Assembly (NCBI GenBank): GCA_049688735.1
Contig: JBAVLE010000402.1
Span: forward strand, 1 to 58,093
From: Candidatus Angelobacter sp.
Lineage (GTDB): Bacteria > Acidobacteriota > Terriglobia > Terriglobales > Acidobacteriaceae
DNA length: 58,093 nucleotides
Direction of reading: 5' to 3'
Shown here: positions 1 to 58,093 of the stretch, piece after piece
How the letters are laid out: every line of letters begins with the position of its first letter
How positions within the stretch are numbered: position 1 is the stretch's first letter
The notes under the pieces: model-generated
Told to the model about the DNA's origin: nothing
The model's database searches: none
Seen by the model: only the letters and a program-made list of their open reading frames with translations
Translations under genes and position numbers: made by a program

Positions 1-1135
1 GTTCAACCTTTTTGCTCTTCTCGCCTTCTTCGTCATAACTGTAATTGCCGCTCAGTTCCACGCCGTCCAGCTTCGCCAGTGTCGGATCGTCTTCCACGCT
101 CAAAAACTTCGGCAATACCGGCTGGCCGATCATCTTGGTAAATGTCTGGCCTTCGTTCTCTCCACGCTGCCTCTGTCCTTCCAACCGATGCCCCACCACC
201 TCATGGAAGAACACCGCCGCCGCGCGCCCGGAAAGCAAAGCTGGCCCGTTGAAAGGCTCCACCACCGGCGCTTTTTTCAGCTTTTGCAGGTCCTGCGCAA
301 TCTTCTCAATCTTCGCCGCCATCTCCTGCTCCGGCGCCAGCTTGTCAAACGTTGAAGCATCAAACGTTTCCGACCTGGCCAGTTCCATCCCATCGGACGA
401 GCGTGTGCTCCCCAACGCCAGCACCCGGATCAATGGACGCGAATCCACCAGCCGCGAGCCTTCGCTGGAAACAAAATACCGCGTCGTATCCTGCACCAGC
501 AGCACTACGGTAGAATTTTCAATGTCAGGATATTTCTTGAAGATTGAAGAAAGCCTGCGCACCCGCTCTTCCCACTCGTGCTGATCAAACTTGGGCGGAA
601 CAATTTCCTTCCCGATATATACCTGCGGCTTCTCCGCTGAAAAATCCGGAGACGAGTCCTCTTCATCCGCGCGGACCTTCGTATTGGTCTTCACCTCAAG
701 AAATCCCTGCGCGGCTTTCTTGTACATACGATCGGTGTTGATCCACAACACACGTGCAATCGCATCAGGCTTGTCTTCCAGTGGAAGTGAAGCCGTGGTA
801 ACGGCGTTAAAGCGGTTCTCGCCATGTGTGTTGTCCAGTTCGCGGCTGCCCACGCGAACAGACACATCCACCGTGCGATCATGGCGCTTGATGTTGGCCA
901 TCATCGCGCCATTGCTGGCCATGATGACGGAACCAAAATCTTCGTTTCCGGCATAGCTGATGAAATAAGGCGCAGGATCGGCCTTGCTCAGCGAACTCAT
1001 TGCGCGATCAAGTTCCTGCTGGAGCGTATGCAGCAATACCGGGTCATTGGCGCCGGCCGCGGCAGTCTGCCCCATGAGGGCAGGCGCAGACATAGAAAGG
1101 ACTACACAGAGAAAATATGATTTCAGAGATTGCAT
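1..1135 (-). CDS. TldD/PmbA-family metallopeptidase, partial (C-terminus beyond window start)
   Basis: Absent from the ORF track because it runs off the edge. Reverse translation from ATG at 1135 gives a signal-like MQSLKSYFLCVVLSMSAPALMGQ and later FFHEVVGHRLEG (HExxxH), typical of TldD-like peptidases. The plus-strand track ORFs here are antisense artefacts. Confidence 0.8.
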   Translation of the reverse strand, partial: MQSLKSYFLCVVLSMSAPALMGQTAAAGANDPVLLHTLQQELDRAMSSLSKADPAPYFISYAGNEDFGSVIMASNGAMMANIKRHDRTVDVSVRVGSRELDNTHGENRFNAVTTASLPLEDKPDAIARVLWINTDRMYKKAAQGFLEVKTNTKVRADEEDSSPDFSAEKPQVYIGKEIVPPKFDQHEWEERVRRLSSIFKKYPDIENSTVVLLVQDTTRYFVSSEGSRLVDSRPLIRVLALGSTRSSDGMELARSETFDASTFDKLAPEQEMAAKIEKIAQDLQKLKKAPVVEPFNGPALLSGRAAAVFFHEVVGHRLEGQRQRGENEGQTFTKMIGQPVLPKFLSVEDDPTLAKLDGVELSGNYSYDEEGEKSKKVE

Positions 1136-1210
1136 GGCTAAAAGAAGTGTACCTCAAGCTTTAGACACCGGAAATGTTACTTGGGTGTGGGGATACCCTC
1201 AATAAGGCAT

Positions 1211-1247
1211 TTACCGCAGAGGGCGCAGAGAACGCAGAGAAATCAGG
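1211..1247. repeat. B-family triple 9-mer repeat (CGCAGAG units), inverted copy just after the GxxExxY stop
   Basis: ttaccgcagagggcgcagagaacgcagagaaatcagg. Its reverse complement closely resembles 1621-1657. Confidence 0.6.
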
Positions 1248-1249
1248 CC

Positions 1250-1660
1250 CTAGAGACCGTTTACAATCCGCTTGTAACCATCCTTCAGGCGCAGCACGTG
1301 AAAGTTGATTAAAAGCCCAAGGTGTGTGTCGCTTAGCTTCAAATAGGAGAGCAGTTGTGCTTCATTGATTGGCAGCAATCTCTCAACAGCCTTGATTTCG
1401 ATTATTACTAAATCTTCGACAATCAGATCTATTCGATACGCAGCATCAACGCAGACGCCGCGGTACTTTATGGGAAGAGGAACTTGCGTCTGAATCCTTA
1501 AGCCGCGACTCGTTAATTCGTAGGCCAAACATGCTTGGTAGGCACTCTCCAGTAATCCTGGACCCAAGGCCGTATGCACGGCAATGGCGGCGTCCAGGAT
1601 GATGCCACTGATGTGGTTCTCTTTTTTCTCTGCGCCCTCTGCGTTCTCTGCGGTGAACAC
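1250..1660 (-). CDS. GxxExxY protein (PD-(D/E)XK nuclease superfamily)
   Basis: ILDAAIAVHTALGPGLLESAYQACLAYEL and IDLIVEDLVIIEIKAV match the GxxExxY family pattern. An in-frame GTG at 1660 overlaps the gcvPB stop (TAGTG) and gives about 136 aa. The track start at 1696 reads through a repeat and overlaps gcvPB. Confidence 0.8.
   Translation of the reverse strand: MFTAENAEGAEKKENHISGIILDAAIAVHTALGPGLLESAYQACLAYELTSRGLRIQTQVPLPIKYRGVCVDAAYRIDLIVEDLVIIEIKAVERLLPINEAQLLSYLKLSDTHLGLLINFHVLRLKDGYKRIVNGL
1621..1657. repeat. B-family triple 9-mer repeat, partner of 1211-1247
   Basis: cttttttctctgcgccctctgcgttctctgcggtgaa. Three CTCTGCG-type units end in GGTGA, in inverted orientation relative to 1211-1247. 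Confidence 0.6.
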
Positions 1661-3171
1661 TATTCCCCCGCACTCTTCGCCGACGCCGGCTTCCACCTCA
1701 AGATCGGTTTTCTTGCCGCAGCAGTTTCATCCAACCTCTTCACTCTCGTGGTGTGTGGCGCGTTCCTTACGAACTCCGGATCTTCCTCCGCTTCACGCGC
1801 GATTGACTTCATCGCGTCCACCAGCAAATCCAGCTCTTCCAGCGACTCGCTTTCCGTGGGCTCGATCATAATCGCACCATGCACCACCAGCGGGAACGAC
1901 ACTGTATAAGGATGGAAACCGTAATCGATCAGGCGCTTGGCAATGTCGCCGGTCTTTACGCCCTTTTGTTCCTGAATACTGTCGCTAAAGACCACTTCAT
2001 GCATCGAGGGGCTCTGATACGGCAAAGTGTAATCGCCTTCCAGCTTTTTACGAATGTAATTGGCATTCAGCACAGCGTCTTCCGTCGTCTGCCGCAGGCC
2101 GTCTGGCCCATTCGCCAGCGTGTAGGCAAGCGCGCGCACGTGCATGCCAAAGTTTCCGTAGAACATGCGCACCCGTCCTACCGACTTCGGCCGATCATAG
2201 TCGAACGCCAGCGTGCCGTCGGCACGCTCCACGATTACCGGCTTGGGCAAAAACGGCTCCAGAATTTTCTTGCAGGCCACGGGTCCCGATCCCGGCCCGC
2301 CACCGCCATGCGGCGTGGAAAAAGTTTTATGCAGGTTCAGGTGCATCACGTCCACACCAAAGTCGCCTGGACGCGTTTTGCCCACCAGCGCGTTCATGTT
2401 CGCGCCATCCATATATAGAAGACCGCCCTTCTGGTGAAGGATTTCGGCAATCTTGTGGATCTCCTGCTCAAAAATCCCCAGCGTGTTGGGATTGGTCAGC
2501 ATCAGCCCAGCGACGTCTTCATTCATCTGTGCCGCGAGCGCGCTCACGTCCACCATGCCGCGTGAGTTCGACTTCAAATTTTCCACCGCGTATCCGCAAA
2601 TGGCTGCTGTCGCGGGATTCGTGCCATGCGCCGAATCAGGAATCAGGATCTTCTTGCGCGGGTTCCCTTTTGACTGCAAATACGCATGCATCAACAAAAT
2701 TCCCGTCATCTCGCCATGCGCACCGGCAGCGGGTTGCAGCGTGATCGCATCCATGCCGGTGATGTCGAGCAGGCAATCGGAGAGCGTCTTCATCACGCGC
2801 ATTGCGCCCTGTGAAACTTCCGCCGGCTGGTACGGATGCGCGTTGGCCAGTCCTGGAAAGCGCGCCACAACTTCATTCACGCGCGCGTTGTACTTCATCG
2901 TGCACGACCCCAGCGGATACATCCCAAGATCGATCGCGTAATTCCAGGTGGAAAGCCGCGTAAAGTGCCGGATGATTTCCATCTCGCTCACCTCCGGCAT
3001 ATTCCCCAGGTCGGCGCGCGCAGATGTACCGAGAGCTTTTGCGTAATCAACCTCAGGAACATCCAGCGGCGCCAGCCGATATCCTTTCTTACCCGGTGAC
3101 GACCTTTCAAAAATCAGCCCTTCATTCTGGTTAACGTGGCGTGTGGCTTTCTTAATATCTTTGTTGCTCAT
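1660..3171 (-). CDS. gcvPB: glycine dehydrogenase (decarboxylating) subunit 2
   Basis: PLP-enzyme motifs [10 protein letters not shown] and [16 protein letters not shown]. Lies directly downstream of gcvPA. ATG at 3171 overlaps the gcvPA stop (ATGA), so the 21-codon track extension is trimmed. Confidence 0.93.
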
Positions 3172-4493
3172 TGGCCCACCGCCTGCACTGCCGCGTCGAT
3201 CTGCTCTTTGCTGTTCATTTCGGTACAGCACCACAATGATGCATTGCCCAGTTCCGGATAATGCCAGCTCAGCGGGAAGCCGCCAATCATCTTCTTTTCC
3301 AGCAGGCGGCTGTTGATTGCATGCGCGTCGTCTTTCGTCTTCACCACAAACTCGTTGAAGCGCGGCGCGCCCTCAAAAAGGATCTTTCCCTTCTTTGCAA
3401 ACTCGTTCCGAGCATATGTCGCCTTAGCCAGATTCTGTGCGGCAAGCTCTTTTAGCCCTTCGCGGCCATAGATCGTAAGATAGATCGTTGCCATAGTGGC
3501 GATCAGCGCCTGATTGGTGCAGATGTTCGATGTAGCTTTCTCACGGCGAATATGCTGCTCGCGCGTAGAAAGCGTCAGCACGAACCCGCGTTTGCCGTCT
3601 TTATCTTTTGTCTCGCCCACCAACCGTCCCGGAATCTGGCGGACGAATTTCTCTTTCGTCGCCATCACACCGGCGTACGGCCCGCCGTACCCAAGCGGAA
3701 CACCAAAAGACTGCGTCTCCATCGACACAATGTCTGCCTCGACCGGCGGCTTCACAATTCCAAGCGACAACGCCTCGGCAATCGACACAATCAGCAGCGC
3801 GCCCTTTTTGTGGACCAAGTCAGCCACAGCGGTAACGTCTTCAATCGTGCCAAAGAAATTTGGCGATTGAATCAGCACACACGCTGTGTCTGCGGTAATT
3901 CTCTTTTCCAGATGGGTCAAATCGACCCGGCCGTTTTCCAGATAATCGCATTCCGTAATGGGCAGCCCCTGGTGCTGCGTGTACGTGTGCATCACCTCGC
4001 GGTATTCCGGATGCACGCTGCGCGCCACCACCGCCGCTTTTCTGCCGGTAATACGCACCGCCATCAGCATGGCTTCGGCAGCCCCGGTTGAGCCGTCATA
4101 CATTGAGGCGTTCGCTACTTCCATTCCAGTCAACTCGCAAATCATTGTCTGGAATTCAAAGATCGCTTGCAGCGTTCCCTGCGCGATCTCTGCCTGATAT
4201 GGCGTGTATGACGTTAAAAACTCGCCGCGAGAAACCATTGCGTCGATCACGACCGGACGATAGTGGTGGTAGGCGCCTGCGCCCAGAAACAGGCCATAAC
4301 CCGCGGCTGCGTTATCGGCGCGAGCATGGAAATAATCAATGATTTCCGACTCGGCCATCTGGCGCGGCACTTTCAGGTCGCGGTTCAGCCGGTATTCCGC
4401 CGGAATTGGCGCAAACAGGTCATCAACGGACTTGCATCCGATCTCGCGCAGCATCTGCGCCCGATCAGCGGGAGATTTGGGTAAGTAGCGCAT
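3168..4493 (-). CDS. gcvPA: glycine dehydrogenase (decarboxylating) subunit 1
   Basis: N-terminus [19 protein letters not shown] and overall similarity to the split P-protein alpha subunit. Operon context gcvH-gcvPA-gcvPB. Confidence 0.93.
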
Positions 4494-4505
4494 GCTTTTT
4501 TTTGC

Positions 4506-4673
4506 AATCCCGAACGCGCGTTCTTTGCGCGTGAGGGAGCCCTACAATCTTCTAAGCCTTTAAGGCCTATCGTTGTGGTCTCAAAAATCTTCTTTGTGGT
4601 TCTAGCGGTCCTCGCCACAAAGTTTCTCGCGGCTATAGGGCTCCCTCCCTTCGGCAAGCTCAGGGTCGGGATT
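4506..4673. repeat. A-family palindromic MITE/REP-like element between gcvH and gcvPA
   Basis: Left end is aatcccgaac...gtgagggagccctac. Right end is tagggctccctcccttcggcaagctcagggtcgggatt. The termini are inverted repeats. Confidence 0.7.
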
Positions 4674-4681
4674 TCAAAAAA

Positions 4682-5074
4682 CTACTTCTCTTCCGCCACG
4701 TATTTCTCGTAATCGTCAGCGGACATTAATCCATCCGCCTGGCCGGGGTTCGTCAGTTCCAACTTAATCATCCAGGCCTTGTGCGCGTCCTGGTTCACGG
4801 CTTCTGGCCCCTGGTTCAAGCTCTCATTGACCTCAACCACCTTGCCTGACGCCGGAGCATACAGCTCTGACACAGCCTTCACCGATTCCACTGTGCCAAA
4901 GCTCTTGCCTGCTTCCACCTGCGCGCCCACTTTTGGCAGTTCAACAAACACAATGTCTCCCAGCGACTCCTGCGCGTGGTCGGTAATGCCCACCGTGGCG
5001 GTGTTGCCCTTTACCTGAATCCATTCGTGCTCTTTGGTGTACTTATAATCTTTCGGATATGCCATTCGGTTCAT
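4682..5074 (-). CDS. gcvH: glycine cleavage system H protein
   Basis: Lipoyl-lysine motif GTVESVKAVSELYAP, about 130 aa, operon context. Confidence 0.93.
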   Translation of the reverse strand: MNRMAYPKDYKYTKEHEWIQVKGNTATVGITDHAQESLGDIVFVELPKVGAQVEAGKSFGTVESVKAVSELYAPASGKVVEVNESLNQGPEAVNQDAHKAWMIKLELTNPGQADGLMSADDYEKYVAEEK

Positions 5075-5127
5075 CCTGCCTGCAATTTAGATTTCTCTGG
5101 GATAACTGTTAGGACTCTGATTATTGA

Positions 5128-6270
5128 CTAAGCTTTTTTCGGGCGCTTATAAAACGGCGTTGGCACAACCTTGCACTTAACCTTCTGGCCTCTGATTTCC
5201 ACAAACATTTCGCGCCCGATCTCTGAATGCTGCAGTGGCACATATGCCAACGCAATGTTCTTCTTCAAAAACGGTGCTGGCGATCCGCTGGTCACGTAGC
5301 CGATTTCAGTTCCTGCGTCATCGAAAACCTTGTAACCATCGCGTGGAATTCCACGGTCCACGGCTTCCAGGCCCACCAGGATGCGCTTCACTCCGGCAGC
5401 CTTCACCTTTTCCAGCGCCGCTTTGCCAACAAAATCCGGCTTCTCCATCTTGCAGTAGCGATCCAGAGCAGCCTCAAAGACATTAATACTGTCAGAAATC
5501 TCATGGCCGTACAGCGCCATCTTGCCTTCCAACCGCAATGTGTTACGCGCGCCCAGCCCGCAAGGGACAAGACCAAACTCTTTTCCCGCTTCAGTCACTT
5601 CATTCCACACGCGCTCGCTTGTTGGGACGTCGGACGGAACGTAGATTTCGAATCCGTCTTCAGCCGTGTAACCCGTTCTGGCGACTAATGTGTTCGGCAG
5701 GTTGCAGACGGCCCCATGCTTGAACCAGTAATTTTTTATTTGTGAGAGATCCACATTCGTCAGCTTTTGCAGCGTGGCTTGCGCCTTGGGTCCCTGTATC
5801 GCGATTTGCGTGTAGTAGTCGCCCACATCGTCGGCATGGCAGCGGAACTTGCTCACGTTCTTGCGCACCCAGCTGTGGTCTTTTTCGCGCGTGCCTGCAT
5901 TGATCACCAGCAGGTAGTCGTTCTGTCCCATTTTGTGGACGATCACATCATCAACAAACGTCCCCTCGGGATAAAGCAGGGCTGAATAGTGTGCCTGGCC
6001 TTCCTGAAGCCGGGAAGCGTCATTCATGCTGATCCACTGCACGGCGTCCAGCGCCCGCGGCCCGCGGATCAGGATGTCGCCCATGTGTGAAACGTCAAAC
6101 ATCCCCACGCCTGTGCGTACAGCCAAGTGCTCTTTTACCAGTCCGCCGCTCGCGGGATACTCAACCGGCATGTCCCAGCCGCCAAAATCCACCATCTTGG
6201 CGCCGAGCTTACGGTGCGTCGCATTGAGCGCAGTCTTCCTGAGTGTCTGGCCTTCAGCGGTAGAAGACAA
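5128..6270 (-). CDS. gcvT: aminomethyltransferase (glycine cleavage T protein)
   Basis: HRKLGAKMVDFGGWDMPVEY and the rest are typical of GcvT. The track start at 6270 is TTG. Confidence 0.92.
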   Translation of the reverse strand: MSSTAEGQTLRKTALNATHRKLGAKMVDFGGWDMPVEYPASGGLVKEHLAVRTGVGMFDVSHMGDILIRGPRALDAVQWISMNDASRLQEGQAHYSALLYPEGTFVDDVIVHKMGQNDYLLVINAGTREKDHSWVRKNVSKFRCHADDVGDYYTQIAIQGPKAQATLQKLTNVDLSQIKNYWFKHGAVCNLPNTLVARTGYTAEDGFEIYVPSDVPTSERVWNEVTEAGKEFGLVPCGLGARNTLRLEGKMALYGHEISDSINVFEAALDRYCKMEKPDFVGKAALEKVKAAGVKRILVGLEAVDRGIPRDGYKVFDDAGTEIGYVTSGSPAPFLKKNIALAYVPLQHSEIGREMFVEIRGQKVKCKVVPTPFYKRPKKA

Positions 6271-6394
6271 ATGTTTTTCCCTTTCACCCCTTGGATACAG
6301 GCGACAGAGTTCGCCGGGGAGGACAGGCGAACCCTCAAGGTTAACATCCGCGTTTTACAGGGTCAATGAAGCGCTTAAAGCTTGTCAAAGCTCG

Positions 6395-6433
6395 TTAGAA
6401 ATGTCCCCTTGCTTAACTCATTAGAAATGTCCC
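6395..6433. promoter_or_regulatory. direct repeat TTAGAAATGTCCC x2 upstream of gcvT (candidate regulator site)
   Basis: Identical 13-mers at 6395-6407 and 6421-6433, about 125-165 bp upstream of the gcvT start on the other strand. Confidence 0.3.
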
Positions 6434-6582
6434 GTTTTTTGGATTGATGATATTCCACCTTTTTGTGAGCTTGATGCGGTTGCGTCGCGACTACCTCTGT
6501 TTGCCGCTTCCCGGCACTTACCGCAAGGCCATCGACCATCGGCCCCTTGCCCAGAAATCCCAAATCGCGATAATCTCCCGCC

Positions 6583-6771
6583 ATGGCCAAAGAATTCGTA
6601 TGCATGGTATGCGACCAGCCGGAAAGAAGTTGCTCCTGCAACAAGTACTGCGCGCTGTGCCAGGGCCTTTATGAAGTCCGCCTTTGCGAAGACGGCATTT
6701 ATTACTGCCGTCCCTGCCGTGAGGCGTGTGACCTTCAGGCCCAGGTCGGAGGCAAGAGTGCCAGCTGGTAA
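6583..6771 (+). CDS. small Cys-rich hypothetical protein (zinc-ribbon-like)
   Basis: 62 aa with Cys pairs CMVC, CSC, CALC and CRPC. Codon usage looks native. No strong SD. Confidence 0.4.
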   Translation: MAKEFVCMVCDQPERSCSCNKYCALCQGLYEVRLCEDGIYYCRPCREACDLQAQVGGKSASW

Positions 6772-6780
6772 CGGATTCTC

Positions 6781-6880
6781 AATTGGTAAGTGGGTAATTT
6801 GGTAATTTAGTGATTGAACAGCCTCTGGCGGACGAATGGCGATTCAATTACCCAATTACCAGATTATCCAATCACCAAAT
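6781..6880. repeat. D-family AT-rich inverted array (GGTAATT / AATTACC units)
   Basis: Arms 6781-6818 and 6843-6880 are imperfect reverse complements. Followed directly by B-type repeat 6881-6910 (tcctccgcgcctccgcgtccccgcggtgaa). Confidence 0.6.
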
Positions 6881-7669
6881 TCCTCCGCGCCTCCGCGTCC
6901 CCGCGGTGAAATCCCTCAGTACTACACCGCTCTCCTTGCCCGTTACGGCCCCCAGAACTGGTGGCCGGCACGTTCGCGTTTTGAAGTCATCGTGGGCGCT
7001 TATTTAACCCAGAACACGAACTGGAGCAACGTAGAAAAAGCTCTGCTCAATCTGCGCCGTGCCCGCCGCCTTAGCGTCAATGCCCTGCGCACAGTGCCGA
7101 TCGATGAACTCGAACAATTGATACGGCCTTCAGGCTACTTTCGCCAAAAAGCGCGGAATCTCAAAACGTTCATCGCCTTTCTCGATCGCCAATATTCCGG
7201 CTCGCTCAGCCGCATGTTCACCGAACCGACAGGCAAGCTTCGAGCGGAGCTGCTGGAACTCAACGGCGTCGGTCCTGAAACCGCCGACTCCATTCTGCTT
7301 TACGGCGGGAATCATCCTGTTTTTGTCGTGGACGCCTACACACGCCGGGTGCTGCTTCGCCACGGCATCATCGGCGAGAAAACCAGCTACGAAGAAATTC
7401 GCGCGATGTTTGAACTCGCCATCAGCAGCTCTGAAGCCGGGTCTCTCATCGTAAAAAACGCCCTCTCTGATCCGCGTCATCCGGTTTCGCGCATGAGCAG
7501 CTCTGCTCGCAGCGAGTTAGCGCAGCATTACAACGAACTGCATGCGTTGATCGTGAGGGTTGGGAATCATTATTGCCGGACAAAACCAATCTGCGAAGGT
7601 TGCCCCTTGCAAAAGTTTTTAAAAACTGGTTGTGGTGCAACGGCGGAAGAAGCCCCTGAATCCTATTAG
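6836..7669 (+). CDS. endonuclease III-related HhH-GPD DNA glycosylase family protein
   Basis: LARYGPQNWWPA, LNGVGPETADSILLYG, VVDAYTRRVL, and a C-terminal Cys loop CRTKPICEGCPLQKF. ATG at 6836 is the only in-frame start, so the first ~25 codons are repeat-derived. Confidence 0.8.
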   Translation: MAIQLPNYQIIQSPNSSAPPRPRGEIPQYYTALLARYGPQNWWPARSRFEVIVGAYLTQNTNWSNVEKALLNLRRARRLSVNALRTVPIDELEQLIRPSGYFRQKARNLKTFIAFLDRQYSGSLSRMFTEPTGKLRAELLELNGVGPETADSILLYGGNHPVFVVDAYTRRVLLRHGIIGEKTSYEEIRAMFELAISSSEAGSLIVKNALSDPRHPVSRMSSSARSELAQHYNELHALIVRVGNHYCRTKPICEGCPLQKFLKTGCGATAEEAPESY

Positions 7670-7714
7670 CAGGCAACGGAATGCCTGAATGAAATTTGCC
7701 TTGGGGGGTACAAG

Positions 7715-7867
7715 ATGCTTTTGCTCATCGGTATTGTTCTGTTCGTGCTTTGGATTCTGGGGTTCACCGCTTTTCACGTCGCAAGCGGCCTGATCCATCT
7801 GCTTCTGGTCTTTGCCGTGATCGCGATCATTTGGCATCTGGTGGCCGGAAGACGCGCAACGGTCTAA
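7715..7867 (+). CDS. lmo0937-family small membrane protein (50 aa)
   Basis: Below the track cutoff. ATG at 7715 follows GGGGGGTACAAG. MLLLIGIVLFVLWILGFTAFHVASGLIHLLLVFAVIAIIWHLVAGRRATV has two hydrophobic helices and a GRR tail. A terminator follows. Confidence 0.65.
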   Translation: MLLLIGIVLFVLWILGFTAFHVASGLIHLLLVFAVIAIIWHLVAGRRATV

Positions 7868-7888
7868 CATCCTGCGCTGAATGCACTG

Positions 7889-7920
7889 CCTGGCCCGATA
7901 GCTCGGGCCAGTTTGTTTTT
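7889..7920 (+). terminator. rho-independent terminator
   Basis: cctggcccga-tag-ctcgggccag followed by tttgttttt. Confidence 0.7.
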
Positions 7921-7984
7921 ACTGGAGAATTTTGACTAACCCGTGCGGAACTCCGCTGCGGAATTGCCCTTTTAAAGAAAGGGG

Positions 7985-8830
7985 CTACGCCGGCCACATC
8001 TCCAGCGCTGTTTTACTTAATATCTGTTCTTTGACTGGATCAGGCAGCGCCAGCGCCTGGAACTGATCCAGATTTTGCTTGATGTCGGGAATTCCCGGGC
8101 TAGGCCAGTCGGTGCCGAATAATGTTTTGTGCGCGATCTCTTCCAGACGCGGAAAATACTTCAGCAAAATCTTCGGTGGAATTCCGCTGATGTCCAAGTG
8201 TACGTTCTTGTGCCTGCGCAGCAGGAAGAACGCCGTCTGCATCCAGATGGGCCGGCCGCCATGGGCCATAAGAATTTTGAGCTTGGGAAAATCCACCGCC
8301 ACGTCATCCAGATAAATAGGGTCGCCAAACTTGTTCCGCGCCGCCGGAAAGATCGACGTTCCCGTGTGGATCATCACTGGAATTCCGTTCGCTTCCGCCG
8401 CCCGATAAATTGTCTCCAGTTCTTTCATCCCATTCAAATAGTCATTGGCATAAAGCAACTGGTGCGGCGGATGAATCTTAATGAGCCGAATTCCCAGGCG
8501 TACAAGGTTGTCCATTTCAGCCTGCACGTTCAGTGAATGCCGCGGATGCACGCTGCCACACGAGAGCAGCCGCTTCGGATTCTCCCTGCAGTAATCTGCC
8601 ACCCACGGATTCACGTCGTGGGTAAAGCCCATCGTCTCCGGCGCAACATAATTAATGAGCACCGCGCGCTCCACGCCAATGGAATCCATATACTTCAGCA
8701 GCGCCTTGGGCGACCGGCAATATTCCAGGATGTCCTCATAATGACCACGGGCCTTCTTCATCACCTCAAGCGGCCCGGCCTTGAACATTTCGACGGGTTG
8801 TATGTGGATGTGGCAGTCAGTGATCGTCAT
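7985..8830 (-). CDS. amidohydrolase-2 family metal-dependent hydrolase/decarboxylase
   Basis: N-terminal DCHIHI metal motif, later HTGTS and AHGG. TIM-barrel amidohydrolase pattern. Last gene of the Mo-enzyme transcription unit. Confidence 0.8.
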   Translation of the reverse strand: MTITDCHIHIQPVEMFKAGPLEVMKKARGHYEDILEYCRSPKALLKYMDSIGVERAVLINYVAPETMGFTHDVNPWVADYCRENPKRLLSCGSVHPRHSLNVQAEMDNLVRLGIRLIKIHPPHQLLYANDYLNGMKELETIYRAAEANGIPVMIHTGTSIFPAARNKFGDPIYLDDVAVDFPKLKILMAHGGRPIWMQTAFFLLRRHKNVHLDISGIPPKILLKYFPRLEEIAHKTLFGTDWPSPGIPDIKQNLDQFQALALPDPVKEQILSKTALEMWPA

Positions 8831-8939
8831 CAGTTTTTAGTAGTTAGTACTTGGTAATTAGAAAATTTCAAAAGTGTGAAGTGACCATTTCCTTCTCGAG
8901 ACTTAAGCTAAATACCAATTACTAAATACTAACTACTGG
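8831..8939. repeat. D-family AT-rich inverted array
   Basis: Arms agtagttagtacttggtaattag (8838-8861) and ctaaataccaattactaaatactaactact (8908-8937). Fills the gap between the FAD-subunit stop and the amidohydrolase start. Confidence 0.6.
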
Positions 8940-9913
8940 TTTGCCGCCATCACCGCCCGCTTCGCATACACCTTTACAATCTCTCGGCGATATTCCGGCG
9001 TAAGCCCTGAAGTGGTCAGCGGCTTGGCCATTTTTGCCGCCAGCTCGCCGACAACCGTCGCAACATGCTCATCAATCTGTTTGCCAATCAGCGCATTTTC
9101 CGCGCCTTTTACCAGCAGCGGCGCAGGATTGACGGCGGTAATCGCCACGCGCGCATTCTCCACCGGCCCGCCATTCTTCTTAAGCGCTACTGCGACCCCG
9201 GCCAGCGGATAGTCAATCGATCCGCGAATGCGCAGCTTCATGTAGCTGCCTTTCCAGCCTGCCGATTCTTCTGGCAGAAAGATGCGCGTCAGCATTTCAT
9301 TGCGCTCCAGCTTCATGCGCGCATCGCCCACGTTGGTATAGAAATCCTTCAGCGCCACGCGCCGCAGCCCCGCAGGCCCGGCAATCTCCACTTCCGCCCC
9401 CAGGCAGAGCAGCGCCGGAGGTGTGTCGCCAGAGAATGCCGCCCAGCAAAACTTGCCGCCCGGAGCCACGTGGCACAGGTCGCCATCTTTCTTGATGCAG
9501 AACCCGCACGACCGCCGCCACTGCAATGACTGGTTGTACCAGACGCAGCGTGTATCCAGACAGATGTTACCGCCCAGCGTTCCCATGTTGCGCAAAATGG
9601 GCGAGGCCACCGTCATCGCCGCCTCATGCAGCACGCGATAGCTGCGCCGTATGAACTCCGAATCTTCTATCGCGGAAAGCGGCGTGAGCGCTCCAATCTC
9701 CACGCCTGCGCCCGGACGCACATGGATTCCATGGATCTCTTCAATCCCGCGGATGTCCATCACGTATCCCGGCGTAAACAGCTTCTGCTTCATCGACGGC
9801 AACAGGTCCGTGCCGCCGGCGAGAATGGCCAGCTCATTGCCGTGGCGAGCAAGGTAATCGACAGCTTGCCGCAACGTGAGCGGGCGCAAAAATTTGAATG
9901 AAGGTAAGCTCAT
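8933..9913 (-). CDS. molybdopterin dehydrogenase FAD-binding subunit, HcrB-like with Cys-rich insertion
   Basis: ILAGGTDLLPSMK FAD-binding fold of the CoxM/XdhB family, plus the insertion NICLDTRCVWYNQSLQWRRSCGFCIKKDGDLCHVAPGGKFCW. Confidence 0.8.
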   Translation of the reverse strand: MSLPSFKFLRPLTLRQAVDYLARHGNELAILAGGTDLLPSMKQKLFTPGYVMDIRGIEEIHGIHVRPGAGVEIGALTPLSAIEDSEFIRRSYRVLHEAAMTVASPILRNMGTLGGNICLDTRCVWYNQSLQWRRSCGFCIKKDGDLCHVAPGGKFCWAAFSGDTPPALLCLGAEVEIAGPAGLRRVALKDFYTNVGDARMKLERNEMLTRIFLPEESAGWKGSYMKLRIRGSIDYPLAGVAVALKKNGGPVENARVAITAVNPAPLLVKGAENALIGKQIDEHVATVVGELAAKMAKPLTTSGLTPEYRREIVKVYAKRAVMAANQ

Positions 9914-9920
9914 GCTCTGA

Positions 9921-10060
9921 TTTGGTAATTGGGTGAATTAGTAATTTGGTGATTCAAGCTCGGGCTGAGACGCCTGGCGTACATTGCGCAGGTTTTCATT
10001 TACCAAATTACCAAATTACTCATTTACCAAATTCCTCCGTGTCTCCGTGCTTCCGTGGTA
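9921..10060. repeat. D-family inverted array (9921-9958 / 9997-10031) plus B-type triple 9-mer (10033-10060)
   Basis: tttggtaattgggtgaattagtaatttggtgattcaag ... catttaccaaattaccaaattactcatttaccaaa, then tcctccgtgtctccgtgcttccgtggta. Confidence 0.6.
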
Positions 10061-10068
10061 GGTGTTGT

Positions 10069-12684
10069 TCATTGCTCGTGCTGAGAACTCCGCCTCGAAG
10101 GATCTTCCTCATGCCTCTTCGGCCCTTTGCCTTTGAACCATAATGACCCGCCGTGCTCGCGGAACGTCATCGGCGATGAAGGATCGCTGCCGCGAGTCAT
10201 CTCAAGCGCTTTCTTTTCCGCATTCTTCGCTTTGATTGCTGCCAGCACGCGCTCCGGCGTGAACGGCGCTTCGCGCAGCCGCACTCCGACTGCATCATAG
10301 ATCGCATTCGCAATCGCCGGAATCGTCGCAGCCAGCGAGCCTTCGCTCGCTTCCTTCGCGCCAAAGGGCCCTTCCGGATCCACCGACTCCACAATAATGC
10401 ATTCCACCTCTGGCGACTCCGTTGCCGAAGGCGACTTGTACTCCAGCATGCCCGGATTCATCAGCAAGCCGTCTTTCCAAACCATTTCTTCCTGCATCGC
10501 CTGCCCCAGCCCCATCCATACAGAGCCGATCACCTGGCCTTCCACGGAAACGGGATTCAGCGCGCGTCCGCAATCATGCGCGGCCCAGATTTTGTGGACT
10601 GTTACCTCGCCGGTCTCTTCATCGACGGTCACTTCTGCTACCTGCGCCGAGTACGAATATGCCGGTGACGGTCCCACGCCCGCACCTTTGAACGTCCCGC
10701 CGCGCGCGTCTTTGGGCGGCGCGTAAGATCCCGTGCCGGTAAGCGCTCCCGTGAAGTCGATGGCCGAGACCACCGCTTCCTCAAAGCTCATGCTGTCCTT
10801 GGGACCTTCTTCCTTGCGCTTCTGCTGCAATGATCCGCGTAGCGTCTGCCCTTCCACGCGTCCGCTCACTTCCTTCACGTTCCCGCGCGGCGTATCGATC
10901 TTCTCCAGAATTTGCTCCGCATGCGCGCCATTTGTTGACGGCTCCGCCGTTCCGCGCTTCCACACGCGGTCATCGCGCATCATCACGTCTTCCGCCGCGC
11001 AGTTCATCTTCACCGCCGCGGCGGCAGCTATCTTTTTTCTCACGTCCTGTGCTGATCGCAAGGATGCATTGCCATTCATGAAGGTCACGCGGCTGGAATA
11101 CGATCCAATATCGATTGGGGTCAGGTCGGTATCGGCGGCGATCACGCGGATGCGTCCCAGCCGGATGCCCAGCACTTCAGCTACAATCTGCGCCACCATC
11201 GTGTCGGATCCTTGCCCAATATCCGACGCGCCTGTATATACCACTACGCCGCCATCGCGATCAATCTTGATGTTCACCGTGGAATGCGGCATATCCGACC
11301 GGATAATGCTGTTGGCCGCGCCGCTCACGTAGTGACTGCAGGCCATGCCCATGCCGCGTGCCGGAGGCAGCTTGCTCCGTCGCTCATGCCAGCCAGAGCG
11401 CGAAATTACTTTGTCAATGCATTCCGGCAAACCGTAACTTTGCACTCGAAGATTATTCACCGTAATGCATGGCGGCTTCAGCAGATTAATGCGCCGAATC
11501 TCCGCCGGATCGATATCCAGCTTTGCCGCAACCTCATCCAACTCGCTTTCAAATGCAAACCTGACATTCACGGTTCCATGTCCACGCATCGCGCCGCACG
11601 CCGGTTTGTTCGTCAGCACGCGATAGCCGTCATATTTGATATTCGGAATGTCATACAGCGCGCCCAGCAGCGCGCCGGAATAAAGGATCGTGACCACGCC
11701 GTAAGAGCAATACGCGCCGCCATCCTGAATCACTTTTGCCGCGACGGCAGTCAGGTGACCGTCTCTCTTTGCGCCGATCTTCATATCAATAATCGTGCGC
11801 GGCCGCCCGCGATGCGCCCAGAAAACTTCTTCACGGGAGTAGGTAATCTTTACCGGAGCTTTGGCTTTACGTGCTGCTACTGCCGCAATAATCTCCAGCG
11901 GAATCACTTCACTCTTGCCGCCAAAGCCGCCGCCCACCAGCGGCTTGATCACACGGATCTGCTGCATCGGTAGCTCCAGCACAATAGAGAGTTTGTGCTG
12001 CAAATAATACGGCACCTGCGTTGACGACCATACCGTCAGCCGACCCGGCTGCCCTGTCTGTGAATCAATTTCAAATTGTGCCAGCGTGCAATGCGGCTCC
12101 ATTGCCGCGTGCGTCACTTCGCCCGCAATGTACCGATGCTCCATCACCACGTCAGCCTCGGCAAAGCCCTTGTCCGGATCGCCAAACACGTGGTGATAAT
12201 CTTTTTCAATATTGTTGGGCCGCTGCGGATGTATCCATTCCTTCTCCGCCTTCATCGAGTCTTCCGGATCAAACCACGCCGGCAACTGCTCATACTCAAC
12301 TTCAATCAGCTCCAGCGCGCGCTCCGCAATCGTTTCTGACGTTGCAACGACGCACGCCACGTTGTCGCCCACATAACGCACTTTTTCGACGGCCAGCGCC
12401 GTCTCGTCATGCCCCACCGGCAGAATGCCGTATTTATTCGGCGCGTCCGGACCGGTCACCACGCACACCACGCCGTCGACCGCTTCCGCCTTCGACGTAT
12501 CGATCTTCTTGATCCGCGCGTGCGGATATGGCGAATGCAGGATCTTGCCCGTCAGCATTCCTGGGACTGACAGATCGTCAGTATACTTGCCCTGGCCCGT
12601 CGTCTTGCCCGCTGCATCGACGAGAGCAACGCGTTTTCCGATGATGGAAAAATCCGTCATTTTGTCTGGAACCTGCTCACGCAT
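10069..12684 (-). CDS. xanthine dehydrogenase-family molybdopterin-binding large subunit, HcrA-like
   Basis: Ald_Xan_dh-type sequence (GGGFGGKSE, GAMRGHG, ASEGSLAATIPAIANAI). Lies between the 2Fe-2S and FAD subunits. The C-terminal ~40 codons read into repeat sequence. An alternative ATG is at 12660. Confidence 0.85.
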   Translation of the reverse strand: MREQVPDKMTDFSIIGKRVALVDAAGKTTGQGKYTDDLSVPGMLTGKILHSPYPHARIKKIDTSKAEAVDGVVCVVTGPDAPNKYGILPVGHDETALAVEKVRYVGDNVACVVATSETIAERALELIEVEYEQLPAWFDPEDSMKAEKEWIHPQRPNNIEKDYHHVFGDPDKGFAEADVVMEHRYIAGEVTHAAMEPHCTLAQFEIDSQTGQPGRLTVWSSTQVPYYLQHKLSIVLELPMQQIRVIKPLVGGGFGGKSEVIPLEIIAAVAARKAKAPVKITYSREEVFWAHRGRPRTIIDMKIGAKRDGHLTAVAAKVIQDGGAYCSYGVVTILYSGALLGALYDIPNIKYDGYRVLTNKPACGAMRGHGTVNVRFAFESELDEVAAKLDIDPAEIRRINLLKPPCITVNNLRVQSYGLPECIDKVISRSGWHERRSKLPPARGMGMACSHYVSGAANSIIRSDMPHSTVNIKIDRDGGVVVYTGASDIGQGSDTMVAQIVAEVLGIRLGRIRVIAADTDLTPIDIGSYSSRVTFMNGNASLRSAQDVRKKIAAAAAVKMNCAAEDVMMRDDRVWKRGTAEPSTNGAHAEQILEKIDTPRGNVKEVSGRVEGQTLRGSLQQKRKEEGPKDSMSFEEAVVSAIDFTGALTGTGSYAPPKDARGGTFKGAGVGPSPAYSYSAQVAEVTVDEETGEVTVHKIWAAHDCGRALNPVSVEGQVIGSVWMGLGQAMQEEMVWKDGLLMNPGMLEYKSPSATESPEVECIIVESVDPEGPFGAKEASEGSLAATIPAIANAIYDAVGVRLREAPFTPERVLAAIKAKNAEKKALEMTRGSDPSSPMTFREHGGSLWFKGKGPKRHEEDPSRRSSQHEQ

Positions 12685-12703
12685 TCGTTGCGCTGTTTTC
12701 TAA

Positions 12704-12978
12704 AATCCCGAACCTGCGGTTTTTGCAGTGAGGGATCACTATTCCCTTCCATGCTGCTGTATCTGAACCCCCCAATCCCGCGCAGTGGGCGAGGGATCTC
12801 TAGTTTCGTCCAAAGCTCTCAACGTCGCTTACTCACTCTTACCATCCCAAATATTCTTGTTGCCAAAGAGTTCCCTCCCCTTCGACAAGCTCAGGGTCGG
12901 GATTTCAGAAAAAGCTCCTTTGCGCCCTTCGCGTGCTTTGCGGTAAGTCCTGTTTTCCGATCACCAGATCACCCGATC
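12704..12978. repeat. composite intergenic repeat block: A-family (12704-12905, second left end at 12773), B-type (12915-12946), C-type (12953-12978)
   Basis: aatcccgaac...gtgagggatcac...ttccctccccttcgacaagctcagggtcgggattt; then ctcctttgcgcccttcgcgtgctttgcggtaa; then ttttccgatcaccagatcacccgatc. The block also contains the stop codon of the 2Fe-2S gene. Confidence 0.65.
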
Positions 12979-13469
12979 TTATGCGCCTGCTCTGCCACTA
13001 TCGCCGCCTTGATTGCCTGGTACATCTGGGTGTATCCGGTGCAGCGACACAAATTTCCGCTCAGCGCGTGCTTAATCTCTTCTTCGCTTGGCTCAGGATT
13101 GCGGTCCAACAACGCCTTTACCGTCACCATGAAACCCGGCGTGCAAAATCCGCACTGCGCCCCGCCCCAGTCGCCATAAGCTTTCTGGATAGCCGCCAGC
13201 GCGCCATGATCGGCAATGCCTTCGACCGTAGTGATATCTGGTCCTTCTTGCTCATCGGCAGCACAGCTCATGGCCAGCATGGTGCAGCTCAGGGTTGGTA
13301 CTCCATCCACCAGCACCGTACATGCTCCGCATGACGAGTCGTCGCACCCGCGCTTTGATCCGGTGAATTCCAGTTCCTGACGCAGCACATCCAGCAGCAG
13401 TTCGCTCGGATCAATGGCCAGCTCGTGCTTGCGGCCGTTCACGCGGAGTTCTATGAGTTCTTTGCGCAT
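12969..13469 (-). CDS. (2Fe-2S)-binding small subunit of the molybdoenzyme, HcrC-like
   Basis: CDDSSCGACTV and CGFCTPG / CRCTGY, the two [2Fe-2S] motifs of the CoxS/XdhC-type subunit. ATG at 13469; the track start at 13475 is TTG. Confidence 0.87.
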   Translation of the reverse strand: MRKELIELRVNGRKHELAIDPSELLLDVLRQELEFTGSKRGCDDSSCGACTVLVDGVPTLSCTMLAMSCAADEQEGPDITTVEGIADHGALAAIQKAYGDWGGAQCGFCTPGFMVTVKALLDRNPEPSEEEIKHALSGNLCRCTGYTQMYQAIKAAIVAEQAHKIG

Positions 13470-13658
13470 GAGCAATTAGCAACTAGCAATTGGCAATTAG
13501 CCAACGCAGAGTCTCGCAGCCCTACCTTCAAGGATAATCCTTTGCAGACCGACGGCGACCGGCTTCGGCTGTTTTCCCCACCATCTGGATTCGAACGGAC
13601 GTTCGTTAAACTTATCCAACAAGAATACAACCTTGTAATGGGATTATCCACCCTGGCT

Positions 13659-14132
13659 TCATTTCAGGTTTTCCGGCGTCTTCACTGACCCGACGCACAC
13701 GTCGCCTTCTTTAATGCCCGTCAACCATTCACGCAACTCTTTACTGCGCCGGCCGGTCAATTCCGCTCTATAGCTGGCATGGCACATCAAATAGACCGAA
13801 CCATAGATAGCGCTCTCATTCTCATCTTTTGCAGCGGCGTATTTCATCGCAATTTGCGCATCCCGATATTTTAACCATGTCCTTTGCGCTTCGCGCAGAC
13901 GTTGAATGAATACGGGCTGGTCTGCATATTTCTTCAGAATCAACTGATATACCCGATTGAGCTCACGATCGGCGCCCGCAGCATCTGCTCCGCCACATTC
14001 GTTTAATTCAGATTGAGTTTTCGCCTTGTCGTAGCAACTTTTTGACGTTGTCGACGGCTGCGCCATCGCGCCCAACGTCATCAGGCTAAGTGAGACAAAC
14101 AATGCCAGCGTTTTGATCCATCTGTGATTCAT
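13659..14132 (-). CDS. LprI-family (DUF1311) secreted protein
   Basis: Signal peptide, then SELNECGGADAAGADRELNRVYQLIL and AQRTWLKYRDAQ, the characteristic DUF1311 pattern. Confidence 0.75.
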   Translation of the reverse strand: MNHRWIKTLALFVSLSLMTLGAMAQPSTTSKSCYDKAKTQSELNECGGADAAGADRELNRVYQLILKKYADQPVFIQRLREAQRTWLKYRDAQIAMKYAAAKDENESAIYGSVYLMCHASYRAELTGRRSKELREWLTGIKEGDVCVGSVKTPENLK

Positions 14133-14168
14133 ACATTACCTGTCGACGAAAAAATCCCGCCCGTTTGC

Positions 14169-15098
14169 TCAATATCCATAGTCAGTTCGCGCCGCATACG
14201 CATGCTGCTTCACGCCCAGATCTTCCACTCTCGCCGTTCCTAGCTGCTTCGCATACTCGCTGCGATCAGCCACTCCATTCACCCATTTCTGTGCCCACGC
14301 GTTGAAGTCGCCCTGTGTTTTGGTTTCCGCATGATATTGCTGAAAGAACGCGTCGTCTCTCTTGTTATATCCCTGCACGGGTGAAGGATGCGCGCCAAGC
14401 GGGCACTCCACCACCGCCGTCACCAGAAAGCCTGGGATCACCGTCCGGTTCGGATCGCTGGCAATCACGTCTTCAGCCACGATCTCTTCCGCGCAGACAA
14501 TCACCTTTTTTGCCGCGCGGACGCCTTCCAGCATCACACCAAAATTTCCCCAGCAATGCGCGTTACCGTGTTTGTCGGCGCGTTGCAGGTGGACAATCGC
14601 TACATCCGGCACTAGCGCGCGCACCGCCAGCAGAGTCTCTTTGGGCTCAAAAGGAGAAATGATCTGATAAAAAAAATGATTGCCCTTCGGCACGTCGCTT
14701 CCCATGGCGGTCCGCGTCGGCAGAAACGGCACACCCATCCCCCCGGCCTGCAGCGCCAGCGCCAGCGTGAAGTTCGTCATATTGCAGACGCGCAGCTGGG
14801 TGCCAGGCTTGCCAGGATTCTCTACCTCAGTGGCGTGGCGGAAGTTATACGCCGATCCCATCATTACATTTCCCACCCAGGCCGCTACTACATCTTCAAC
14901 GCAGCCAGCGCCAATCATCTGGTCAAACAGAATGTCGGAGATTGGCCCAATCAGCCGCAGCCCGCGCTTCTTCTGCCGCATGATCTCGTGTCCGGCAGCA
15001 AACGGAATCATCTGTTCCAGCTGCAGGCCCAACGCCACGCTCGTGCCGTCCAGAACGTGCTCTGCAATCGCCTGCCGCATTGTCATCACTTTGGACAT
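14169..15098 (-). CDS. CoA-transferase subunit A (glutaconate CoA-transferase-like)
   Basis: MSKVMTMRQAIAEHVLDGTSVALG and the ~309 aa size fit GctA/AtoD-type alpha subunits. The track N-extension (15099-15197) is repeat-derived and is trimmed. Confidence 0.8.
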   Translation of the reverse strand: MSKVMTMRQAIAEHVLDGTSVALGLQLEQMIPFAAGHEIMRQKKRGLRLIGPISDILFDQMIGAGCVEDVVAAWVGNVMMGSAYNFRHATEVENPGKPGTQLRVCNMTNFTLALALQAGGMGVPFLPTRTAMGSDVPKGNHFFYQIISPFEPKETLLAVRALVPDVAIVHLQRADKHGNAHCWGNFGVMLEGVRAAKKVIVCAEEIVAEDVIASDPNRTVIPGFLVTAVVECPLGAHPSPVQGYNKRDDAFFQQYHAETKTQGDFNAWAQKWVNGVADRSEYAKQLGTARVEDLGVKQHAYAARTDYGY

Positions 15099-15107
15099 AT
15101 TTACGAA

Positions 15108-15145
15108 GTCCCGAAAGCGCGGTTTTGGCCGTGAGGGATCCCTAC
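15108..15145. repeat. A-family half element (left end only)
   Basis: gtcccgaaagcgcggttttggccgtgagggatccctac, 9 nt upstream of the CoA-transferase A start codon. Confidence 0.5.
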
Positions 15146-15292
15146 CCTTACCAGTATCCTCAACCCCTCGTACCCACTCCTGCTTCCATCCTAACAATTA
15201 TTGACTCTTGACGATTATCAACATTTAACTACGCTTTTCTTACTTTTCTTATTGCCTGGCCATTGGCGAAATGAGAGTACAATCCACTCACC

Positions 15293-15898
15293 ATGAAGCC
15301 TATAGCTCAACTTATCATTCTCGTTCTGGGCAGCTTTGCAGCGGTGTTCGCCCAAACGGCCGCAAGCCAGCCTGAGTCGCTGGGTGACGCCGCGCGTGCT
15401 CTCAAAAGTGAAAATAAAAGCAAGCCAGCTGCCGCCACATTTTCCAACGAGTCTGAGTTGCTGCGCAAGCCTCTCATACCGGACGTGACCGCAATCGGAC
15501 GCGATAATATCGATGCAATCGTGAAAAGTATCGATGATTACCGCAGCTCACATAATTTGCAGGAAACCGAAGCGGCCGTCCACGACTGGTACAGCCGTCA
15601 AGTTTCCCTGCTCACAAACGCCATCCAGGAAAACCACCGTATTGAGGGGCGTGACCATCAAGAAGCCCGGGTAGGCAGCACCAGCGACGTGCGACCGAAT
15701 AACCATGATGAATATGTAAACTTGCGGCATATCGAGCGGGATTCCCGCAAAGCAGAACAGCGGCAGATTAAACTAAACCAGCGTCTTGTAATCCGTATCC
15801 AGCAGGACTTCACACATATCCGGCCACAAATGTTGGATAAATATGGCATGAAGATCGACTGGTTTACCATTTGTGAAAATGCCGGCTGCACCTACTGA
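15293..15898 (+). CDS. secreted hypothetical protein
   Basis: Clear signal peptide MKPIAQLIILVLGSFAAVFAQ. The only plus-strand gene inside the minus-strand island. No recognisable family. Confidence 0.6.
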   Translation: MKPIAQLIILVLGSFAAVFAQTAASQPESLGDAARALKSENKSKPAAATFSNESELLRKPLIPDVTAIGRDNIDAIVKSIDDYRSSHNLQETEAAVHDWYSRQVSLLTNAIQENHRIEGRDHQEARVGSTSDVRPNNHDEYVNLRHIERDSRKAEQRQIKLNQRLVIRIQQDFTHIRPQMLDKYGMKIDWFTICENAGCTY

Positions 15899-16050
15899 AA
15901 GCCGCACCCAAGCTATCATTTTCCTGGACTCACATTCCTGTCGGCCTTGCAGGTGAATGGGACCAGTATTAGCCTTTCGTCGATTCGCGCGCGTTCGCTT
16001 TAATTGCCGGCTGATTTTTTTTCGCTCTTCTGCGAAAATCTGCGGGGAAA

Positions 16051-16845
16051 CTACTTTCCTTTCCACATCGGCTTCCGCTTCTCCATCCAAGCCGTAATTC
16101 CCTCTTTCACGTCTTCTGTCCGCATCAGTTCTTCCAGATAAATCTTTTCTGCCCTCGCCATGCCTTTGTCCAGATGCATGGAATCCCACGCATAAAATGC
16201 CTTTTTGGCCACAGCCAGTGCCGCCGGGCTCAGCTTCAGCAGATGATCGACCGTCCGCTGGACCGCCTGCTGCAACCCGCCTTCAGGATGCGACTCATTC
16301 GCCAGCCCCCATGCGGCTGCTTCTTCGCCGCTGAAAATCCGACCGGTAAATACTAAGTCCGCCGCGCGCTTCTGCCCCACCAGTGCGGCCAGCGCCGTGC
16401 ACGCAACGGGCGGATAGCATCCCAGCGTGATCTCGGGAAATCCCCATTTCGCGTCCGGCGCGGTAAAGCACATGTCGCACACCATGGCCAGCTCCGCGCC
16501 GCCGCCCAGGCAGACGCCACGCACTTCGGCAATCGTGATCTTGGAAAACCTGGTCAGCGCAAGAATCACGCTATGAAATTTCTGCAGCATGGTCTGCACC
16601 AGGTCAGGTGTGTGTACCGCAACATCGACCCCGGCTGAGAATGCTCGCGGCTCGCCAGTGAAGATCACGACAGAGACTTCACTACGTTGCTCCAACTCCC
16701 GCAGCGCTGCCAGGATCTCGTCCATCATCTGGAAATCGATCACGTTTAATGGCGGATGGGTAAACATTATGCGAGCAAGCTGGCCCTGGATTTCAAAGCT
16801 GAGACGCTTCGTAATTTGCGATGGTAAGTTCATCTCTTTCTTCAA
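16051..16845 (-). CDS. enoyl-CoA hydratase/isomerase (crotonase) family protein
   Basis: FSAGVDV ... GVCLGGGAELAMVCD ... FPEITLG, the crotonase oxyanion-hole motifs. The track start is TTG at 16845. ATG at 16833 is more likely. Confidence 0.85.
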   Translation of the reverse strand: MKKEMNLPSQITKRLSFEIQGQLARIMFTHPPLNVIDFQMMDEILAALRELEQRSEVSVVIFTGEPRAFSAGVDVAVHTPDLVQTMLQKFHSVILALTRFSKITIAEVRGVCLGGGAELAMVCDMCFTAPDAKWGFPEITLGCYPPVACTALAALVGQKRAADLVFTGRIFSGEEAAAWGLANESHPEGGLQQAVQRTVDHLLKLSPAALAVAKKAFYAWDSMHLDKGMARAEKIYLEELMRTEDVKEGITAWMEKRKPMWKGK

Positions 16846-16987
16846 TCCCGAACCCGCCGCTTTTCAATTTCGGCAATTTCGGCGATTTTGGCAATTTTGG
16901 CAATTTTGGCAGTTCTGGAAATTCTCCGTGCCTCCGCGTCTCCGGCGGTGAGCTTTTGATTTTCCGATCACCGGATCACCCGATTCC
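16844..16987. repeat. intergenic region built entirely of repeat modules: A-end, 9-bp tandem array, B-type, C-type
   Basis: aatcccgaacccgccgc (16844-16860); 6-7 tandem CAATTT(T/C)GG units (16866-16919); ttctccgtgcctccgcgtctccggcggtga (16922-16951); tttccgatcaccggatcacccgattcc (16961-16987). Confidence 0.7.
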
Positions 16988-16988
16988 T

Positions 16989-17741
16989 CTAGCTGGTCCA
17001 AAATCCTTTGGTATCGTACTCCCTGATCGCCTTCAACTCCGCCGCGTTTGGTTCCGGCGTCGGCTTCGCATCATCCGCAACTTTCAGCTTCCATCCAGTA
17101 TTGGCCAGCACATCATCAACACTCACGCCCGGATGATAAGTAGAAAGAAATGCTTCGGCGTTATCGTCAAAGCGCAGCACACATTTGCTGGTAATCACCG
17201 CCGAGGGACCCCCGCGTGGAAGTCCTACGCGCTTGCGCCATCCCGCACCATTACCGTTTCCGGGGCTGGTAATGTAATTCACTTTTTCCGGCAGGCGATG
17301 CTTCCCATGCTCCAGCAATGACACAAACCGCTGCGCCATTGACGCAATATCGCACGCACCGCCCGATCCCGGCAGCCGCACCATGCCGTTCTTTCCCTGA
17401 ACCTGCGTCGAATTCAGGTTGCCGTAGCGGTCCACCTCGGCCGCCCCCAGAAATCCCAGATTGACTCGCCCCGATTGCAGCAGGCTCATCACCTCCAGCA
17501 TGCCCAGGCATTGCGTTGCGCCTTTGATGTTTGGCGGATCGGCCATGGTATAGATCAACTCCGGCGATGGAGTGGAGCGGATCACGCCGTTCTCGAATAG
17601 CCCGATGGCGTTCGGCGCATGCGTCTTCTTCGCTACCACAAACGCAATCAGCGGCAGCCGCATCCCGACAAAGACGACCTCGCCGTCTTTGATCTCGCGC
17701 GCCGCCGCTACCACCATGAGTTCGTTGAGTGTGTATTGCAT
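16989..17741 (-). CDS. CoA-transferase subunit B (glutaconate CoA-transferase-like)
   Basis: MQYTLNELMVVAAAREIKDGEVVFVG and GSGGACD fit GctB/AtoA-type beta subunits, about 250 aa. Confidence 0.8.
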   Translation of the reverse strand: MQYTLNELMVVAAAREIKDGEVVFVGMRLPLIAFVVAKKTHAPNAIGLFENGVIRSTPSPELIYTMADPPNIKGATQCLGMLEVMSLLQSGRVNLGFLGAAEVDRYGNLNSTQVQGKNGMVRLPGSGGACDIASMAQRFVSLLEHGKHRLPEKVNYITSPGNGNGAGWRKRVGLPRGGPSAVITSKCVLRFDDNAEAFLSTYHPGVSVDDVLANTGWKLKVADDAKPTPEPNAAELKAIREYDTKGFWTS

Positions 17742-17749
17742 TTATGTGT

Positions 17750-17780
17750 AATCCCGAGCGCCAGCGAGGGAACCCTATAG
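17750..17780. repeat. A-family half element (left end only)
   Basis: aatcccgagcgccagcgagggaaccctatag, 8 nt upstream of the CoA-transferase B start. Confidence 0.5.
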
Positions 17781-17890
17781 CAATGAGGCTGCCGCAGCTG
17801 CCCCTGTGTGTATGTTCCAGCAGTGATCGCGAAAACCTAGTCGATCGATATTCATTGCCGGAAATTAGGATGCGAGCCTGACAATTTTTG

Positions 17891-18145
17891 CTACAGAGCT
17901 CGGCAGTTTATATCGATAAAATAATCCTGTGGATAGAGATAGTCTTCTCCCGATTCATCTATGATCCTGCGCATGCCGGCCTTCTCCGCTGCGCGATCCG
18001 CCAACACAGGATAGAGCTTTCGCAGCTCCAGGGATGCAGGATAATCCTCATTCTTGATGCAAACCATGTATTGCACCCTGCCTCTTTTCTTAATCGAGGA
18101 GCCGTTTGATTTTGATTTCTTTTCTGCCGATGCCATGTGCTTCAT
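17891..18145 (-). CDS. small hypothetical protein (84 aa)
   Basis: Conserved-looking C-terminal part IKNEDYPASLELRKLYPVLADRAAEKAGMRRIIDESGEDYLYPQDYF. Lies in a locally AT-rich segment. The start may be an internal Met. Confidence 0.5.
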   Translation of the reverse strand: MKHMASAEKKSKSNGSSIKKRGRVQYMVCIKNEDYPASLELRKLYPVLADRAAEKAGMRRIIDESGEDYLYPQDYFIDINCRAL

Positions 18146-18328
18146 ACCAGTTTCAGCTTTGCTATCCTACCATCGGGTAAGCGAGTGTCAGCGCAGCCTT
18201 TCAGTTTTTTCCAGCGGCCTCGCCCGTAGAATTTGGTGAGCCGCTTTCTGTCTCGCAGCGATCTTCCAGTTGCAATCACCTCAACGGCCGTAACCGGACC
18301 CGCAATCTCTCTCTCTCTTCATTCAAGC

Positions 18329-18356
18329 TTGCAATCATAAAACAACAGGGCTGCCG
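18329..18356 (-). terminator. rho-independent terminator after the BoxB-like gene
   Basis: The minus strand reads ggggctgcgtcggcagccc followed by tgttgtttt. Confidence 0.6.
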
Positions 18357-18407
18357 ACGCAGCCCCGTTCTTGTGTTTAGGCTAATTACTAAGTGCTAAT
18401 TGCTGCC

Positions 18408-19589
18408 CTACTGCACCGCATTCAACGCGCTCTTCCGTACCTCGCCGATCGTGAGCAGCGGGTCTTTCGCGCCGGTCCTGGGCGCAATCCATTTCTTTTC
18501 TGACCCGATGATGTCCATCAGCAGCTTCTTGTCCGCCGCCGTGGGCAGCCAGGTTTCTAGCTGCTGCTTGTATTCTTTTTCTTCCATTGGCTCGCCAGTA
18601 TGCGGATGGAACATCTGGCCCTTCCAGCGTCCAATCATGCGATTGAATTTGATGTCCGGGCAATAAAGCTCCGTGCTCCCCGGACGCTGTCCGGCGCTGA
18701 TGCGTCTGACCAACTGCACACATTCATCGCGATATAAGTGTCGGTTATAGTCATTCAAATTATCCAGATCAGGCGCAGTTTCGTTTTTCAGTTCGTCGTA
18801 GCGGCCCTTCAATCCCCATGTGTAAGCCCAGTGTGCGGAAGAAGAATGATCGGTACCGAACAAATCGTAAGCGCTGGAAATCCACTTGTTGAGATATTTC
18901 TGCATCAGCCAGCCGGGGACCACGCCGGCCTCAGCAATGCGCGCCAGTCCGGTATTGCCGGTACCCATGTGAAATGCTTCTTCACGCAGCATGTAACTCA
19001 TGGACCGTCCCAGCGGCGCAAATGCCGAATACTTCAGCATCTGGAGTTGAAACTTGCCGTCGCGATCGACAAAGTCAGTGAAGGCAAAAAAGTCCAGCCA
19101 GTTATCGCACTCTTCGTTAAACGATCCCAGCAATCGCTTGTTTTCGTACGCTTTGCGCTCCAGCATCTTCTGCGCTTCCACCTTGCCGGTGGTGCCAAAG
19201 TGGTCAATCAGCAGCGCGCACATCTGCCAGCCGTGGCGCATCTCTTCAATCATCACCCTTGTAAGCGATGAGCGGTCATAGTCCGTAGGCGCGGTCTCAA
19301 ACAGCCAGCGCTGCTGCTCCACGCTGGCAAACTCCGTATCACCCTGGTACACAATCAGGTTCATCAACGCGTCGCGCATGTTCTGCGTCGGAATCTGGCG
19401 GACGTTCTCCCATTTGTTGCGGCCTTTGTAATAGCCAAAGGTAATTTCGTCCGTCTCAATCGCGCCATACAGCGTATCGAATTTAAAATTGCGAATGTCA
19501 TTGTGATTGACGCCGATTTCCTCGCGCCACTCCTTGAACAGTCCTTCCCAATCGCTAAACGATCCAATCTTCATCACTTTTCCCGGCAT
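18408..19589 (-). CDS. BoxB-like diiron acyl-CoA oxygenase (benzoyl-CoA 2,3-epoxidase subunit B family)
   Basis: YQGDTEFASVEQQRW, MIEEMRHGWQ (ExxH), FTDFVDRDGKFQLQML and MLREEAFHMGTG (ExxH) resemble BoxB. The ligand pattern is E...ExxH...D...ExxH. Confidence 0.78.
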   Translation of the reverse strand: MPGKVMKIGSFSDWEGLFKEWREEIGVNHNDIRNFKFDTLYGAIETDEITFGYYKGRNKWENVRQIPTQNMRDALMNLIVYQGDTEFASVEQQRWLFETAPTDYDRSSLTRVMIEEMRHGWQMCALLIDHFGTTGKVEAQKMLERKAYENKRLLGSFNEECDNWLDFFAFTDFVDRDGKFQLQMLKYSAFAPLGRSMSYMLREEAFHMGTGNTGLARIAEAGVVPGWLMQKYLNKWISSAYDLFGTDHSSSAHWAYTWGLKGRYDELKNETAPDLDNLNDYNRHLYRDECVQLVRRISAGQRPGSTELYCPDIKFNRMIGRWKGQMFHPHTGEPMEEKEYKQQLETWLPTAADKKLLMDIIGSEKKWIAPRTGAKDPLLTIGEVRKSALNAVQ

Positions 19590-19625
19590 GATTCACCCCT
19601 AAACTCTTGTATAAACTTCCTTGTG

Positions 19626-20084
19626 CTATCGATATCCCATCTCTGGATCAAGCCGCACCTTGCTTCTTACAAACATTCCGCTTCCGCGTGCGATCTCTTC
19701 TTCCTGATCGTTGTACAAAACTGATTCCGCCAGAAACGACGATCCGCCGCCGCTCACCACTTTTCCCACTGCGCGAATCACGCCCGCCGAAACCGGCGCC
19801 AGCATGTACAAGTTGAAGTTGCTGGTAAGAACAAAACGGTCTTCCACCAGCGAGCTCACCGCAAAAAAAGCAGCGTCGTCCAGGCTTTTGAAATAAACAG
19901 CGCCGTGGGCGGCCCGGGCAGCATGGAAAAATCGGCTATCCACGTTGACCTTGATTTCAGCAGTTCCTTGCCCTATCTGGATCGAAGGCTTGAAGAATTC
20001 ATTGATGGGCGCAGCCAGGTACATGCGTTCCAGCTTGCGATAATGCTCTTCGCTAGTCATCGAAATTGCAGGCTGTGCTGACAT
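19626..20084 (-). CDS. PaaI-family hotdog-fold thioesterase
   Basis: About 150 aa. The pattern HGGAVYFKSLDDAAFFA ... G.VVSGG...F.AES fits PaaI/4HBT-type thioesterases. Confidence 0.72.
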   Translation of the reverse strand: MSAQPAISMTSEEHYRKLERMYLAAPINEFFKPSIQIGQGTAEIKVNVDSRFFHAARAAHGAVYFKSLDDAAFFAVSSLVEDRFVLTSNFNLYMLAPVSAGVIRAVGKVVSGGGSSFLAESVLYNDQEEEIARGSGMFVRSKVRLDPEMGYR

Positions 20085-20174
20085 AATTGCTACCCGCCTC
20101 CCATTTGGCGGCCCAGGCTAACTGTTCAACCAGCTTTGGCCAACGGCTAAAAGCCAAGAGCTAAGAGCCGGCTC

Positions 20175-21641
20175 TTACAGGTTCATCCAAACCGATTTCA
20201 ACTCCGTGTAATGCTCAATCGCGTGCATGCCCAATTCGCGCCCAAAACCAGACTGCTTGTAGCCGCCAAAGGGCATTGCAGCGTCCATCACTCCATAGGT
20301 GTTGATCCACACCGTTCCTGCTTTCAGTCGCCGCGAGAGCTGATGCGCTTTCTTGATGTCATTCGTCCAGACTGCCGCAGCAAGGCCGTAAACATTCTTG
20401 TTCGCCAGCTCGGCCACTTGCTCAATGTCGTCAAACGTGAGCGTGGCCAGAACCGGGCCAAAAATTTCTTCCTGGGCAATCTTCATGTCGTTGTTCACGC
20501 CGCCGAAAATCGTCGGCTCAATGAAATATCCATGATCGCCGTTCACCTGCGCCCGCTTGCCGCCGGCCAGCAGCTTTGCGCCTTCGCTCTTCCCAGCCTC
20601 AATGTAGCCCAGCACCGTCTGCATCTGCTTTTCGCTGACAATTGCACCTAAACGTGTCTTGGGATCCAGCGGATCGCCCAACCGGATTTTCTTTGACGAC
20701 TCAACCAGTTTGGTCACAAATTCGTCTTCTGCCTTCTTCTCGATGAACAAGCGCGAGCCCGCACAGCAGACCTCGCCCTTACCGTAGAAGATCCCATTCA
20801 AGGCGCCTTTCACGGCGGAATCCATTTGCGAATCGGCAAAAACAATGTTGGGGGACTTGCCGCCCAGCTCCAGCGTCACACGCTTCAGCGTGTCGGCAGA
20901 GCTGCGCATGATCTCTTTACCCACCGATGTCGATCCAGTGAACGCGATCTTGTCCACGCCAGGATGCTTTACCAGCGCAGCGCCGGTCTCCGGTCCGCCA
21001 GTTACGATATTCAGCACACCAGCAGGCAGTCCGGCCTCAAGCGCGAGTTCACCGAAGCGTAGCGCCGTAAGCGGCGTCTGCTCCGCCGGTTTCAAAATCA
21101 CGCAGTTGCCGCATGCCAGCGCCGGCCCCAGCTTCCAGCTGGCCAGCAGCAGCGGGAAATTCCACGCAACAATCGCGCCCACCACGCCAACAGGATCGCG
21201 CAGCGTGTAAGTAAAAGCATTGCTAAAGGTGTTCACAGTCTCGCCGTGGATTTTCGTCGCCCATCCCGCGTAGTAGCGGAACACGTCCGCAACCATCGGC
21301 ATATCCACATAACGCGACTCAAAAATTGGCTTGCCGTTGTTCAGCGTTTCCAACTCGGCCAGCTCTTCAATGTTCTTTTCGATCAGGTCAGCAATGCGCC
21401 ATAGCACCTTGCCGCGTTCGCTGGCGGACATCTTGCGCCACGGACTGTTCACGTCGTCAAATGCCTTGCGCGCCGCCGTCACTGCCTGGTCAACGCCGCT
21501 GCCGCCGCCTTCGGCCACCTGCGTCAACACGTCTCCAGTCGCCGGGTTGAAGGTATCGAAGGACTTTCCTGAACCTTCCGACCATTTGCCGTCAATCAGC
21601 AGTTTGCCGGGAGAAACTTTTGCTTTCGTTGCTGTGATCAT
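20175..21641 (-). CDS. NAD(P)-dependent aldehyde dehydrogenase
   Basis: VAWNFPLL, ELGGKSP and GEVCCAGSR, the catalytic Glu/Cys motifs. Start taken at MITATKAKV. The 30-codon track extension is repeat sequence. Confidence 0.9.
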   Translation of the reverse strand: MITATKAKVSPGKLLIDGKWSEGSGKSFDTFNPATGDVLTQVAEGGGSGVDQAVTAARKAFDDVNSPWRKMSASERGKVLWRIADLIEKNIEELAELETLNNGKPIFESRYVDMPMVADVFRYYAGWATKIHGETVNTFSNAFTYTLRDPVGVVGAIVAWNFPLLLASWKLGPALACGNCVILKPAEQTPLTALRFGELALEAGLPAGVLNIVTGGPETGAALVKHPGVDKIAFTGSTSVGKEIMRSSADTLKRVTLELGGKSPNIVFADSQMDSAVKGALNGIFYGKGEVCCAGSRLFIEKKAEDEFVTKLVESSKKIRLGDPLDPKTRLGAIVSEKQMQTVLGYIEAGKSEGAKLLAGGKRAQVNGDHGYFIEPTIFGGVNNDMKIAQEEIFGPVLATLTFDDIEQVAELANKNVYGLAAAVWTNDIKKAHQLSRRLKAGTVWINTYGVMDAAMPFGGYKQSGFGRELGMHAIEHYTELKSVWMNL

Positions 21642-21660
21642 TGTCTTAGCCTTTTTCTGA

Positions 21661-21793
21661 AATCCCGAATCCCGCGCAGCGGGTGAGGGACCCCTATTCC
21701 CTTCCATGCACTTTAAGTTGCACGATATCAATTCTTGAAATACTTACCTGCTATAGGGATCCCTGCCCGTTCGCTTCGCTCAGGCTCGGGATT
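21661..21793. repeat. A-family palindromic MITE/REP-like element
   Basis: aatcccgaatcccgcgcagcgggtgagggacccctattcc ... ctatagggatccctgcccgttcgcttcgctcaggctcgggatt. Confidence 0.7.
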
Positions 21794-21800
21794 TCAAGTC

Positions 21801-22610
21801 TTACTTTGCTTTGAAAGTAGCCGGCCGCTTCTCAACGTACGCAGCCAAGCCTTCTTTGGCATCTTCACTGGCGAACAAGCGTTGTTGCAGTTCGCGCTCC
21901 ACGGCCAGGGCGGACTCCATTGGGATCTCCCAGCCGGTCTGCACGGACCGCTTGATGTTGCCCACGGCCTTCGCAGCCTTGTTCGGCGGCGTGAACTGGC
22001 GCGCATATTCCATGATGTTTTCCATAAAGCCATCACGCTCGTAAATATCGTTGATGATGCCCATCTCTTTGGCTTCTTCAAAGGTGAAGGTGTTGCCGGT
22101 CACCATCAGTTCAATGGCTTTGCTCTTGCCCACCATGCGGCTCAGGCGCTGTGTTCCGCCGGTGCCGGGCAGCACGCCCAGGTTGATTTCCGGCAGCCCG
22201 ATCTTTCCGGAATCACGGCGCGCAATACGAATGTCCGCCGCCATGGCAATTTCCAATCCACCGCCCACACAGTGGCCATTGATCGCGGCGATCACCAGCT
22301 TGGGGGTGTGCTCCAGGCGCAGCAGCGTCTCATTGGCATGCAGGCAGAAATAATATTTAAAGGTGGGATCGACGGTGGAAAGCATTTTGATGTTGGCGCC
22401 GGCGGAGAAAAATTTCTCGCCTGAACCGGTCAGCAGCAGCACGTAAACGTCGTTGTCCATGCGCGCCTTCAGAATGCATTCATCCAGTTGCCGGTTCATT
22501 TCATAGGTGTAGGTATTTGCCGGCGGATCGTTCAATTCAATCACGGCGATGCCGTCTTCAACGCGATAGTTCACCAGGGTCTTGGTTTCGGTTGCTGTGG
22601 TTGTAGCCAT
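21801..22610 (-). CDS. enoyl-CoA hydratase/isomerase (crotonase) family protein
   Basis: FFSAGANI ... HCVGGGLEIAMAAD ... LPEINLGVLPGTGGTQR. Confidence 0.85.
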   Translation of the reverse strand: MATTTATETKTLVNYRVEDGIAVIELNDPPANTYTYEMNRQLDECILKARMDNDVYVLLLTGSGEKFFSAGANIKMLSTVDPTFKYYFCLHANETLLRLEHTPKLVIAAINGHCVGGGLEIAMAADIRIARRDSGKIGLPEINLGVLPGTGGTQRLSRMVGKSKAIELMVTGNTFTFEEAKEMGIINDIYERDGFMENIMEYARQFTPPNKAAKAVGNIKRSVQTGWEIPMESALAVERELQQRLFASEDAKEGLAAYVEKRPATFKAK

Positions 22611-22683
22611 GGTTCAAAAGCTCCTTATCAATTTTTCCGAATCTTAATTTCCTGATCGCTGCAACTTCTCATCTCCTGGCTGG

Positions 22684-23382
22684 TCAGGCATGTGCCTTGG
22701 AAGTTTTTCGTTTTGCTCTGCCCGGATTCAAAACACCGCGCAAAAACAGGTTGCTCATTTCCTCGGCCATGGCTCCGGCGTCCAGGTCCACGCGCGGGTT
22801 ATGCCAGGTGTAAATCCAATTAATCATCCCAAACAATCCCAGTACAGCCAGGCGTCCGGAAAATTGTAGCCCCTTTTCGCGCCGCAAATCTTCCAGCAGA
22901 TCCAGGCAGATTTTGTAGTACTCGCGTTTGATCGCCCTGATCTCAGTGCCCCGGCCATTCTTGAGCGTTTCATCCTCATGCGTCAGCACCTTCATGGCTT
23001 CTTTGTTTGCCAGAAAGTATTCCAGATGGTTTTCGATGAAGATACGGACACGCTCTTCCGCATCACTGGACTCTTTCAGCCGTTCCTGCAACAGCGCGAT
23101 GATCGTCTTAAAAGTATGTTTCTGGATGAGGTAAAGCAGGTCTTCCTTGGACTCAAAATAATGGTACAGACCGGCCAACGACATTCCGGCAGCGCGCGAA
23201 AGATCGCGCATGGAAGCGCCCTCATACCCTTTTTCGCAGAAGATATGCGCCGCATGGTGCAACAATTTTGAGAGCCTGCGGTCAAATCGAGAATCGGCTG
23301 CCTCGTCATTGTTTGCAGAACGCCCCTTGCGACCAATAAATGGTTCGCTGGACAAGCGGCTTTCAACATTCTGCAGCGCCAT
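22684..23382 (-). CDS. TetR/AcrR-family transcriptional regulator
   Basis: HTH region FCEKGYEGASMRDLSRAAGMSLAGLYHYFESKEDLL. First gene of the co-oriented catabolic unit. Confidence 0.85.
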   Translation of the reverse strand: MALQNVESRLSSEPFIGRKGRSANNDEAADSRFDRRLSKLLHHAAHIFCEKGYEGASMRDLSRAAGMSLAGLYHYFESKEDLLYLIQKHTFKTIIALLQERLKESSDAEERVRIFIENHLEYFLANKEAMKVLTHEDETLKNGRGTEIRAIKREYYKICLDLLEDLRREKGLQFSGRLAVLGLFGMINWIYTWHNPRVDLDAGAMAEEMSNLFLRGVLNPGRAKRKTSKAHA

Positions 23383-23398
23383 AAAAAGATTAACTTAC

Positions 23399-23408
23399 CG
23401 AACGTTCG
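23399..23408. promoter_or_regulatory. perfect palindrome CGAACGTTCG, candidate TetR operator
   Basis: Lies 17 bp upstream of the tetR start, in the divergent intergenic region shared with the SnoaL-like gene. A TATATT box follows at about 23416. Confidence 0.3.
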
Positions 23409-23524
23409 TTCGAATCTATATTATGACGCATGGTTGCCTGCTGGGTCAATTTGCAAGTTCTGTCTGGACGGCGTGGGATTTCCAGAAAAACGCGCCTTAT
23501 ACTGGGGCGATAAGGCGGCTACCG

Positions 23525-23884
23525 ATGACGGAGCAAGATCTACTTCGCACAATATACGCAGCATTTAATCGCCGTGACATTGATGCTGTTCTGACCGCTA
23601 TGCACCCCGACGTCGATTGGCCTAATGGCATGGAAGGCGGCAGGGTCTACGGACAAGAGGCCGTCCGTCAATACTGGCAGCGGCAGTGGAAACAGATCAA
23701 TCCTTTGGTCGAACCTCAGAGCTTCCACACCGATTCAACCGGGGCCATAGTGGTAAATGTTCATCAAATCATTCGTGACTTGTCTGGTGCCTTGCTGGCA
23801 GACCGAATGGTCCAGCATGTTTATCGCATTCAAGATGGATTGATTCTGTCCATGGAGATAAAAGAAGTCCCCCAGAAACCCTGA
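23525..23884 (+). CDS. SnoaL-like / NTF2-family protein
   Basis: MTEQDLLRTIYAAFNRRDIDAVLTAMHPDVDW is typical of SnoaL-like domains. The track N-extension overlaps tetR and is rejected. Confidence 0.7.
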   Translation: MTEQDLLRTIYAAFNRRDIDAVLTAMHPDVDWPNGMEGGRVYGQEAVRQYWQRQWKQINPLVEPQSFHTDSTGAIVVNVHQIIRDLSGALLADRMVQHVYRIQDGLILSMEIKEVPQKP

Positions 23885-24212
23885 TTTCAGATTCAGACCA
23901 ATTCAAAGTCGACATATATTTTTTGTCTGCATCGCCAGCACTATAGGAAGTAAGTGGTCTACGTTTAGAGACGGAACCCCGGCGCTCGCATTCCCTTCCA
24001 AGCTTTTACTCGTCTTGAGCCTTTTAATTGTGCATCGGCTCGTTTGAACGGAGGGATTGTCGTGTGTCGGGGGACTTGCTTGCCAAAGAAAGTTGTTCCA
24101 CGCCGCTAGCGGTAACTGTCCTATCACCAGAGCCGAAAACTCAATAGACATTCGACGGTGGACTGAGAAATCCCGAATCTAGCAGCTTGGTCCCCTTCCA
24201 GGAGAGATACAA

Positions 24213-25619
24213 ATGAAAACGCAAAACAGCAAAAACTTACTCAACCCGGTGGCCAAGTTCGCATCCGTTTTTGCACTGGCAGCACTCATAGCATTAGCCT
24301 CAAGCTGCGGCGGTGGCGGATCATCGATTGGAGCCAACCCCACTCCAACGCCCGCTGCTGGGGCCAACTCAGCACAAGTCCGCTTTGGCGACGCGCCTGC
24401 CGACAGTGTGATTTCCTTTGAAGTTTCCGTATCTTCGTTATCCCTCATCCCGGCTGGCGGCGGAACGCCGGTTTCAATCTCAGTCCCAGCCAACAACCGC
24501 ATCGAACTGACCCATGCTTCAGGCAAGTTTGAACCGTTTATCGCCGGCAATCTGCCTCAGGGCACCTTCTCTGCCGCGAACCTTACTTTGGCAAATTCCG
24601 AGCTCACATTCCTGACGAGTACCGGCACCCCAGTCCACGTTAATGGTCCTGCCAGCGCCTCCATTACCGTTCCGCTCAGCCCCAATCTCACGATTGGCAG
24701 CAGCCCGCTGGTCCTAAATATTGATGTGAACGTAGCTGCCTCAATCAGCACGGCAGCAGGCGTAGTGAACGGAATCGCTTTCACCCCTTCTTCTTTCAAC
24801 ATCACTGCCAAGGCGCCCGGAGTGACCGCAAACCAGCAGGATGATGATGGCGAAATTGAAGACGTCCAGGGAACAGTGACCGCCGTGAACGGATCCAGCT
24901 TCACCTTCAAGGTCGGCCAGACCGGTTCATTGATGACTTTCAACACTGACGGCACCACGGAATTCAAAGATGGCGTAACCAGCGTCGCCGGCCTGCTCAA
25001 CCAGGTTGTGACCGTGGAAGGCTTTACCCGCTCCGATGGCAGCTTGTTCGCTAAGGAAGTGGAAGGACTGGAGAGCGCCAACGGAGGAGAAGTTGAAGGT
25101 CTGATCACTGCACTCAGCGGCACCACGCTAACCGTGAACGCTCAGGACGGCATCGGCAGCGGATTTGACGATACCAAGATCGGGTCCAGCTTCAGCGTGA
25201 ATATCGCCGGACTCAACGCCAGCAAGTTCCGCGTAAAAGCCGGCAACGGTTTCGGTGGCGGACTGCCCAGCGCAACGTTCCCCTTCGACGCAACCACGAT
25301 CCATCAGGGTCAGAGAATTGAAGTTGACACGGACGCGGCTGTACCTCCTGCGAACGGCTCCATCAACCCTGACAAGATCAACCTGCAGCAGCAAGGCGTT
25401 TCTGGTGTGGTGGCAAATGCCGCAACCAACACCTTTGACATCAACATGGCCACGGATTCGGCCTTGAGAACCATCTCCGGACAGACTGTGGTCCACGTAA
25501 CCAAAACCGCATCAACCGACAGCCGCGTCGCAGTGGCCAACGGCGGCACCGTCCAGGTACGCGGTCTGCTCTTCTGGAACGGAACGTCCTGGCAAATGAT
25601 CGCCCGCCGCATCCGCTAA
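24213..25619 (+). CDS. DUF4382-type lipoprotein with repeated beta-rich C-terminal domains
   Basis: Lipobox LASSC. VRFGDAPADSVISFEVSVSSLSL ... IELTH ... LPQGTFSAANLTL resembles DUF4382. AGGAGAG RBS. Confidence 0.7.
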   Translation: MKTQNSKNLLNPVAKFASVFALAALIALASSCGGGGSSIGANPTPTPAAGANSAQVRFGDAPADSVISFEVSVSSLSLIPAGGGTPVSISVPANNRIELTHASGKFEPFIAGNLPQGTFSAANLTLANSELTFLTSTGTPVHVNGPASASITVPLSPNLTIGSSPLVLNIDVNVAASISTAAGVVNGIAFTPSSFNITAKAPGVTANQQDDDGEIEDVQGTVTAVNGSSFTFKVGQTGSLMTFNTDGTTEFKDGVTSVAGLLNQVVTVEGFTRSDGSLFAKEVEGLESANGGEVEGLITALSGTTLTVNAQDGIGSGFDDTKIGSSFSVNIAGLNASKFRVKAGNGFGGGLPSATFPFDATTIHQGQRIEVDTDAAVPPANGSINPDKINLQQQGVSGVVANAATNTFDINMATDSALRTISGQTVVHVTKTASTDSRVAVANGGTVQVRGLLFWNGTSWQMIARRIR

Positions 25620-25651
25620 CAGAAATAACAGCTCAGTACGCTCCTCAACTG

Positions 25652-25684
25652 GCCGCATCCTTAATCGGATGCGGCTATTTTCTT
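25652..25684 (+). terminator. rho-independent terminator
   Basis: gccgcatcc-ttaatc-ggatgcggc followed by tattttctt. Confidence 0.7.
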
Positions 25685-25823
25685 GGCCGGTGCATCCTAC
25701 TCCATGCATGCAGGAATGCGCTGTGAGATGGTCGCCAACAGAAACGGAGATACAATGCTCTGGTTCTGAGCGAGTGTCGCCCTTGATCATGCGGGAAGCA
25801 ATCATTTTGAGAGTGAAATGGAA

Positions 25824-25859
25824 GCAGCGCAGCAGCTTGTGAAAAGCTTGCTGCGCTGC
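25824..25859 (-). terminator. long hairpin downstream of the RRM gene (possible terminator)
   Basis: gcagcgcagcagctt-gtgaa-aagcttgctgcgctgc. The T-tract on the minus strand is only weak. Confidence 0.4.
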
Positions 25860-25867
25860 GGGGGCCT

Positions 25868-26194
25868 TTACCAGCGGGGTTCGCGAGGCTGGCGCGCATG
25901 GCCGGAATAATCGTCCCTGCCTCCCCCTCCGCCGCGTCCGCCGCGATCAACTTTCGGACGCGCTTCATTCACGGTCAGCGCTCGCCCGCCTGAATCTTTG
26001 CCGTTCAAAGCGGCAATGGCTTTTTCCGCTTCGCTGTTGTTCGGCATTTCCACGAAACCAAAGCCGCGTGATCGTCCAGTGGCACGGTCGGTTACGACCG
26101 TCGCACTGTCAACAGTTCCGAACGGCGCAAACAGTGACCGTAGCTCGTCTTCGGAAAGGCTGAAGGAAAAGTTACCAACAAAAATCTTTTTCAT
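25868..26194 (-). CDS. RRM-type RNA-binding protein with RGG tail
   Basis: MKKIFVGNFSFSLSEDEL (RNP-2) and RGFGFVEM (RNP-1). C-terminal GGRGGGGGRD. Confidence 0.87.
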   Translation of the reverse strand: MKKIFVGNFSFSLSEDELRSLFAPFGTVDSATVVTDRATGRSRGFGFVEMPNNSEAEKAIAALNGKDSGGRALTVNEARPKVDRGGRGGGGGRDDYSGHARQPREPRW

Positions 26195-26497
26195 GGAAGT
26201 CCCTTTGCTAAATTCGAGATTGGTTCTCAGCAGAAATAGGCAGGCACTAACAGGCGACGTGTCTATCAGAGTCGAGGACGGAAAAATCATAGCAGGTAAA
26301 GTGCCTGCGCTCCATAAATTCAAATTTACGTTCGATATCGAACATTAAGAAATTGCAATCTTGGCGCGGTCATTGATGGCGTCCCGTTGGTCGCTCGAAG
26401 TAGTCGCACATACTCATTAGGCATGAGACATCCTGTATTGCCGGACTGCAATCTTATCTTTGTTACTTCCAAATTACCCCGCCCCAGATGAGGACTT

Positions 26498-27148
26498 ATG
26501 CCACATTTTGTTAGGGATATACAGGAGATCCGGCAACGCGCCATTCACAAGATGGAAGATGGCGCAGTAACCGAAAGTTATAAAGGCGACGTAAATAAAA
26601 CCGTTGAAATCCTGAATGAAGCCTTGGCCACAGAGATTGTCTGTGTCCTTCGCTATATGCATCATTACTTCATGGCCACCGGCGTTCATGCCAAAAGCGT
26701 TGCGGACGAATTCAAGGAGCATGCAGATGATGAGCGCGAGCACGCCGACTCGCTGGCGGAACGCATCCAGCAACTGGGCGGCAAGCCTAATTTTGATCCC
26801 AAAGGCCTGTTGGAGCGTTCTGTTTCACAATATGTTGAAGGTGAAACTCTGGCGGAAATGATCCGCGAAGACCTGATCGCGGAGCGCATGGTGATTGAGG
26901 TTTATCAGGAGATGGTCCGCTATTTCGGGACCAACGATCCCACTACGCGCATCCTGGTGGAAGAGCTTTTGCGCAAAGAAGAAGAGCACGCCAGCGATCT
27001 TTCTGACCTGCTGTACATCGCCAACCCTGAAACCGGCCAGTCGGAAGGCGAAGACCCTGGAACTGACCCGCTCAAGCTCGAAGAGAACGGCAAAACGCGC
27101 GAACGTACCGAGGAAGAGTTGAAGAAGGGCCGCAAACCGGCAGCGTAG
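26498..27148 (+). CDS. bacterioferritin-like (ferritin-like domain) protein
   Basis: ILNEALATEIVCVLRYMHHY, EFKEHADDEREHADSLAERIQQLGG and LLRKEEEHASDL, the diiron E/ExxH helices. Has an additional ~45-aa charged C-terminal tail. Confidence 0.8.
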   Translation: MPHFVRDIQEIRQRAIHKMEDGAVTESYKGDVNKTVEILNEALATEIVCVLRYMHHYFMATGVHAKSVADEFKEHADDEREHADSLAERIQQLGGKPNFDPKGLLERSVSQYVEGETLAEMIREDLIAERMVIEVYQEMVRYFGTNDPTTRILVEELLRKEEEHASDLSDLLYIANPETGQSEGEDPGTDPLKLEENGKTRERTEEELKKGRKPAA

Positions 27149-27660
27149 CAAGTATTCAACGTTCGGTCGTCAGCATTCGGCTAGAAGGTGGAGAAAAAAT
27201 TAGCCGCAAATCAACGCAAGATAGGTGTCAGTCTGGATCAACAGCGTAGCGCCAGCTGGCTTGGGAGCGCTTAGCTTGCGTTGCTGAGCATGGGCGGAAG
27301 GCGCGATAACAACAATAAGCAACGCCATCAACACGGGCAGAGGGAAGATTGACCGCAGCCTGGGTAGAATATAGCCATTGATCACCGGACCTTTGTTCTT
27401 GGTCAAGTTAGCCTGCGTAAAGACTGATGCGCTATACATAGCTTCCTGACGTTCACGTATTAGTGCACAACTTGGCGTTGCACTTATTGGCATTGAAATT
27501 CTTCAAGTCACTCTGGACCGCTGCCTAAACAGTTGAATACACAACTGGTCCTTGGGCCGACATGCTGCCAGCTATTCTTGTCACACTGCACCATGCTGGC
27601 CAGTTGCTGGCAGAGCCATGCATGTGACGGATCATCGGCGCAATTGAACAGGCTAAGTGT

Positions 27661-27752
27661 AGAGTCCCGGAGGGACGTCACAATCTGTTGCCGGCAGGGC
27701 AGTGTCCGGTACAATCGATAAAAATCAGAGTCCCGGAGGGACGGCACAATGT
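27661..27752 (+). repeat. two direct copies of a 26-bp hairpin-containing repeat
   Basis: agagtcccggagggacgtcacaatct (27661-27686) and agagtcccggagggacggcacaatgt (27727-27752). Each contains the GTCCC-GGA-GGGAC stem-loop. Confidence 0.55.
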
Positions 27753-27940
27753 CTTCTGTCAGCGGCCATTTTCACATCGTTTACAACATTAAAGGCCGCC
27801 TGCCCTCCATCCCGAAAAAACTTCAGCCAAAATTGCGGGCCTACATCGGAGTTCACGCGCTTGGGAAAAGACATGGTTTTGAAGATTGTGCCGTTCCGCC
27901 GCGCGGGACTGCTGGACTGTTATCGTCTTGCCACCGCTAG
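27749..27940 (+). pseudogene. N-terminal remnant of an IS200/RAYT-type Y1 transposase
   Basis: HFHIVYNIKGRLPSIPKKLQPKLRAYIG resembles the N-terminus of REP-associated/IS200 transposases (h-h-H-h-V-F-S-T-K-x-R ... P-x-L-x-A-Y-h-G). The HUH and Tyr regions are missing. Confidence 0.5.
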
Positions 27941-27964
27941 GTCCTAATTCGGGGTCTCGCGATC

Positions 27965-28735
27965 CTAGTGCGGTGCTGCGGGTCCGCTCACAAGCAACAC
28001 CATCTGTGTTCCGCTATCCAGCTTTACATTGTGGTCACTGGAGATGGCCACTGTCCCTTGAACGCCGTTCACTACCGATGGCCTCAGCGCTACTCCTGGC
28101 AGGCCAATTGCGCCCCGGCTCGCTGCCGTAAGGGGGCTTGACTGGCCGCTTCGAGTGGCTGCCTCCACGGCTGGAGCCGCGGATGCGCTCGGACCGCCCA
28201 CGGCATTGCCTGCTCCAAAGGGTTGGCCGCCCATCGCCGGCCCCGAGCTGACGCTATTTGGATCACCCGCAATCGTCGAGGATCCTCCGGCTGGCGGAGC
28301 CATGGCAATAACCACTGCCCTGAAGGCAAACTCTTCGCGGCTTTTATCTACTGCCTTGTCAAACACGATGCCCAGCCGCGATTCCGGATTCTCCTTGCTC
28401 CTGGCTTGAACCTCCGTAATATGTCCAACCAGCTTGGCCCCACGATGGAGCAGAATCCTTGGCCCGGACTTCACGTCCTGCGTCAGTTTGGCCCCGACTG
28501 GATCCCCAAGCTTGGCTTTCTTAGCGTCAACGCTGTTGGTAAGCTCGATCTGCAAGGCTGTTCGGCCACTTAGCTCGGCGGATGGCTCGCCCGCAGCGCC
28601 TTGCGTGGTTTGGCTTGCTGTGGCGTTCGCCTGGCCGCTCAGTGCAGCTAGCGCGCCGTGTGAACCATGTGCCACCGTGCCAATGGTCAACATGCCCGCT
28701 GCAAATGCGGTAATCCAATGTATATGGCGTTGCAT
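27965..28735 (-). CDS. secreted Gly/Ala-rich hypothetical protein
   Basis: Signal-like MQRHIHWITAFAAGMLTIGTVAHG. Consistent coding frame. No recognisable family. Confidence 0.6.
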   Translation of the reverse strand: MQRHIHWITAFAAGMLTIGTVAHGSHGALAALSGQANATASQTTQGAAGEPSAELSGRTALQIELTNSVDAKKAKLGDPVGAKLTQDVKSGPRILLHRGAKLVGHITEVQARSKENPESRLGIVFDKAVDKSREEFAFRAVVIAMAPPAGGSSTIAGDPNSVSSGPAMGGQPFGAGNAVGGPSASAAPAVEAATRSGQSSPLTAASRGAIGLPGVALRPSVVNGVQGTVAISSDHNVKLDSGTQMVLLVSGPAAPH

Positions 28736-29077
28736 AACGCGATTTTCTCCTGCTGGGATTGAAACCTTGTTCGGATTCTATAGATATGAACCCTCAGCAG
28801 GCTAAGTCTAATGGGGTGATTTCAGAAAGCAAGCGCAAACCATGCACCGGCCAAATAATATTGCGCTCTACGATCCGGTCCGTATCAGCCGCTGGGGTGC
28901 GTCGTATGGCCCTTGAGAGCAGCGGGGCAGATCCCTCACCTGCGCCCATGGTGTGTAGACGCTAACGGCTGCTGTGTGGGCTTCGGTTCGGGACGGCAAG
29001 CCATTGGAGGGGCATGAACGTGTATCAGATATTTTCGGTTTGTTTCACGGCTGAAAGCCCAACATTTATAAGCGCTG

Positions 29078-29641
29078 TTACGGCACGGCGAGGGCGAGGT
29101 CACGTTCAAGGCCACCCAGGCGAAGTTTGAGCACGATGCGTTCGCCGGAATCCATCTGGGCCATCTCGACGACCTGGTCCCATTTGACTTCAAGGTTTTT
29201 ATCAAGAACGCTGCTGGGCAGACGGTTGGTGATGTCATCTTCGTCATAAATCGCTCCGCGTTCCGCGCCCAGACCGGTACGAAATTGTTCGTCGTGACGG
29301 TGAAGCGCGACGCCGAGGCGGTCGTCATGTGTCATTTTACTGGGGGTCAGGGATTTTCCGTCCGCGTCTTTGAAACTGAGATCGGTGGCCAGGACTTCAC
29401 GCCGGAGATTGCGGCGGACATCGACGATGCCGAGACGCACGGCGCACCTGAGCGAGCCTTTGCGGACGTAAGCCATGGGATCAGGCTGGGATTTCCATCG
29501 TCCTTTTTCCAGAACTTGCTGGATGGCTGAAACAAATGACATGGGCAGGAATAGACGGCGCAGAAGTTGTTCCCACTGGGATTGGCAGGCGGAAAAGGGC
29601 TGGGTGGAGAGTGCGGTCAGAAGCTCAAGCTCCGCAGACAC
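29078..29641 (-). CDS. hypothetical protein with weak sigma-70 region-2/region-4-like segments
   Basis: PMAYVRKGSLRCAVRLGIVDVRRNLRRE and a C-terminal DSGERIVLKLRLGGLERDLALAVP that stops where a region-4 HTH would continue. The start is uncertain (GTG 29641 or ATG 29542). The track start at 29743 lies in a repeat. Confidence 0.4.
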   Translation of the reverse strand: MSAELELLTALSTQPFSACQSQWEQLLRRLFLPMSFVSAIQQVLEKGRWKSQPDPMAYVRKGSLRCAVRLGIVDVRRNLRREVLATDLSFKDADGKSLTPSKMTHDDRLGVALHRHDEQFRTGLGAERGAIYDEDDITNRLPSSVLDKNLEVKWDQVVEMAQMDSGERIVLKLRLGGLERDLALAVP

Positions 29642-29718
29642 TGAAACATTATAGGAGAATACATAACGAAAGCACAAGACGCCAGATATTGCCGCGGATT
29701 GCGCAGATAAGCAAAATC

Positions 29719-29750
29719 TAACCACAAGGACACGAAGGAACACAAAGGAA
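29719..29750. repeat. B-family triple 9-mer variant (inverted orientation)
   Basis: taaccacaaggacacgaaggaacacaaaggaa has the same ACCAC plus three purine-rich 8-9-mer architecture as the reverse complement of 10033-10060. Confidence 0.4.
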
Positions 29751-29853
29751 ACAGCGAGGGAAACAAACTGAAGAGCAGCGAATTTGTGACGCAGATTTTG
29801 TTCGGTCGTTATCCCTTGGTGTTTCGGAGTAATGAGGAACGGCTAGGAAGGGG

Positions 29854-30498
29854 TCAGGGTCGCTCAGCGGATTGAGATTTCGGGGCTGCGTCTGGGGCCA
29901 TGAGCCGTTTCAGGGCGTCGCGCAGTTGCTGGGGATCGCCGGATTTCACCAGAAAATCCTTGGCTCCAAGATAGTTGCTGAACACTTTTGACAGTTCGTC
30001 ACTATGTTTCGTCCATACCAGGATGGGGACCTGCTGCAACCGCGGCTCGGCATGGCATTTGCGCAACAGAGTAAAGCCGCTATCCAGGCCAAGGCCCAGG
30101 TCCAGGACGATGGCGGCGGGGGCCTCGGTCAGGTTGGAAACGATATCGTCCAGATGGTTCTCAGCTTCCTGTACACGGGTGATAAGCTGTACGCCGTCAT
30201 AACCGAGCTCATGCAGGGCACGGGTGCAAGTGTCAGAAAAGGCGGGCTGGTCCTCAATGAGGAGGATGACCTTGCGGAAATCGCGCATCTGCTGGTTGAG
30301 TTGCGCCAGCGATGCCTGGGTAACGTCACCAGTTTTGTAATTTACGATCTTTACCAGCGGCTGGGGAAGCAATTCATGATTGCGCTCACTGGCGGTCAAC
30401 TCAGGCTTTGTTATGCCCGGCTTCTCGCGGGTATCCTTGGTAAGCGCCGCAGCGTCTTCAGGACGGATCGCATTTTCAGGTCCATGCTTATTGGCCAC
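29854..30498 (-). CDS. stand-alone response-regulator receiver protein with ~85-aa N-terminal extension
   Basis: ILLIEDQP, IVLDLGL (phospho-Asp context), VWTK, AKDFLVK. GTG start with AAGGAG 8 nt upstream. No output domain. Confidence 0.75.
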   Translation of the reverse strand: MANKHGPENAIRPEDAAALTKDTREKPGITKPELTASERNHELLPQPLVKIVNYKTGDVTQASLAQLNQQMRDFRKVILLIEDQPAFSDTCTRALHELGYDGVQLITRVQEAENHLDDIVSNLTEAPAAIVLDLGLGLDSGFTLLRKCHAEPRLQQVPILVWTKHSDELSKVFSNYLGAKDFLVKSGDPQQLRDALKRLMAPDAAPKSQSAERP

Positions 30499-30565
30499 TG
30501 GATTGGCTCCTTATTGAGGAGAAAAGAACCGGTTAAACCAATAGACCGGGAGCTACTCGCGAAAT

Positions 30566-30832
30566 TTACTTTTTTACCGCCGCCACGCGGGCGCTGAGGC
30601 GGGATTTATAGCGCGAGCCGGTGTTCTTGTGGATGACGCCCTTTTTTACGGCTTTATCGATCATGGAAACGGTGGTGCTGAAGGCTTCATTAGCGGCCTT
30701 GGAGTCGCCGGTAGCCATGGTCTCACGCAGCTTGCGCAGCGCGGTGCGCAGACGGGAGGTGTTGGAGCGGTTGTCTTCCGTGCGTTTGGTGGTTTGACGC
30801 GCGCGCTTGAGCGCAGAAAAATGATTTGCCAT
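30566..30832 (-). CDS. rpsT: 30S ribosomal protein S20
   Basis: MANHFSALKRARQTTKRTEDNR ... IDKAVKKGVIHKNTGSRYKSRL. Confidence 0.93.
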   Translation of the reverse strand: MANHFSALKRARQTTKRTEDNRSNTSRLRTALRKLRETMATGDSKAANEAFSTTVSMIDKAVKKGVIHKNTGSRYKSRLSARVAAVKK

Positions 30833-30945
30833 TGTGACTGTATGGTTCCTATCAAATAAAGAGTTTTTCGGAGGGTCAAGCCGAAGATGCTATTTTACTT
30901 GGGTTTAGGGGCCTGGGTCAATGTGGCGGGGCGGGGAGAGAGTCG

Positions 30946-30977
30946 TCGCAGATTTACGCAGATAGGCGCAGATCAGG
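30946..30977. repeat. B-family triple 9-mer variant (CGCAGAT units ending ATCAGG)
   Basis: tcgcagatttacgcagataggcgcagatcagg parallels ccgcagagggcgcagagaacgcagagaaatcagg at 1213-1247. Confidence 0.4.
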
Positions 30978-30995
30978 AAGAGAGCAGGACTTACA

Positions 30996-31388
30996 ATGAT
31001 CGCCATGAATGGAACGAAGAGAGCGGCCTTTGCTGCGATGGCAGTCACCTTATTGTGCGGGTTGATGACTGGATGCCGATATAGGTCAGCGGCCTGCAAG
31101 CAAAGAGGAGTTGCTTTCAATGCACAAGTGAATGCACTCGAACGCGATGCGATAGACAAGCTGAAAATTGGCACCAAGAAAGAGGATGTAATCCGCTTTT
31201 TTGCGGAAAATAAGTTTCCGATTACCTTTGATCGTTCCTTTGCAACTGGGACGATTTTTACCTTGGGATGCTCGCCGAATGGATGTGGCACCGACCAAGC
31301 TGTGATTGGGCTCAGTGTCGATCTGGATGAAGCGGGCAGTGTGAAGGCGAAGCCGGTGGTGGTCGGGGGGTATGCGGACTGTTTGTAG
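30996..31388 (+). CDS. hypothetical lipoprotein
   Basis: Lipobox LMTGC after a hydrophobic signal. 130 aa. Confidence 0.6.
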   Translation: MIAMNGTKRAAFAAMAVTLLCGLMTGCRYRSAACKQRGVAFNAQVNALERDAIDKLKIGTKKEDVIRFFAENKFPITFDRSFATGTIFTLGCSPNGCGTDQAVIGLSVDLDEAGSVKAKPVVVGGYADCL

Positions 31389-31536
31389 TTCTTTCGGCGG
31401 AGAAGGTACTCCGCGATCGGGCTGCCCGTGGTCGAGAAAGATTAGAGAGCGGGTAAGAGACAACGGCGAATCCTGCTCCCGATATCCCCAGTCGCGCATC
31501 TAATATTAAAGCGGTGTAAAAGCTGCAGGAACTTTG

Positions 31537-31565
31537 TTGACTTGGGCAAATAACGGCGGTACTCT
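31537..31565 (+). promoter_or_regulatory. candidate sigma-70 promoter of the phoH operon
   Basis: TTGACT, a 17-nt spacer, then TACTCT, about 140 nt upstream of the phoH ATG. Confidence 0.3.
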
Positions 31566-31707
31566 CAGGCCAATGGTATTGCCTCCGCGTTCCGGTGGGC
31601 CAACGATCCTGCGTTTCCATGCACAAAGCAATCTTATGTTCTCTGTGCGCCATCAGCACGGAGTCCGGCGATCCATGCGCCATGAGAGGGTGACCCCAAA
31701 AAACTGA

Positions 31708-32724
31708 ATGAAGAAAAATATAGAAATCGTCCCTAATATCCAGAAGCTGTTTGGTATCCGCGATGAGAATCTCCAGTTGATGGAGAGCGGCCTGAACGTG
31801 AGTATTGACCTGAAATCTGATTCCGTCCAACTGGAAGGCGCCGCCCGGGACGTGGCCCGCGTTGAGCAGATCTTTACCGACTTTGACCACCTGGGCAGTG
31901 CCGGACAGGAATTTAGCGATGCTGACTTGAGCTCGATGCTGCGCGTGGTAGTGGCGGACTCAACCGCGACGCTGCGCGGCATGGCTGAAGCGGGCAAACA
32001 ACGATCGTTTGGCAAGCGGCAGGTGCAGCCCAAGAGCATGAACCAGCGTCGCTATATTGACGCCATTGAGAAATATGACATGGTGTTTGGCGTCGGGCCG
32101 GCTGGAACGGGCAAGACGTATCTGGCTGTGGCGATGGCAGTGTCGGCGCTGAACGCGAAGAGGGTGAGCAGGATTATTCTGGCGCGTCCAGCGGTGGAAG
32201 CCGGAGAGCGTCTGGGATTTCTGCCGGGAACGCTGCAGGAGAAAGTAGATCCCTATTTGCGTCCGCTGTATGACGCTTTGTATGACCTCATGGACCAGGA
32301 GCGCGTCGACCGCTTTTTGGAAAAGAACGTGATTGAGATTGCGCCAATTGCGTTTATGCGCGGCCGCACGCTGAATGATTCTTTTATCATTCTCGACGAA
32401 GCCCAGAACACGACGCCGGAACAAATGAAAATGTTTGTGACGCGCATGGGCTTTAATTCAAAGATGGTAGTCACCGGTGACATCACTCAGATTGACCTGC
32501 CAAACGCTCGCCGTAGCGGTCTGTTGGAAGCAATTGACGTGCTCAAGCCGGTGGATGGCATTTTCTTCAATTTCTTCTCTGAGGAGGACGTAGTCCGCCA
32601 CAATCTCGTGCAGCGCATCGTCCGCGCTTACGACGAACGCTCACGCAGCCAGCAAATGTCGTTGGAACTGCCGCGCGAGGTGCAGCAGGAGCAGGAGCCC
32701 AACGAGCCCCCTCTGCAACAGTAG
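31708..32724 (+). CDS. phoH: PhoH-family ATPase
   Basis: Walker A GVGPAGTGKTYLAV, FIILDEAQN, and the conserved phoH-ybeY-corC-era context. Confidence 0.9.
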   Translation: MKKNIEIVPNIQKLFGIRDENLQLMESGLNVSIDLKSDSVQLEGAARDVARVEQIFTDFDHLGSAGQEFSDADLSSMLRVVVADSTATLRGMAEAGKQRSFGKRQVQPKSMNQRRYIDAIEKYDMVFGVGPAGTGKTYLAVAMAVSALNAKRVSRIILARPAVEAGERLGFLPGTLQEKVDPYLRPLYDALYDLMDQERVDRFLEKNVIEIAPIAFMRGRTLNDSFIILDEAQNTTPEQMKMFVTRMGFNSKMVVTGDITQIDLPNARRSGLLEAIDVLKPVDGIFFNFFSEEDVVRHNLVQRIVRAYDERSRSQQMSLELPREVQQEQEPNEPPLQQ

Positions 32725-32820
32725 CAATTTAGTAGAATATTGGCGGGAGGGCAGTCATGGCCCTCCCGCTTTGTTTTGCGGAAACGGTCCACTTTGCGCT
32801 TTCGCCCTAACAGTCCGACC

Positions 32821-33393
32821 ATGGTAATTTTCGATTCACCTATCTCCGGCGCTTCTACCCGCAGCATAAGCGCTGCGCAGCTTCAGCGCTTTGCCCGACG
32901 CGCACAAACGCTGGCCCGCGTAAAAGGTGACGTAGATATCCTCATCGCCACCAACAAGCGGCTTCGCGATCTCAACCGTCGCTTCCGTCGCAAAAACAAG
33001 CCCACAGACGTGCTTTCTTTTCCTCTACCCTCCGGCGGTGACATCGCCATCTCTGCCCAAATCGCCCATGAGAACGCTCTGCGTTATGGCCACAGCCTGG
33101 CCGCCGAGCTAGGAATTTTGGTGCTGCACGGCATGCTGCATCTTGCCGGCTATGACCATGAGTCTGACAACGGACGCATGGCGCGCGCCGAGGCCAGTCT
33201 GCGCTCTCAACTCAAATTGCCTGCTTCGCTGATCGACCGCATGCATTCCAGCGCCAAATTGCCCAAAGCAAAGCTAACAGCCGCGCGATCAGCAAAAGCT
33301 GCAAAGAATTATCGCAAGCCAACCGCAGCAAAAGCCGCCAAAAGTAGCCGCAAGCCCGCAACCGCGAAACGCAGAACCAGGAGCAAGCCATGA
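32821..33393 (+). CDS. ybeY: rRNA maturation RNase YbeY with Lys/Ala-rich C-terminal tail
   Basis: PTDVLSFP and HGMLHLAGYDHE zinc motif. ATG at 32821. Ends with ~45 aa AKLPKAKLTAARSAKAAKNYRKPTAAKAAKSSRKPATAKRRTRSKP. Confidence 0.88.
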   Translation: MVIFDSPISGASTRSISAAQLQRFARRAQTLARVKGDVDILIATNKRLRDLNRRFRRKNKPTDVLSFPLPSGGDIAISAQIAHENALRYGHSLAAELGILVLHGMLHLAGYDHESDNGRMARAEASLRSQLKLPASLIDRMHSSAKLPKAKLTAARSAKAAKNYRKPTAAKAAKSSRKPATAKRRTRSKP

Positions 33394-34676
33394 CCTTGGT
33401 CGGCCTATACACGGTCATTCTGCTCCTTTGCGCGCTTCTGGTCCTCGTCTCCTATGTAGAACGTCTTTACACGGAGAGCGGCAAATTTCTAAGCCGTGAG
33501 TTTCAGGAAAACATTGAGGCCTTTGAAAATTTCGTCGAGCCTCGCCTGCTCCGTTCCAGCCAGCGCGCCGCTCTTACGTTTTCGGTGCTCACGCAGCTCA
33601 GCACGGCGTCCATTGCGTTCATCATCGGCTACCTGGTCTTTCGCGAGAATCATTGGATTTGGCCGGAAATCATTCAGGCCATCATCGGCATCATCCTCGT
33701 CATTATTGTTTGCAATCGGCTGTTGTCTTATATGCTCTTCACGCGGACGCGCGGCGTGTGGCTGGTGAAATTTATTCCGCTTTTGCAGGTCCTCATTTAT
33801 CTCATGTTGCCTATCACAGTTGCTCTCGGCTTCGGACTCTCCGTGGCTGCGCTGGCCCAGCCACATGAGCCAGAAGAGCCGGAGCATCCTTCAGAAGCCG
33901 TGGACGCGCTCATTGAAGCTGCGGAAGAAGAAGGCATTTTGGAAGAGAGTGACCGTCAACTCATCCAATCCGTGGTTGAATTTGGAGACAAGACGGTGCG
34001 CGACGTGATGACGCCTCGTCCTAACATCTTTGCCGTTCCCTCCACCACTACCATCGAACAATTTACTTCTCTACTGCGCGACAAACCGCATACCCGCGTC
34101 CCCGTCTATTCCACGAGCATCGATCAAATTGAAGGCATGGTGTTGGCACATGATCTCATCCAGCTTCCTGAAGCCGATGCCCGCACCACCACTGTTGCCA
34201 AGCTCGTGCGGCCCGTGCTGTTCGTGCCGGAAACAAAAATGACATCGCAGCTTCTGCGTGAAATGCAGAAAGACAATATCCACATGGCCATTGTCATTGA
34301 CGAATATGGCTCCGTCGCCGGACTGGTCACGCTGGAAGATCTAGTGGAAGAAATCGTTGGTGAAATTCGCGATGAGCATGAGCTCTCGCATGACATCGTT
34401 CGTGAAGGCGATCAGGCCTATGTAATGCAGGGTACGGTTGACGTGGGCCGACTTCAGGACCTTTTTGACATGCGCCTTGACCAGCGTGACACTACCACAG
34501 TCGGCGGCCTGGTCAGTGCGATTGCCGGCCGTATCCCGCAACCCGGCGAGGTGGTTGAAGATGAAGGCTTGCGTTTTGAAATCCTCGAATCCACAGATCG
34601 CAAAATAGAAAAGGTCAGGGTTTGCCGGTCACAGCCGGAGCAAGCCGACTCTTCTCCCCGACAGGCAGAGGCATAA
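33390..34676 (+). CDS. CNNM/DUF21-CBS-CorC hemolysin-family membrane protein
   Basis: N-terminal TM helices, a CBS-pair region and a C-terminal CorC/HlyC-type domain (LRFEILESTDRKIEKVRV). ATGA overlap with ybeY. Confidence 0.87.
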   Translation: MTLVGLYTVILLLCALLVLVSYVERLYTESGKFLSREFQENIEAFENFVEPRLLRSSQRAALTFSVLTQLSTASIAFIIGYLVFRENHWIWPEIIQAIIGIILVIIVCNRLLSYMLFTRTRGVWLVKFIPLLQVLIYLMLPITVALGFGLSVAALAQPHEPEEPEHPSEAVDALIEAAEEEGILEESDRQLIQSVVEFGDKTVRDVMTPRPNIFAVPSTTTIEQFTSLLRDKPHTRVPVYSTSIDQIEGMVLAHDLIQLPEADARTTTVAKLVRPVLFVPETKMTSQLLREMQKDNIHMAIVIDEYGSVAGLVTLEDLVEEIVGEIRDEHELSHDIVREGDQAYVMQGTVDVGRLQDLFDMRLDQRDTTTVGGLVSAIAGRIPQPGEVVEDEGLRFEILESTDRKIEKVRVCRSQPEQADSSPRQAEA

Positions 34677-35623
34677 TGGCGCAGCCGAATTCAGGTTTTG
34701 TCTCGATTATCGGCCGCCCCAATGCCGGCAAGAGCACGCTGCTCAACGCCTTGGTTGGTGAAAAAATCGCCATCGTTACAGAAAAACCGCAGACCACGCG
34801 GATGAACATCCAGGGCATTCTCAACATCAAGCCAAAAGGTAAGCGCCCCGGAGGCCAGATCGTTTTCATTGACACGCCGGGAGTCCACAAGCCAGATAGC
34901 CGTCTCAATCGCAAGATGATGCAGGAAATTCACGCAGCGCTTGAAAGCCGCGATCTTGTCCTGCTGCTCGTCGATGCCACTGATCGATTCGGTCCCGCCG
35001 ATGAACAAGTCCTTGAACTGGTCAAACGCACCGGAGCGCCGGCCTTTCTGCTGCTGAATAAAGTTGATCGCCTACACAAAGAGCGCCTGCTGCCGGTCAT
35101 CGAACGTTATAGCAAGCTGCATGCATTTCAGGAAGTTATTCCGATCTCTGCGCTCAAGGGTGAAGGGCTTGAAGTGCTGCTCGATAAAGTCATCCGCGCA
35201 CTGCCGCAGAGTCCGCCATATTTTCCTGAAGACCAGCTCACTGACCAGCCGGAGCGTTTTCTCGCGTCAGAAATCATCCGCGAAAAAGTCCTGCTCCAGA
35301 CGGGCAAAGAAGTTCCTTATGCCACAGCCGTGATCGTTGAGCGCTTTGAAGATAAGCCCAAACTGCTGCGTATTGCCGCGGCTATTTTTTGCGAACGCGA
35401 CAGTCAGAAAGCCATCCTCATCGGCAAAGGCGGCCAGAAGCTAAAGCAGATGGGCACCTCCGCGCGCATGGAACTGGAAAAGCGCTGCGGCAAAAAGGTC
35501 TACTTGGAACTCTTCGTCAAGGTCAAAGCCGGCTGGCGCCAATCAGAGGCGTTTGTTGAAGAGTTGGATTGGCGTCGCCAACTCGAGAACCTCGCTGGAC
35601 CCACTCCGCGGACAGAAGAATAA
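34676..35623 (+). CDS. era: GTPase Era
   Basis: GRPNAGKSTLLNALVG (G1), DTPG (G3), NKVD (G4) and a KH domain. The start overlaps the preceding stop (TAATG). Confidence 0.92.
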   Translation: MAQPNSGFVSIIGRPNAGKSTLLNALVGEKIAIVTEKPQTTRMNIQGILNIKPKGKRPGGQIVFIDTPGVHKPDSRLNRKMMQEIHAALESRDLVLLLVDATDRFGPADEQVLELVKRTGAPAFLLLNKVDRLHKERLLPVIERYSKLHAFQEVIPISALKGEGLEVLLDKVIRALPQSPPYFPEDQLTDQPERFLASEIIREKVLLQTGKEVPYATAVIVERFEDKPKLLRIAAAIFCERDSQKAILIGKGGQKLKQMGTSARMELEKRCGKKVYLELFVKVKAGWRQSEAFVEELDWRRQLENLAGPTPRTEE

Positions 35624-35635
35624 CTTTCACCAACT

Positions 35636-35914
35636 TTAGCCAAGTATATCTACTTCCGTGTAACTTCCTGGTTGAGCGGCGTTCACCGCTTCTACGACAC
35701 TCGGTATTATTGGCCGGATAAGCCTCCACCTGCCTTTACCTAATACGACTATTGCTATCCTACGGCCCTCAAGGTTCTGCTGATAACGAAGATTCTTGTC
35801 GGTAGTAAGCAATAGATCAAATCCAGCTTGTTCCGATGCCGTCAGCAATTCGCCATTGGTTGATTTATCCCAACCTTGGGATCTGGCTTCTTTAACAGTA
35901 TGTTCGTAAGCCAC
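35636..35914 (-). pseudogene. C-terminal fragment of a small PIN-like (DUF5615-type) toxin-family protein
   Basis: GWDKSTNGELLTASEQAGFDLLLTTDKNLRYQQNLEGRRIAIVVL resembles this family, from memory. A matching N-terminal piece (LVVVAFDQGTPRGIARWL) lies in another frame at about 35915-35975 with no start codon. Confidence 0.4.
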
Positions 35915-36019
35915 CGGGCTATACCTCGCGGTGTGCCTTGATCAAATGCAACGACAACCAGGGATTTTCCGCGGCAGCACCTGGCGCAAGCGCGACAGAT
36001 GCTGCCGGGTCATCTCGAT

Positions 36020-37231
36020 CTATTTTCCTTCTGTGACCTTCACCAACTGGCCATCGCGCAGGGCTTGCTGGCCGGGCACAATCGCCAGATCCGCCGGAGT
36101 GATACCGGCAACAACTTCAACATTCGTACCGTCATTGAAGCCGACTTCAATCGGCGTCTTTTTCGCCTTGCCCTCATTGAAAATGAAAACGAAGGAGTTT
36201 GCCTTCTCCTTGACGACGGCCTCGACCGGGAGCACCAATGCGTCATTTTTCTTATCGATGCTGATGCGGGCATTGACGAGCATTCCCGGCTGCAATTTCA
36301 TTCCGGGATTGGTCATTTGCGTTTCCGTCAACATGGTCTTGGTTGCCTTCTCCAAAGTCCAGTAAGCGCGGGTGACTTTCCCATCAAAGTGCTCGCCGGG
36401 ATAGCCGTCGGCCGTCCAGCGGATGGGTTGTCCAATCTTGATGTGCGTTGCCTCGGTCTCCGGCACGGCAACCTGCAACCGCAATGTTTTGAAATCGGTG
36501 AGATTGACAATAGCCGCTGTTTCCGGGGTGCTCGTCGCATCGGGCAGGGGAATGTAAGCACCCGGGTCAACGTAGCGGTGGGTAATGACCCCGTCAAAGG
36601 GAGCAGTCAGGCGGGTGTATTTCAGCATTGTCTCGGTGTATTGAAGGTTGCTTTTGGCCACGGCAAGTTTGCCATTGGCGATGGCCTGGCGACTCTTGCC
36701 GGTGTCGGTATCGGAGGCTGGGACATAGGACGCGTTGGTTGAGGCATTTTGACTCACCTGTCCGTACTCAGCCTGTGCCAGTTCCAACTCAGCTTTATAT
36801 TTGACGAGGTTGGCCCGCAGTTCCGGCACGTCGATATCGGCGATTAAATCTCCGGCCTTAACTGAATCACCCTTGTCCACTGCGAGCTTGTCCAAATAGC
36901 CGTTGACCTTGGCGAAAAGCGTGACCTCGTACAAAGGACGCACTTCTCCCGGCAAATTAATGAAGCGATAAACTTCGCCGCGATGCGGATGAATGGCCTT
37001 AACTTCGATCGAGGCTGCTTTCTCCACCGGCTTCGCGGTGGCGGAAGAGGCTTGCTCCTCACACCCGCTAAGAACAAAAATACAAGCTAAGAGAGGCAAG
37101 AGCAGCAGATATTTTCCGGCAGTCTTCCGGCGTACTTGGGCGGTTTTGGCATCTTGCCAAAATCCTCCTCTGTACTGAGGACTTTCATTGACATTGTTCG
37201 AATGGGTCCGATCGTGCGCTTCAATTTTCAT
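36020..37231 (-). CDS. efflux RND periplasmic adaptor (MFP/HlyD family) lipoprotein
   Basis: Lipobox VLSGC, coiled-coil plus beta-barrel pattern. ATGA overlap with the upstream RND gene. Confidence 0.85.
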   Translation of the reverse strand: MKIEAHDRTHSNNVNESPQYRGGFWQDAKTAQVRRKTAGKYLLLLPLLACIFVLSGCEEQASSATAKPVEKAASIEVKAIHPHRGEVYRFINLPGEVRPLYEVTLFAKVNGYLDKLAVDKGDSVKAGDLIADIDVPELRANLVKYKAELELAQAEYGQVSQNASTNASYVPASDTDTGKSRQAIANGKLAVAKSNLQYTETMLKYTRLTAPFDGVITHRYVDPGAYIPLPDATSTPETAAIVNLTDFKTLRLQVAVPETEATHIKIGQPIRWTADGYPGEHFDGKVTRAYWTLEKATKTMLTETQMTNPGMKLQPGMLVNARISIDKKNDALVLPVEAVVKEKANSFVFIFNEGKAKKTPIEVGFNDGTNVEVVAGITPADLAIVPGQQALRDGQLVKVTEGK

Positions 37232-40200
37232 AATTCAGCTCCTTCCACCGCTGGTTGATAATGGCTGCTCTGCACATCATTGGGATCAAGTGACGCTGCA
37301 CGCCGATGGCTGCGGTTTTGCACCACAGCAAAGATCGATGGCAGCACAAAAAGCGTGGCGATTGTTGCAGCTGCCAATCCGCCAACCACAGCGCGGCCCA
37401 GCGGCGCAGCCTGCCCGCCGGACTCACCCAGGCTCAACGCCATAGGCATCATTCCCGCAATCATTGCGGCGCTGGTCATCAGAATCGGACGCAAGCGGCT
37501 GCGCCCGCCTTCCATGCCAGCAGCCACTGCGCCAGCCCCGCTAAGCCGGCTGCGTTCGGCAAAGGTCACCAGCAGAATTGCGTTCGCCACGGCTACGCCC
37601 ACGCCCATAATTGCGCCCATAAATGACTGGATGTTGAGTGTGGTACCAGTCAGCCACAGCGCCATGACCACGCCGGCCAGCACGGCAGGGACCGTCGAGA
37701 CGACGATAAAAGACATTTTGAGCGACTGAAAATTGGCCGTCAGCAATAAAAAAATCGCCACAACCGCCAGCACCAGGCCGCGCCGCAATCCGTCCAGCAT
37801 TTCCTGCATCGGGACCACTTGCCCACGCACTGCCACACTGACGCCGGCCGGCGGCGTGCCGAGTTCAGCAATCGCGCGGCGAACCTGCTGTGCCGCGCCA
37901 GCCAGGTCATCGCCATATATGTTCGCGCGCACCGTGATCAATCGCTGCATGTCATAGCGCTGGTATTCGCCCATTGCGGTGCCTTCGCTGATCTGTGCGA
38001 TATTGCGCAGGGTTACATCCTTGAGCTTCTTCGCCGGGTCTTTAGGTTGATGCTGAAGCACGGGAAGGTTTCCGACATCCTCAAGCGAGGTCATCAATTG
38101 TTGCGGGATTTGCACCTGCACCTGGTAGGCGACGCCGCTGTTCGGGTCAGCCCAATAATTGAGATTCAGGAATCGGCTCGACCACGTAGCAGGCACCAGC
38201 GCCTTAGACACTTCTTTCATGTCGGGGCCGATGATTCCGGCGCGTTCGCGGTCCACTTTGACATCAACGGTGGGATAATCCAACGACTGGGCAAATTGCA
38301 CATCGCGCAATACTGCAATGTTTTCCAGTCTCGACTTGACCTTTTCGGAGAAGGCGCGGCTTGAGGCAATATCCTGCGCGCTAACGGCGACTTCAATAGG
38401 AGTATCCGCGCCCAAACTCATGACGCGGCTGACGATGTCCGCAGGCTCAAATGAAAAAGTTGCATCGGGCATCTGCTCGGCAAATTCCCGCCTGAGCTGT
38501 TCTTTTAATGCTTCAGTCCGGATATTTGTTCCAGCCTTTATCTGTACTTGCAAAACGCCTTCCTCTGGTCCGCCATTCCAAAGGTGAACAAAGTTGATGG
38601 GGAAATTTGAGCCGTGAATACCGATCAATCCCATCGAGATGGCCACATTGTCCGGGCCGACCTCTTTTTTGATCAAGTTCAGCGCCTTAAGAAAAACGGC
38701 TTCAGTGCCATCGATGTTCGTTCCCGCGGGAGCGCGGAAGCGGACCTGCAACTGTCCGGCATCAACCTGCGGAAATATTTCCACGCCTAATTGTTTTCCA
38801 ACAAAAACAATGATCGCGATTGTCGCCACCAAATACCCAACAATCAGCGCCTTTCGCCACGGGGCGAGCTGTTGCAAGAAACTTGCATAAGCGCCTTGGA
38901 ATCGGGCAAACGCGCTTTCTGCCTTTGTTTGTGTAGCAGATTTTTCGTGGCCGCCTAGCAGCCACACTGAGAGAAGCGGCACGACGGTGCTGGAGAGAAA
39001 GTAGGATGCGACCATCGAGAAGCCTACAGCGAGGGCAAGCGGCAAAAACAGGGCGCGCGCCGCGCCGGTCATAAAGAGGGCGGGCGTAAACATTGCCAGT
39101 ATGCAAAGCATCGCAAGCAGGCGGGGAATGCGCGTTTCATTGGTGGCATCCAGAGCGGCGCGGGCAAGCGTTTTGCCCTGGGGCAAGTGAACGTGGATGT
39201 TCTCCAGGCAGACGGTAGCTTCGTCAACCAGAATTCCGACAGCCAGGGCGAGGCCGCCCAGAGTCATGATGTTGATCGTGTCTCCGGCTAGCCGCAGCGC
39301 AAGCATTGCCGCCATGAGCGAAACCGGGATATTGATGATGACGATGATTGCGCTGCGCCAATCGCGCAAAAAGATGAGGATCATCAGCCCGGTGAGGATC
39401 GCTCCAAGGGCGCCTTCCTGTATTAAGCCGGTCAGCGCACGCTCCACATAGCCCGATTGGTCAAATTGATAACTGACCCGCACGTCTGAAGGGAGCACGC
39501 TCTGAAATTTTGGGATGTTCTTTTTAACAAGATTGACGACCGCCAGGGTGGAAGCGTCTGCGCGCTTCGTCACCGGAATATAAACCGTGCGGCGTCCATT
39601 CACGAGCGCGTAGCTGGTCACAATGTCCGCGCCATCCACCACATGCGCCACGTCCCGGACAAAAACCGCCGGATATACGCCTGTATGAATTGGGACCGCT
39701 TCAAGATCTTTGATGTTCCGCGGAATTGAATTGAGCGGAACCATCGGATATTTCCCATCAATCATCATGTTGCCAGAGGGGCTAATGAGATTGGCCTTGG
39801 TAATGGCATCGACGACTTCGTCGGGCGAGATTTTGTAGGAGTACATCCGGTCGGGATCAATGTTGACGACGATCGACCGTGCGCTGCCGCCAAACGGCGG
39901 TGGGGCTGAAACGCCGGGGAGTGTTGCGAAGAGAGGACGCACCAGGTTGAGGGCAGCGTCCTGCATTTCAGTGACTGAGCGCGTTTCGCTGGAGAAAACC
40001 AGTTGGCCCACGGGTACGCTGCCTGCATCGAACCGCGTGATGAATGGTGGCAACGTCCCGGTGGGCATAAACGCACGCGCCGCATTCACGTAAGCAACGG
40101 TCTCCGCCATCGCCTGCGACATATCTGTGCCGGGATGGAACTGCAGCTTGATGATCGCCGCACCTTGAATGGATTTCGATTCAATGTGTTCGATACCGGC

Positions 40201-40422
40201 AACGTAGAGGAAATGGTATTCGTAGTAATAGGTCAGGTACCCTTCCATTTGGGCTGGGTCCATTCCTCCATAAGGTTGCGCGATGTAGATCGTTGGAATG
40301 CCGAGGTTCGGGAAGATGTCCTTCGACATCTGCCGCCACGAGAGAACGGAAACCAGCGCGACCGCAATCACAATCACAATAACTGTGAAGGGACGCCGCA
40401 ATGCAAATTGAGGAAGGTTCAT
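37228..40422 (-). CDS. efflux RND transporter permease (AcrB/Mdt-like), paralog 2
   Basis: About 1060 aa with 12-TM RND architecture. Its N-terminus MNLPQFALRRPFTVIV is of the same type as the first RND gene. Confidence 0.92.
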   Translation of the reverse strand: MNLPQFALRRPFTVIVIVIAVALVSVLSWRQMSKDIFPNLGIPTIYIAQPYGGMDPAQMEGYLTYYYEYHFLYVAGIEHIESKSIQGAAIIKLQFHPGTDMSQAMAETVAYVNAARAFMPTGTLPPFITRFDAGSVPVGQLVFSSETRSVTEMQDAALNLVRPLFATLPGVSAPPPFGGSARSIVVNIDPDRMYSYKISPDEVVDAITKANLISPSGNMMIDGKYPMVPLNSIPRNIKDLEAVPIHTGVYPAVFVRDVAHVVDGADIVTSYALVNGRRTVYIPVTKRADASTLAVVNLVKKNIPKFQSVLPSDVRVSYQFDQSGYVERALTGLIQEGALGAILTGLMILIFLRDWRSAIIVIINIPVSLMAAMLALRLAGDTINIMTLGGLALAVGILVDEATVCLENIHVHLPQGKTLARAALDATNETRIPRLLAMLCILAMFTPALFMTGAARALFLPLALAVGFSMVASYFLSSTVVPLLSVWLLGGHEKSATQTKAESAFARFQGAYASFLQQLAPWRKALIVGYLVATIAIIVFVGKQLGVEIFPQVDAGQLQVRFRAPAGTNIDGTEAVFLKALNLIKKEVGPDNVAISMGLIGIHGSNFPINFVHLWNGGPEEGVLQVQIKAGTNIRTEALKEQLRREFAEQMPDATFSFEPADIVSRVMSLGADTPIEVAVSAQDIASSRAFSEKVKSRLENIAVLRDVQFAQSLDYPTVDVKVDRERAGIIGPDMKEVSKALVPATWSSRFLNLNYWADPNSGVAYQVQVQIPQQLMTSLEDVGNLPVLQHQPKDPAKKLKDVTLRNIAQISEGTAMGEYQRYDMQRLITVRANIYGDDLAGAAQQVRRAIAELGTPPAGVSVAVRGQVVPMQEMLDGLRRGLVLAVVAIFLLLTANFQSLKMSFIVVSTVPAVLAGVVMALWLTGTTLNIQSFMGAIMGVGVAVANAILLVTFAERSRLSGAGAVAAGMEGGRSRLRPILMTSAAMIAGMMPMALSLGESGGQAAPLGRAVVGGLAAATIATLFVLPSIFAVVQNRSHRRAASLDPNDVQSSHYQPAVEGAEL

Positions 40423-43400
40423 GCGGGATCTCCGTTTGGCAATATATTGACAGGCTCAAGCGACACGCTGCGGCGATGGCTGTTCTTTTGCACGCGGGCG
40501 AAGATTGCAGGCAGCACAAACAAAGTCGCCAGGGTCGCCGCTCCAAGGCCGCCGATGACAGCGCGGCCAAGTGGGACCATTTGTTTGTCTGCATCGCCGA
40601 TTCCAATCGCCACCGGCAACATCCCCGCAATCATCGCCAGGCTTGTCATTAAAATGGGCCGCAGGCGGCTGCGCGCACCTTCTTTGGCTGCTTCGGCAGC
40701 TGTGGCGCCGCTGATTCGAGCACGCTCAGCGAAGGTCACCAGCAAAATGGCATTGGCGACGGCAACTCCCAGCGCCATAATCGCACCCATAAAAGAGTCA
40801 AGATTGATCGTTGAATGCGTCAGCCACAAGGACAGAGCAACGCCGGCCAAAGCCGCCGGGGCTGTCGACATCACAATGATCGACAACTTGAGCGATTGAA
40901 AATTTGCAGCCAGCAGCAGAAAAATGGCGCCAATGACAATCAGCAGCCCCTGTTGAAATCCGTCGAGCATCTCCGCCAGTGGAGGCACCTGGCCTCGCAT
41001 TGCCACGCTGACTCGCGCGGGAGGCGAGCCTAATTCAGCGATCGCCTTGGCGACCCGCCGCGAAACATGGCCAAGGTCCTCATTTGCGATGTTGGCCCGG
41101 ATGGTCAAGGTCCGCTGCATGTTGTAGCGGTCATATTCGCTCATCTCTGTGCCTTGGCGGATGTGGCCAAGATTGCGCAAGAGAATGGATTTCATTCCAG
41201 TTTCCATGACGGGTAAGTTGCCGACATCCTCAAGCGAGGTCATGAGCTTTTGCGGAATCTGCGTTTGGACTTGGTACGCAATTCCTGTTTTCGGGTCGGC
41301 CCAGTAGTTGGGAATCTCAAACCGGCTGGACCATGTTGCCGGCGCCAATGCGCGTGAAACCTGCGCCATCGTCGGTCCAATGATTCCCGCCCGCTCGCGG
41401 TCCACAGACACTTCGACCGTTGGATAATCGAGCGATTGAGAATATTGAACGTCATCCAAAGTTGGAATCGTCTCGAGCTTGGATTTAACTTTGTCAGCGA
41501 AGGCGCGATCAGCGGCAATATTAGGCCCGCTCACGGCCACTTCGATTGGGGTTGACACGCCCATGCTTACCACGCGGCTGATCAAGTCAGCGGGCTCAAA
41601 GGAGAAATTTACGCCCGGGATTTGTGCCGCGAACTGCTGACGAAGATTATTCTTCAAGTCTTCAATGTGTTTGGTGGCGCCATCCGCCAACTGGATTTGC
41701 AGCACCCCTTCTTCCGTGCCTCCATCCCATAGATAAAGGTAGTTGATCGGATAGCTTGACCCATGAAGGCCGACGAACCCGAGCGACAATCGCACGTTCT
41801 GGGCGCCCACAGTAGTCTTGACCATATCGAGCGCCTTCAAGAGCACCGCTTCTGTCCCGTCAATACTTGTTCCGGGCGCGGCGCGCAAACGCAATTGCAA
41901 TTCGCGTGACTCCACGCGCGGGAAGATTTCTGTTCCCAGAAGCCCGCCAATACAAACAATTACGGCTATCGTGCCGCACAGATAAGCCAATATGAGGGAT
42001 CCATGCCGGCGCTCCAGCTTTTGCAATGCCGAGGCATAGCCATTCTGCCAGACCTTCCACCGCGACCCGGACGATGGCACTTGGCGGATGCGCGAGATCC
42101 AAACCATAAGGACCGGCACAAGCGTGCTGGAAAGAAAGTAAGAGGCGGCCATTGTAAAGCCGACCGCCAATGCGAGCGGCAAAAACATTGCCTTGGCTGC
42201 GCCCGTCATGAAAAGAGCGGGCGTAAACATCACCAAAATACAGAGCATGGCAAGCAGGCGGGGGCCGGCAGTTTCCGAGGTAGCATCCAGAGCGGCGCGC
42301 GCCAGGGACTGGCCCCGGGCCAGGTGAACGTGGATGTTTTCCATGCACACCGTCGTTGTGTCAACCAGAATTCCAACGGCAAGCGCAAGGCCGCCCAAGG
42401 TCATCAGGTTGATCGTCTCTCCGCTCAGCCACAGCGCCACCACTCCGGCCATGAGCGCAATAGGTATATTTACGACCACCACCAGGGCGCTGCGCCAGTC
42501 GCGCAGGAAGAAAATGACCATCAATCCCGTCAACAGCGCGCCAATGCATCCTTCCCACGGCAGTTCGGCCAAAGCGTGGGTAACCACAGGCGATCGATCC
42601 ATTTCGAAACTGACTTTCACCCCCGAAGGAAGAACGCCCTGAAATTTTGCAAGGCTTTCTCGCACTTCGCGCGCGACGGACAGCGTTGAGGCATCGGCAC
42701 GTTTGGTGACCGGAACGTAAATAGCGCGTTTTCCGTTCACCAGCGCATAGCAAGTCACGATATCTGAATCATCCTTGACATCGGCGACATCGCGAACAAA
42801 AACAGCTGGGTACTCGCCACCGCGAATGGGCGCGGCGCGCAGGTCATCGATGTTGCGCGGAACTGAATTGACCGGCACCAACGGGTATTTCCCGCCCTTC
42901 ATGATGTTTCCAGAAGGGCTGACCACGTTGGCTTCGGCAATGGCTTGCGCCACTTCATCCGGAGACATGTGATAGGACTTCAGTCGATCCGGTTTCAAAC
43001 TGACAACAATGCTCCGCGCATTGCCGCCGAAAGGTGGCGGCGCGGAAACACCGGGCAATGTTGAGAGCAATGGCCGCACGCGATTGAGCGCGGCATCTTG
43101 CATTTCCGTGATGGAACGCGTGTCGCTGGTGAAAACCAGATATCCCGTTGGCACGCTGCCAGCGTCGAAGCGCGTGATAAGCGGCGGCACGGTGCCGGGC
43201 GGCATGAATGATCGCGCGCGGTTCACGTACGCCACCGTTTCAGCCATCGCCTGAGACATGTCTGTCCCGGGATGGAACTGGAGCTTCATCAAGGCCGCGC
43301 CTTGCGTGGACTTCGATTCCACATGCTCGATCCCGGTGAGGTAAAGAAAGTGGTACTCGAAGAAGTAAACTAGATAACCTTCCATCTGCGCCGGGTCCAT

Positions 43401-43559
43401 TCCGCCATAAGCCTGCGCTACATAGATTGTTGGAAGATTAAACTCCGGGAAAATATCCTTGGGCATTTCCAGCCAGGCCAGTGTTGATGCCAGTGCAATA
43501 GCTATTACCATCACAACGACGGTAAGTGGACGGCGCAAGGCTGTTTGGGGGAGGCTCAC
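40419..43559 (-). CDS. efflux RND transporter permease (AcrB/Mdt-like), paralog 1
   Basis: About 1045 aa. Shares long identical runs with paralog 2 (GGMDPAQMEGYL, KLQFHPGTDMSQAMAETVAYVN, LPGVSAPPPFGG, VTKRADASTL). GTG start. Confidence 0.92.
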   Translation of the reverse strand: MSLPQTALRRPLTVVVMVIAIALASTLAWLEMPKDIFPEFNLPTIYVAQAYGGMDPAQMEGYLVYFFEYHFLYLTGIEHVESKSTQGAALMKLQFHPGTDMSQAMAETVAYVNRARSFMPPGTVPPLITRFDAGSVPTGYLVFTSDTRSITEMQDAALNRVRPLLSTLPGVSAPPPFGGNARSIVVSLKPDRLKSYHMSPDEVAQAIAEANVVSPSGNIMKGGKYPLVPVNSVPRNIDDLRAAPIRGGEYPAVFVRDVADVKDDSDIVTCYALVNGKRAIYVPVTKRADASTLSVAREVRESLAKFQGVLPSGVKVSFEMDRSPVVTHALAELPWEGCIGALLTGLMVIFFLRDWRSALVVVVNIPIALMAGVVALWLSGETINLMTLGGLALAVGILVDTTTVCMENIHVHLARGQSLARAALDATSETAGPRLLAMLCILVMFTPALFMTGAAKAMFLPLALAVGFTMAASYFLSSTLVPVLMVWISRIRQVPSSGSRWKVWQNGYASALQKLERRHGSLILAYLCGTIAVIVCIGGLLGTEIFPRVESRELQLRLRAAPGTSIDGTEAVLLKALDMVKTTVGAQNVRLSLGFVGLHGSSYPINYLYLWDGGTEEGVLQIQLADGATKHIEDLKNNLRQQFAAQIPGVNFSFEPADLISRVVSMGVSTPIEVAVSGPNIAADRAFADKVKSKLETIPTLDDVQYSQSLDYPTVEVSVDRERAGIIGPTMAQVSRALAPATWSSRFEIPNYWADPKTGIAYQVQTQIPQKLMTSLEDVGNLPVMETGMKSILLRNLGHIRQGTEMSEYDRYNMQRTLTIRANIANEDLGHVSRRVAKAIAELGSPPARVSVAMRGQVPPLAEMLDGFQQGLLIVIGAIFLLLAANFQSLKLSIIVMSTAPAALAGVALSLWLTHSTINLDSFMGAIMALGVAVANAILLVTFAERARISGATAAEAAKEGARSRLRPILMTSLAMIAGMLPVAIGIGDADKQMVPLGRAVIGGLGAATLATLFVLPAIFARVQKNSHRRSVSLEPVNILPNGDPA

Positions 43560-44269
43560 AAGAACTTTAGGAAATTCGCGCGAAGTCTAGCACGGTGCTA
43601 TTGCTGCCACATGATACCAATCGGAATAATTGTGGTTTCCGTAAAATGAGAAACAATGAAATTAGCCAGTCACGATAGAGTTCTTCCAGATTCGCTTGCT
43701 TCACCATGCTAGGGGCATCGTTGATTAGGCCAATATAATTACCTTCCAACTATATAGTTGTGAGCAACTTCTGAGTGGCGGCCAAACTATATCCATGCAA
43801 CGATTTTATGCACGATGCATTGGCTTCGCTCGAATTTAATATAAGTAATATTGCTTATATCAACATTGGGATGAGGTGCATCGAACAGCCGATTACGAAA
43901 GCCTATATTCGCCTTGGCCATCAGAAATATTCTATTTTCGAAAACACCGGTCGCAATTACTCCAAGGTGTGTGCATTCAGGCCCATACATTACCTGGCTC
44001 GTACATCCAAGCTTCATTTTGGTTCGTCATCATAGTTTCAAGTTTCGCCGCAAATGCCATTCTTGTTTTTCGAAAATTACGCTATATCTATGCGAGTTCC
44101 ATTTTGGTACTTCGTTATTACTTTGGTTTCGCCATAAAGCGGATAATTATTTCCCACGAATGACTTATAGCTTCTAATCACCTCCGCCGACCACAAAAAA
44201 TCAAGTTTCCAGCAAGCGCTCGGGAGATTAAGGCTTCTCTTATGTCGAGTTGCTGCTTGCGGAGGTTCT

Positions 44270-44701
44270 TTGAGCAAGACTCATTACGAATCGCAAAAGA
44301 AAGCAGCGCAACAATCAGACAAGAAGATCCTTCTTGTCGATGATTCCAGCACCACGCTGCTTATTGAAGAGATGGTGTTCAGGGAACATACCCAATATGG
44401 GGTAGTGCTGGCCCGAAATGGCGAGGAAGCTGTCGAAAAGGCTATCGCTGAGCAGCCGAACCTGGTTTTGATGGATGTAATCATGCCCAAAATGAACGGG
44501 TTTGACGCCTGCCGCGAGATGCGGAAGCATGATGCGTTGCGAAACGTTCCTATCATCATGGTCACCAGCCGTGGCGAGTCATGCAACGTGGAGCAAGGAT
44601 TTGAAAGCGGCTGCAATGACTATGTCACCAAGCCAATCAATGGCTCCGAACTCATTCAGATAGTCAATGGCTATTTGATGTCCCAAGGACAGAGCGAATG
44701 A
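44270..44701 (+). CDS. cheY: CheY-like response regulator
   Basis: KILLVDDS, LVLMDVIMP, MVTS, YVTKP. TTG start with GGAGG 5 nt upstream. Confidence 0.85.
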   Translation: MSKTHYESQKKAAQQSDKKILLVDDSSTTLLIEEMVFREHTQYGVVLARNGEEAVEKAIAEQPNLVLMDVIMPKMNGFDACREMRKHDALRNVPIIMVTSRGESCNVEQGFESGCNDYVTKPINGSELIQIVNGYLMSQGQSE

Positions 44702-45318
44702 TTTCTAAACCCGAATGGCCATGGAGTTCGAGAAATACTCAGAAAGCCGACTTGGCCGGCCTGGAGCAGGATTTGCGGCATCTCTCATTGCGGTATATGA
44801 GGCAATCCGTGGAACTTCCGCTCAACCACGAGGACAAGGCGGTGAGGGCAAAGCTGTACGCCGCTGCAAAAGCGCTGCAGCAGGCCGTCAGGCAAAACAT
44901 GGTTGCGGATGCCATTTTCGAGATTGGTTCAAACCTGATGGGCTGCGAACAGATCGCGCTGCTGGTTACGTGCCAACAGCAAGACCGTATCGCTCTTCTC
45001 GGCTCCGTTGGGGTTAATCCAGAACAGCTTGAGACGATACGGCGGAATGCAAAACGAATTATCGAAGAAGCTCCTGCGGATTCGATCTACATAAAAACCG
45101 GAGTTGACGACCATTCTTTTCTGTCGTCACTCGGCATTACAGCCCGCATACCTGTTCGGTTGGATAGCACAAGAAAAGGCGCCATTGTTTTATTTGATCT
45201 GCTTCCACAACGCACCGGTCTGGATTCAGGAGACCGGGAACTGCTGAAACTACTTTGCGCCTATGCCGGGCCCTGCCTAGCGGCCAACAACATACACCAC
45301 CAGGAGATCTTTGGATGA
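44698..45318 (+). CDS. GAF-like domain protein embedded in the che operon
   Basis: ATGA overlaps on both sides. The C-terminal 140 aa (IFEIGSNLMGCEQIALLV ... GAIVLFDLLPQRTGLDSGDRELLKLL) looks GAF-like by eye. Confidence 0.6.
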   Translation: MISKPEWPWSSRNTQKADLAGLEQDLRHLSLRYMRQSVELPLNHEDKAVRAKLYAAAKALQQAVRQNMVADAIFEIGSNLMGCEQIALLVTCQQQDRIALLGSVGVNPEQLETIRRNAKRIIEEAPADSIYIKTGVDDHSFLSSLGITARIPVRLDSTRKGAIVLFDLLPQRTGLDSGDRELLKLLCAYAGPCLAANNIHHQEIFG

Positions 45319-45842
45319 GCGCAGGGACAAAAATGCCGGCCGCTATGGACACCCAACCTACAAAAGCATTGCCTTCCAAGGAAATCTATCTGCATCCAGG
45401 ACAGATGTGTGTCTCCAGGGAACCGTCACAAATTTCGATGATTCTGGGCTCTTGCGCAGGTATATGCCTTTTCGACCGTAGCAAAGGAATTGGCGGAGCA
45501 ACACATTACATGTTGCCGGAATGGGACGGCTCAGGCTCTTCTTCCAATCGTTACGGTGATATAGCGATTGATGCGTTGTTGAAGCAGTTTCAGGCCTTTG
45601 GAAGCAGGGCCAGCGACCTTGAGGCCACGGTCTTGGGGGGCGCGTGCATGTTTGAAGTTTTTCGCTCCGAAGACGGCAGCGGAGACCACATCGGTTCGCG
45701 CAATGTCAACCTGGCATTTCATATCTTTTCGCGGCTTGGAATCGCCATTGCCGCCAGGGATACCGGCGGCATAAACGGCCGCAAAATCAAAATGCAAAGT
45801 GACACCGGCAAGGTGGCCGTTTCAATAATCAGGAACTCATAA
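45315..45842 (+). CDS. cheD: chemoreceptor glutamine deamidase CheD
   Basis: ILGSCAGICLFD, GGATHYMLP and GGACMF, the CheD signature with catalytic Cys/His. Start at ATG 45315. Confidence 0.85.
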   Translation: MSAGTKMPAAMDTQPTKALPSKEIYLHPGQMCVSREPSQISMILGSCAGICLFDRSKGIGGATHYMLPEWDGSGSSSNRYGDIAIDALLKQFQAFGSRASDLEATVLGGACMFEVFRSEDGSGDHIGSRNVNLAFHIFSRLGIAIAARDTGGINGRKIKMQSDTGKVAVSIIRNS

Positions 45843-47503
45843 TGGAAATTCAACGCGATGTAATATTGAAAAACTTTCTGATTGAGTCTGAGGACGGACT
45901 CAGCTTGATGGAGCAGTCCATTCTGGAGCTGGAGCTTCATCCCGGCGACAGTGAAGCCATTCAGAGCATCTTCCGTGTCGTTCATACCATGAAGGGCAAT
46001 GCCAGCCTTTTAGAGATTGAAGGTCTTCTGGCATTTACACACACTGCAGAGGATCTGCTGGATGATCTGCGAAACGGCAAGTTGTCCGTCACGCCCGACA
46101 TCGTTACTCTGCTCCTCGAATTAGTGGACGTTCTTCGGCAAATGGTAGCTGCCGCAGGCCAAGGCAAGGACGAGACCAGTCCGCGCGCCAAAGACATTCT
46201 GGCCAGAATCTCCCATCATCTCAAGGCGGAGGGAAAAGCTGGAACAGGCCCGGATCAGGCCGGGAAGAGCCAAGGCTTGCTTTCCAACAGTGAAGCCGCG
46301 CCAGTCACAGGGCAGGCTCAATACAAAGCAGCGCGAGCGCTGCGCGTGGATGTGGCAAAACTGGATCGGCTGCTCGATCTGGCAGGGGAACTCACAATCG
46401 CACGTGGACGTGTCGCTCAGATGTTGGAAGCAAAAGGAGAAATCAGCCTTGAGGAGCTGCGCGATGCGCACAGCTTCGCCGACGCCCTGCACTATGAGCT
46501 TCAAGACACCATTCTGAAAACACGCATGGTACCGGTGGGGCCGCTTTTCCATCAGTACAACCGCACTGTACGCGATTTGGCAAAGTCCCTGGGCAAGATG
46601 GCCCAACTTCGGATTGAGGGAGAAGACATCGAGGTGGATACTTCGGTCGTCGAGTATCTAAAGGACCCGCTCCTGCACATGATCCGCAACGCCTTGGATC
46701 ATGGCATTGAAGCACCCGCAAAGCGTAAGAAACGCGGTAAGTCCCAGACCGGAACGATCACGGTTCGCGCCGCCCGCGAAGGACGGAACATCCTCATCGA
46801 GGTGACTGATGACGGCGCTGGACTGGACAAGCAAAAAATCATTGAAGTGGCCCAGAAAAAAGGACTCATCGCAGAACCGCAAAAACTGCCGGAGCAAGAG
46901 ATCCATCAATTAATTTTTGAGCCAGGATTCACCACGGCCAACGAAGTCAGCGATATGTCCGGGCGCGGGGTTGGCATGGATGTAGTCCGGCGCAATATCC
47001 AGGCTTTGCGCGGCAGCGTGCATGTTACCAGCCAGCCCGGCGCGGGAGCGACAGTGCGGATTCGGCTACCGCTTACACTCGCCATCATTGAAGGGTTTGG
47101 GGTGGGCATAGGCAATGAAACCTATGTCATTCCCGTCGACCAGGTCATTGAATGTGTGGAATTGGCCAAGGAAGACCACGAAGCCGCACGCAAGGATGGG
47201 GTGCTGCAACTGCGTAATGAGCCACTCCCTTTCATTTATTTAAAAGACCATTTCGGGATGCCGGGAGAGCGCGGCGCAAGGCAAACCGTAGTAGTGGTGC
47301 AGCACGAAAGCAGCCGCGCAGGTCTGGCCGTCAATGAGCTTTATGGGGCGACGCAAACCGTCATCAAGCCTCTGCCGGCCATCTTCAAAGATGTTTCCGG
47401 AGTATCGGGTTCAGCAATTCTGGGCAATGGCCGAGTAGCGCTGATCCTGGATATTCCGGCGCTGTTCCGCGACTTCCGCATGCAGGAAGCGCACGCAGGT
47501 TGA
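45842..47503 (+). CDS. cheA: chemotaxis histidine kinase CheA (no obvious P2 domain)
   Basis: HPt FRVVHTMKGNA, dimerisation LRVDVAKLDRLLDLAGEL, HATPase DDGAGLD / GRGVGMDVV, and a CheW-like C-terminus. Confidence 0.9.
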   Translation: MEIQRDVILKNFLIESEDGLSLMEQSILELELHPGDSEAIQSIFRVVHTMKGNASLLEIEGLLAFTHTAEDLLDDLRNGKLSVTPDIVTLLLELVDVLRQMVAAAGQGKDETSPRAKDILARISHHLKAEGKAGTGPDQAGKSQGLLSNSEAAPVTGQAQYKAARALRVDVAKLDRLLDLAGELTIARGRVAQMLEAKGEISLEELRDAHSFADALHYELQDTILKTRMVPVGPLFHQYNRTVRDLAKSLGKMAQLRIEGEDIEVDTSVVEYLKDPLLHMIRNALDHGIEAPAKRKKRGKSQTGTITVRAAREGRNILIEVTDDGAGLDKQKIIEVAQKKGLIAEPQKLPEQEIHQLIFEPGFTTANEVSDMSGRGVGMDVVRRNIQALRGSVHVTSQPGAGATVRIRLPLTLAIIEGFGVGIGNETYVIPVDQVIECVELAKEDHEAARKDGVLQLRNEPLPFIYLKDHFGMPGERGARQTVVVVQHESSRAGLAVNELYGATQTVIKPLPAIFKDVSGVSGSAILGNGRVALILDIPALFRDFRMQEAHAG

Positions 47504-47566
47504 GTTTTTTCGAAATACGCAAGACGCACTGAGTAAGAGAAAAAGATCAAATTAAGGGAAGATTAA

Positions 47567-49228
47567 ATGAACATTTCGATTGCAAACCTTTCAGTAGGCA
47601 AACGGCTTTTCCTGGGTTTTGGCATTGTGCTGGCCCTTACAGCGGGTATTGGTCTGGTTGGCTGGCAATATACCCATACCATGTCCGACGAGTTCGACCA
47701 CCTGTACACGGACAACCTGCAGTCAGCCGTACATCTTTCGAACGCCGAGCGCGGATTGTGGGAGCTTCGCTTCGGCATCGCCAACTATGAAGGTTGGAGT
47801 GTCGCGGACCGGGCCCGGATTCGGGCAGAGGAGCCCAAGTGGCTGCGCCAGGTAGACGAGAACATGAAGGCGTATAGCCAGGGCGCACGGTCGATGACGG
47901 AGCAAGAGGGCCTGAAAGACTGGGACGAATGGTACAACAAATACGTGGCGGCCCGCCCGCATTGGTTTGACCTGATTGACGCTGGAAAACATGAGGAAGC
48001 ATTCGAGCATCGCGCGGCGACGACAACTCCTTTTGCCGCCAACTCAGTGAAGTCGCTAGCGAAGCTGATCGCCATCCAAAATGAACTAGGCGATCTGAAG
48101 CGCACCCAGGTAAATTCAGAAGCCAACTCTTCGCTGCAAATGATCCGAGTGCTGCTGCTGCTGGCGATTGCAGCGGGCTTGACGATGGCATTCGTCGCCA
48201 CTCGTAGCGTGACGCTGCCTGTAACCGCGCTGGCCAGACATCTTTCAGAGCTGGCAGCGGGCGGCGGCGACCTGACCAAGCGGATGGAGGTCAACTCCAA
48301 GGACGAAGTCGGCCAGATGGGCACATCGCTCAACACTTTCCTTGGAAAGCTGGAGAAGATCATCCTCGACGTAAAGACCGGAGCGAGCGCCATTGCGGTT
48401 GCCGCGCAGCAGGTGGCATCGTCTTCGTCTTCATTGTCGCAGGGAACGAGCGAGCAGGCCGCTTCAGCGGAAGAAACTACCAGCAGCCTGGAAGAGATGA
48501 GCGCCTCCATCCAGCAGAACTCTGACAACAGCCGCCAGATGGAACAGGTGGCGTCTAAGGGCGCACGCGAAGCTGAAGAGAGCGGCAAGGCCGTGAATCA
48601 CACCGTAGAAGCGATGAAGTCCATCACGCAGAAAATTGAAATCGTTGATGAGATTGCCTACCAGACCAATCTTCTGGCACTAAACGCAGCCATTGAGGCG
48701 GCGCGTGCCGGTGAGCATGGCAAGGGTTTTGCCGTGGTTGCTACTGAAGTCCGCAAGCTGGCGGAACGCAGCCAGGCAGCGGCCAAGGAGATCAGTTCAC
48801 TGGCCACGGACAGCGTCAAGGTGGCGGAGAACTCCGGCAAGCTTCTGGATGAGCTGGTTCCCTCCATCAAGAAGACCGCGGAGCTGGTGCAGGAAGTAGC
48901 TGCGGCCTCGCGCGAGCAGTCTTCCGGCGTCACGCAGATCAACAAAGCCATGGCGCAAGTGGACCAGGTGACTCAGCGCAATGCTTCTTCAGCGGAAGAG
49001 CTTTCAAGCACGGCGGAAGAGCTGGCGTCGCAATCGGAAGCGTTGCTGCAACTGATGAACTACTTCAGGGTGGGCGGCGACTCCGCCGTTTCCTTCCTGC
49101 CAAGAACGCGGCCAAAGACGGTCTGGGCGGAAGCCGAGCCGTTGCACAAGGTCATGCATGCAGCTGCAGGCGCGGGCAAGCCGAATGGCAAAGCCGAAGC
49201 GGACTCAATGAACTTTTCACGCTTTTAA
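47567..49228 (+). CDS. methyl-accepting chemotaxis protein
   Basis: Two TM helices flank a four-helix-bundle-type sensor. HAMP domain, and the conserved tip [31 protein letters not shown]. Confidence 0.9.
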
Positions 49229-49239
49229 GGAGAAAGCAG

Positions 49240-49818
49240 ATGGATACCGCCGTAAAGGAAGCCATAGAGCAACAGCAGTATTTGACCTTTCTCCTGGCGA
49301 ATGAGGAATGCGCCATCAGCATCCTCAAGGTAAGGGAGATCATTGAATATGACACGATCACGACCGTCCCAAAGATGGATCCATGGGTACGAGGGGTCAT
49401 CAATTTGCGAGGCTCCGTAGTCCCCGTCGTGGACCTGGCGGCAAAGTTCGGGATGGAACAGAAGCCGGTGGGAAAGACGACGTGCATCGTGATTGTGGAA
49501 GCACAGTTTGAAGACCAGCAAGCAACCGTTGGGCTGATTGTTGATGCCGTGAGCCAGGTGATGGAACTTTCGGAAGATAGCATTCAACCGGTGCCGGATT
49601 TTGGGACCAGCGTGAAGATGGATTATTTGATCGGCATGGCGCAGTCGGGCAGGAAGTTCGCTCTCCTGCTCGATGTGGACAAAGTGCTGACCATGGAAGA
49701 ACTGCATGATTTAAGTGTGGTTGCAGACTCCATGGAAAACCAGGAGCCGGGAGAATTTATCGGAGAATCCATCTCCAATTCCACAGAGTTTGGCCAAAGC
49801 CTGGACCAGGAGAATTAG
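49240..49818 (+). CDS. cheW: CheW coupling protein
   Basis: YLTFLLANEECAISILKVREI ... GVINLRGSVVPVVDL. Confidence 0.9.
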   Translation: MDTAVKEAIEQQQYLTFLLANEECAISILKVREIIEYDTITTVPKMDPWVRGVINLRGSVVPVVDLAAKFGMEQKPVGKTTCIVIVEAQFEDQQATVGLIVDAVSQVMELSEDSIQPVPDFGTSVKMDYLIGMAQSGRKFALLLDVDKVLTMEELHDLSVVADSMENQEPGEFIGESISNSTEFGQSLDQEN

Positions 49819-49842
49819 CGATCTGTTTTCGAGAAAGACAAA

Positions 49843-50262
49843 ATGACGACAAAGCATGTTGAAGAGTATGCTCACAGCCCGAAGCCCGGAGCCGGTATCA
49901 AAAAAATCCTGCTGGTAGATGACTCATCTACCTCGCGTATGACGACCAGAATGCTCCTAGCCGGTCATGAATCCTATGTTCTTAGCAGCGCTTGCGATGG
50001 CGCGGAAGGAGTAGAAAAGGCCATTGCTGAAGTTCCCAACCTGATTCTGATGGATATTGAGATGCCGCGAATGAATGGAATTGAGGCGTGCAAGCTGCTA
50101 AAGCAGAACGAGACAACGAGGGATATTCCCGTAGTCCTGCTGACCATGCGCGGTGAAGAGCCGTTTGTGCGTCAAGGTTATGCCAGCGGTTGCAGCGACT
50201 TCCTGATTAAACCGGTCAACGAACAAAAGCTGGCCACGATAATCAAGAAGTATCTAAGTTAA
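49843..50262 (+). CDS. cheY: CheY-like response regulator (second copy)
   Basis: KILLVDDSS, LILMDIEMP, LLTMRG, FLIKP. Confidence 0.85.
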   Translation: MTTKHVEEYAHSPKPGAGIKKILLVDDSSTSRMTTRMLLAGHESYVLSSACDGAEGVEKAIAEVPNLILMDIEMPRMNGIEACKLLKQNETTRDIPVVLLTMRGEEPFVRQGYASGCSDFLIKPVNEQKLATIIKKYLS

Positions 50263-50336
50263 CAAACAGAAATATGCAAACGTGAGGCTCCGGATTTTCG
50301 GGGCCTTGGCGCTATACGTCTTGAAGGTACAGAGTC

Positions 50337-51281
50337 ATGCCACCCATTGACATCGAATCAAGATCGGCTGGAGCAACGGATTCAAGCCTTTCCTCCGCCT
50401 CTTCGCATTCCAGTTTCCAGTTGCTCTCGAGCCAGATTTCTGAAAGAGAGTTTCTGCGCCTGCGGGACCTTATCTATCGCGAGGCGGGCATATGGCTCAC
50501 TCAGGCCAAGACCGCGCTGCTTGTCGGCCGTCTTGCCAAACGTCTTCGCCATCACGAATTGAAATCGTTTAAGCAATATTACGATCTCGTCACCAACTCA
50601 CCCGAAGAACTCACTCAGATGTTGGACGCGCTCTCTACCAACGAGACCCGTTTCTTCCGCGAACCGCAGCATTTCGAATTGCTGAAGTCCGTTATTTTTC
50701 CAAAATGGGCCCAGGAAGCGGCCACAGGCTATCGCAGCCGCAAAATTCGCGTGTTGAGCGCCGGGTGCTCCACCGGCCAGGAACCCTACTCGCTGGCGAT
50801 GCTTCTTCTTGATCGTTTCCCCGCGGCTTCCGGATGGGAAATAGAAATCATAGCTACGGATCTCTCCACGCGGGCCCTGGAGATCGCCCGTAACGGCATC
50901 TGGCCCGCGGCAAAGGCAGAAGAGATTCCTTCCGCTTATTTAAGGGAGTTCATGCTGAAAGGGTTTGCGGACCAGACCGGCAAAATAAAAGCAGGGCCGG
51001 CCATTCGCTCTCTCATTCAATTCTTCCGTTTGAATCTAAATGAGCCTACTTATCCATTGGCAGGCAAGTTCGACCTGATTTTTTGCCGGAACGTCCTAAT
51101 CTATTTCGATATGCGCAGCCGTGAGCGGGTAGTGCGCCGCCTGGTTAATTTCCTCTCTCCTGACGGATATTTCTTTCTCGGGCACGCTGAAAGCCTGCAT
51201 TCCATGAGCGATTGCTTGCGGACCGTCGTTCCCACGATCTATACCAGAAAAGACGACCCTCTAGACGATGCAAAACCATAG
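50337..51281 (+). CDS. cheR: chemotaxis protein methyltransferase CheR
   Basis: TNETRFFRE, VLSAGCSTGQEPYS, IFCRNVLIYF. Confidence 0.9.
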   Translation: MPPIDIESRSAGATDSSLSSASSHSSFQLLSSQISEREFLRLRDLIYREAGIWLTQAKTALLVGRLAKRLRHHELKSFKQYYDLVTNSPEELTQMLDALSTNETRFFREPQHFELLKSVIFPKWAQEAATGYRSRKIRVLSAGCSTGQEPYSLAMLLLDRFPAASGWEIEIIATDLSTRALEIARNGIWPAAKAEEIPSAYLREFMLKGFADQTGKIKAGPAIRSLIQFFRLNLNEPTYPLAGKFDLIFCRNVLIYFDMRSRERVVRRLVNFLSPDGYFFLGHAESLHSMSDCLRTVVPTIYTRKDDPLDDAKP

Positions 51282-52368
51282 TAGCCCCTTTCCAATCCAG
51301 GTGCTGGTTGTAGATGACTCTGCCGTAGTGCGGCAGGTCATGCATGCCATTCTTTCTCAAGAGACTGATATGGAGGTGACCGTCGCCGCCGACCCCCTGA
51401 TCGCAATGCAGAAGATGAAGCAGATGCGTCCCCATGTAGTCGTTCTTGACCTGGAAATGCCCAGAATGGACGGGCTTACTTTTCTTCGCAAGATCATGGC
51501 GGAAGATCCAATTCCCACGCTGGTTTGCTCAGGAGTGGCCGCACCACGCACCGAGAACGCTCTTGTGGCATTGGAACAAGGCGCGCTCGGCATTATCAGT
51601 AAGCCCAAGCTCGGAGTGGGCAATTTCCTTCACGAGTCTGCCCTGGTGCTGATTGATACGGTCAGAGCGGCGGCCCAGGCAAGCGTCAAGCAGCGAGCGC
51701 CGCTGCGCAATGTTTCAAAGCTCCGCCCGGCAAGTGTTCCAGCCGTACATCCGCCAGTCAGACCGCACGGCGGGATCGTCGCAATTGGCGCCTCAATTGG
51801 AGGAACAGAAGCTCTGGCGGAGTTGCTCACGGCGTTGCCTTCCGATGCGCCTGGTATCGTGATCGTCCAGCACATGCCGGAGTTCTTCACTTCAGCGTTC
51901 GCTAACCGGCTGAATGCTCTGTGCCGTATTGAAGTGAAGGAGGGTGCCGATGGCGACCAGGTCGTCCGTGGTCGTGCCATTATCGCGCCGGGAAACCGTC
52001 ATCTGGCTGTGGTGAGTCGGCGCGGAGCTTTCTATGTTGAACCGAGCGACGGGCCTTTGGTCTCGCGCCACCGTCCCAGTGTTGATGTCCTTTTCCGTTC
52101 GGTTGCTTCTGCCGCCGGCGCAAACGCTCTGGGGATCATTCTGACAGGAATGGGAAATGATGGGGCGTCCGGAATGCTGGATATGAAACGCGCCGGAAGC
52201 AGTACCATTGCGCAGGATGAAAAGAGCTGTGTGGTCTTTGGTATGCCCAAGGAAGCGATCTCCGCCGGAGCTGTTGACAGCATTGCTCCTCTTGGCTGCA
52301 TTCCGCGCCTAATGATGGCTTGGGCGGGCTCTGGTGGCGTGAAAACAATGAATCGCATTATCAAATAA
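51268..52368 (+). CDS. cheB: protein-glutamate methylesterase CheB
   Basis: Receiver VLVVDDS / VVLDLEMP, plus esterase IGASIGG, VQHMP and GMGNDGA. Confidence 0.9.
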   Translation: MQNHSSPFPIQVLVVDDSAVVRQVMHAILSQETDMEVTVAADPLIAMQKMKQMRPHVVVLDLEMPRMDGLTFLRKIMAEDPIPTLVCSGVAAPRTENALVALEQGALGIISKPKLGVGNFLHESALVLIDTVRAAAQASVKQRAPLRNVSKLRPASVPAVHPPVRPHGGIVAIGASIGGTEALAELLTALPSDAPGIVIVQHMPEFFTSAFANRLNALCRIEVKEGADGDQVVRGRAIIAPGNRHLAVVSRRGAFYVEPSDGPLVSRHRPSVDVLFRSVASAAGANALGIILTGMGNDGASGMLDMKRAGSSTIAQDEKSCVVFGMPKEAISAGAVDSIAPLGCIPRLMMAWAGSGGVKTMNRIIK

Positions 52369-52696
52369 TGCCGGTTCGGTTGGCTGGCGATGTGCGATGT
52401 CGGCAGCTTTAGAACACGCTCACCACGGCGTGTGTTCAAGCAATTTTCCGATCATGTAACTTGAGCCGTCCGGTGACGCTAGCCATCTCTGGGATACAGT
52501 GGTCCCTTCTCCCGATTCATCTACCTCTCAGTGCACGTCATTCCATGCCGACCGGGCAAGTTTCTGTCTGAAATAGGGCGGAATCTGTGAAAATGTTAAT
52601 ATTTCATGACGAGCTTTCTCACTCCACCTGTAGATGCTTAGCATTCTTCCGAGCCGCTGGCTGTATCGTTCGCTCCGCACACTCCGGTCTGCGCGA

Positions 52697-53377
52697 ATGT
52701 TTATCCTTTTGTTTGACAGGATCATCGCACTGGGCGTTCTAACAGCTTTCTTGTGTCCCGCTCTGAGGGCGCAAACTGATTCGGCGCCTCCGGTAATAGT
52801 TCAACCCGGTGCGCCCGGGAAGCCAAGCAAAAAGCTGCCTGCCTCCACCACGGCAAAGCTGCCGCCACTGTCACAAGCGGAAGTTGAATTCATGCAAGGA
52901 ATGATTATGCATCATGCGCAAGCGGTGGAAATGACGGCATTGATTCCATCACATACGCAGAATAAGGATTTGCAGTTACTGGGTGCCAGGATCAGCAGCT
53001 CGCAGTCAGACGAAATGAAGTTTATGAAGCGGTGGCTCGCAGCGCGTGGAGAGCCTCTTTCCATGGCAATGCCGGGTATGAAAGGCATGGATACTTCAAG
53101 CCATTCGATGCCTCTAATGCCGGGTATGCTTACGCCGGAACAGATGGCGGCGCTACGGAAAGCGAAGGACGGGGAGTTCGACCATTTATTCTTGACCGGA
53201 ATGATTCAGCACCACAATGGCGCGTTAACCATGGTGAAAAATTTGTTTGATACCGCAGGCGCAGGCCAGGACGCCGAGCTGTTTGACTTTGCGACAGATG
53301 TGGACAGCGGGCAGCGCGCCGAGATCAGGATTATGCAAGCAATGTTGGAGAAGAAGACTTCAGAGGAGAAACAATGA
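52697..53377 (+). CDS. DUF305 domain-containing secreted protein
   Basis: FMQGMIMHHAQAVEM and FLTGMIQHHNGALTM, the duplicated DUF305 helices. A signal-like N-terminus starts at ATG 52697. Confidence 0.8.
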   Translation: MFILLFDRIIALGVLTAFLCPALRAQTDSAPPVIVQPGAPGKPSKKLPASTTAKLPPLSQAEVEFMQGMIMHHAQAVEMTALIPSHTQNKDLQLLGARISSSQSDEMKFMKRWLAARGEPLSMAMPGMKGMDTSSHSMPLMPGMLTPEQMAALRKAKDGEFDHLFLTGMIQHHNGALTMVKNLFDTAGAGQDAELFDFATDVDSGQRAEIRIMQAMLEKKTSEEKQ

Positions 53378-55425
53378 ACAGAGTGCCCAGTATTTTTTTC
53401 GCGGTGGCGTCCGCGCTCATTCTATTTTTTGGCGTGAACAGACTTCAGGCCCAGACGCAGACCCCTTCACCTACACCCGCGGCGCAGACACCCACGGCCA
53501 CACCTGCCGACCAGAAAGCCGAGGACGAAGAAGAACGGAACCCGTTTGCCCCCGAGCCTGCGCCCGCGCTACCGCCGGGCATGAAGGGCTCGGACACGAA
53601 TGATCCGCGCGCCAAGCTGAGTCCCGGCCTCTATAACGCCGGTGAAACAGCCATGGGGATGAAGCACCTTCAGCTGGTCAAGAAACCTGCCGCGTTCCAA
53701 CTCGGGACTAACAATCCAGACGATCCCAAAGTGCAGAAGATGCTGGGGCAGCTCAATATCCCAAATGTCGCGAAGATCCCAAAGCCAATGCATCTGGTTA
53801 TCGCGCAGCTTGCTTTCGCCAACTCGGATTTGGCGTTCCAGGGCAATCACTTGTTCCAGGGGAATTTTTACGGCGTGAACATCTTTGACATTTCCAATCC
53901 GGCAAAGACCAAGCTGCTGACTTCACTGGTTTGTCCTGGTGGGCAGGGCGATGTCTCGGTGTACAAGAACCTGCTTTTCATGTCGGTGGAACAGCCGAAT
54001 GGACGTCTGGATTGCGGCACTCAGGGCTTTCCTCCGGATCCTGCTCCGCCCGCTGATGCGGCAAAAGGAAAAGACAAGAAACGTCCCATACCATCAGCGC
54101 AAAAAGACCGTTTCCGGGGCGTAAGAATTTTTGACATTTCCGACATCAGAAATCCCAAGCAAGTCGCAGCGGTGCAGACGTGTCGCGGTTCGCACACCCA
54201 TACCCTGGTGGTGGATCCGAACGATAAAGACAATGTTTATATCTACGTGTCAGGCACATCGTTTGTGCGCCGTCCGGAAGAACTAGCTGGATGCTCAGGC
54301 GTTGAAGAGCCGGAAAAAGACCCGAACACAGCCCTGTTTCGCATTGATGTGATCAAGGTCCCGCTGGCTTCGCCGCAGGACGCGAAGATAGTTTCGAATC
54401 CCCGCGTATTTATGGACGCCCGCACAGGCGCGATGAACGGCCTGAATAATGGCGGCACTCATGGCAAGAAGGGGCCGGAAAAGCCGAAGGACACAAACCA
54501 GTGCCACGACATCACTGTCTATCCAGCCATTGGCTTGGCAGCGGGCGCTTGCTCAGGAAATGGAATTTTGCTCGACATCAAAGACCCTGTAAATCCCAAG
54601 CGTGTGGATGCGGTGAACGATCCAAATTATTCATACTGGCATTCGGCTTCCTTCTCAAACGATGGGACCAAGGTTGTGTTTACTGACGAGTGGGGCGGCG
54701 GCCTGGGAGCGCGGTGCCGTCCGAACGACCCGAACGTATGGGGCGCGGACGCTATCTTTGGTTTGAAGAATGACAAACTTACCTTTGAGAGCTATTACAA
54801 GATGCCGGCTGCGCAGAGTGATACCGAGAACTGTGTGGCGCACAACGGCTCGCTGGTTCCCGTCCCAGGCCGCGATATTGAAGTGCAAGCGTGGTATCAG
54901 GGCGGCATTTCCATTATGGATTTCACTGACGCGGCGCATCCGTTTGAAATTGCCTACTTTGATCGGGGGCCAATCGATCCCAAGGTGCTGGTGCTGGGTG
55001 GTGACTGGTCAGCATATTGGTATAACGGCCACATATACGCTTCAGAGATTGCACGCGGCCTGGACGTCTTTGAACTAACGCCGACCAAATTCCTGACACA
55101 GAATGAAATCGACGCGGCAAAGAGTGTTCGAGTCAACGAACTGAATGTGCAAAGCCAGCAAAAGATCGAGTGGCCGGCAAAGTTGGCAGTCGCCAAAGCG
55201 TACCTTGATCAATTATCCAGGTCGCAGGCGCTGCCGTCAGACAAATTCGCGGCTCTGCGAAAAGCAATCCAGAGCGCGGAGAGTTCGCACATGAGCAAAG
55301 ATGCGGTGGCGGAGCTGAACCGGATTGCAGCTTCGCTGGCGAGTGATGCTGGTGCGGCGAAAAACCAGGAAGATTCAAAACGGCTACACGCGCTGGCTCA
55401 GGTTCTGGGGCACCCGGCAGCGTAG
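53374..55425 (+). CDS. secreted beta-propeller protein (LVIVD-repeat-like)
   Basis: Signal peptide. Repeated h-h-h-h-D-h-S-N-P motifs (VNIFDISNPAK, VRIFDISDIRNPK, ILLDIKDPVNPK). ATGA overlap with the DUF305 gene. The family call is from memory. Confidence 0.6.
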   Translation: MNRVPSIFFAVASALILFFGVNRLQAQTQTPSPTPAAQTPTATPADQKAEDEEERNPFAPEPAPALPPGMKGSDTNDPRAKLSPGLYNAGETAMGMKHLQLVKKPAAFQLGTNNPDDPKVQKMLGQLNIPNVAKIPKPMHLVIAQLAFANSDLAFQGNHLFQGNFYGVNIFDISNPAKTKLLTSLVCPGGQGDVSVYKNLLFMSVEQPNGRLDCGTQGFPPDPAPPADAAKGKDKKRPIPSAQKDRFRGVRIFDISDIRNPKQVAAVQTCRGSHTHTLVVDPNDKDNVYIYVSGTSFVRRPEELAGCSGVEEPEKDPNTALFRIDVIKVPLASPQDAKIVSNPRVFMDARTGAMNGLNNGGTHGKKGPEKPKDTNQCHDITVYPAIGLAAGACSGNGILLDIKDPVNPKRVDAVNDPNYSYWHSASFSNDGTKVVFTDEWGGGLGARCRPNDPNVWGADAIFGLKNDKLTFESYYKMPAAQSDTENCVAHNGSLVPVPGRDIEVQAWYQGGISIMDFTDAAHPFEIAYFDRGPIDPKVLVLGGDWSAYWYNGHIYASEIARGLDVFELTPTKFLTQNEIDAAKSVRVNELNVQSQQKIEWPAKLAVAKAYLDQLSRSQALPSDKFAALRKAIQSAESSHMSKDAVAELNRIAASLASDAGAAKNQEDSKRLHALAQVLGHPAA

Positions 55426-55439
55426 GGTATAAAGGTTTG

Positions 55440-55477
55440 CTGCGGCTCGTTCACGGGAACGGGCCGCAGATTTTTTG
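55440..55477 (+). terminator. rho-independent terminator
   Basis: ctgcggc-tcgttcacgggaacgg-gccgcag followed by attttttg. Confidence 0.7.
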
Positions 55478-55610
55478 TGTCAAGAGACTGGTTGTCACTC
55501 TTCCATTTCCTTATTGGGCGCTCCCATACGTCGCTGAAAGAGTCCGGCACCTGGAAGCGTTCAATGCTCGGGCGGCATCCAAAATGACATAACGCACAAA
55601 GGGAGATGCC

Positions 55611-57041
55611 ATGAGTACCCGAAAAGTAGTTGAGCTGCCGCGCCGGACCGTCTCCAGCGTAAGCCCGCTGACCGGTGAATTGCTTCGGGAATTCGAGCAG
55701 CACTCAGACGATGCGGTCGAAAAAAAGATTGCGCTTGCCGCCGCAACGTTCCGAGAGTATCGCAAAATTTCATTTGCCCAGCGCGCAACGATGATGCTCC
55801 GCGCCGCGGAAATCCTGGAAAAAGAAAAAGCCAGTTTTGGGCGAATGATGACCCAGGAGATGGGCAAGACATTGAAATCTGCTGTACAGGAAGCTGAAAA
55901 ATCTGCTTTCGGCTGCCGCTACTACGCCGAAAATGCGGAACGCTTTATGGCCGATGAAGATGCCAAGACTAATGCCTCCCGTAGCTTTGTGCGTTACCAG
56001 CCGCTTGGCCCTGTGCTGGCGGTAATGCCGTGGAATTTCCCGTTCTGGCAGGTATTTCGCTTTGCCGCGCCAGCGCTTATGGCGGGCAACGTCGGATTGT
56101 TGAAGCATGCTTCCAACGTGCCACAGTGCGCGCTTGCCATTGAAGATATTCTCCGTCGCGCGGGCTTTCCTGAAGGAGCTTTTCAGACGTTGCTCATTGG
56201 CTCGGACCGTGTGAACGCTGTAATAGCCGACCGCCGCATTGCCGCCGTTACTCTTACGGGCAGTGTTGGCGCGGGCAGCAGCGTAGCGACGGCTGCGGGT
56301 AAAGAGATCAAGAAATGCGTGTTGGAGCTTGGCGGCAGCGATCCGTTCATCGTGATGCCCAGCGCGGATCTTGATAAAGCCGTGGAGACCGCTGTGCAAG
56401 CCAGGGTGATCAACAACGGCCAATCTTGTATCGCCGCGAAGCGGTTTATTGTTCACCAGCAAATTGCGGAGCAATTTGAAAAGAGATTTGTGACGCGCAT
56501 GGCATCACTCAAAGTTGGCGATCCCATGAATGCAGGCACCGATGTTGGCCCACTAGCGACCGAGGACGTACTGAAGGGGCTGGAAGCGCAGGTGGAAAAA
56601 ACAATTGAGATGGGCGCGCGCGTCCTGCTTGGAGGAAAGCGCCTGGATCGCAAAGGAAATTTCTACGCTCCAACGGTGCTCACGGATATTCCCAAAGGCT
56701 CACCAGCTTACGAAGACGAGCTCTTTGGTCCCGTGGCTTCCCTATATCGTGCAAACGATATGAGTGAGGCGATTCACATTGCCAATGATTCTATCTTTGG
56801 CTTGGGCGCGTGCGCCTGGACGAACGACCCTGAGGAGCGCGACCTGTTCATCAATGAGATTGAGTCAGGCCTGGCGTTTATCAACGGAATGGTAGCATCC
56901 GATCCGCGCATTCCTTTCGGCGGCGTTAAGCATTCGGGCTATGGACGCGAACTGAGTTATCACGGTATCCGCGAATTTGTAAACGTCAAGTCGGTTTCCA
57001 TTCAGGAAGCGGGCACGGATGGGAAGAGCCGCACGGAATAG
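55611..57041 (+). CDS. NAD(P)-dependent succinate-semialdehyde dehydrogenase-like aldehyde dehydrogenase
   Basis: MPWNFPFWQV, ELGGSDP, GQSCIAAKR. Size and N-terminus fit the SSADH-type ALDH subgroup. Confidence 0.82.
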   Translation: MSTRKVVELPRRTVSSVSPLTGELLREFEQHSDDAVEKKIALAAATFREYRKISFAQRATMMLRAAEILEKEKASFGRMMTQEMGKTLKSAVQEAEKSAFGCRYYAENAERFMADEDAKTNASRSFVRYQPLGPVLAVMPWNFPFWQVFRFAAPALMAGNVGLLKHASNVPQCALAIEDILRRAGFPEGAFQTLLIGSDRVNAVIADRRIAAVTLTGSVGAGSSVATAAGKEIKKCVLELGGSDPFIVMPSADLDKAVETAVQARVINNGQSCIAAKRFIVHQQIAEQFEKRFVTRMASLKVGDPMNAGTDVGPLATEDVLKGLEAQVEKTIEMGARVLLGGKRLDRKGNFYAPTVLTDIPKGSPAYEDELFGPVASLYRANDMSEAIHIANDSIFGLGACAWTNDPEERDLFINEIESGLAFINGMVASDPRIPFGGVKHSGYGRELSYHGIREFVNVKSVSIQEAGTDGKSRTE

Positions 57042-57059
57042 AGCTGGGCTGTTGCGCGT

Positions 57060-58093
57060 TTAGTGAATGACTCTCAAGAGCTGCCTGTGGTTCGCAATTT
57101 GCGTCACCACAGGCTCCAGCCGGTCAAATGCTTCCTGCAGGATACGCCGCGAAGTAGCAAAGCATATGCGGAGATGTCCGCTGGCGCCGGGGCCAAACCA
57201 TCGCGGAGCGCCGGGCACAAGGGCAACGCGGGCTTGCTCGCGCAGCTGCTGGCACAGCATTTCGGAATCATCGCTGAGGCTTCGTACATCAGGAAATATT
57301 ACGTATGTCCCTTGCGGGGGCTCCACGGTCACACCCGGCCACGTTGCCAGACGGCTGACAACGTAGTCGCGCTGGGCCTGCAGATGGTGGACAAATTGGG
57401 CGAGCCACTCGCGACCGTCATCGAGCGCGGCGATCACCGCGACCTGTGACAGCACTGAAACACCGTAGACGGTGCTCTCAGCGTCTGAGGCGGCGACAAT
57501 TTCTTTTCTCCACTCCAGGTCGGGGCAGATCAAACACCCTACCCGGAGGCCGGCCAATGCAAAGTTCTTGGAGAAGCCGTAAACCGTCACGGTGTTGCGG
57601 GCAATCTCCCGGGAGATCGATGCCAGACTGACATGCCGGTGCGGCGTATAAACAATGTCAGACCAGATCTCGTCAGAAACAATCCGCAACCGGTGAGAGA
57701 TGGCCCATTCGGCAACGCGCTTCTGCCAATCGCGCGAATACACCACGCCTAGCGGATTGTGAGGATTGCAAAGCCAGAGCATGCGCGTACGGCTGGTCAG
57801 GCGCGATTCCATGCCGCGGATGAATTCCTCCGCGCTGGTCCCGGGCTCAACTTTTACGCGGACAGGTATGGCTCCTGCGCGCTGCACGGTGTGGTGCAGC
57901 AGAAAATCCACCGGATCGGGAATAAGAACTTCATCGCCGGGCGCAAGGCTGGCGCGCGCCACGACTGCCATGCCGGATGCGGCGCTGTCCGTCGCGAATA
58001 CCTCTTCAGGAGTGCAAGGCATGTCTCGCGTTTCCTGCATCCAGCGCGCAACGGATTCCCGAAACTGCGGCAGTCCCTCAGGCGGCCCATAGC
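57060..58093 (-). CDS. PLP-dependent aminotransferase class I/II (MalY/PatB-like), partial (N-terminus beyond window end)
   Basis: YGFSKNFALAGLRVG (PLP-Lys context). The frame stays open upstream of the track Met (YGPPEGLPQFRESVARW encoded at 58041-58091). Confidence 0.8.
   Translation of the reverse strand, partial: YGPPEGLPQFRESVARWMQETRDMPCTPEEVFATDSAASGMAVVARASLAPGDEVLIPDPVDFLLHHTVQRAGAIPVRVKVEPGTSAEEFIRGMESRLTSRTRMLWLCNPHNPLGVVYSRDWQKRVAEWAISHRLRIVSDEIWSDIVYTPHRHVSLASISREIARNTVTVYGFSKNFALAGLRVGCLICPDLEWRKEIVAASDAESTVYGVSVLSQVAVIAALDDGREWLAQFVHHLQAQRDYVVSRLATWPGVTVEPPQGTYVIFPDVRSLSDDSEMLCQQLREQARVALVPGAPRWFGPGASGHLRICFATSRRILQEAFDRLEPVVTQIANHRQLLRVIH

Follow-up and report, generated by a model that had tools for sequence, protein, structure and literature searches.

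A TetR-headed gene cluster of Candidatus Angelobacter sp. that combines an HcrCAB-type molybdenum enzyme with a BoxB-like diiron protein

A single gene cluster, headed by a TetR-family regulator gene and combining an HcrCAB-type molybdenum enzyme with a BoxB-like diiron protein, was found at positions 7985-23382 of the 58,093-nt stretch of DNA analyzed here (Candidatus Angelobacter sp., GCA_049688735.1, contig JBAVLE010000402.1, positions 1 to 58,093; referred to as the window). Molybdenum enzymes of the 4-hydroxybenzoyl-CoA reductase (HCR) type are familiar from the oxygen-free degradation of phenolic acids, with benzoyl-CoA as their known product. The cluster appears to pair such an enzyme of anaerobic phenolic-acid catabolism with an oxygen-dependent, ring-attacking iron enzyme; this seems to be undescribed, and no published account of the arrangement was found in the literature. 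The cluster is tentatively read, at a little under an even chance, as one catabolic operon for aromatic acyl-CoA esters, repressed by a PaaR-type TetR protein and consisting of a conserved core with peripheral modules. It is best interpreted as a low-oxygen, CoA-dependent route which would lead from para-hydroxybenzoate via benzoyl-CoA to a ring epoxide.

Gene presence was counted in 67 related Terriglobales loci with enough flanking sequence. Gene order and strand were identical in all 67, which places the arrangement far beyond chance, and the conserved core was found to comprise the genes for the TetR protein, a crotonase, the BoxB-like protein, a second crotonase and an amidohydrolase-2 protein (Amh2). 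The molybdenum genes were present in at least 50 of the 67 loci and absent from at least five to eight, and the molybdenum step is therefore not essential to the core. The expectation of the first-pass annotation that the two modules would be syntenic in relatives was thus borne out, with one operator sequence common to both in the window. Where the locus is compact, as in L003, neighboring genes of the cluster overlap or are separated by no more than ~90 bp, with the molybdenum genes placed between the second crotonase gene and the Amh2 gene and with stop and start codons overlapping. Colinearity holds down to ~74% identity of the BoxB-like protein despite many local insertions, and is partly a matter of shared ancestry, as the best 80 loci all belong to Terriglobales. 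Dozens of related species from soil and peat share the arrangement; Candidatus Angelobacter is itself a soil acidobacterium.

The first gene of the cluster (22684-23382, minus strand) encodes a TetR-family repressor with Pfam TetR_N and TetR_C_24 domains, for which the top PDB match was 3VPR, a TetR-family regulator. It was found in 63 of the 67 loci. The effector of the Thermus regulator PaaR is phenylacetyl-CoA. An exact pattern match to the operator palindrome, CGAACGTTCGTTCG, lies at 23399-23412, 17 bp upstream of the tetR start codon, and the motif CGAACGNNCGTTCG was detected 3-70 bp upstream of tetR in ~75 of 80 loci. This motif fits exactly the consensus CNAACGNNCGTTNG of the Thermus thermophilus PaaR operator (PMC6651687), and the regulator is judged by its operator sequence to be PaaR-like. 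A second copy, CGAACGGACGTTCG, is present at 13592-13605 in the intergenic stretch before the 2Fe-2S subunit gene; these two are the only matches to CNAACGNNCGTTNG in the window, against ~0.06 expected, and loci L022 and L025 likewise carry an operator site in the gap upstream of the molybdenum genes. A sigma-70-like promoter (TTGACC, an 18-nt spacer and CATAAT) was predicted at 23420-23449 on the minus strand solely by its match to the consensus (10 of 12 positions), with the CGAACGTTCGTTCG palindrome immediately downstream of it.

The BoxB-like gene (18408-19589, minus strand) encodes a short diiron protein of 393 amino acids with matches to TIGR03225 (239.5 bits, cut-off 499) and to 3PER (190 bits), and with ~40% identity to BoxB. 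Its iron ligands E86, E116, H119, D175, E204 and H207 are invariant among 73 orthologs. Six of the seven benzoyl-contact residues of Azoarcus evansii BoxB are retained (Q116, T119, S123, F193, F203 and F206), with the seventh, T210, replaced by valine in all orthologs. The protein is a putative aryl-CoA epoxidase. Its grouping, which the first-pass annotation had asked to be checked, was ambiguous, as it falls in a shorter family that stands beside canonical BoxB as a sister and not inside it; identity as a canonical BoxB was rejected on this placement, the score (239 vs 499 bits) and the ~40% identity. BoxA or BoxC was never found adjacent to members of the sister family. Distant relatives are solitary or accompanied only by the same TetR protein and operator, and the family may therefore act outside ring catabolism, which, like the ~40% identity to BoxB, speaks against the main reading. 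In its favor, a box cluster of Sedimenticola, in a description which names boxB and boxC and not boxA, was expressed with oxygen (PMC4453571). The terminator noted after the BoxB-like gene was confirmed as a strong hairpin of 11 pairs followed by a T-run (18369-18344, minus strand). Compact loci lack it; in L003, for example, the BoxB-like gene is followed after 12 bp by the start of the next gene.

The molybdenum enzyme is encoded on the minus strand by genes for a 2Fe-2S (gamma) subunit (12969-13469), an HcrA-like molybdopterin (alpha) subunit of 871 amino acids (10069-12684) and an HcrB-like FAD (beta) subunit with a cysteine-rich [4Fe-4S] insertion (8933-9913). The alpha subunit scored 1010 bits against TIGR03194, above the equivalog cut-off of 994.55, and 799 bits against 1RM6_A (~50% identity across 763 amino acids) with the next structure at 275, and so groups with HcrA, as the first-pass annotation had proposed. 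The best plasmid-borne matches of the xanthine dehydrogenase (XDH) family reached at most 36%. T. aromatica Cys122, 138, 146 and 155, presumably the [4Fe-4S] cluster ligands, all align to cysteines of the FAD subunit which are invariant in 46 orthologs. Against the main reading, the top NCBIfam match of the gamma subunit, TIGR03193, gave 176 bits (cut-off 258), and the beta subunit, which matched 1RM6_B with 230 bits, gave 321 bits against TIGR03195 (cut-off 405). An insert at about residues 605-630 and a C-terminal tail, which are present in all 50 alpha orthologs and missing from T. aromatica HcrA, also speak against it. On sequence grounds, the enzyme is nevertheless taken to be a relative of 4-hydroxybenzoyl-CoA reductase. 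The T. aromatica reductase is oxygen-sensitive and uses reduced ferredoxin as donor (PMC12771579); a reductase of this oxygen-sensitive type here shares an operon with an oxygen-dependent enzyme, which is a further point against the main reading.

Both crotonases, ECH1 (269 amino acids; 21801-22610, minus strand; Pfam and NCBIfam matches) and the core protein ECH2 (264 amino acids; 16051-16845, minus strand; profile matches), retain their two catalytic glutamates. No other protein of the cluster is as well conserved as ECH1 (83-96% identity across loci, present in 67 of 67), which has 2PPY as its top PDB match and shows 32% identity to both PaaF and PaaG, and 33% to the N-terminal domain of BoxC. 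ECH2 was present in 61 of 67 loci, and its second-best NCBIfam match was a dienoyl-CoA hydratase (159 bits, under the cut-off). As neither resembles BoxC above generic similarity, this part of the Box analogy was not upheld. The final gene of the core encodes Amh2 (281 amino acids; 7985-8830, minus strand; PF04909), a metal-dependent hydrolase, hydratase or decarboxylase with an N-terminal HxH motif, for which Foldseek returned 3IRS, the LigJ hydratase and dihydroxybenzoate decarboxylases. In four further phyla, relatives of Amh2 have boxB-boxC, paaA or ligase genes of the BCL family as neighbors, namely canonical boxB-boxC in Nonomuraea, paaADBC in Haladaptatus and the ligases in Gemmatirosa and Thermus.

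The remaining enzymes are optional. An NAD(P)-dependent aldehyde dehydrogenase (ALDH; 488 amino acids from an internal ATG; 20175-21641, minus strand; PF00171, 608 bits) was present in 34 of 67 loci and showed 23% identity to the ALDH domain of PaaZ. Its leading NCBIfam matches were BADH and StyD, all under their cut-offs, and BoxD was not among the best 25 of its 43 matches; it is a general BADH/StyD-type enzyme, and the analogy to Box does not extend to it. A class I CoA-transferase, present in 30 of 67 loci, consists of a GctB-like beta subunit (16989-17741, minus strand; profile match) retaining the catalytic glutamate motif (FENG) and a GctA-like alpha subunit (14169-15098, minus strand), whose best PDB match was glutaconate CoA-transferase 1POI_A (138 bits, aligned from residue 35). 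An accessory hotdog-fold thioesterase (19626-20084, minus strand) occurred in three of 67 loci. Its description as PaaI-type holds at the level of the 4HBT superfamily by profile match; the TIGR00369 cut-off was not reached and blastp gave no match to E. coli PaaI. Neither the CoA-transferase nor the thioesterase, at these frequencies, can be counted as part of a Box analogy.

The sequences themselves establish the family assignments, the intact metal and cofactor sites, the colinear conservation and the shared operator; from these we infer the substrates, which way the molybdenum reaction runs, what donates the electrons and in which order the following steps occur. The glutaconate-CoA-transferase-type enzyme would convert the free acid to its CoA ester, and the HcrCAB-type enzyme would strip the para-hydroxyl from 4-hydroxybenzoyl-CoA, or from another para-hydroxyaryl-CoA resembling it, and so supply the oxygenase with its substrate. 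The short BoxB-type enzyme would then use O2, independently of BoxA, to attack the ring of benzoyl-CoA or of a very closely related aryl-CoA. The non-aromatic product would be isomerized, hydrated and hydrolyzed by the two crotonases and Amh2, and the ALDH, where encoded, may oxidize an aldehyde formed downstream. Two of the outcomes named at the outset as speaking against such a scheme, a molybdenum subunit grouping away from HcrA and a lack of synteny, did not occur, with the diiron protein grouping ambiguously. Searches of the window by tblastn with reference BoxA, BoxC, benzoate-CoA ligase and PaaE/J/H/K returned no match, in agreement with the earlier statement that the window holds no BoxA, full-length BoxC or aryl-CoA ligase; none of these three was found in ~90 related loci either. 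It counts against the scheme that searches extending to 10 kb turned up no diiron-protein reductase, ligase, thiolase or hydroxyacyl-CoA dehydrogenase at any locus.

The aerobic hybrid benzoyl-CoA (Box) pathway of A. evansii and Burkholderia/Mycetohabitans comprises a BoxA/BoxB epoxidase, the dihydrolase BoxC and the dehydrogenase BoxD. Like it, the cluster is CoA-dependent and has crotonase-family and ALDH partners beside a BoxB-branch diiron protein that retains all iron ligands and most benzoyl contacts, and its logic fits low or fluctuating oxygen. It differs in that the diiron protein has 393 instead of ~475 residues and lies far under the equivalog score, that neither the window nor ~90 related loci contain BoxA, BoxC, a benzoate-CoA ligase or an ALDH of the BoxD type, that Amh2 and two single-domain crotonases replace BoxC, and that the regulator is a TetR protein. 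With HcrCAB of Thauera aromatica (1RM6) and HbaBCD of R. palustris it shares three subunits in C-A-B gene order, a ~50% identical alpha subunit, the extra [4Fe-4S] cysteine loop of beta and two [2Fe-2S] clusters in gamma. Unlike those systems, it lies within an oxygen-dependent Acidobacteriota operon and not an anaerobic benzoyl-CoA reductase regulon, its beta and gamma subunits stay under the equivalog cut-offs, the conserved alpha additions amount to ~25 (insert) and ~45 (tail) amino acids, and its surroundings include neither a ligase nor a ferredoxin or a ferredoxin-reducing enzyme. As in the Paa system of T. thermophilus HB8, a TetR gene heads the operon before the oxygenase, the operator fits CNAACGNNCGTTNG, and crotonase and ALDH genes are separate with no PaaZ fusion. 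TetR-ECH-ALDH and ligase-thiolase-Amh2 groups are found on a Thermus plasmid, whose ECH and Amh2 are 41% and 29% identical to those of the cluster. However, the TetR protein of the cluster is only distantly related to the one at that plasmid locus (20% identity), the oxygenase is BoxB-like (~21% identical to PaaA) instead of PaaABCDE, and the cluster lacks PaaB, C, D, E, H, J and K.

It is considered quite unlikely that the molybdenum enzyme works oxidatively, hydroxylating an aryl- or heteroaryl-CoA with water like 2-furoyl-CoA dehydrogenase. Together with the ALDH, the CoA-transferase, a hydrolase of the ECH type and Amh2 (hydrolyzing a lactone or enol) would in that case make up a route for furoate- or furfural-like compounds or for other heteroaromatics, and the BoxB-like protein would take a second substrate. 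The furoate (Hmf/Trudgill) pathway consists of an ALDH, CoA activation, a three-subunit molybdenum enzyme, a crotonase and a hydrolase. The cluster resembles this HmfABCDE pathway in its three-subunit XDH-family enzyme for an aromatic acyl-CoA, crotonase-type hydrolase, CoA activation and upstream ALDH; the Hmf enzyme works oxidatively and without a diiron partner, whereas the molybdenum subunit here is specifically HcrA-like. The carriers of the cluster are soil polysaccharide degraders, and the clade-specific alpha inserts would also suit an oxidative enzyme. So would the [4Fe-4S] insertion, which leaves the reaction direction unfixed because the oxidative PaoABC reportedly has one in its FAD subunit too. 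On the other hand, the alpha subunit is ~50% identical to HcrA and above the NCBIfam HcrA cut-off, while plasmid-borne XDH-family matches peak at 36% and Ucdh, the closest other characterized relative of 4-hydroxybenzoyl-CoA reductase and a dehydroxylase of another substrate, is just 33% identical to that enzyme. The invariant core, moreover, holds the BoxB-like protein and not the molybdenum enzyme.

It is also unlikely that the BoxB-like protein acts on some other acyl-CoA, or in a protective or deoxygenating role under a TetR sensor, while the cluster degrades a non-benzoyl CoA ester. Retention of Gln116 and the benzoyl contacts, an operator equal to that of the aryl-CoA-responsive PaaR, the Amh2 partners in Box and Paa clusters elsewhere and the insertion of an HCR-type enzyme, with its benzoyl-CoA product, in the same operon all favor an epoxidase of the growth substrate. 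Pointing the other way are the Thr210 to Val change, the lack of BoxA and BoxC, an unusually high sequence conservation of the protein (74-97%) which suggests a housekeeping-like role, distant lineages that keep the protein without crotonase, molybdenum or ligase genes, and a DFT proposal that BoxB may also deoxygenate the epoxide (PMC5489048). That the molybdenum genes and the BoxB-like core serve unrelated pathways, linked by descent within one order, is highly improbable. The restriction of the best 80 loci to Terriglobales, the loci lacking molybdenum genes and the hairpin and inserted genes which part the two halves in the window would agree with such a view. It is opposed by the same operator before both parts in the window, L022 and L025, by the codon-overlapping position of the molybdenum genes inside the core of compact loci, and by colinearity that outlasts insertions down to ~74% BoxB-like identity.

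Within the proposed aryl-CoA operon, three small inserted genes had been overlooked by the first-pass annotation, of which every listed gene was otherwise found at its coordinates on the minus strand. One of the three, an ORF of 201 amino acids with a signal-peptide-like N-terminus (15293-15898), is on the plus strand in the 853-bp gap from ECH2 to the CoA-transferase alpha gene, and the island is therefore not wholly co-oriented as had been described. No family match was found for it, and a homolog only in L011. The other two (17891-18279, minus strand; 45 and 84 amino acids with a 4-bp overlap) follow the terminator, gave no Pfam match and were found in L007 and L013 only; they are a strain-specific insertion outside the pathway. 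The plus-strand ORF and an LprI-like gene (13659-14132, minus strand; PF07007), which is common to L025 only, are likewise insertions outside the pathway.

The gene list drawn up in the first-pass annotation (minus strand, 7985–23382) was confirmed by the ORF listing and the Pfam/NCBIfam scans. In the direction of transcription, the cluster encodes a TetR regulator, a crotonase (ECH1, 21801–22610), an aldehyde dehydrogenase (ALDH), a hotdog thioesterase, a short BoxB-like diiron protein (18408–19589), CoA-transferase B, a second crotonase (ECH2, 16051–16845), CoA-transferase A, an LprI-like protein, the 2Fe-2S (gamma), Mo (alpha) and FAD (beta) subunits of a molybdenum enzyme and an amidohydrolase-2 family protein (Amh2, 7985–8830). 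Three inserted genes had been overlooked in that list, one of them on the plus strand. Two are small minus-strand ORFs of 45 and 84 aa (17891–18279) with a 4 bp overlap and no family match, sitting between the BoxB-like gene and CoA-transferase B just past a strong terminator-like hairpin (18344–18369, minus strand) that is itself inserted there. Homologs of these ORFs were found in two related loci only (L007 and L013), and they could represent a toxin-antitoxin-like pair. The third, a plus-strand ORF of 201 aa (15293–15898), matches no family and has a signal-peptide-like N-terminus; it fills an 853-bp gap within the cluster and has a homolog (73%) in one locus only (L011). The LprI-like gene (13659–14132, minus strand) is also a local insertion and, like the three inserted ORFs and the terminator, is strain-level. 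The remaining genes of the window have housekeeping functions (glycine cleavage, RND efflux, chemotaxis and a second ALDH). A search of the 58-kb window found no BoxA, BoxC or aryl-CoA ligase, much as had been noted from the sequence, and none of PaaE/H/J/K, Rfam families or tRNAs.

Every protein of the window was compared by tblastn with related genome loci, each taken with 10 kb of flank on either side. The 80 best loci all belong to Terriglobales MAGs, with identities of 85–97% for Ca. Angelobacter and approximately 75% for Ca. Sulfotelmatobacter and Korobacter-like MAGs. These values assign the window to Ca. Angelobacter. Gene order and strand were identical in all 67 loci with enough flank. 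Among these, ECH1 was present in 67, TetR in 63, ECH2 in 61, ALDH in 34, the CoA-transferase in 30 and the thioesterase in three, with at least 50 containing the Mo genes and at least 41 containing Amh2, the last two counts being lower bounds because long clusters exceed the 10-kb flank. From these counts, the core of the cluster is TetR-ECH1-BoxB-like-ECH2-Amh2, with three fixed slots accepting ALDH, the CoA-transferase subunits and the hcrCAB-like genes. In compact loci (e.g., L003), neighboring cluster genes either overlap or leave gaps of no more than about 90 bp, and a core gene stands on each side of the Mo genes. The synteny of the oxygenase and Mo modules in relatives, on which the first-pass annotation had staked its reading, is thus borne out by the Mo genes in at least 50 of 67 colinear loci.

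Upstream of tetR are a promoter-like site and, at a distance of 17 bp, an operator palindrome, CGAACGTTCGTTCG; a second operator copy, CGAACGGACGTTCG, occupies the intergenic stretch that precedes the 2Fe-2S gene. The motif CNAACGNNCGTTNG has only two matches in the 58 kb, namely these two operators, against approximately 0.06 expected. It equals the consensus reported for PaaR of T. thermophilus, the TetR-type protein that represses the paa operon (PMC6651687). In about 75 of the 80 loci, the motif occurs 3–70 bp ahead of tetR. A second operator before the Mo genes was also seen in L022 and L025; these relatives likewise have the LprI insertion or are missing one or both of the CoA-transferase genes. 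The presence of the same operator before tetR and before the Mo genes argues for co-regulation of the two modules, as the first reading required, and for its running through a type of regulator known from an aryl-CoA (phenylacetyl-CoA) catabolic operon. The TetR protein is consequently described as a putative PaaR-type repressor of aryl-CoA catabolism, its operator being of the PaaR type. The same palindrome, CGAACGTTCGTTCG, is also found in a non-acidobacterial lineage (L088 and L089, position 9225), 42 bp upstream of a TetR gene preceding a stand-alone short BoxB-like gene, the two products being 37 and 52% identical to those of the window, respectively. At L089, a type II CRISPR-Cas9 locus is inserted beside this pair.

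The alpha subunit (871 aa) scored 1010.4 bits against the NCBIfam model TIGR03194, above its cut-off of 994.55, with XdhA as the next family (569). Against the PDB, it gave 799 bits with HcrA of T. aromatica (1RM6_A; approximately 50% identity over 763 aligned residues) and 275 bits with the runner-up entry. The protein can thus be placed in the HcrA clade of the XDH family, in agreement with the first reading of the sequence. The closest other characterized relative of 4-HBCR, Ucdh, is a dehydroxylase for a different substrate and is 33% identical to 4-HBCR (PMC12771579). The beta (320.8 bits, cut-off 404.55) and gamma (176 bits, cut-off 257.8) subunits are below the equivalog cut-offs, with 4-hydroxybenzoyl-CoA reductase (HCR) still the top-scoring NCBIfam family for each. 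Residues Cys123, 139, 147, and 156 of the FAD subunit align to Cys122, 138, 146, and 155 of 1RM6_B, the [4Fe-4S] ligands in the published structure, and are invariant in 46 orthologs, so the subunit has the Cys loop of the HCR type. An inserted [4Fe-4S] cysteine loop has also been reported in the oxidative PaoABC, so the loop is necessary but not sufficient for membership of HCR. The acidobacterial alpha subunits differ from HcrA of T. aromatica in an insert at residues ~605–630, the end of which reads VSGRVEGQxLRGSLQQKRKEEGPKD, and a C-terminal tail at residues ~833–865 (FREHGGSLxFKGKGPxRH), neither of which is found in HcrA. Both elements are common to all 50 acidobacterial orthologs, which thus form a subfamily of their own within the HCR clade. 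Judging by homology, the reaction would be the ferredoxin-dependent reductive dehydroxylation of 4-hydroxybenzoyl-CoA to benzoyl-CoA. In contrast to HcrCAB and HbaBCD, the genes do not lie in the usual setting of a 4-hydroxybenzoate-CoA ligase and an anaerobic benzoyl-CoA pathway, with no such setting and no BCL-family ligase detected in the window or within 10 kb at approximately 90 loci. It should also be noted that a 107-aa rhodanese gene directly precedes the 2Fe-2S gene in 28 related loci (e.g., L005, 14111–14437) and might be linked to sulfuration of the Mo cofactor.

The diiron protein scored 239.5 bits against the BoxB model TIGR03225 (equivalog cut-off 499.1) and only 39 against PaaA, and gave 190 bits with the PDB entry 3PER. 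At 393 aa, it is about 80 residues shorter than canonical BoxB (~470–480 aa) and far under the equivalog score. Using the residue roles given for BoxB (PMC5489048), the iron ligands Glu120, Glu150, His153, Asp211, Glu240, and His243 correspond to E86, E116, H119, D175, E204, and H207, none of which varies among 73 orthologs. Six of the seven second-shell residues that position benzoyl-CoA are kept in the protein of the window (Gln116, Thr119, Ser123, Phe193, Phe203, and Phe206), the seventh, Thr210, being replaced by Val in this protein and in all orthologs; the position of Phe206 is Tyr in 56 of the 73. In a neighbor-joining tree with the protein of the Mycetohabitans boxCBA cluster as a canonical BoxB reference, alongside E. 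coli PaaA and PaaC, the short proteins formed a sister grade to the clade of 462–475-aa BoxB proteins. BoxB is the nearest family, as the original BoxB-type assignment had it, but the protein falls next to the canonical group and not within it. The short family is large: 4071 matches were found at E < 1e-10, and patterns from its alignment, which canonical BoxB motifs do not fit, matched at least 590 species-level genomes. An AlphaFold model of the protein (23 close homologs, pLDDT 46) was too poor to use. No match to BoxA was detected in the window or at any locus with its 10-kb flanks, the same flanks contained no BoxC or BCL-type ligase, and similarity to BoxC was confined in the window and all loci to generic crotonase similarity of ECH1 (33–38% over 100–207 aa). 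Distant short BoxB-like proteins outside the Acidobacteriota (38–52% identical) occur alone or with TetR only, so the link to the Mo genes is specific to Acidobacteriota and the diiron family is nowhere tied to BoxA/BoxC. The absence of boxA is not fatal to the proposed route, as a Sedimenticola box cluster whose description mentions boxB and boxC and makes no mention of boxA is expressed with oxygen (PMC4453571).

Several other roles were considered for the accessory enzymes. CoA-transferase A gave 138 bits with GctA (1POI_A), and in CoA-transferase B the catalytic glutamate is kept, with the ENG motif present as FENG. This glutamate presumably sets CoA-transferase B apart from its non-transferase relatives IpdAB and AibAB. 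Both of these were among the PDB matches, but with the ENG glutamate kept and the module optional, action as an IpdAB-type ring-cleaving hydrolase or an AibAB-type decarboxylase is unlikely; the two-subunit enzyme is probably a true class I, glutaconate-type transferase activating a free acid. The ALDH, which had been likened to BoxD, is a general class enzyme and is not of the PaaZ type, with BoxD not among the best 25 NCBIfam matches listed for it. Both crotonases keep the two catalytic glutamates. ECH1 alone shows generic similarity to the N-terminal domain of BoxC, and the two were rejected as a split BoxC, both being single-domain proteins nearest to ordinary hydratases (PaaF, 32%). For ECH2, a role as hydroxycinnamoyl-CoA hydratase-lyase, which would feed coumarate through 4-hydroxybenzaldehyde to 4-hydroxybenzoate, is kept as a distant chance, since the score of 124 bits is well under the cut-off (276) and another family is the top match.

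Outside the Acidobacteriota, the Amh2 family also travels with aryl-CoA genes. In Nonomuraea gerenzanensis (L096, 9766–14691), a relative (32%) directly follows a canonical boxB-boxC pair, near which no BoxA match was found. Further relatives face paaA-paaD-paaB-paaC in Haladaptatus (42%), follow a PaaG-like crotonase and a BCL-family ligase in Gemmatirosa (49%) and follow an ALDH-ligase-thiolase set on a Thermus plasmid (29%) that also carries TetR-ECH-ALDH, the ECH being 41% identical to ECH1. Counted over all cases, the family is found beside Box and Paa clusters in five phyla and may be an unrecognized regular member of them. The predicted model of Amh2 resembles the LigJ hydratase and dihydroxybenzoate decarboxylases and, being of moderate quality (pLDDT 66, pTM 0.74), supports a family-level statement only; candidate roles are ring or lactone hydrolysis, hydration or decarboxylation.

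The best-supported reading is that the cluster represents a putative modular aryl-CoA operon under PaaR-type regulation. In such an operon, the HCR-type enzyme would act on a para-hydroxyaryl-CoA and so provide the substrate for a BoxB-type oxygenase working without BoxA, with ring opening by the crotonases and Amh2 in place of BoxC. A furoate pathway for the cluster is retained as a rival reading but is not favored. Difficulties for the aryl-CoA model are that the core is found without the Mo genes in some genomes, that the cluster has no electron-donor gene and that the known 4-HBCR is oxygen-sensitive and ferredoxin-dependent (PMC12771579). It is conceivable, if rather unlikely, that dominant soil and peat Acidobacteriota possess a hitherto unrecognized low-oxygen para-hydroxybenzoate route, in which an O2-compatible HCR-type dehydroxylase would supply benzoyl-CoA to a BoxA-independent short BoxB epoxidase, Amh2 and the two crotonases would replace BoxC, and the FAD/Fe-S chain of the Mo enzyme might deliver electrons to the diiron protein.

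Full-text literature searches, including some aimed at this gene combination, turned up no description of it, in keeping with the earlier remark that it was not known as a described unit; nor did a search of the supplement of the Sulfotelmatobacter transcriptome paper. The cluster varies on known kinds, namely the Box/Paa hybrid pathways and HCR. HCR is treated as marking strictly anaerobic aromatic catabolism and BoxB as indicating the aerobic hybrid route, and their presence in a single, putatively repressor-controlled operon, widespread among abundant soil and peat bacteria, would cross the usual anaerobic/aerobic divide. As at least 50 species-level genomes from Ca. Angelobacter, Ca. Sulfotelmatobacter and their relatives share the operon, metagenome annotations that count such genes as separate "anaerobic" and "aerobic" potential would be misleading. 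Para-hydroxylated phenolic acids figure prominently among the compounds that acidic soils and peat receive from plants and Sphagnum. The abundant bacteria that carry the operon may remove them with one O2 per ring, which would bear on the persistence of phenolics at oxic-anoxic interfaces. Three tractable targets for enzymology are the BoxA-less short BoxB family, the HCR subfamily with its conserved extra elements and the amidohydrolase-2 family beside Box/Paa clusters.

Among the neighboring genes, a ferritin/rubrerythrin-like gene (26498–27148, plus strand) is divergent from the cluster, and this neighbor recurs in at least nine other loci (L001, L003, L009, L012, L014, L015, L021, L024, and L027). 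Between it and the cluster lie a DUF5666 protein gene (24213–25619, plus strand) and a SnoaL-like ORF (23210–23884, plus strand), the latter of uncertain reality since it overlaps the start region of tetR. The second ALDH (55611–57041, plus strand) is far from the cluster and is 27% identical to the PaaZ ALDH domain, compared with 23% for the ALDH of the cluster.
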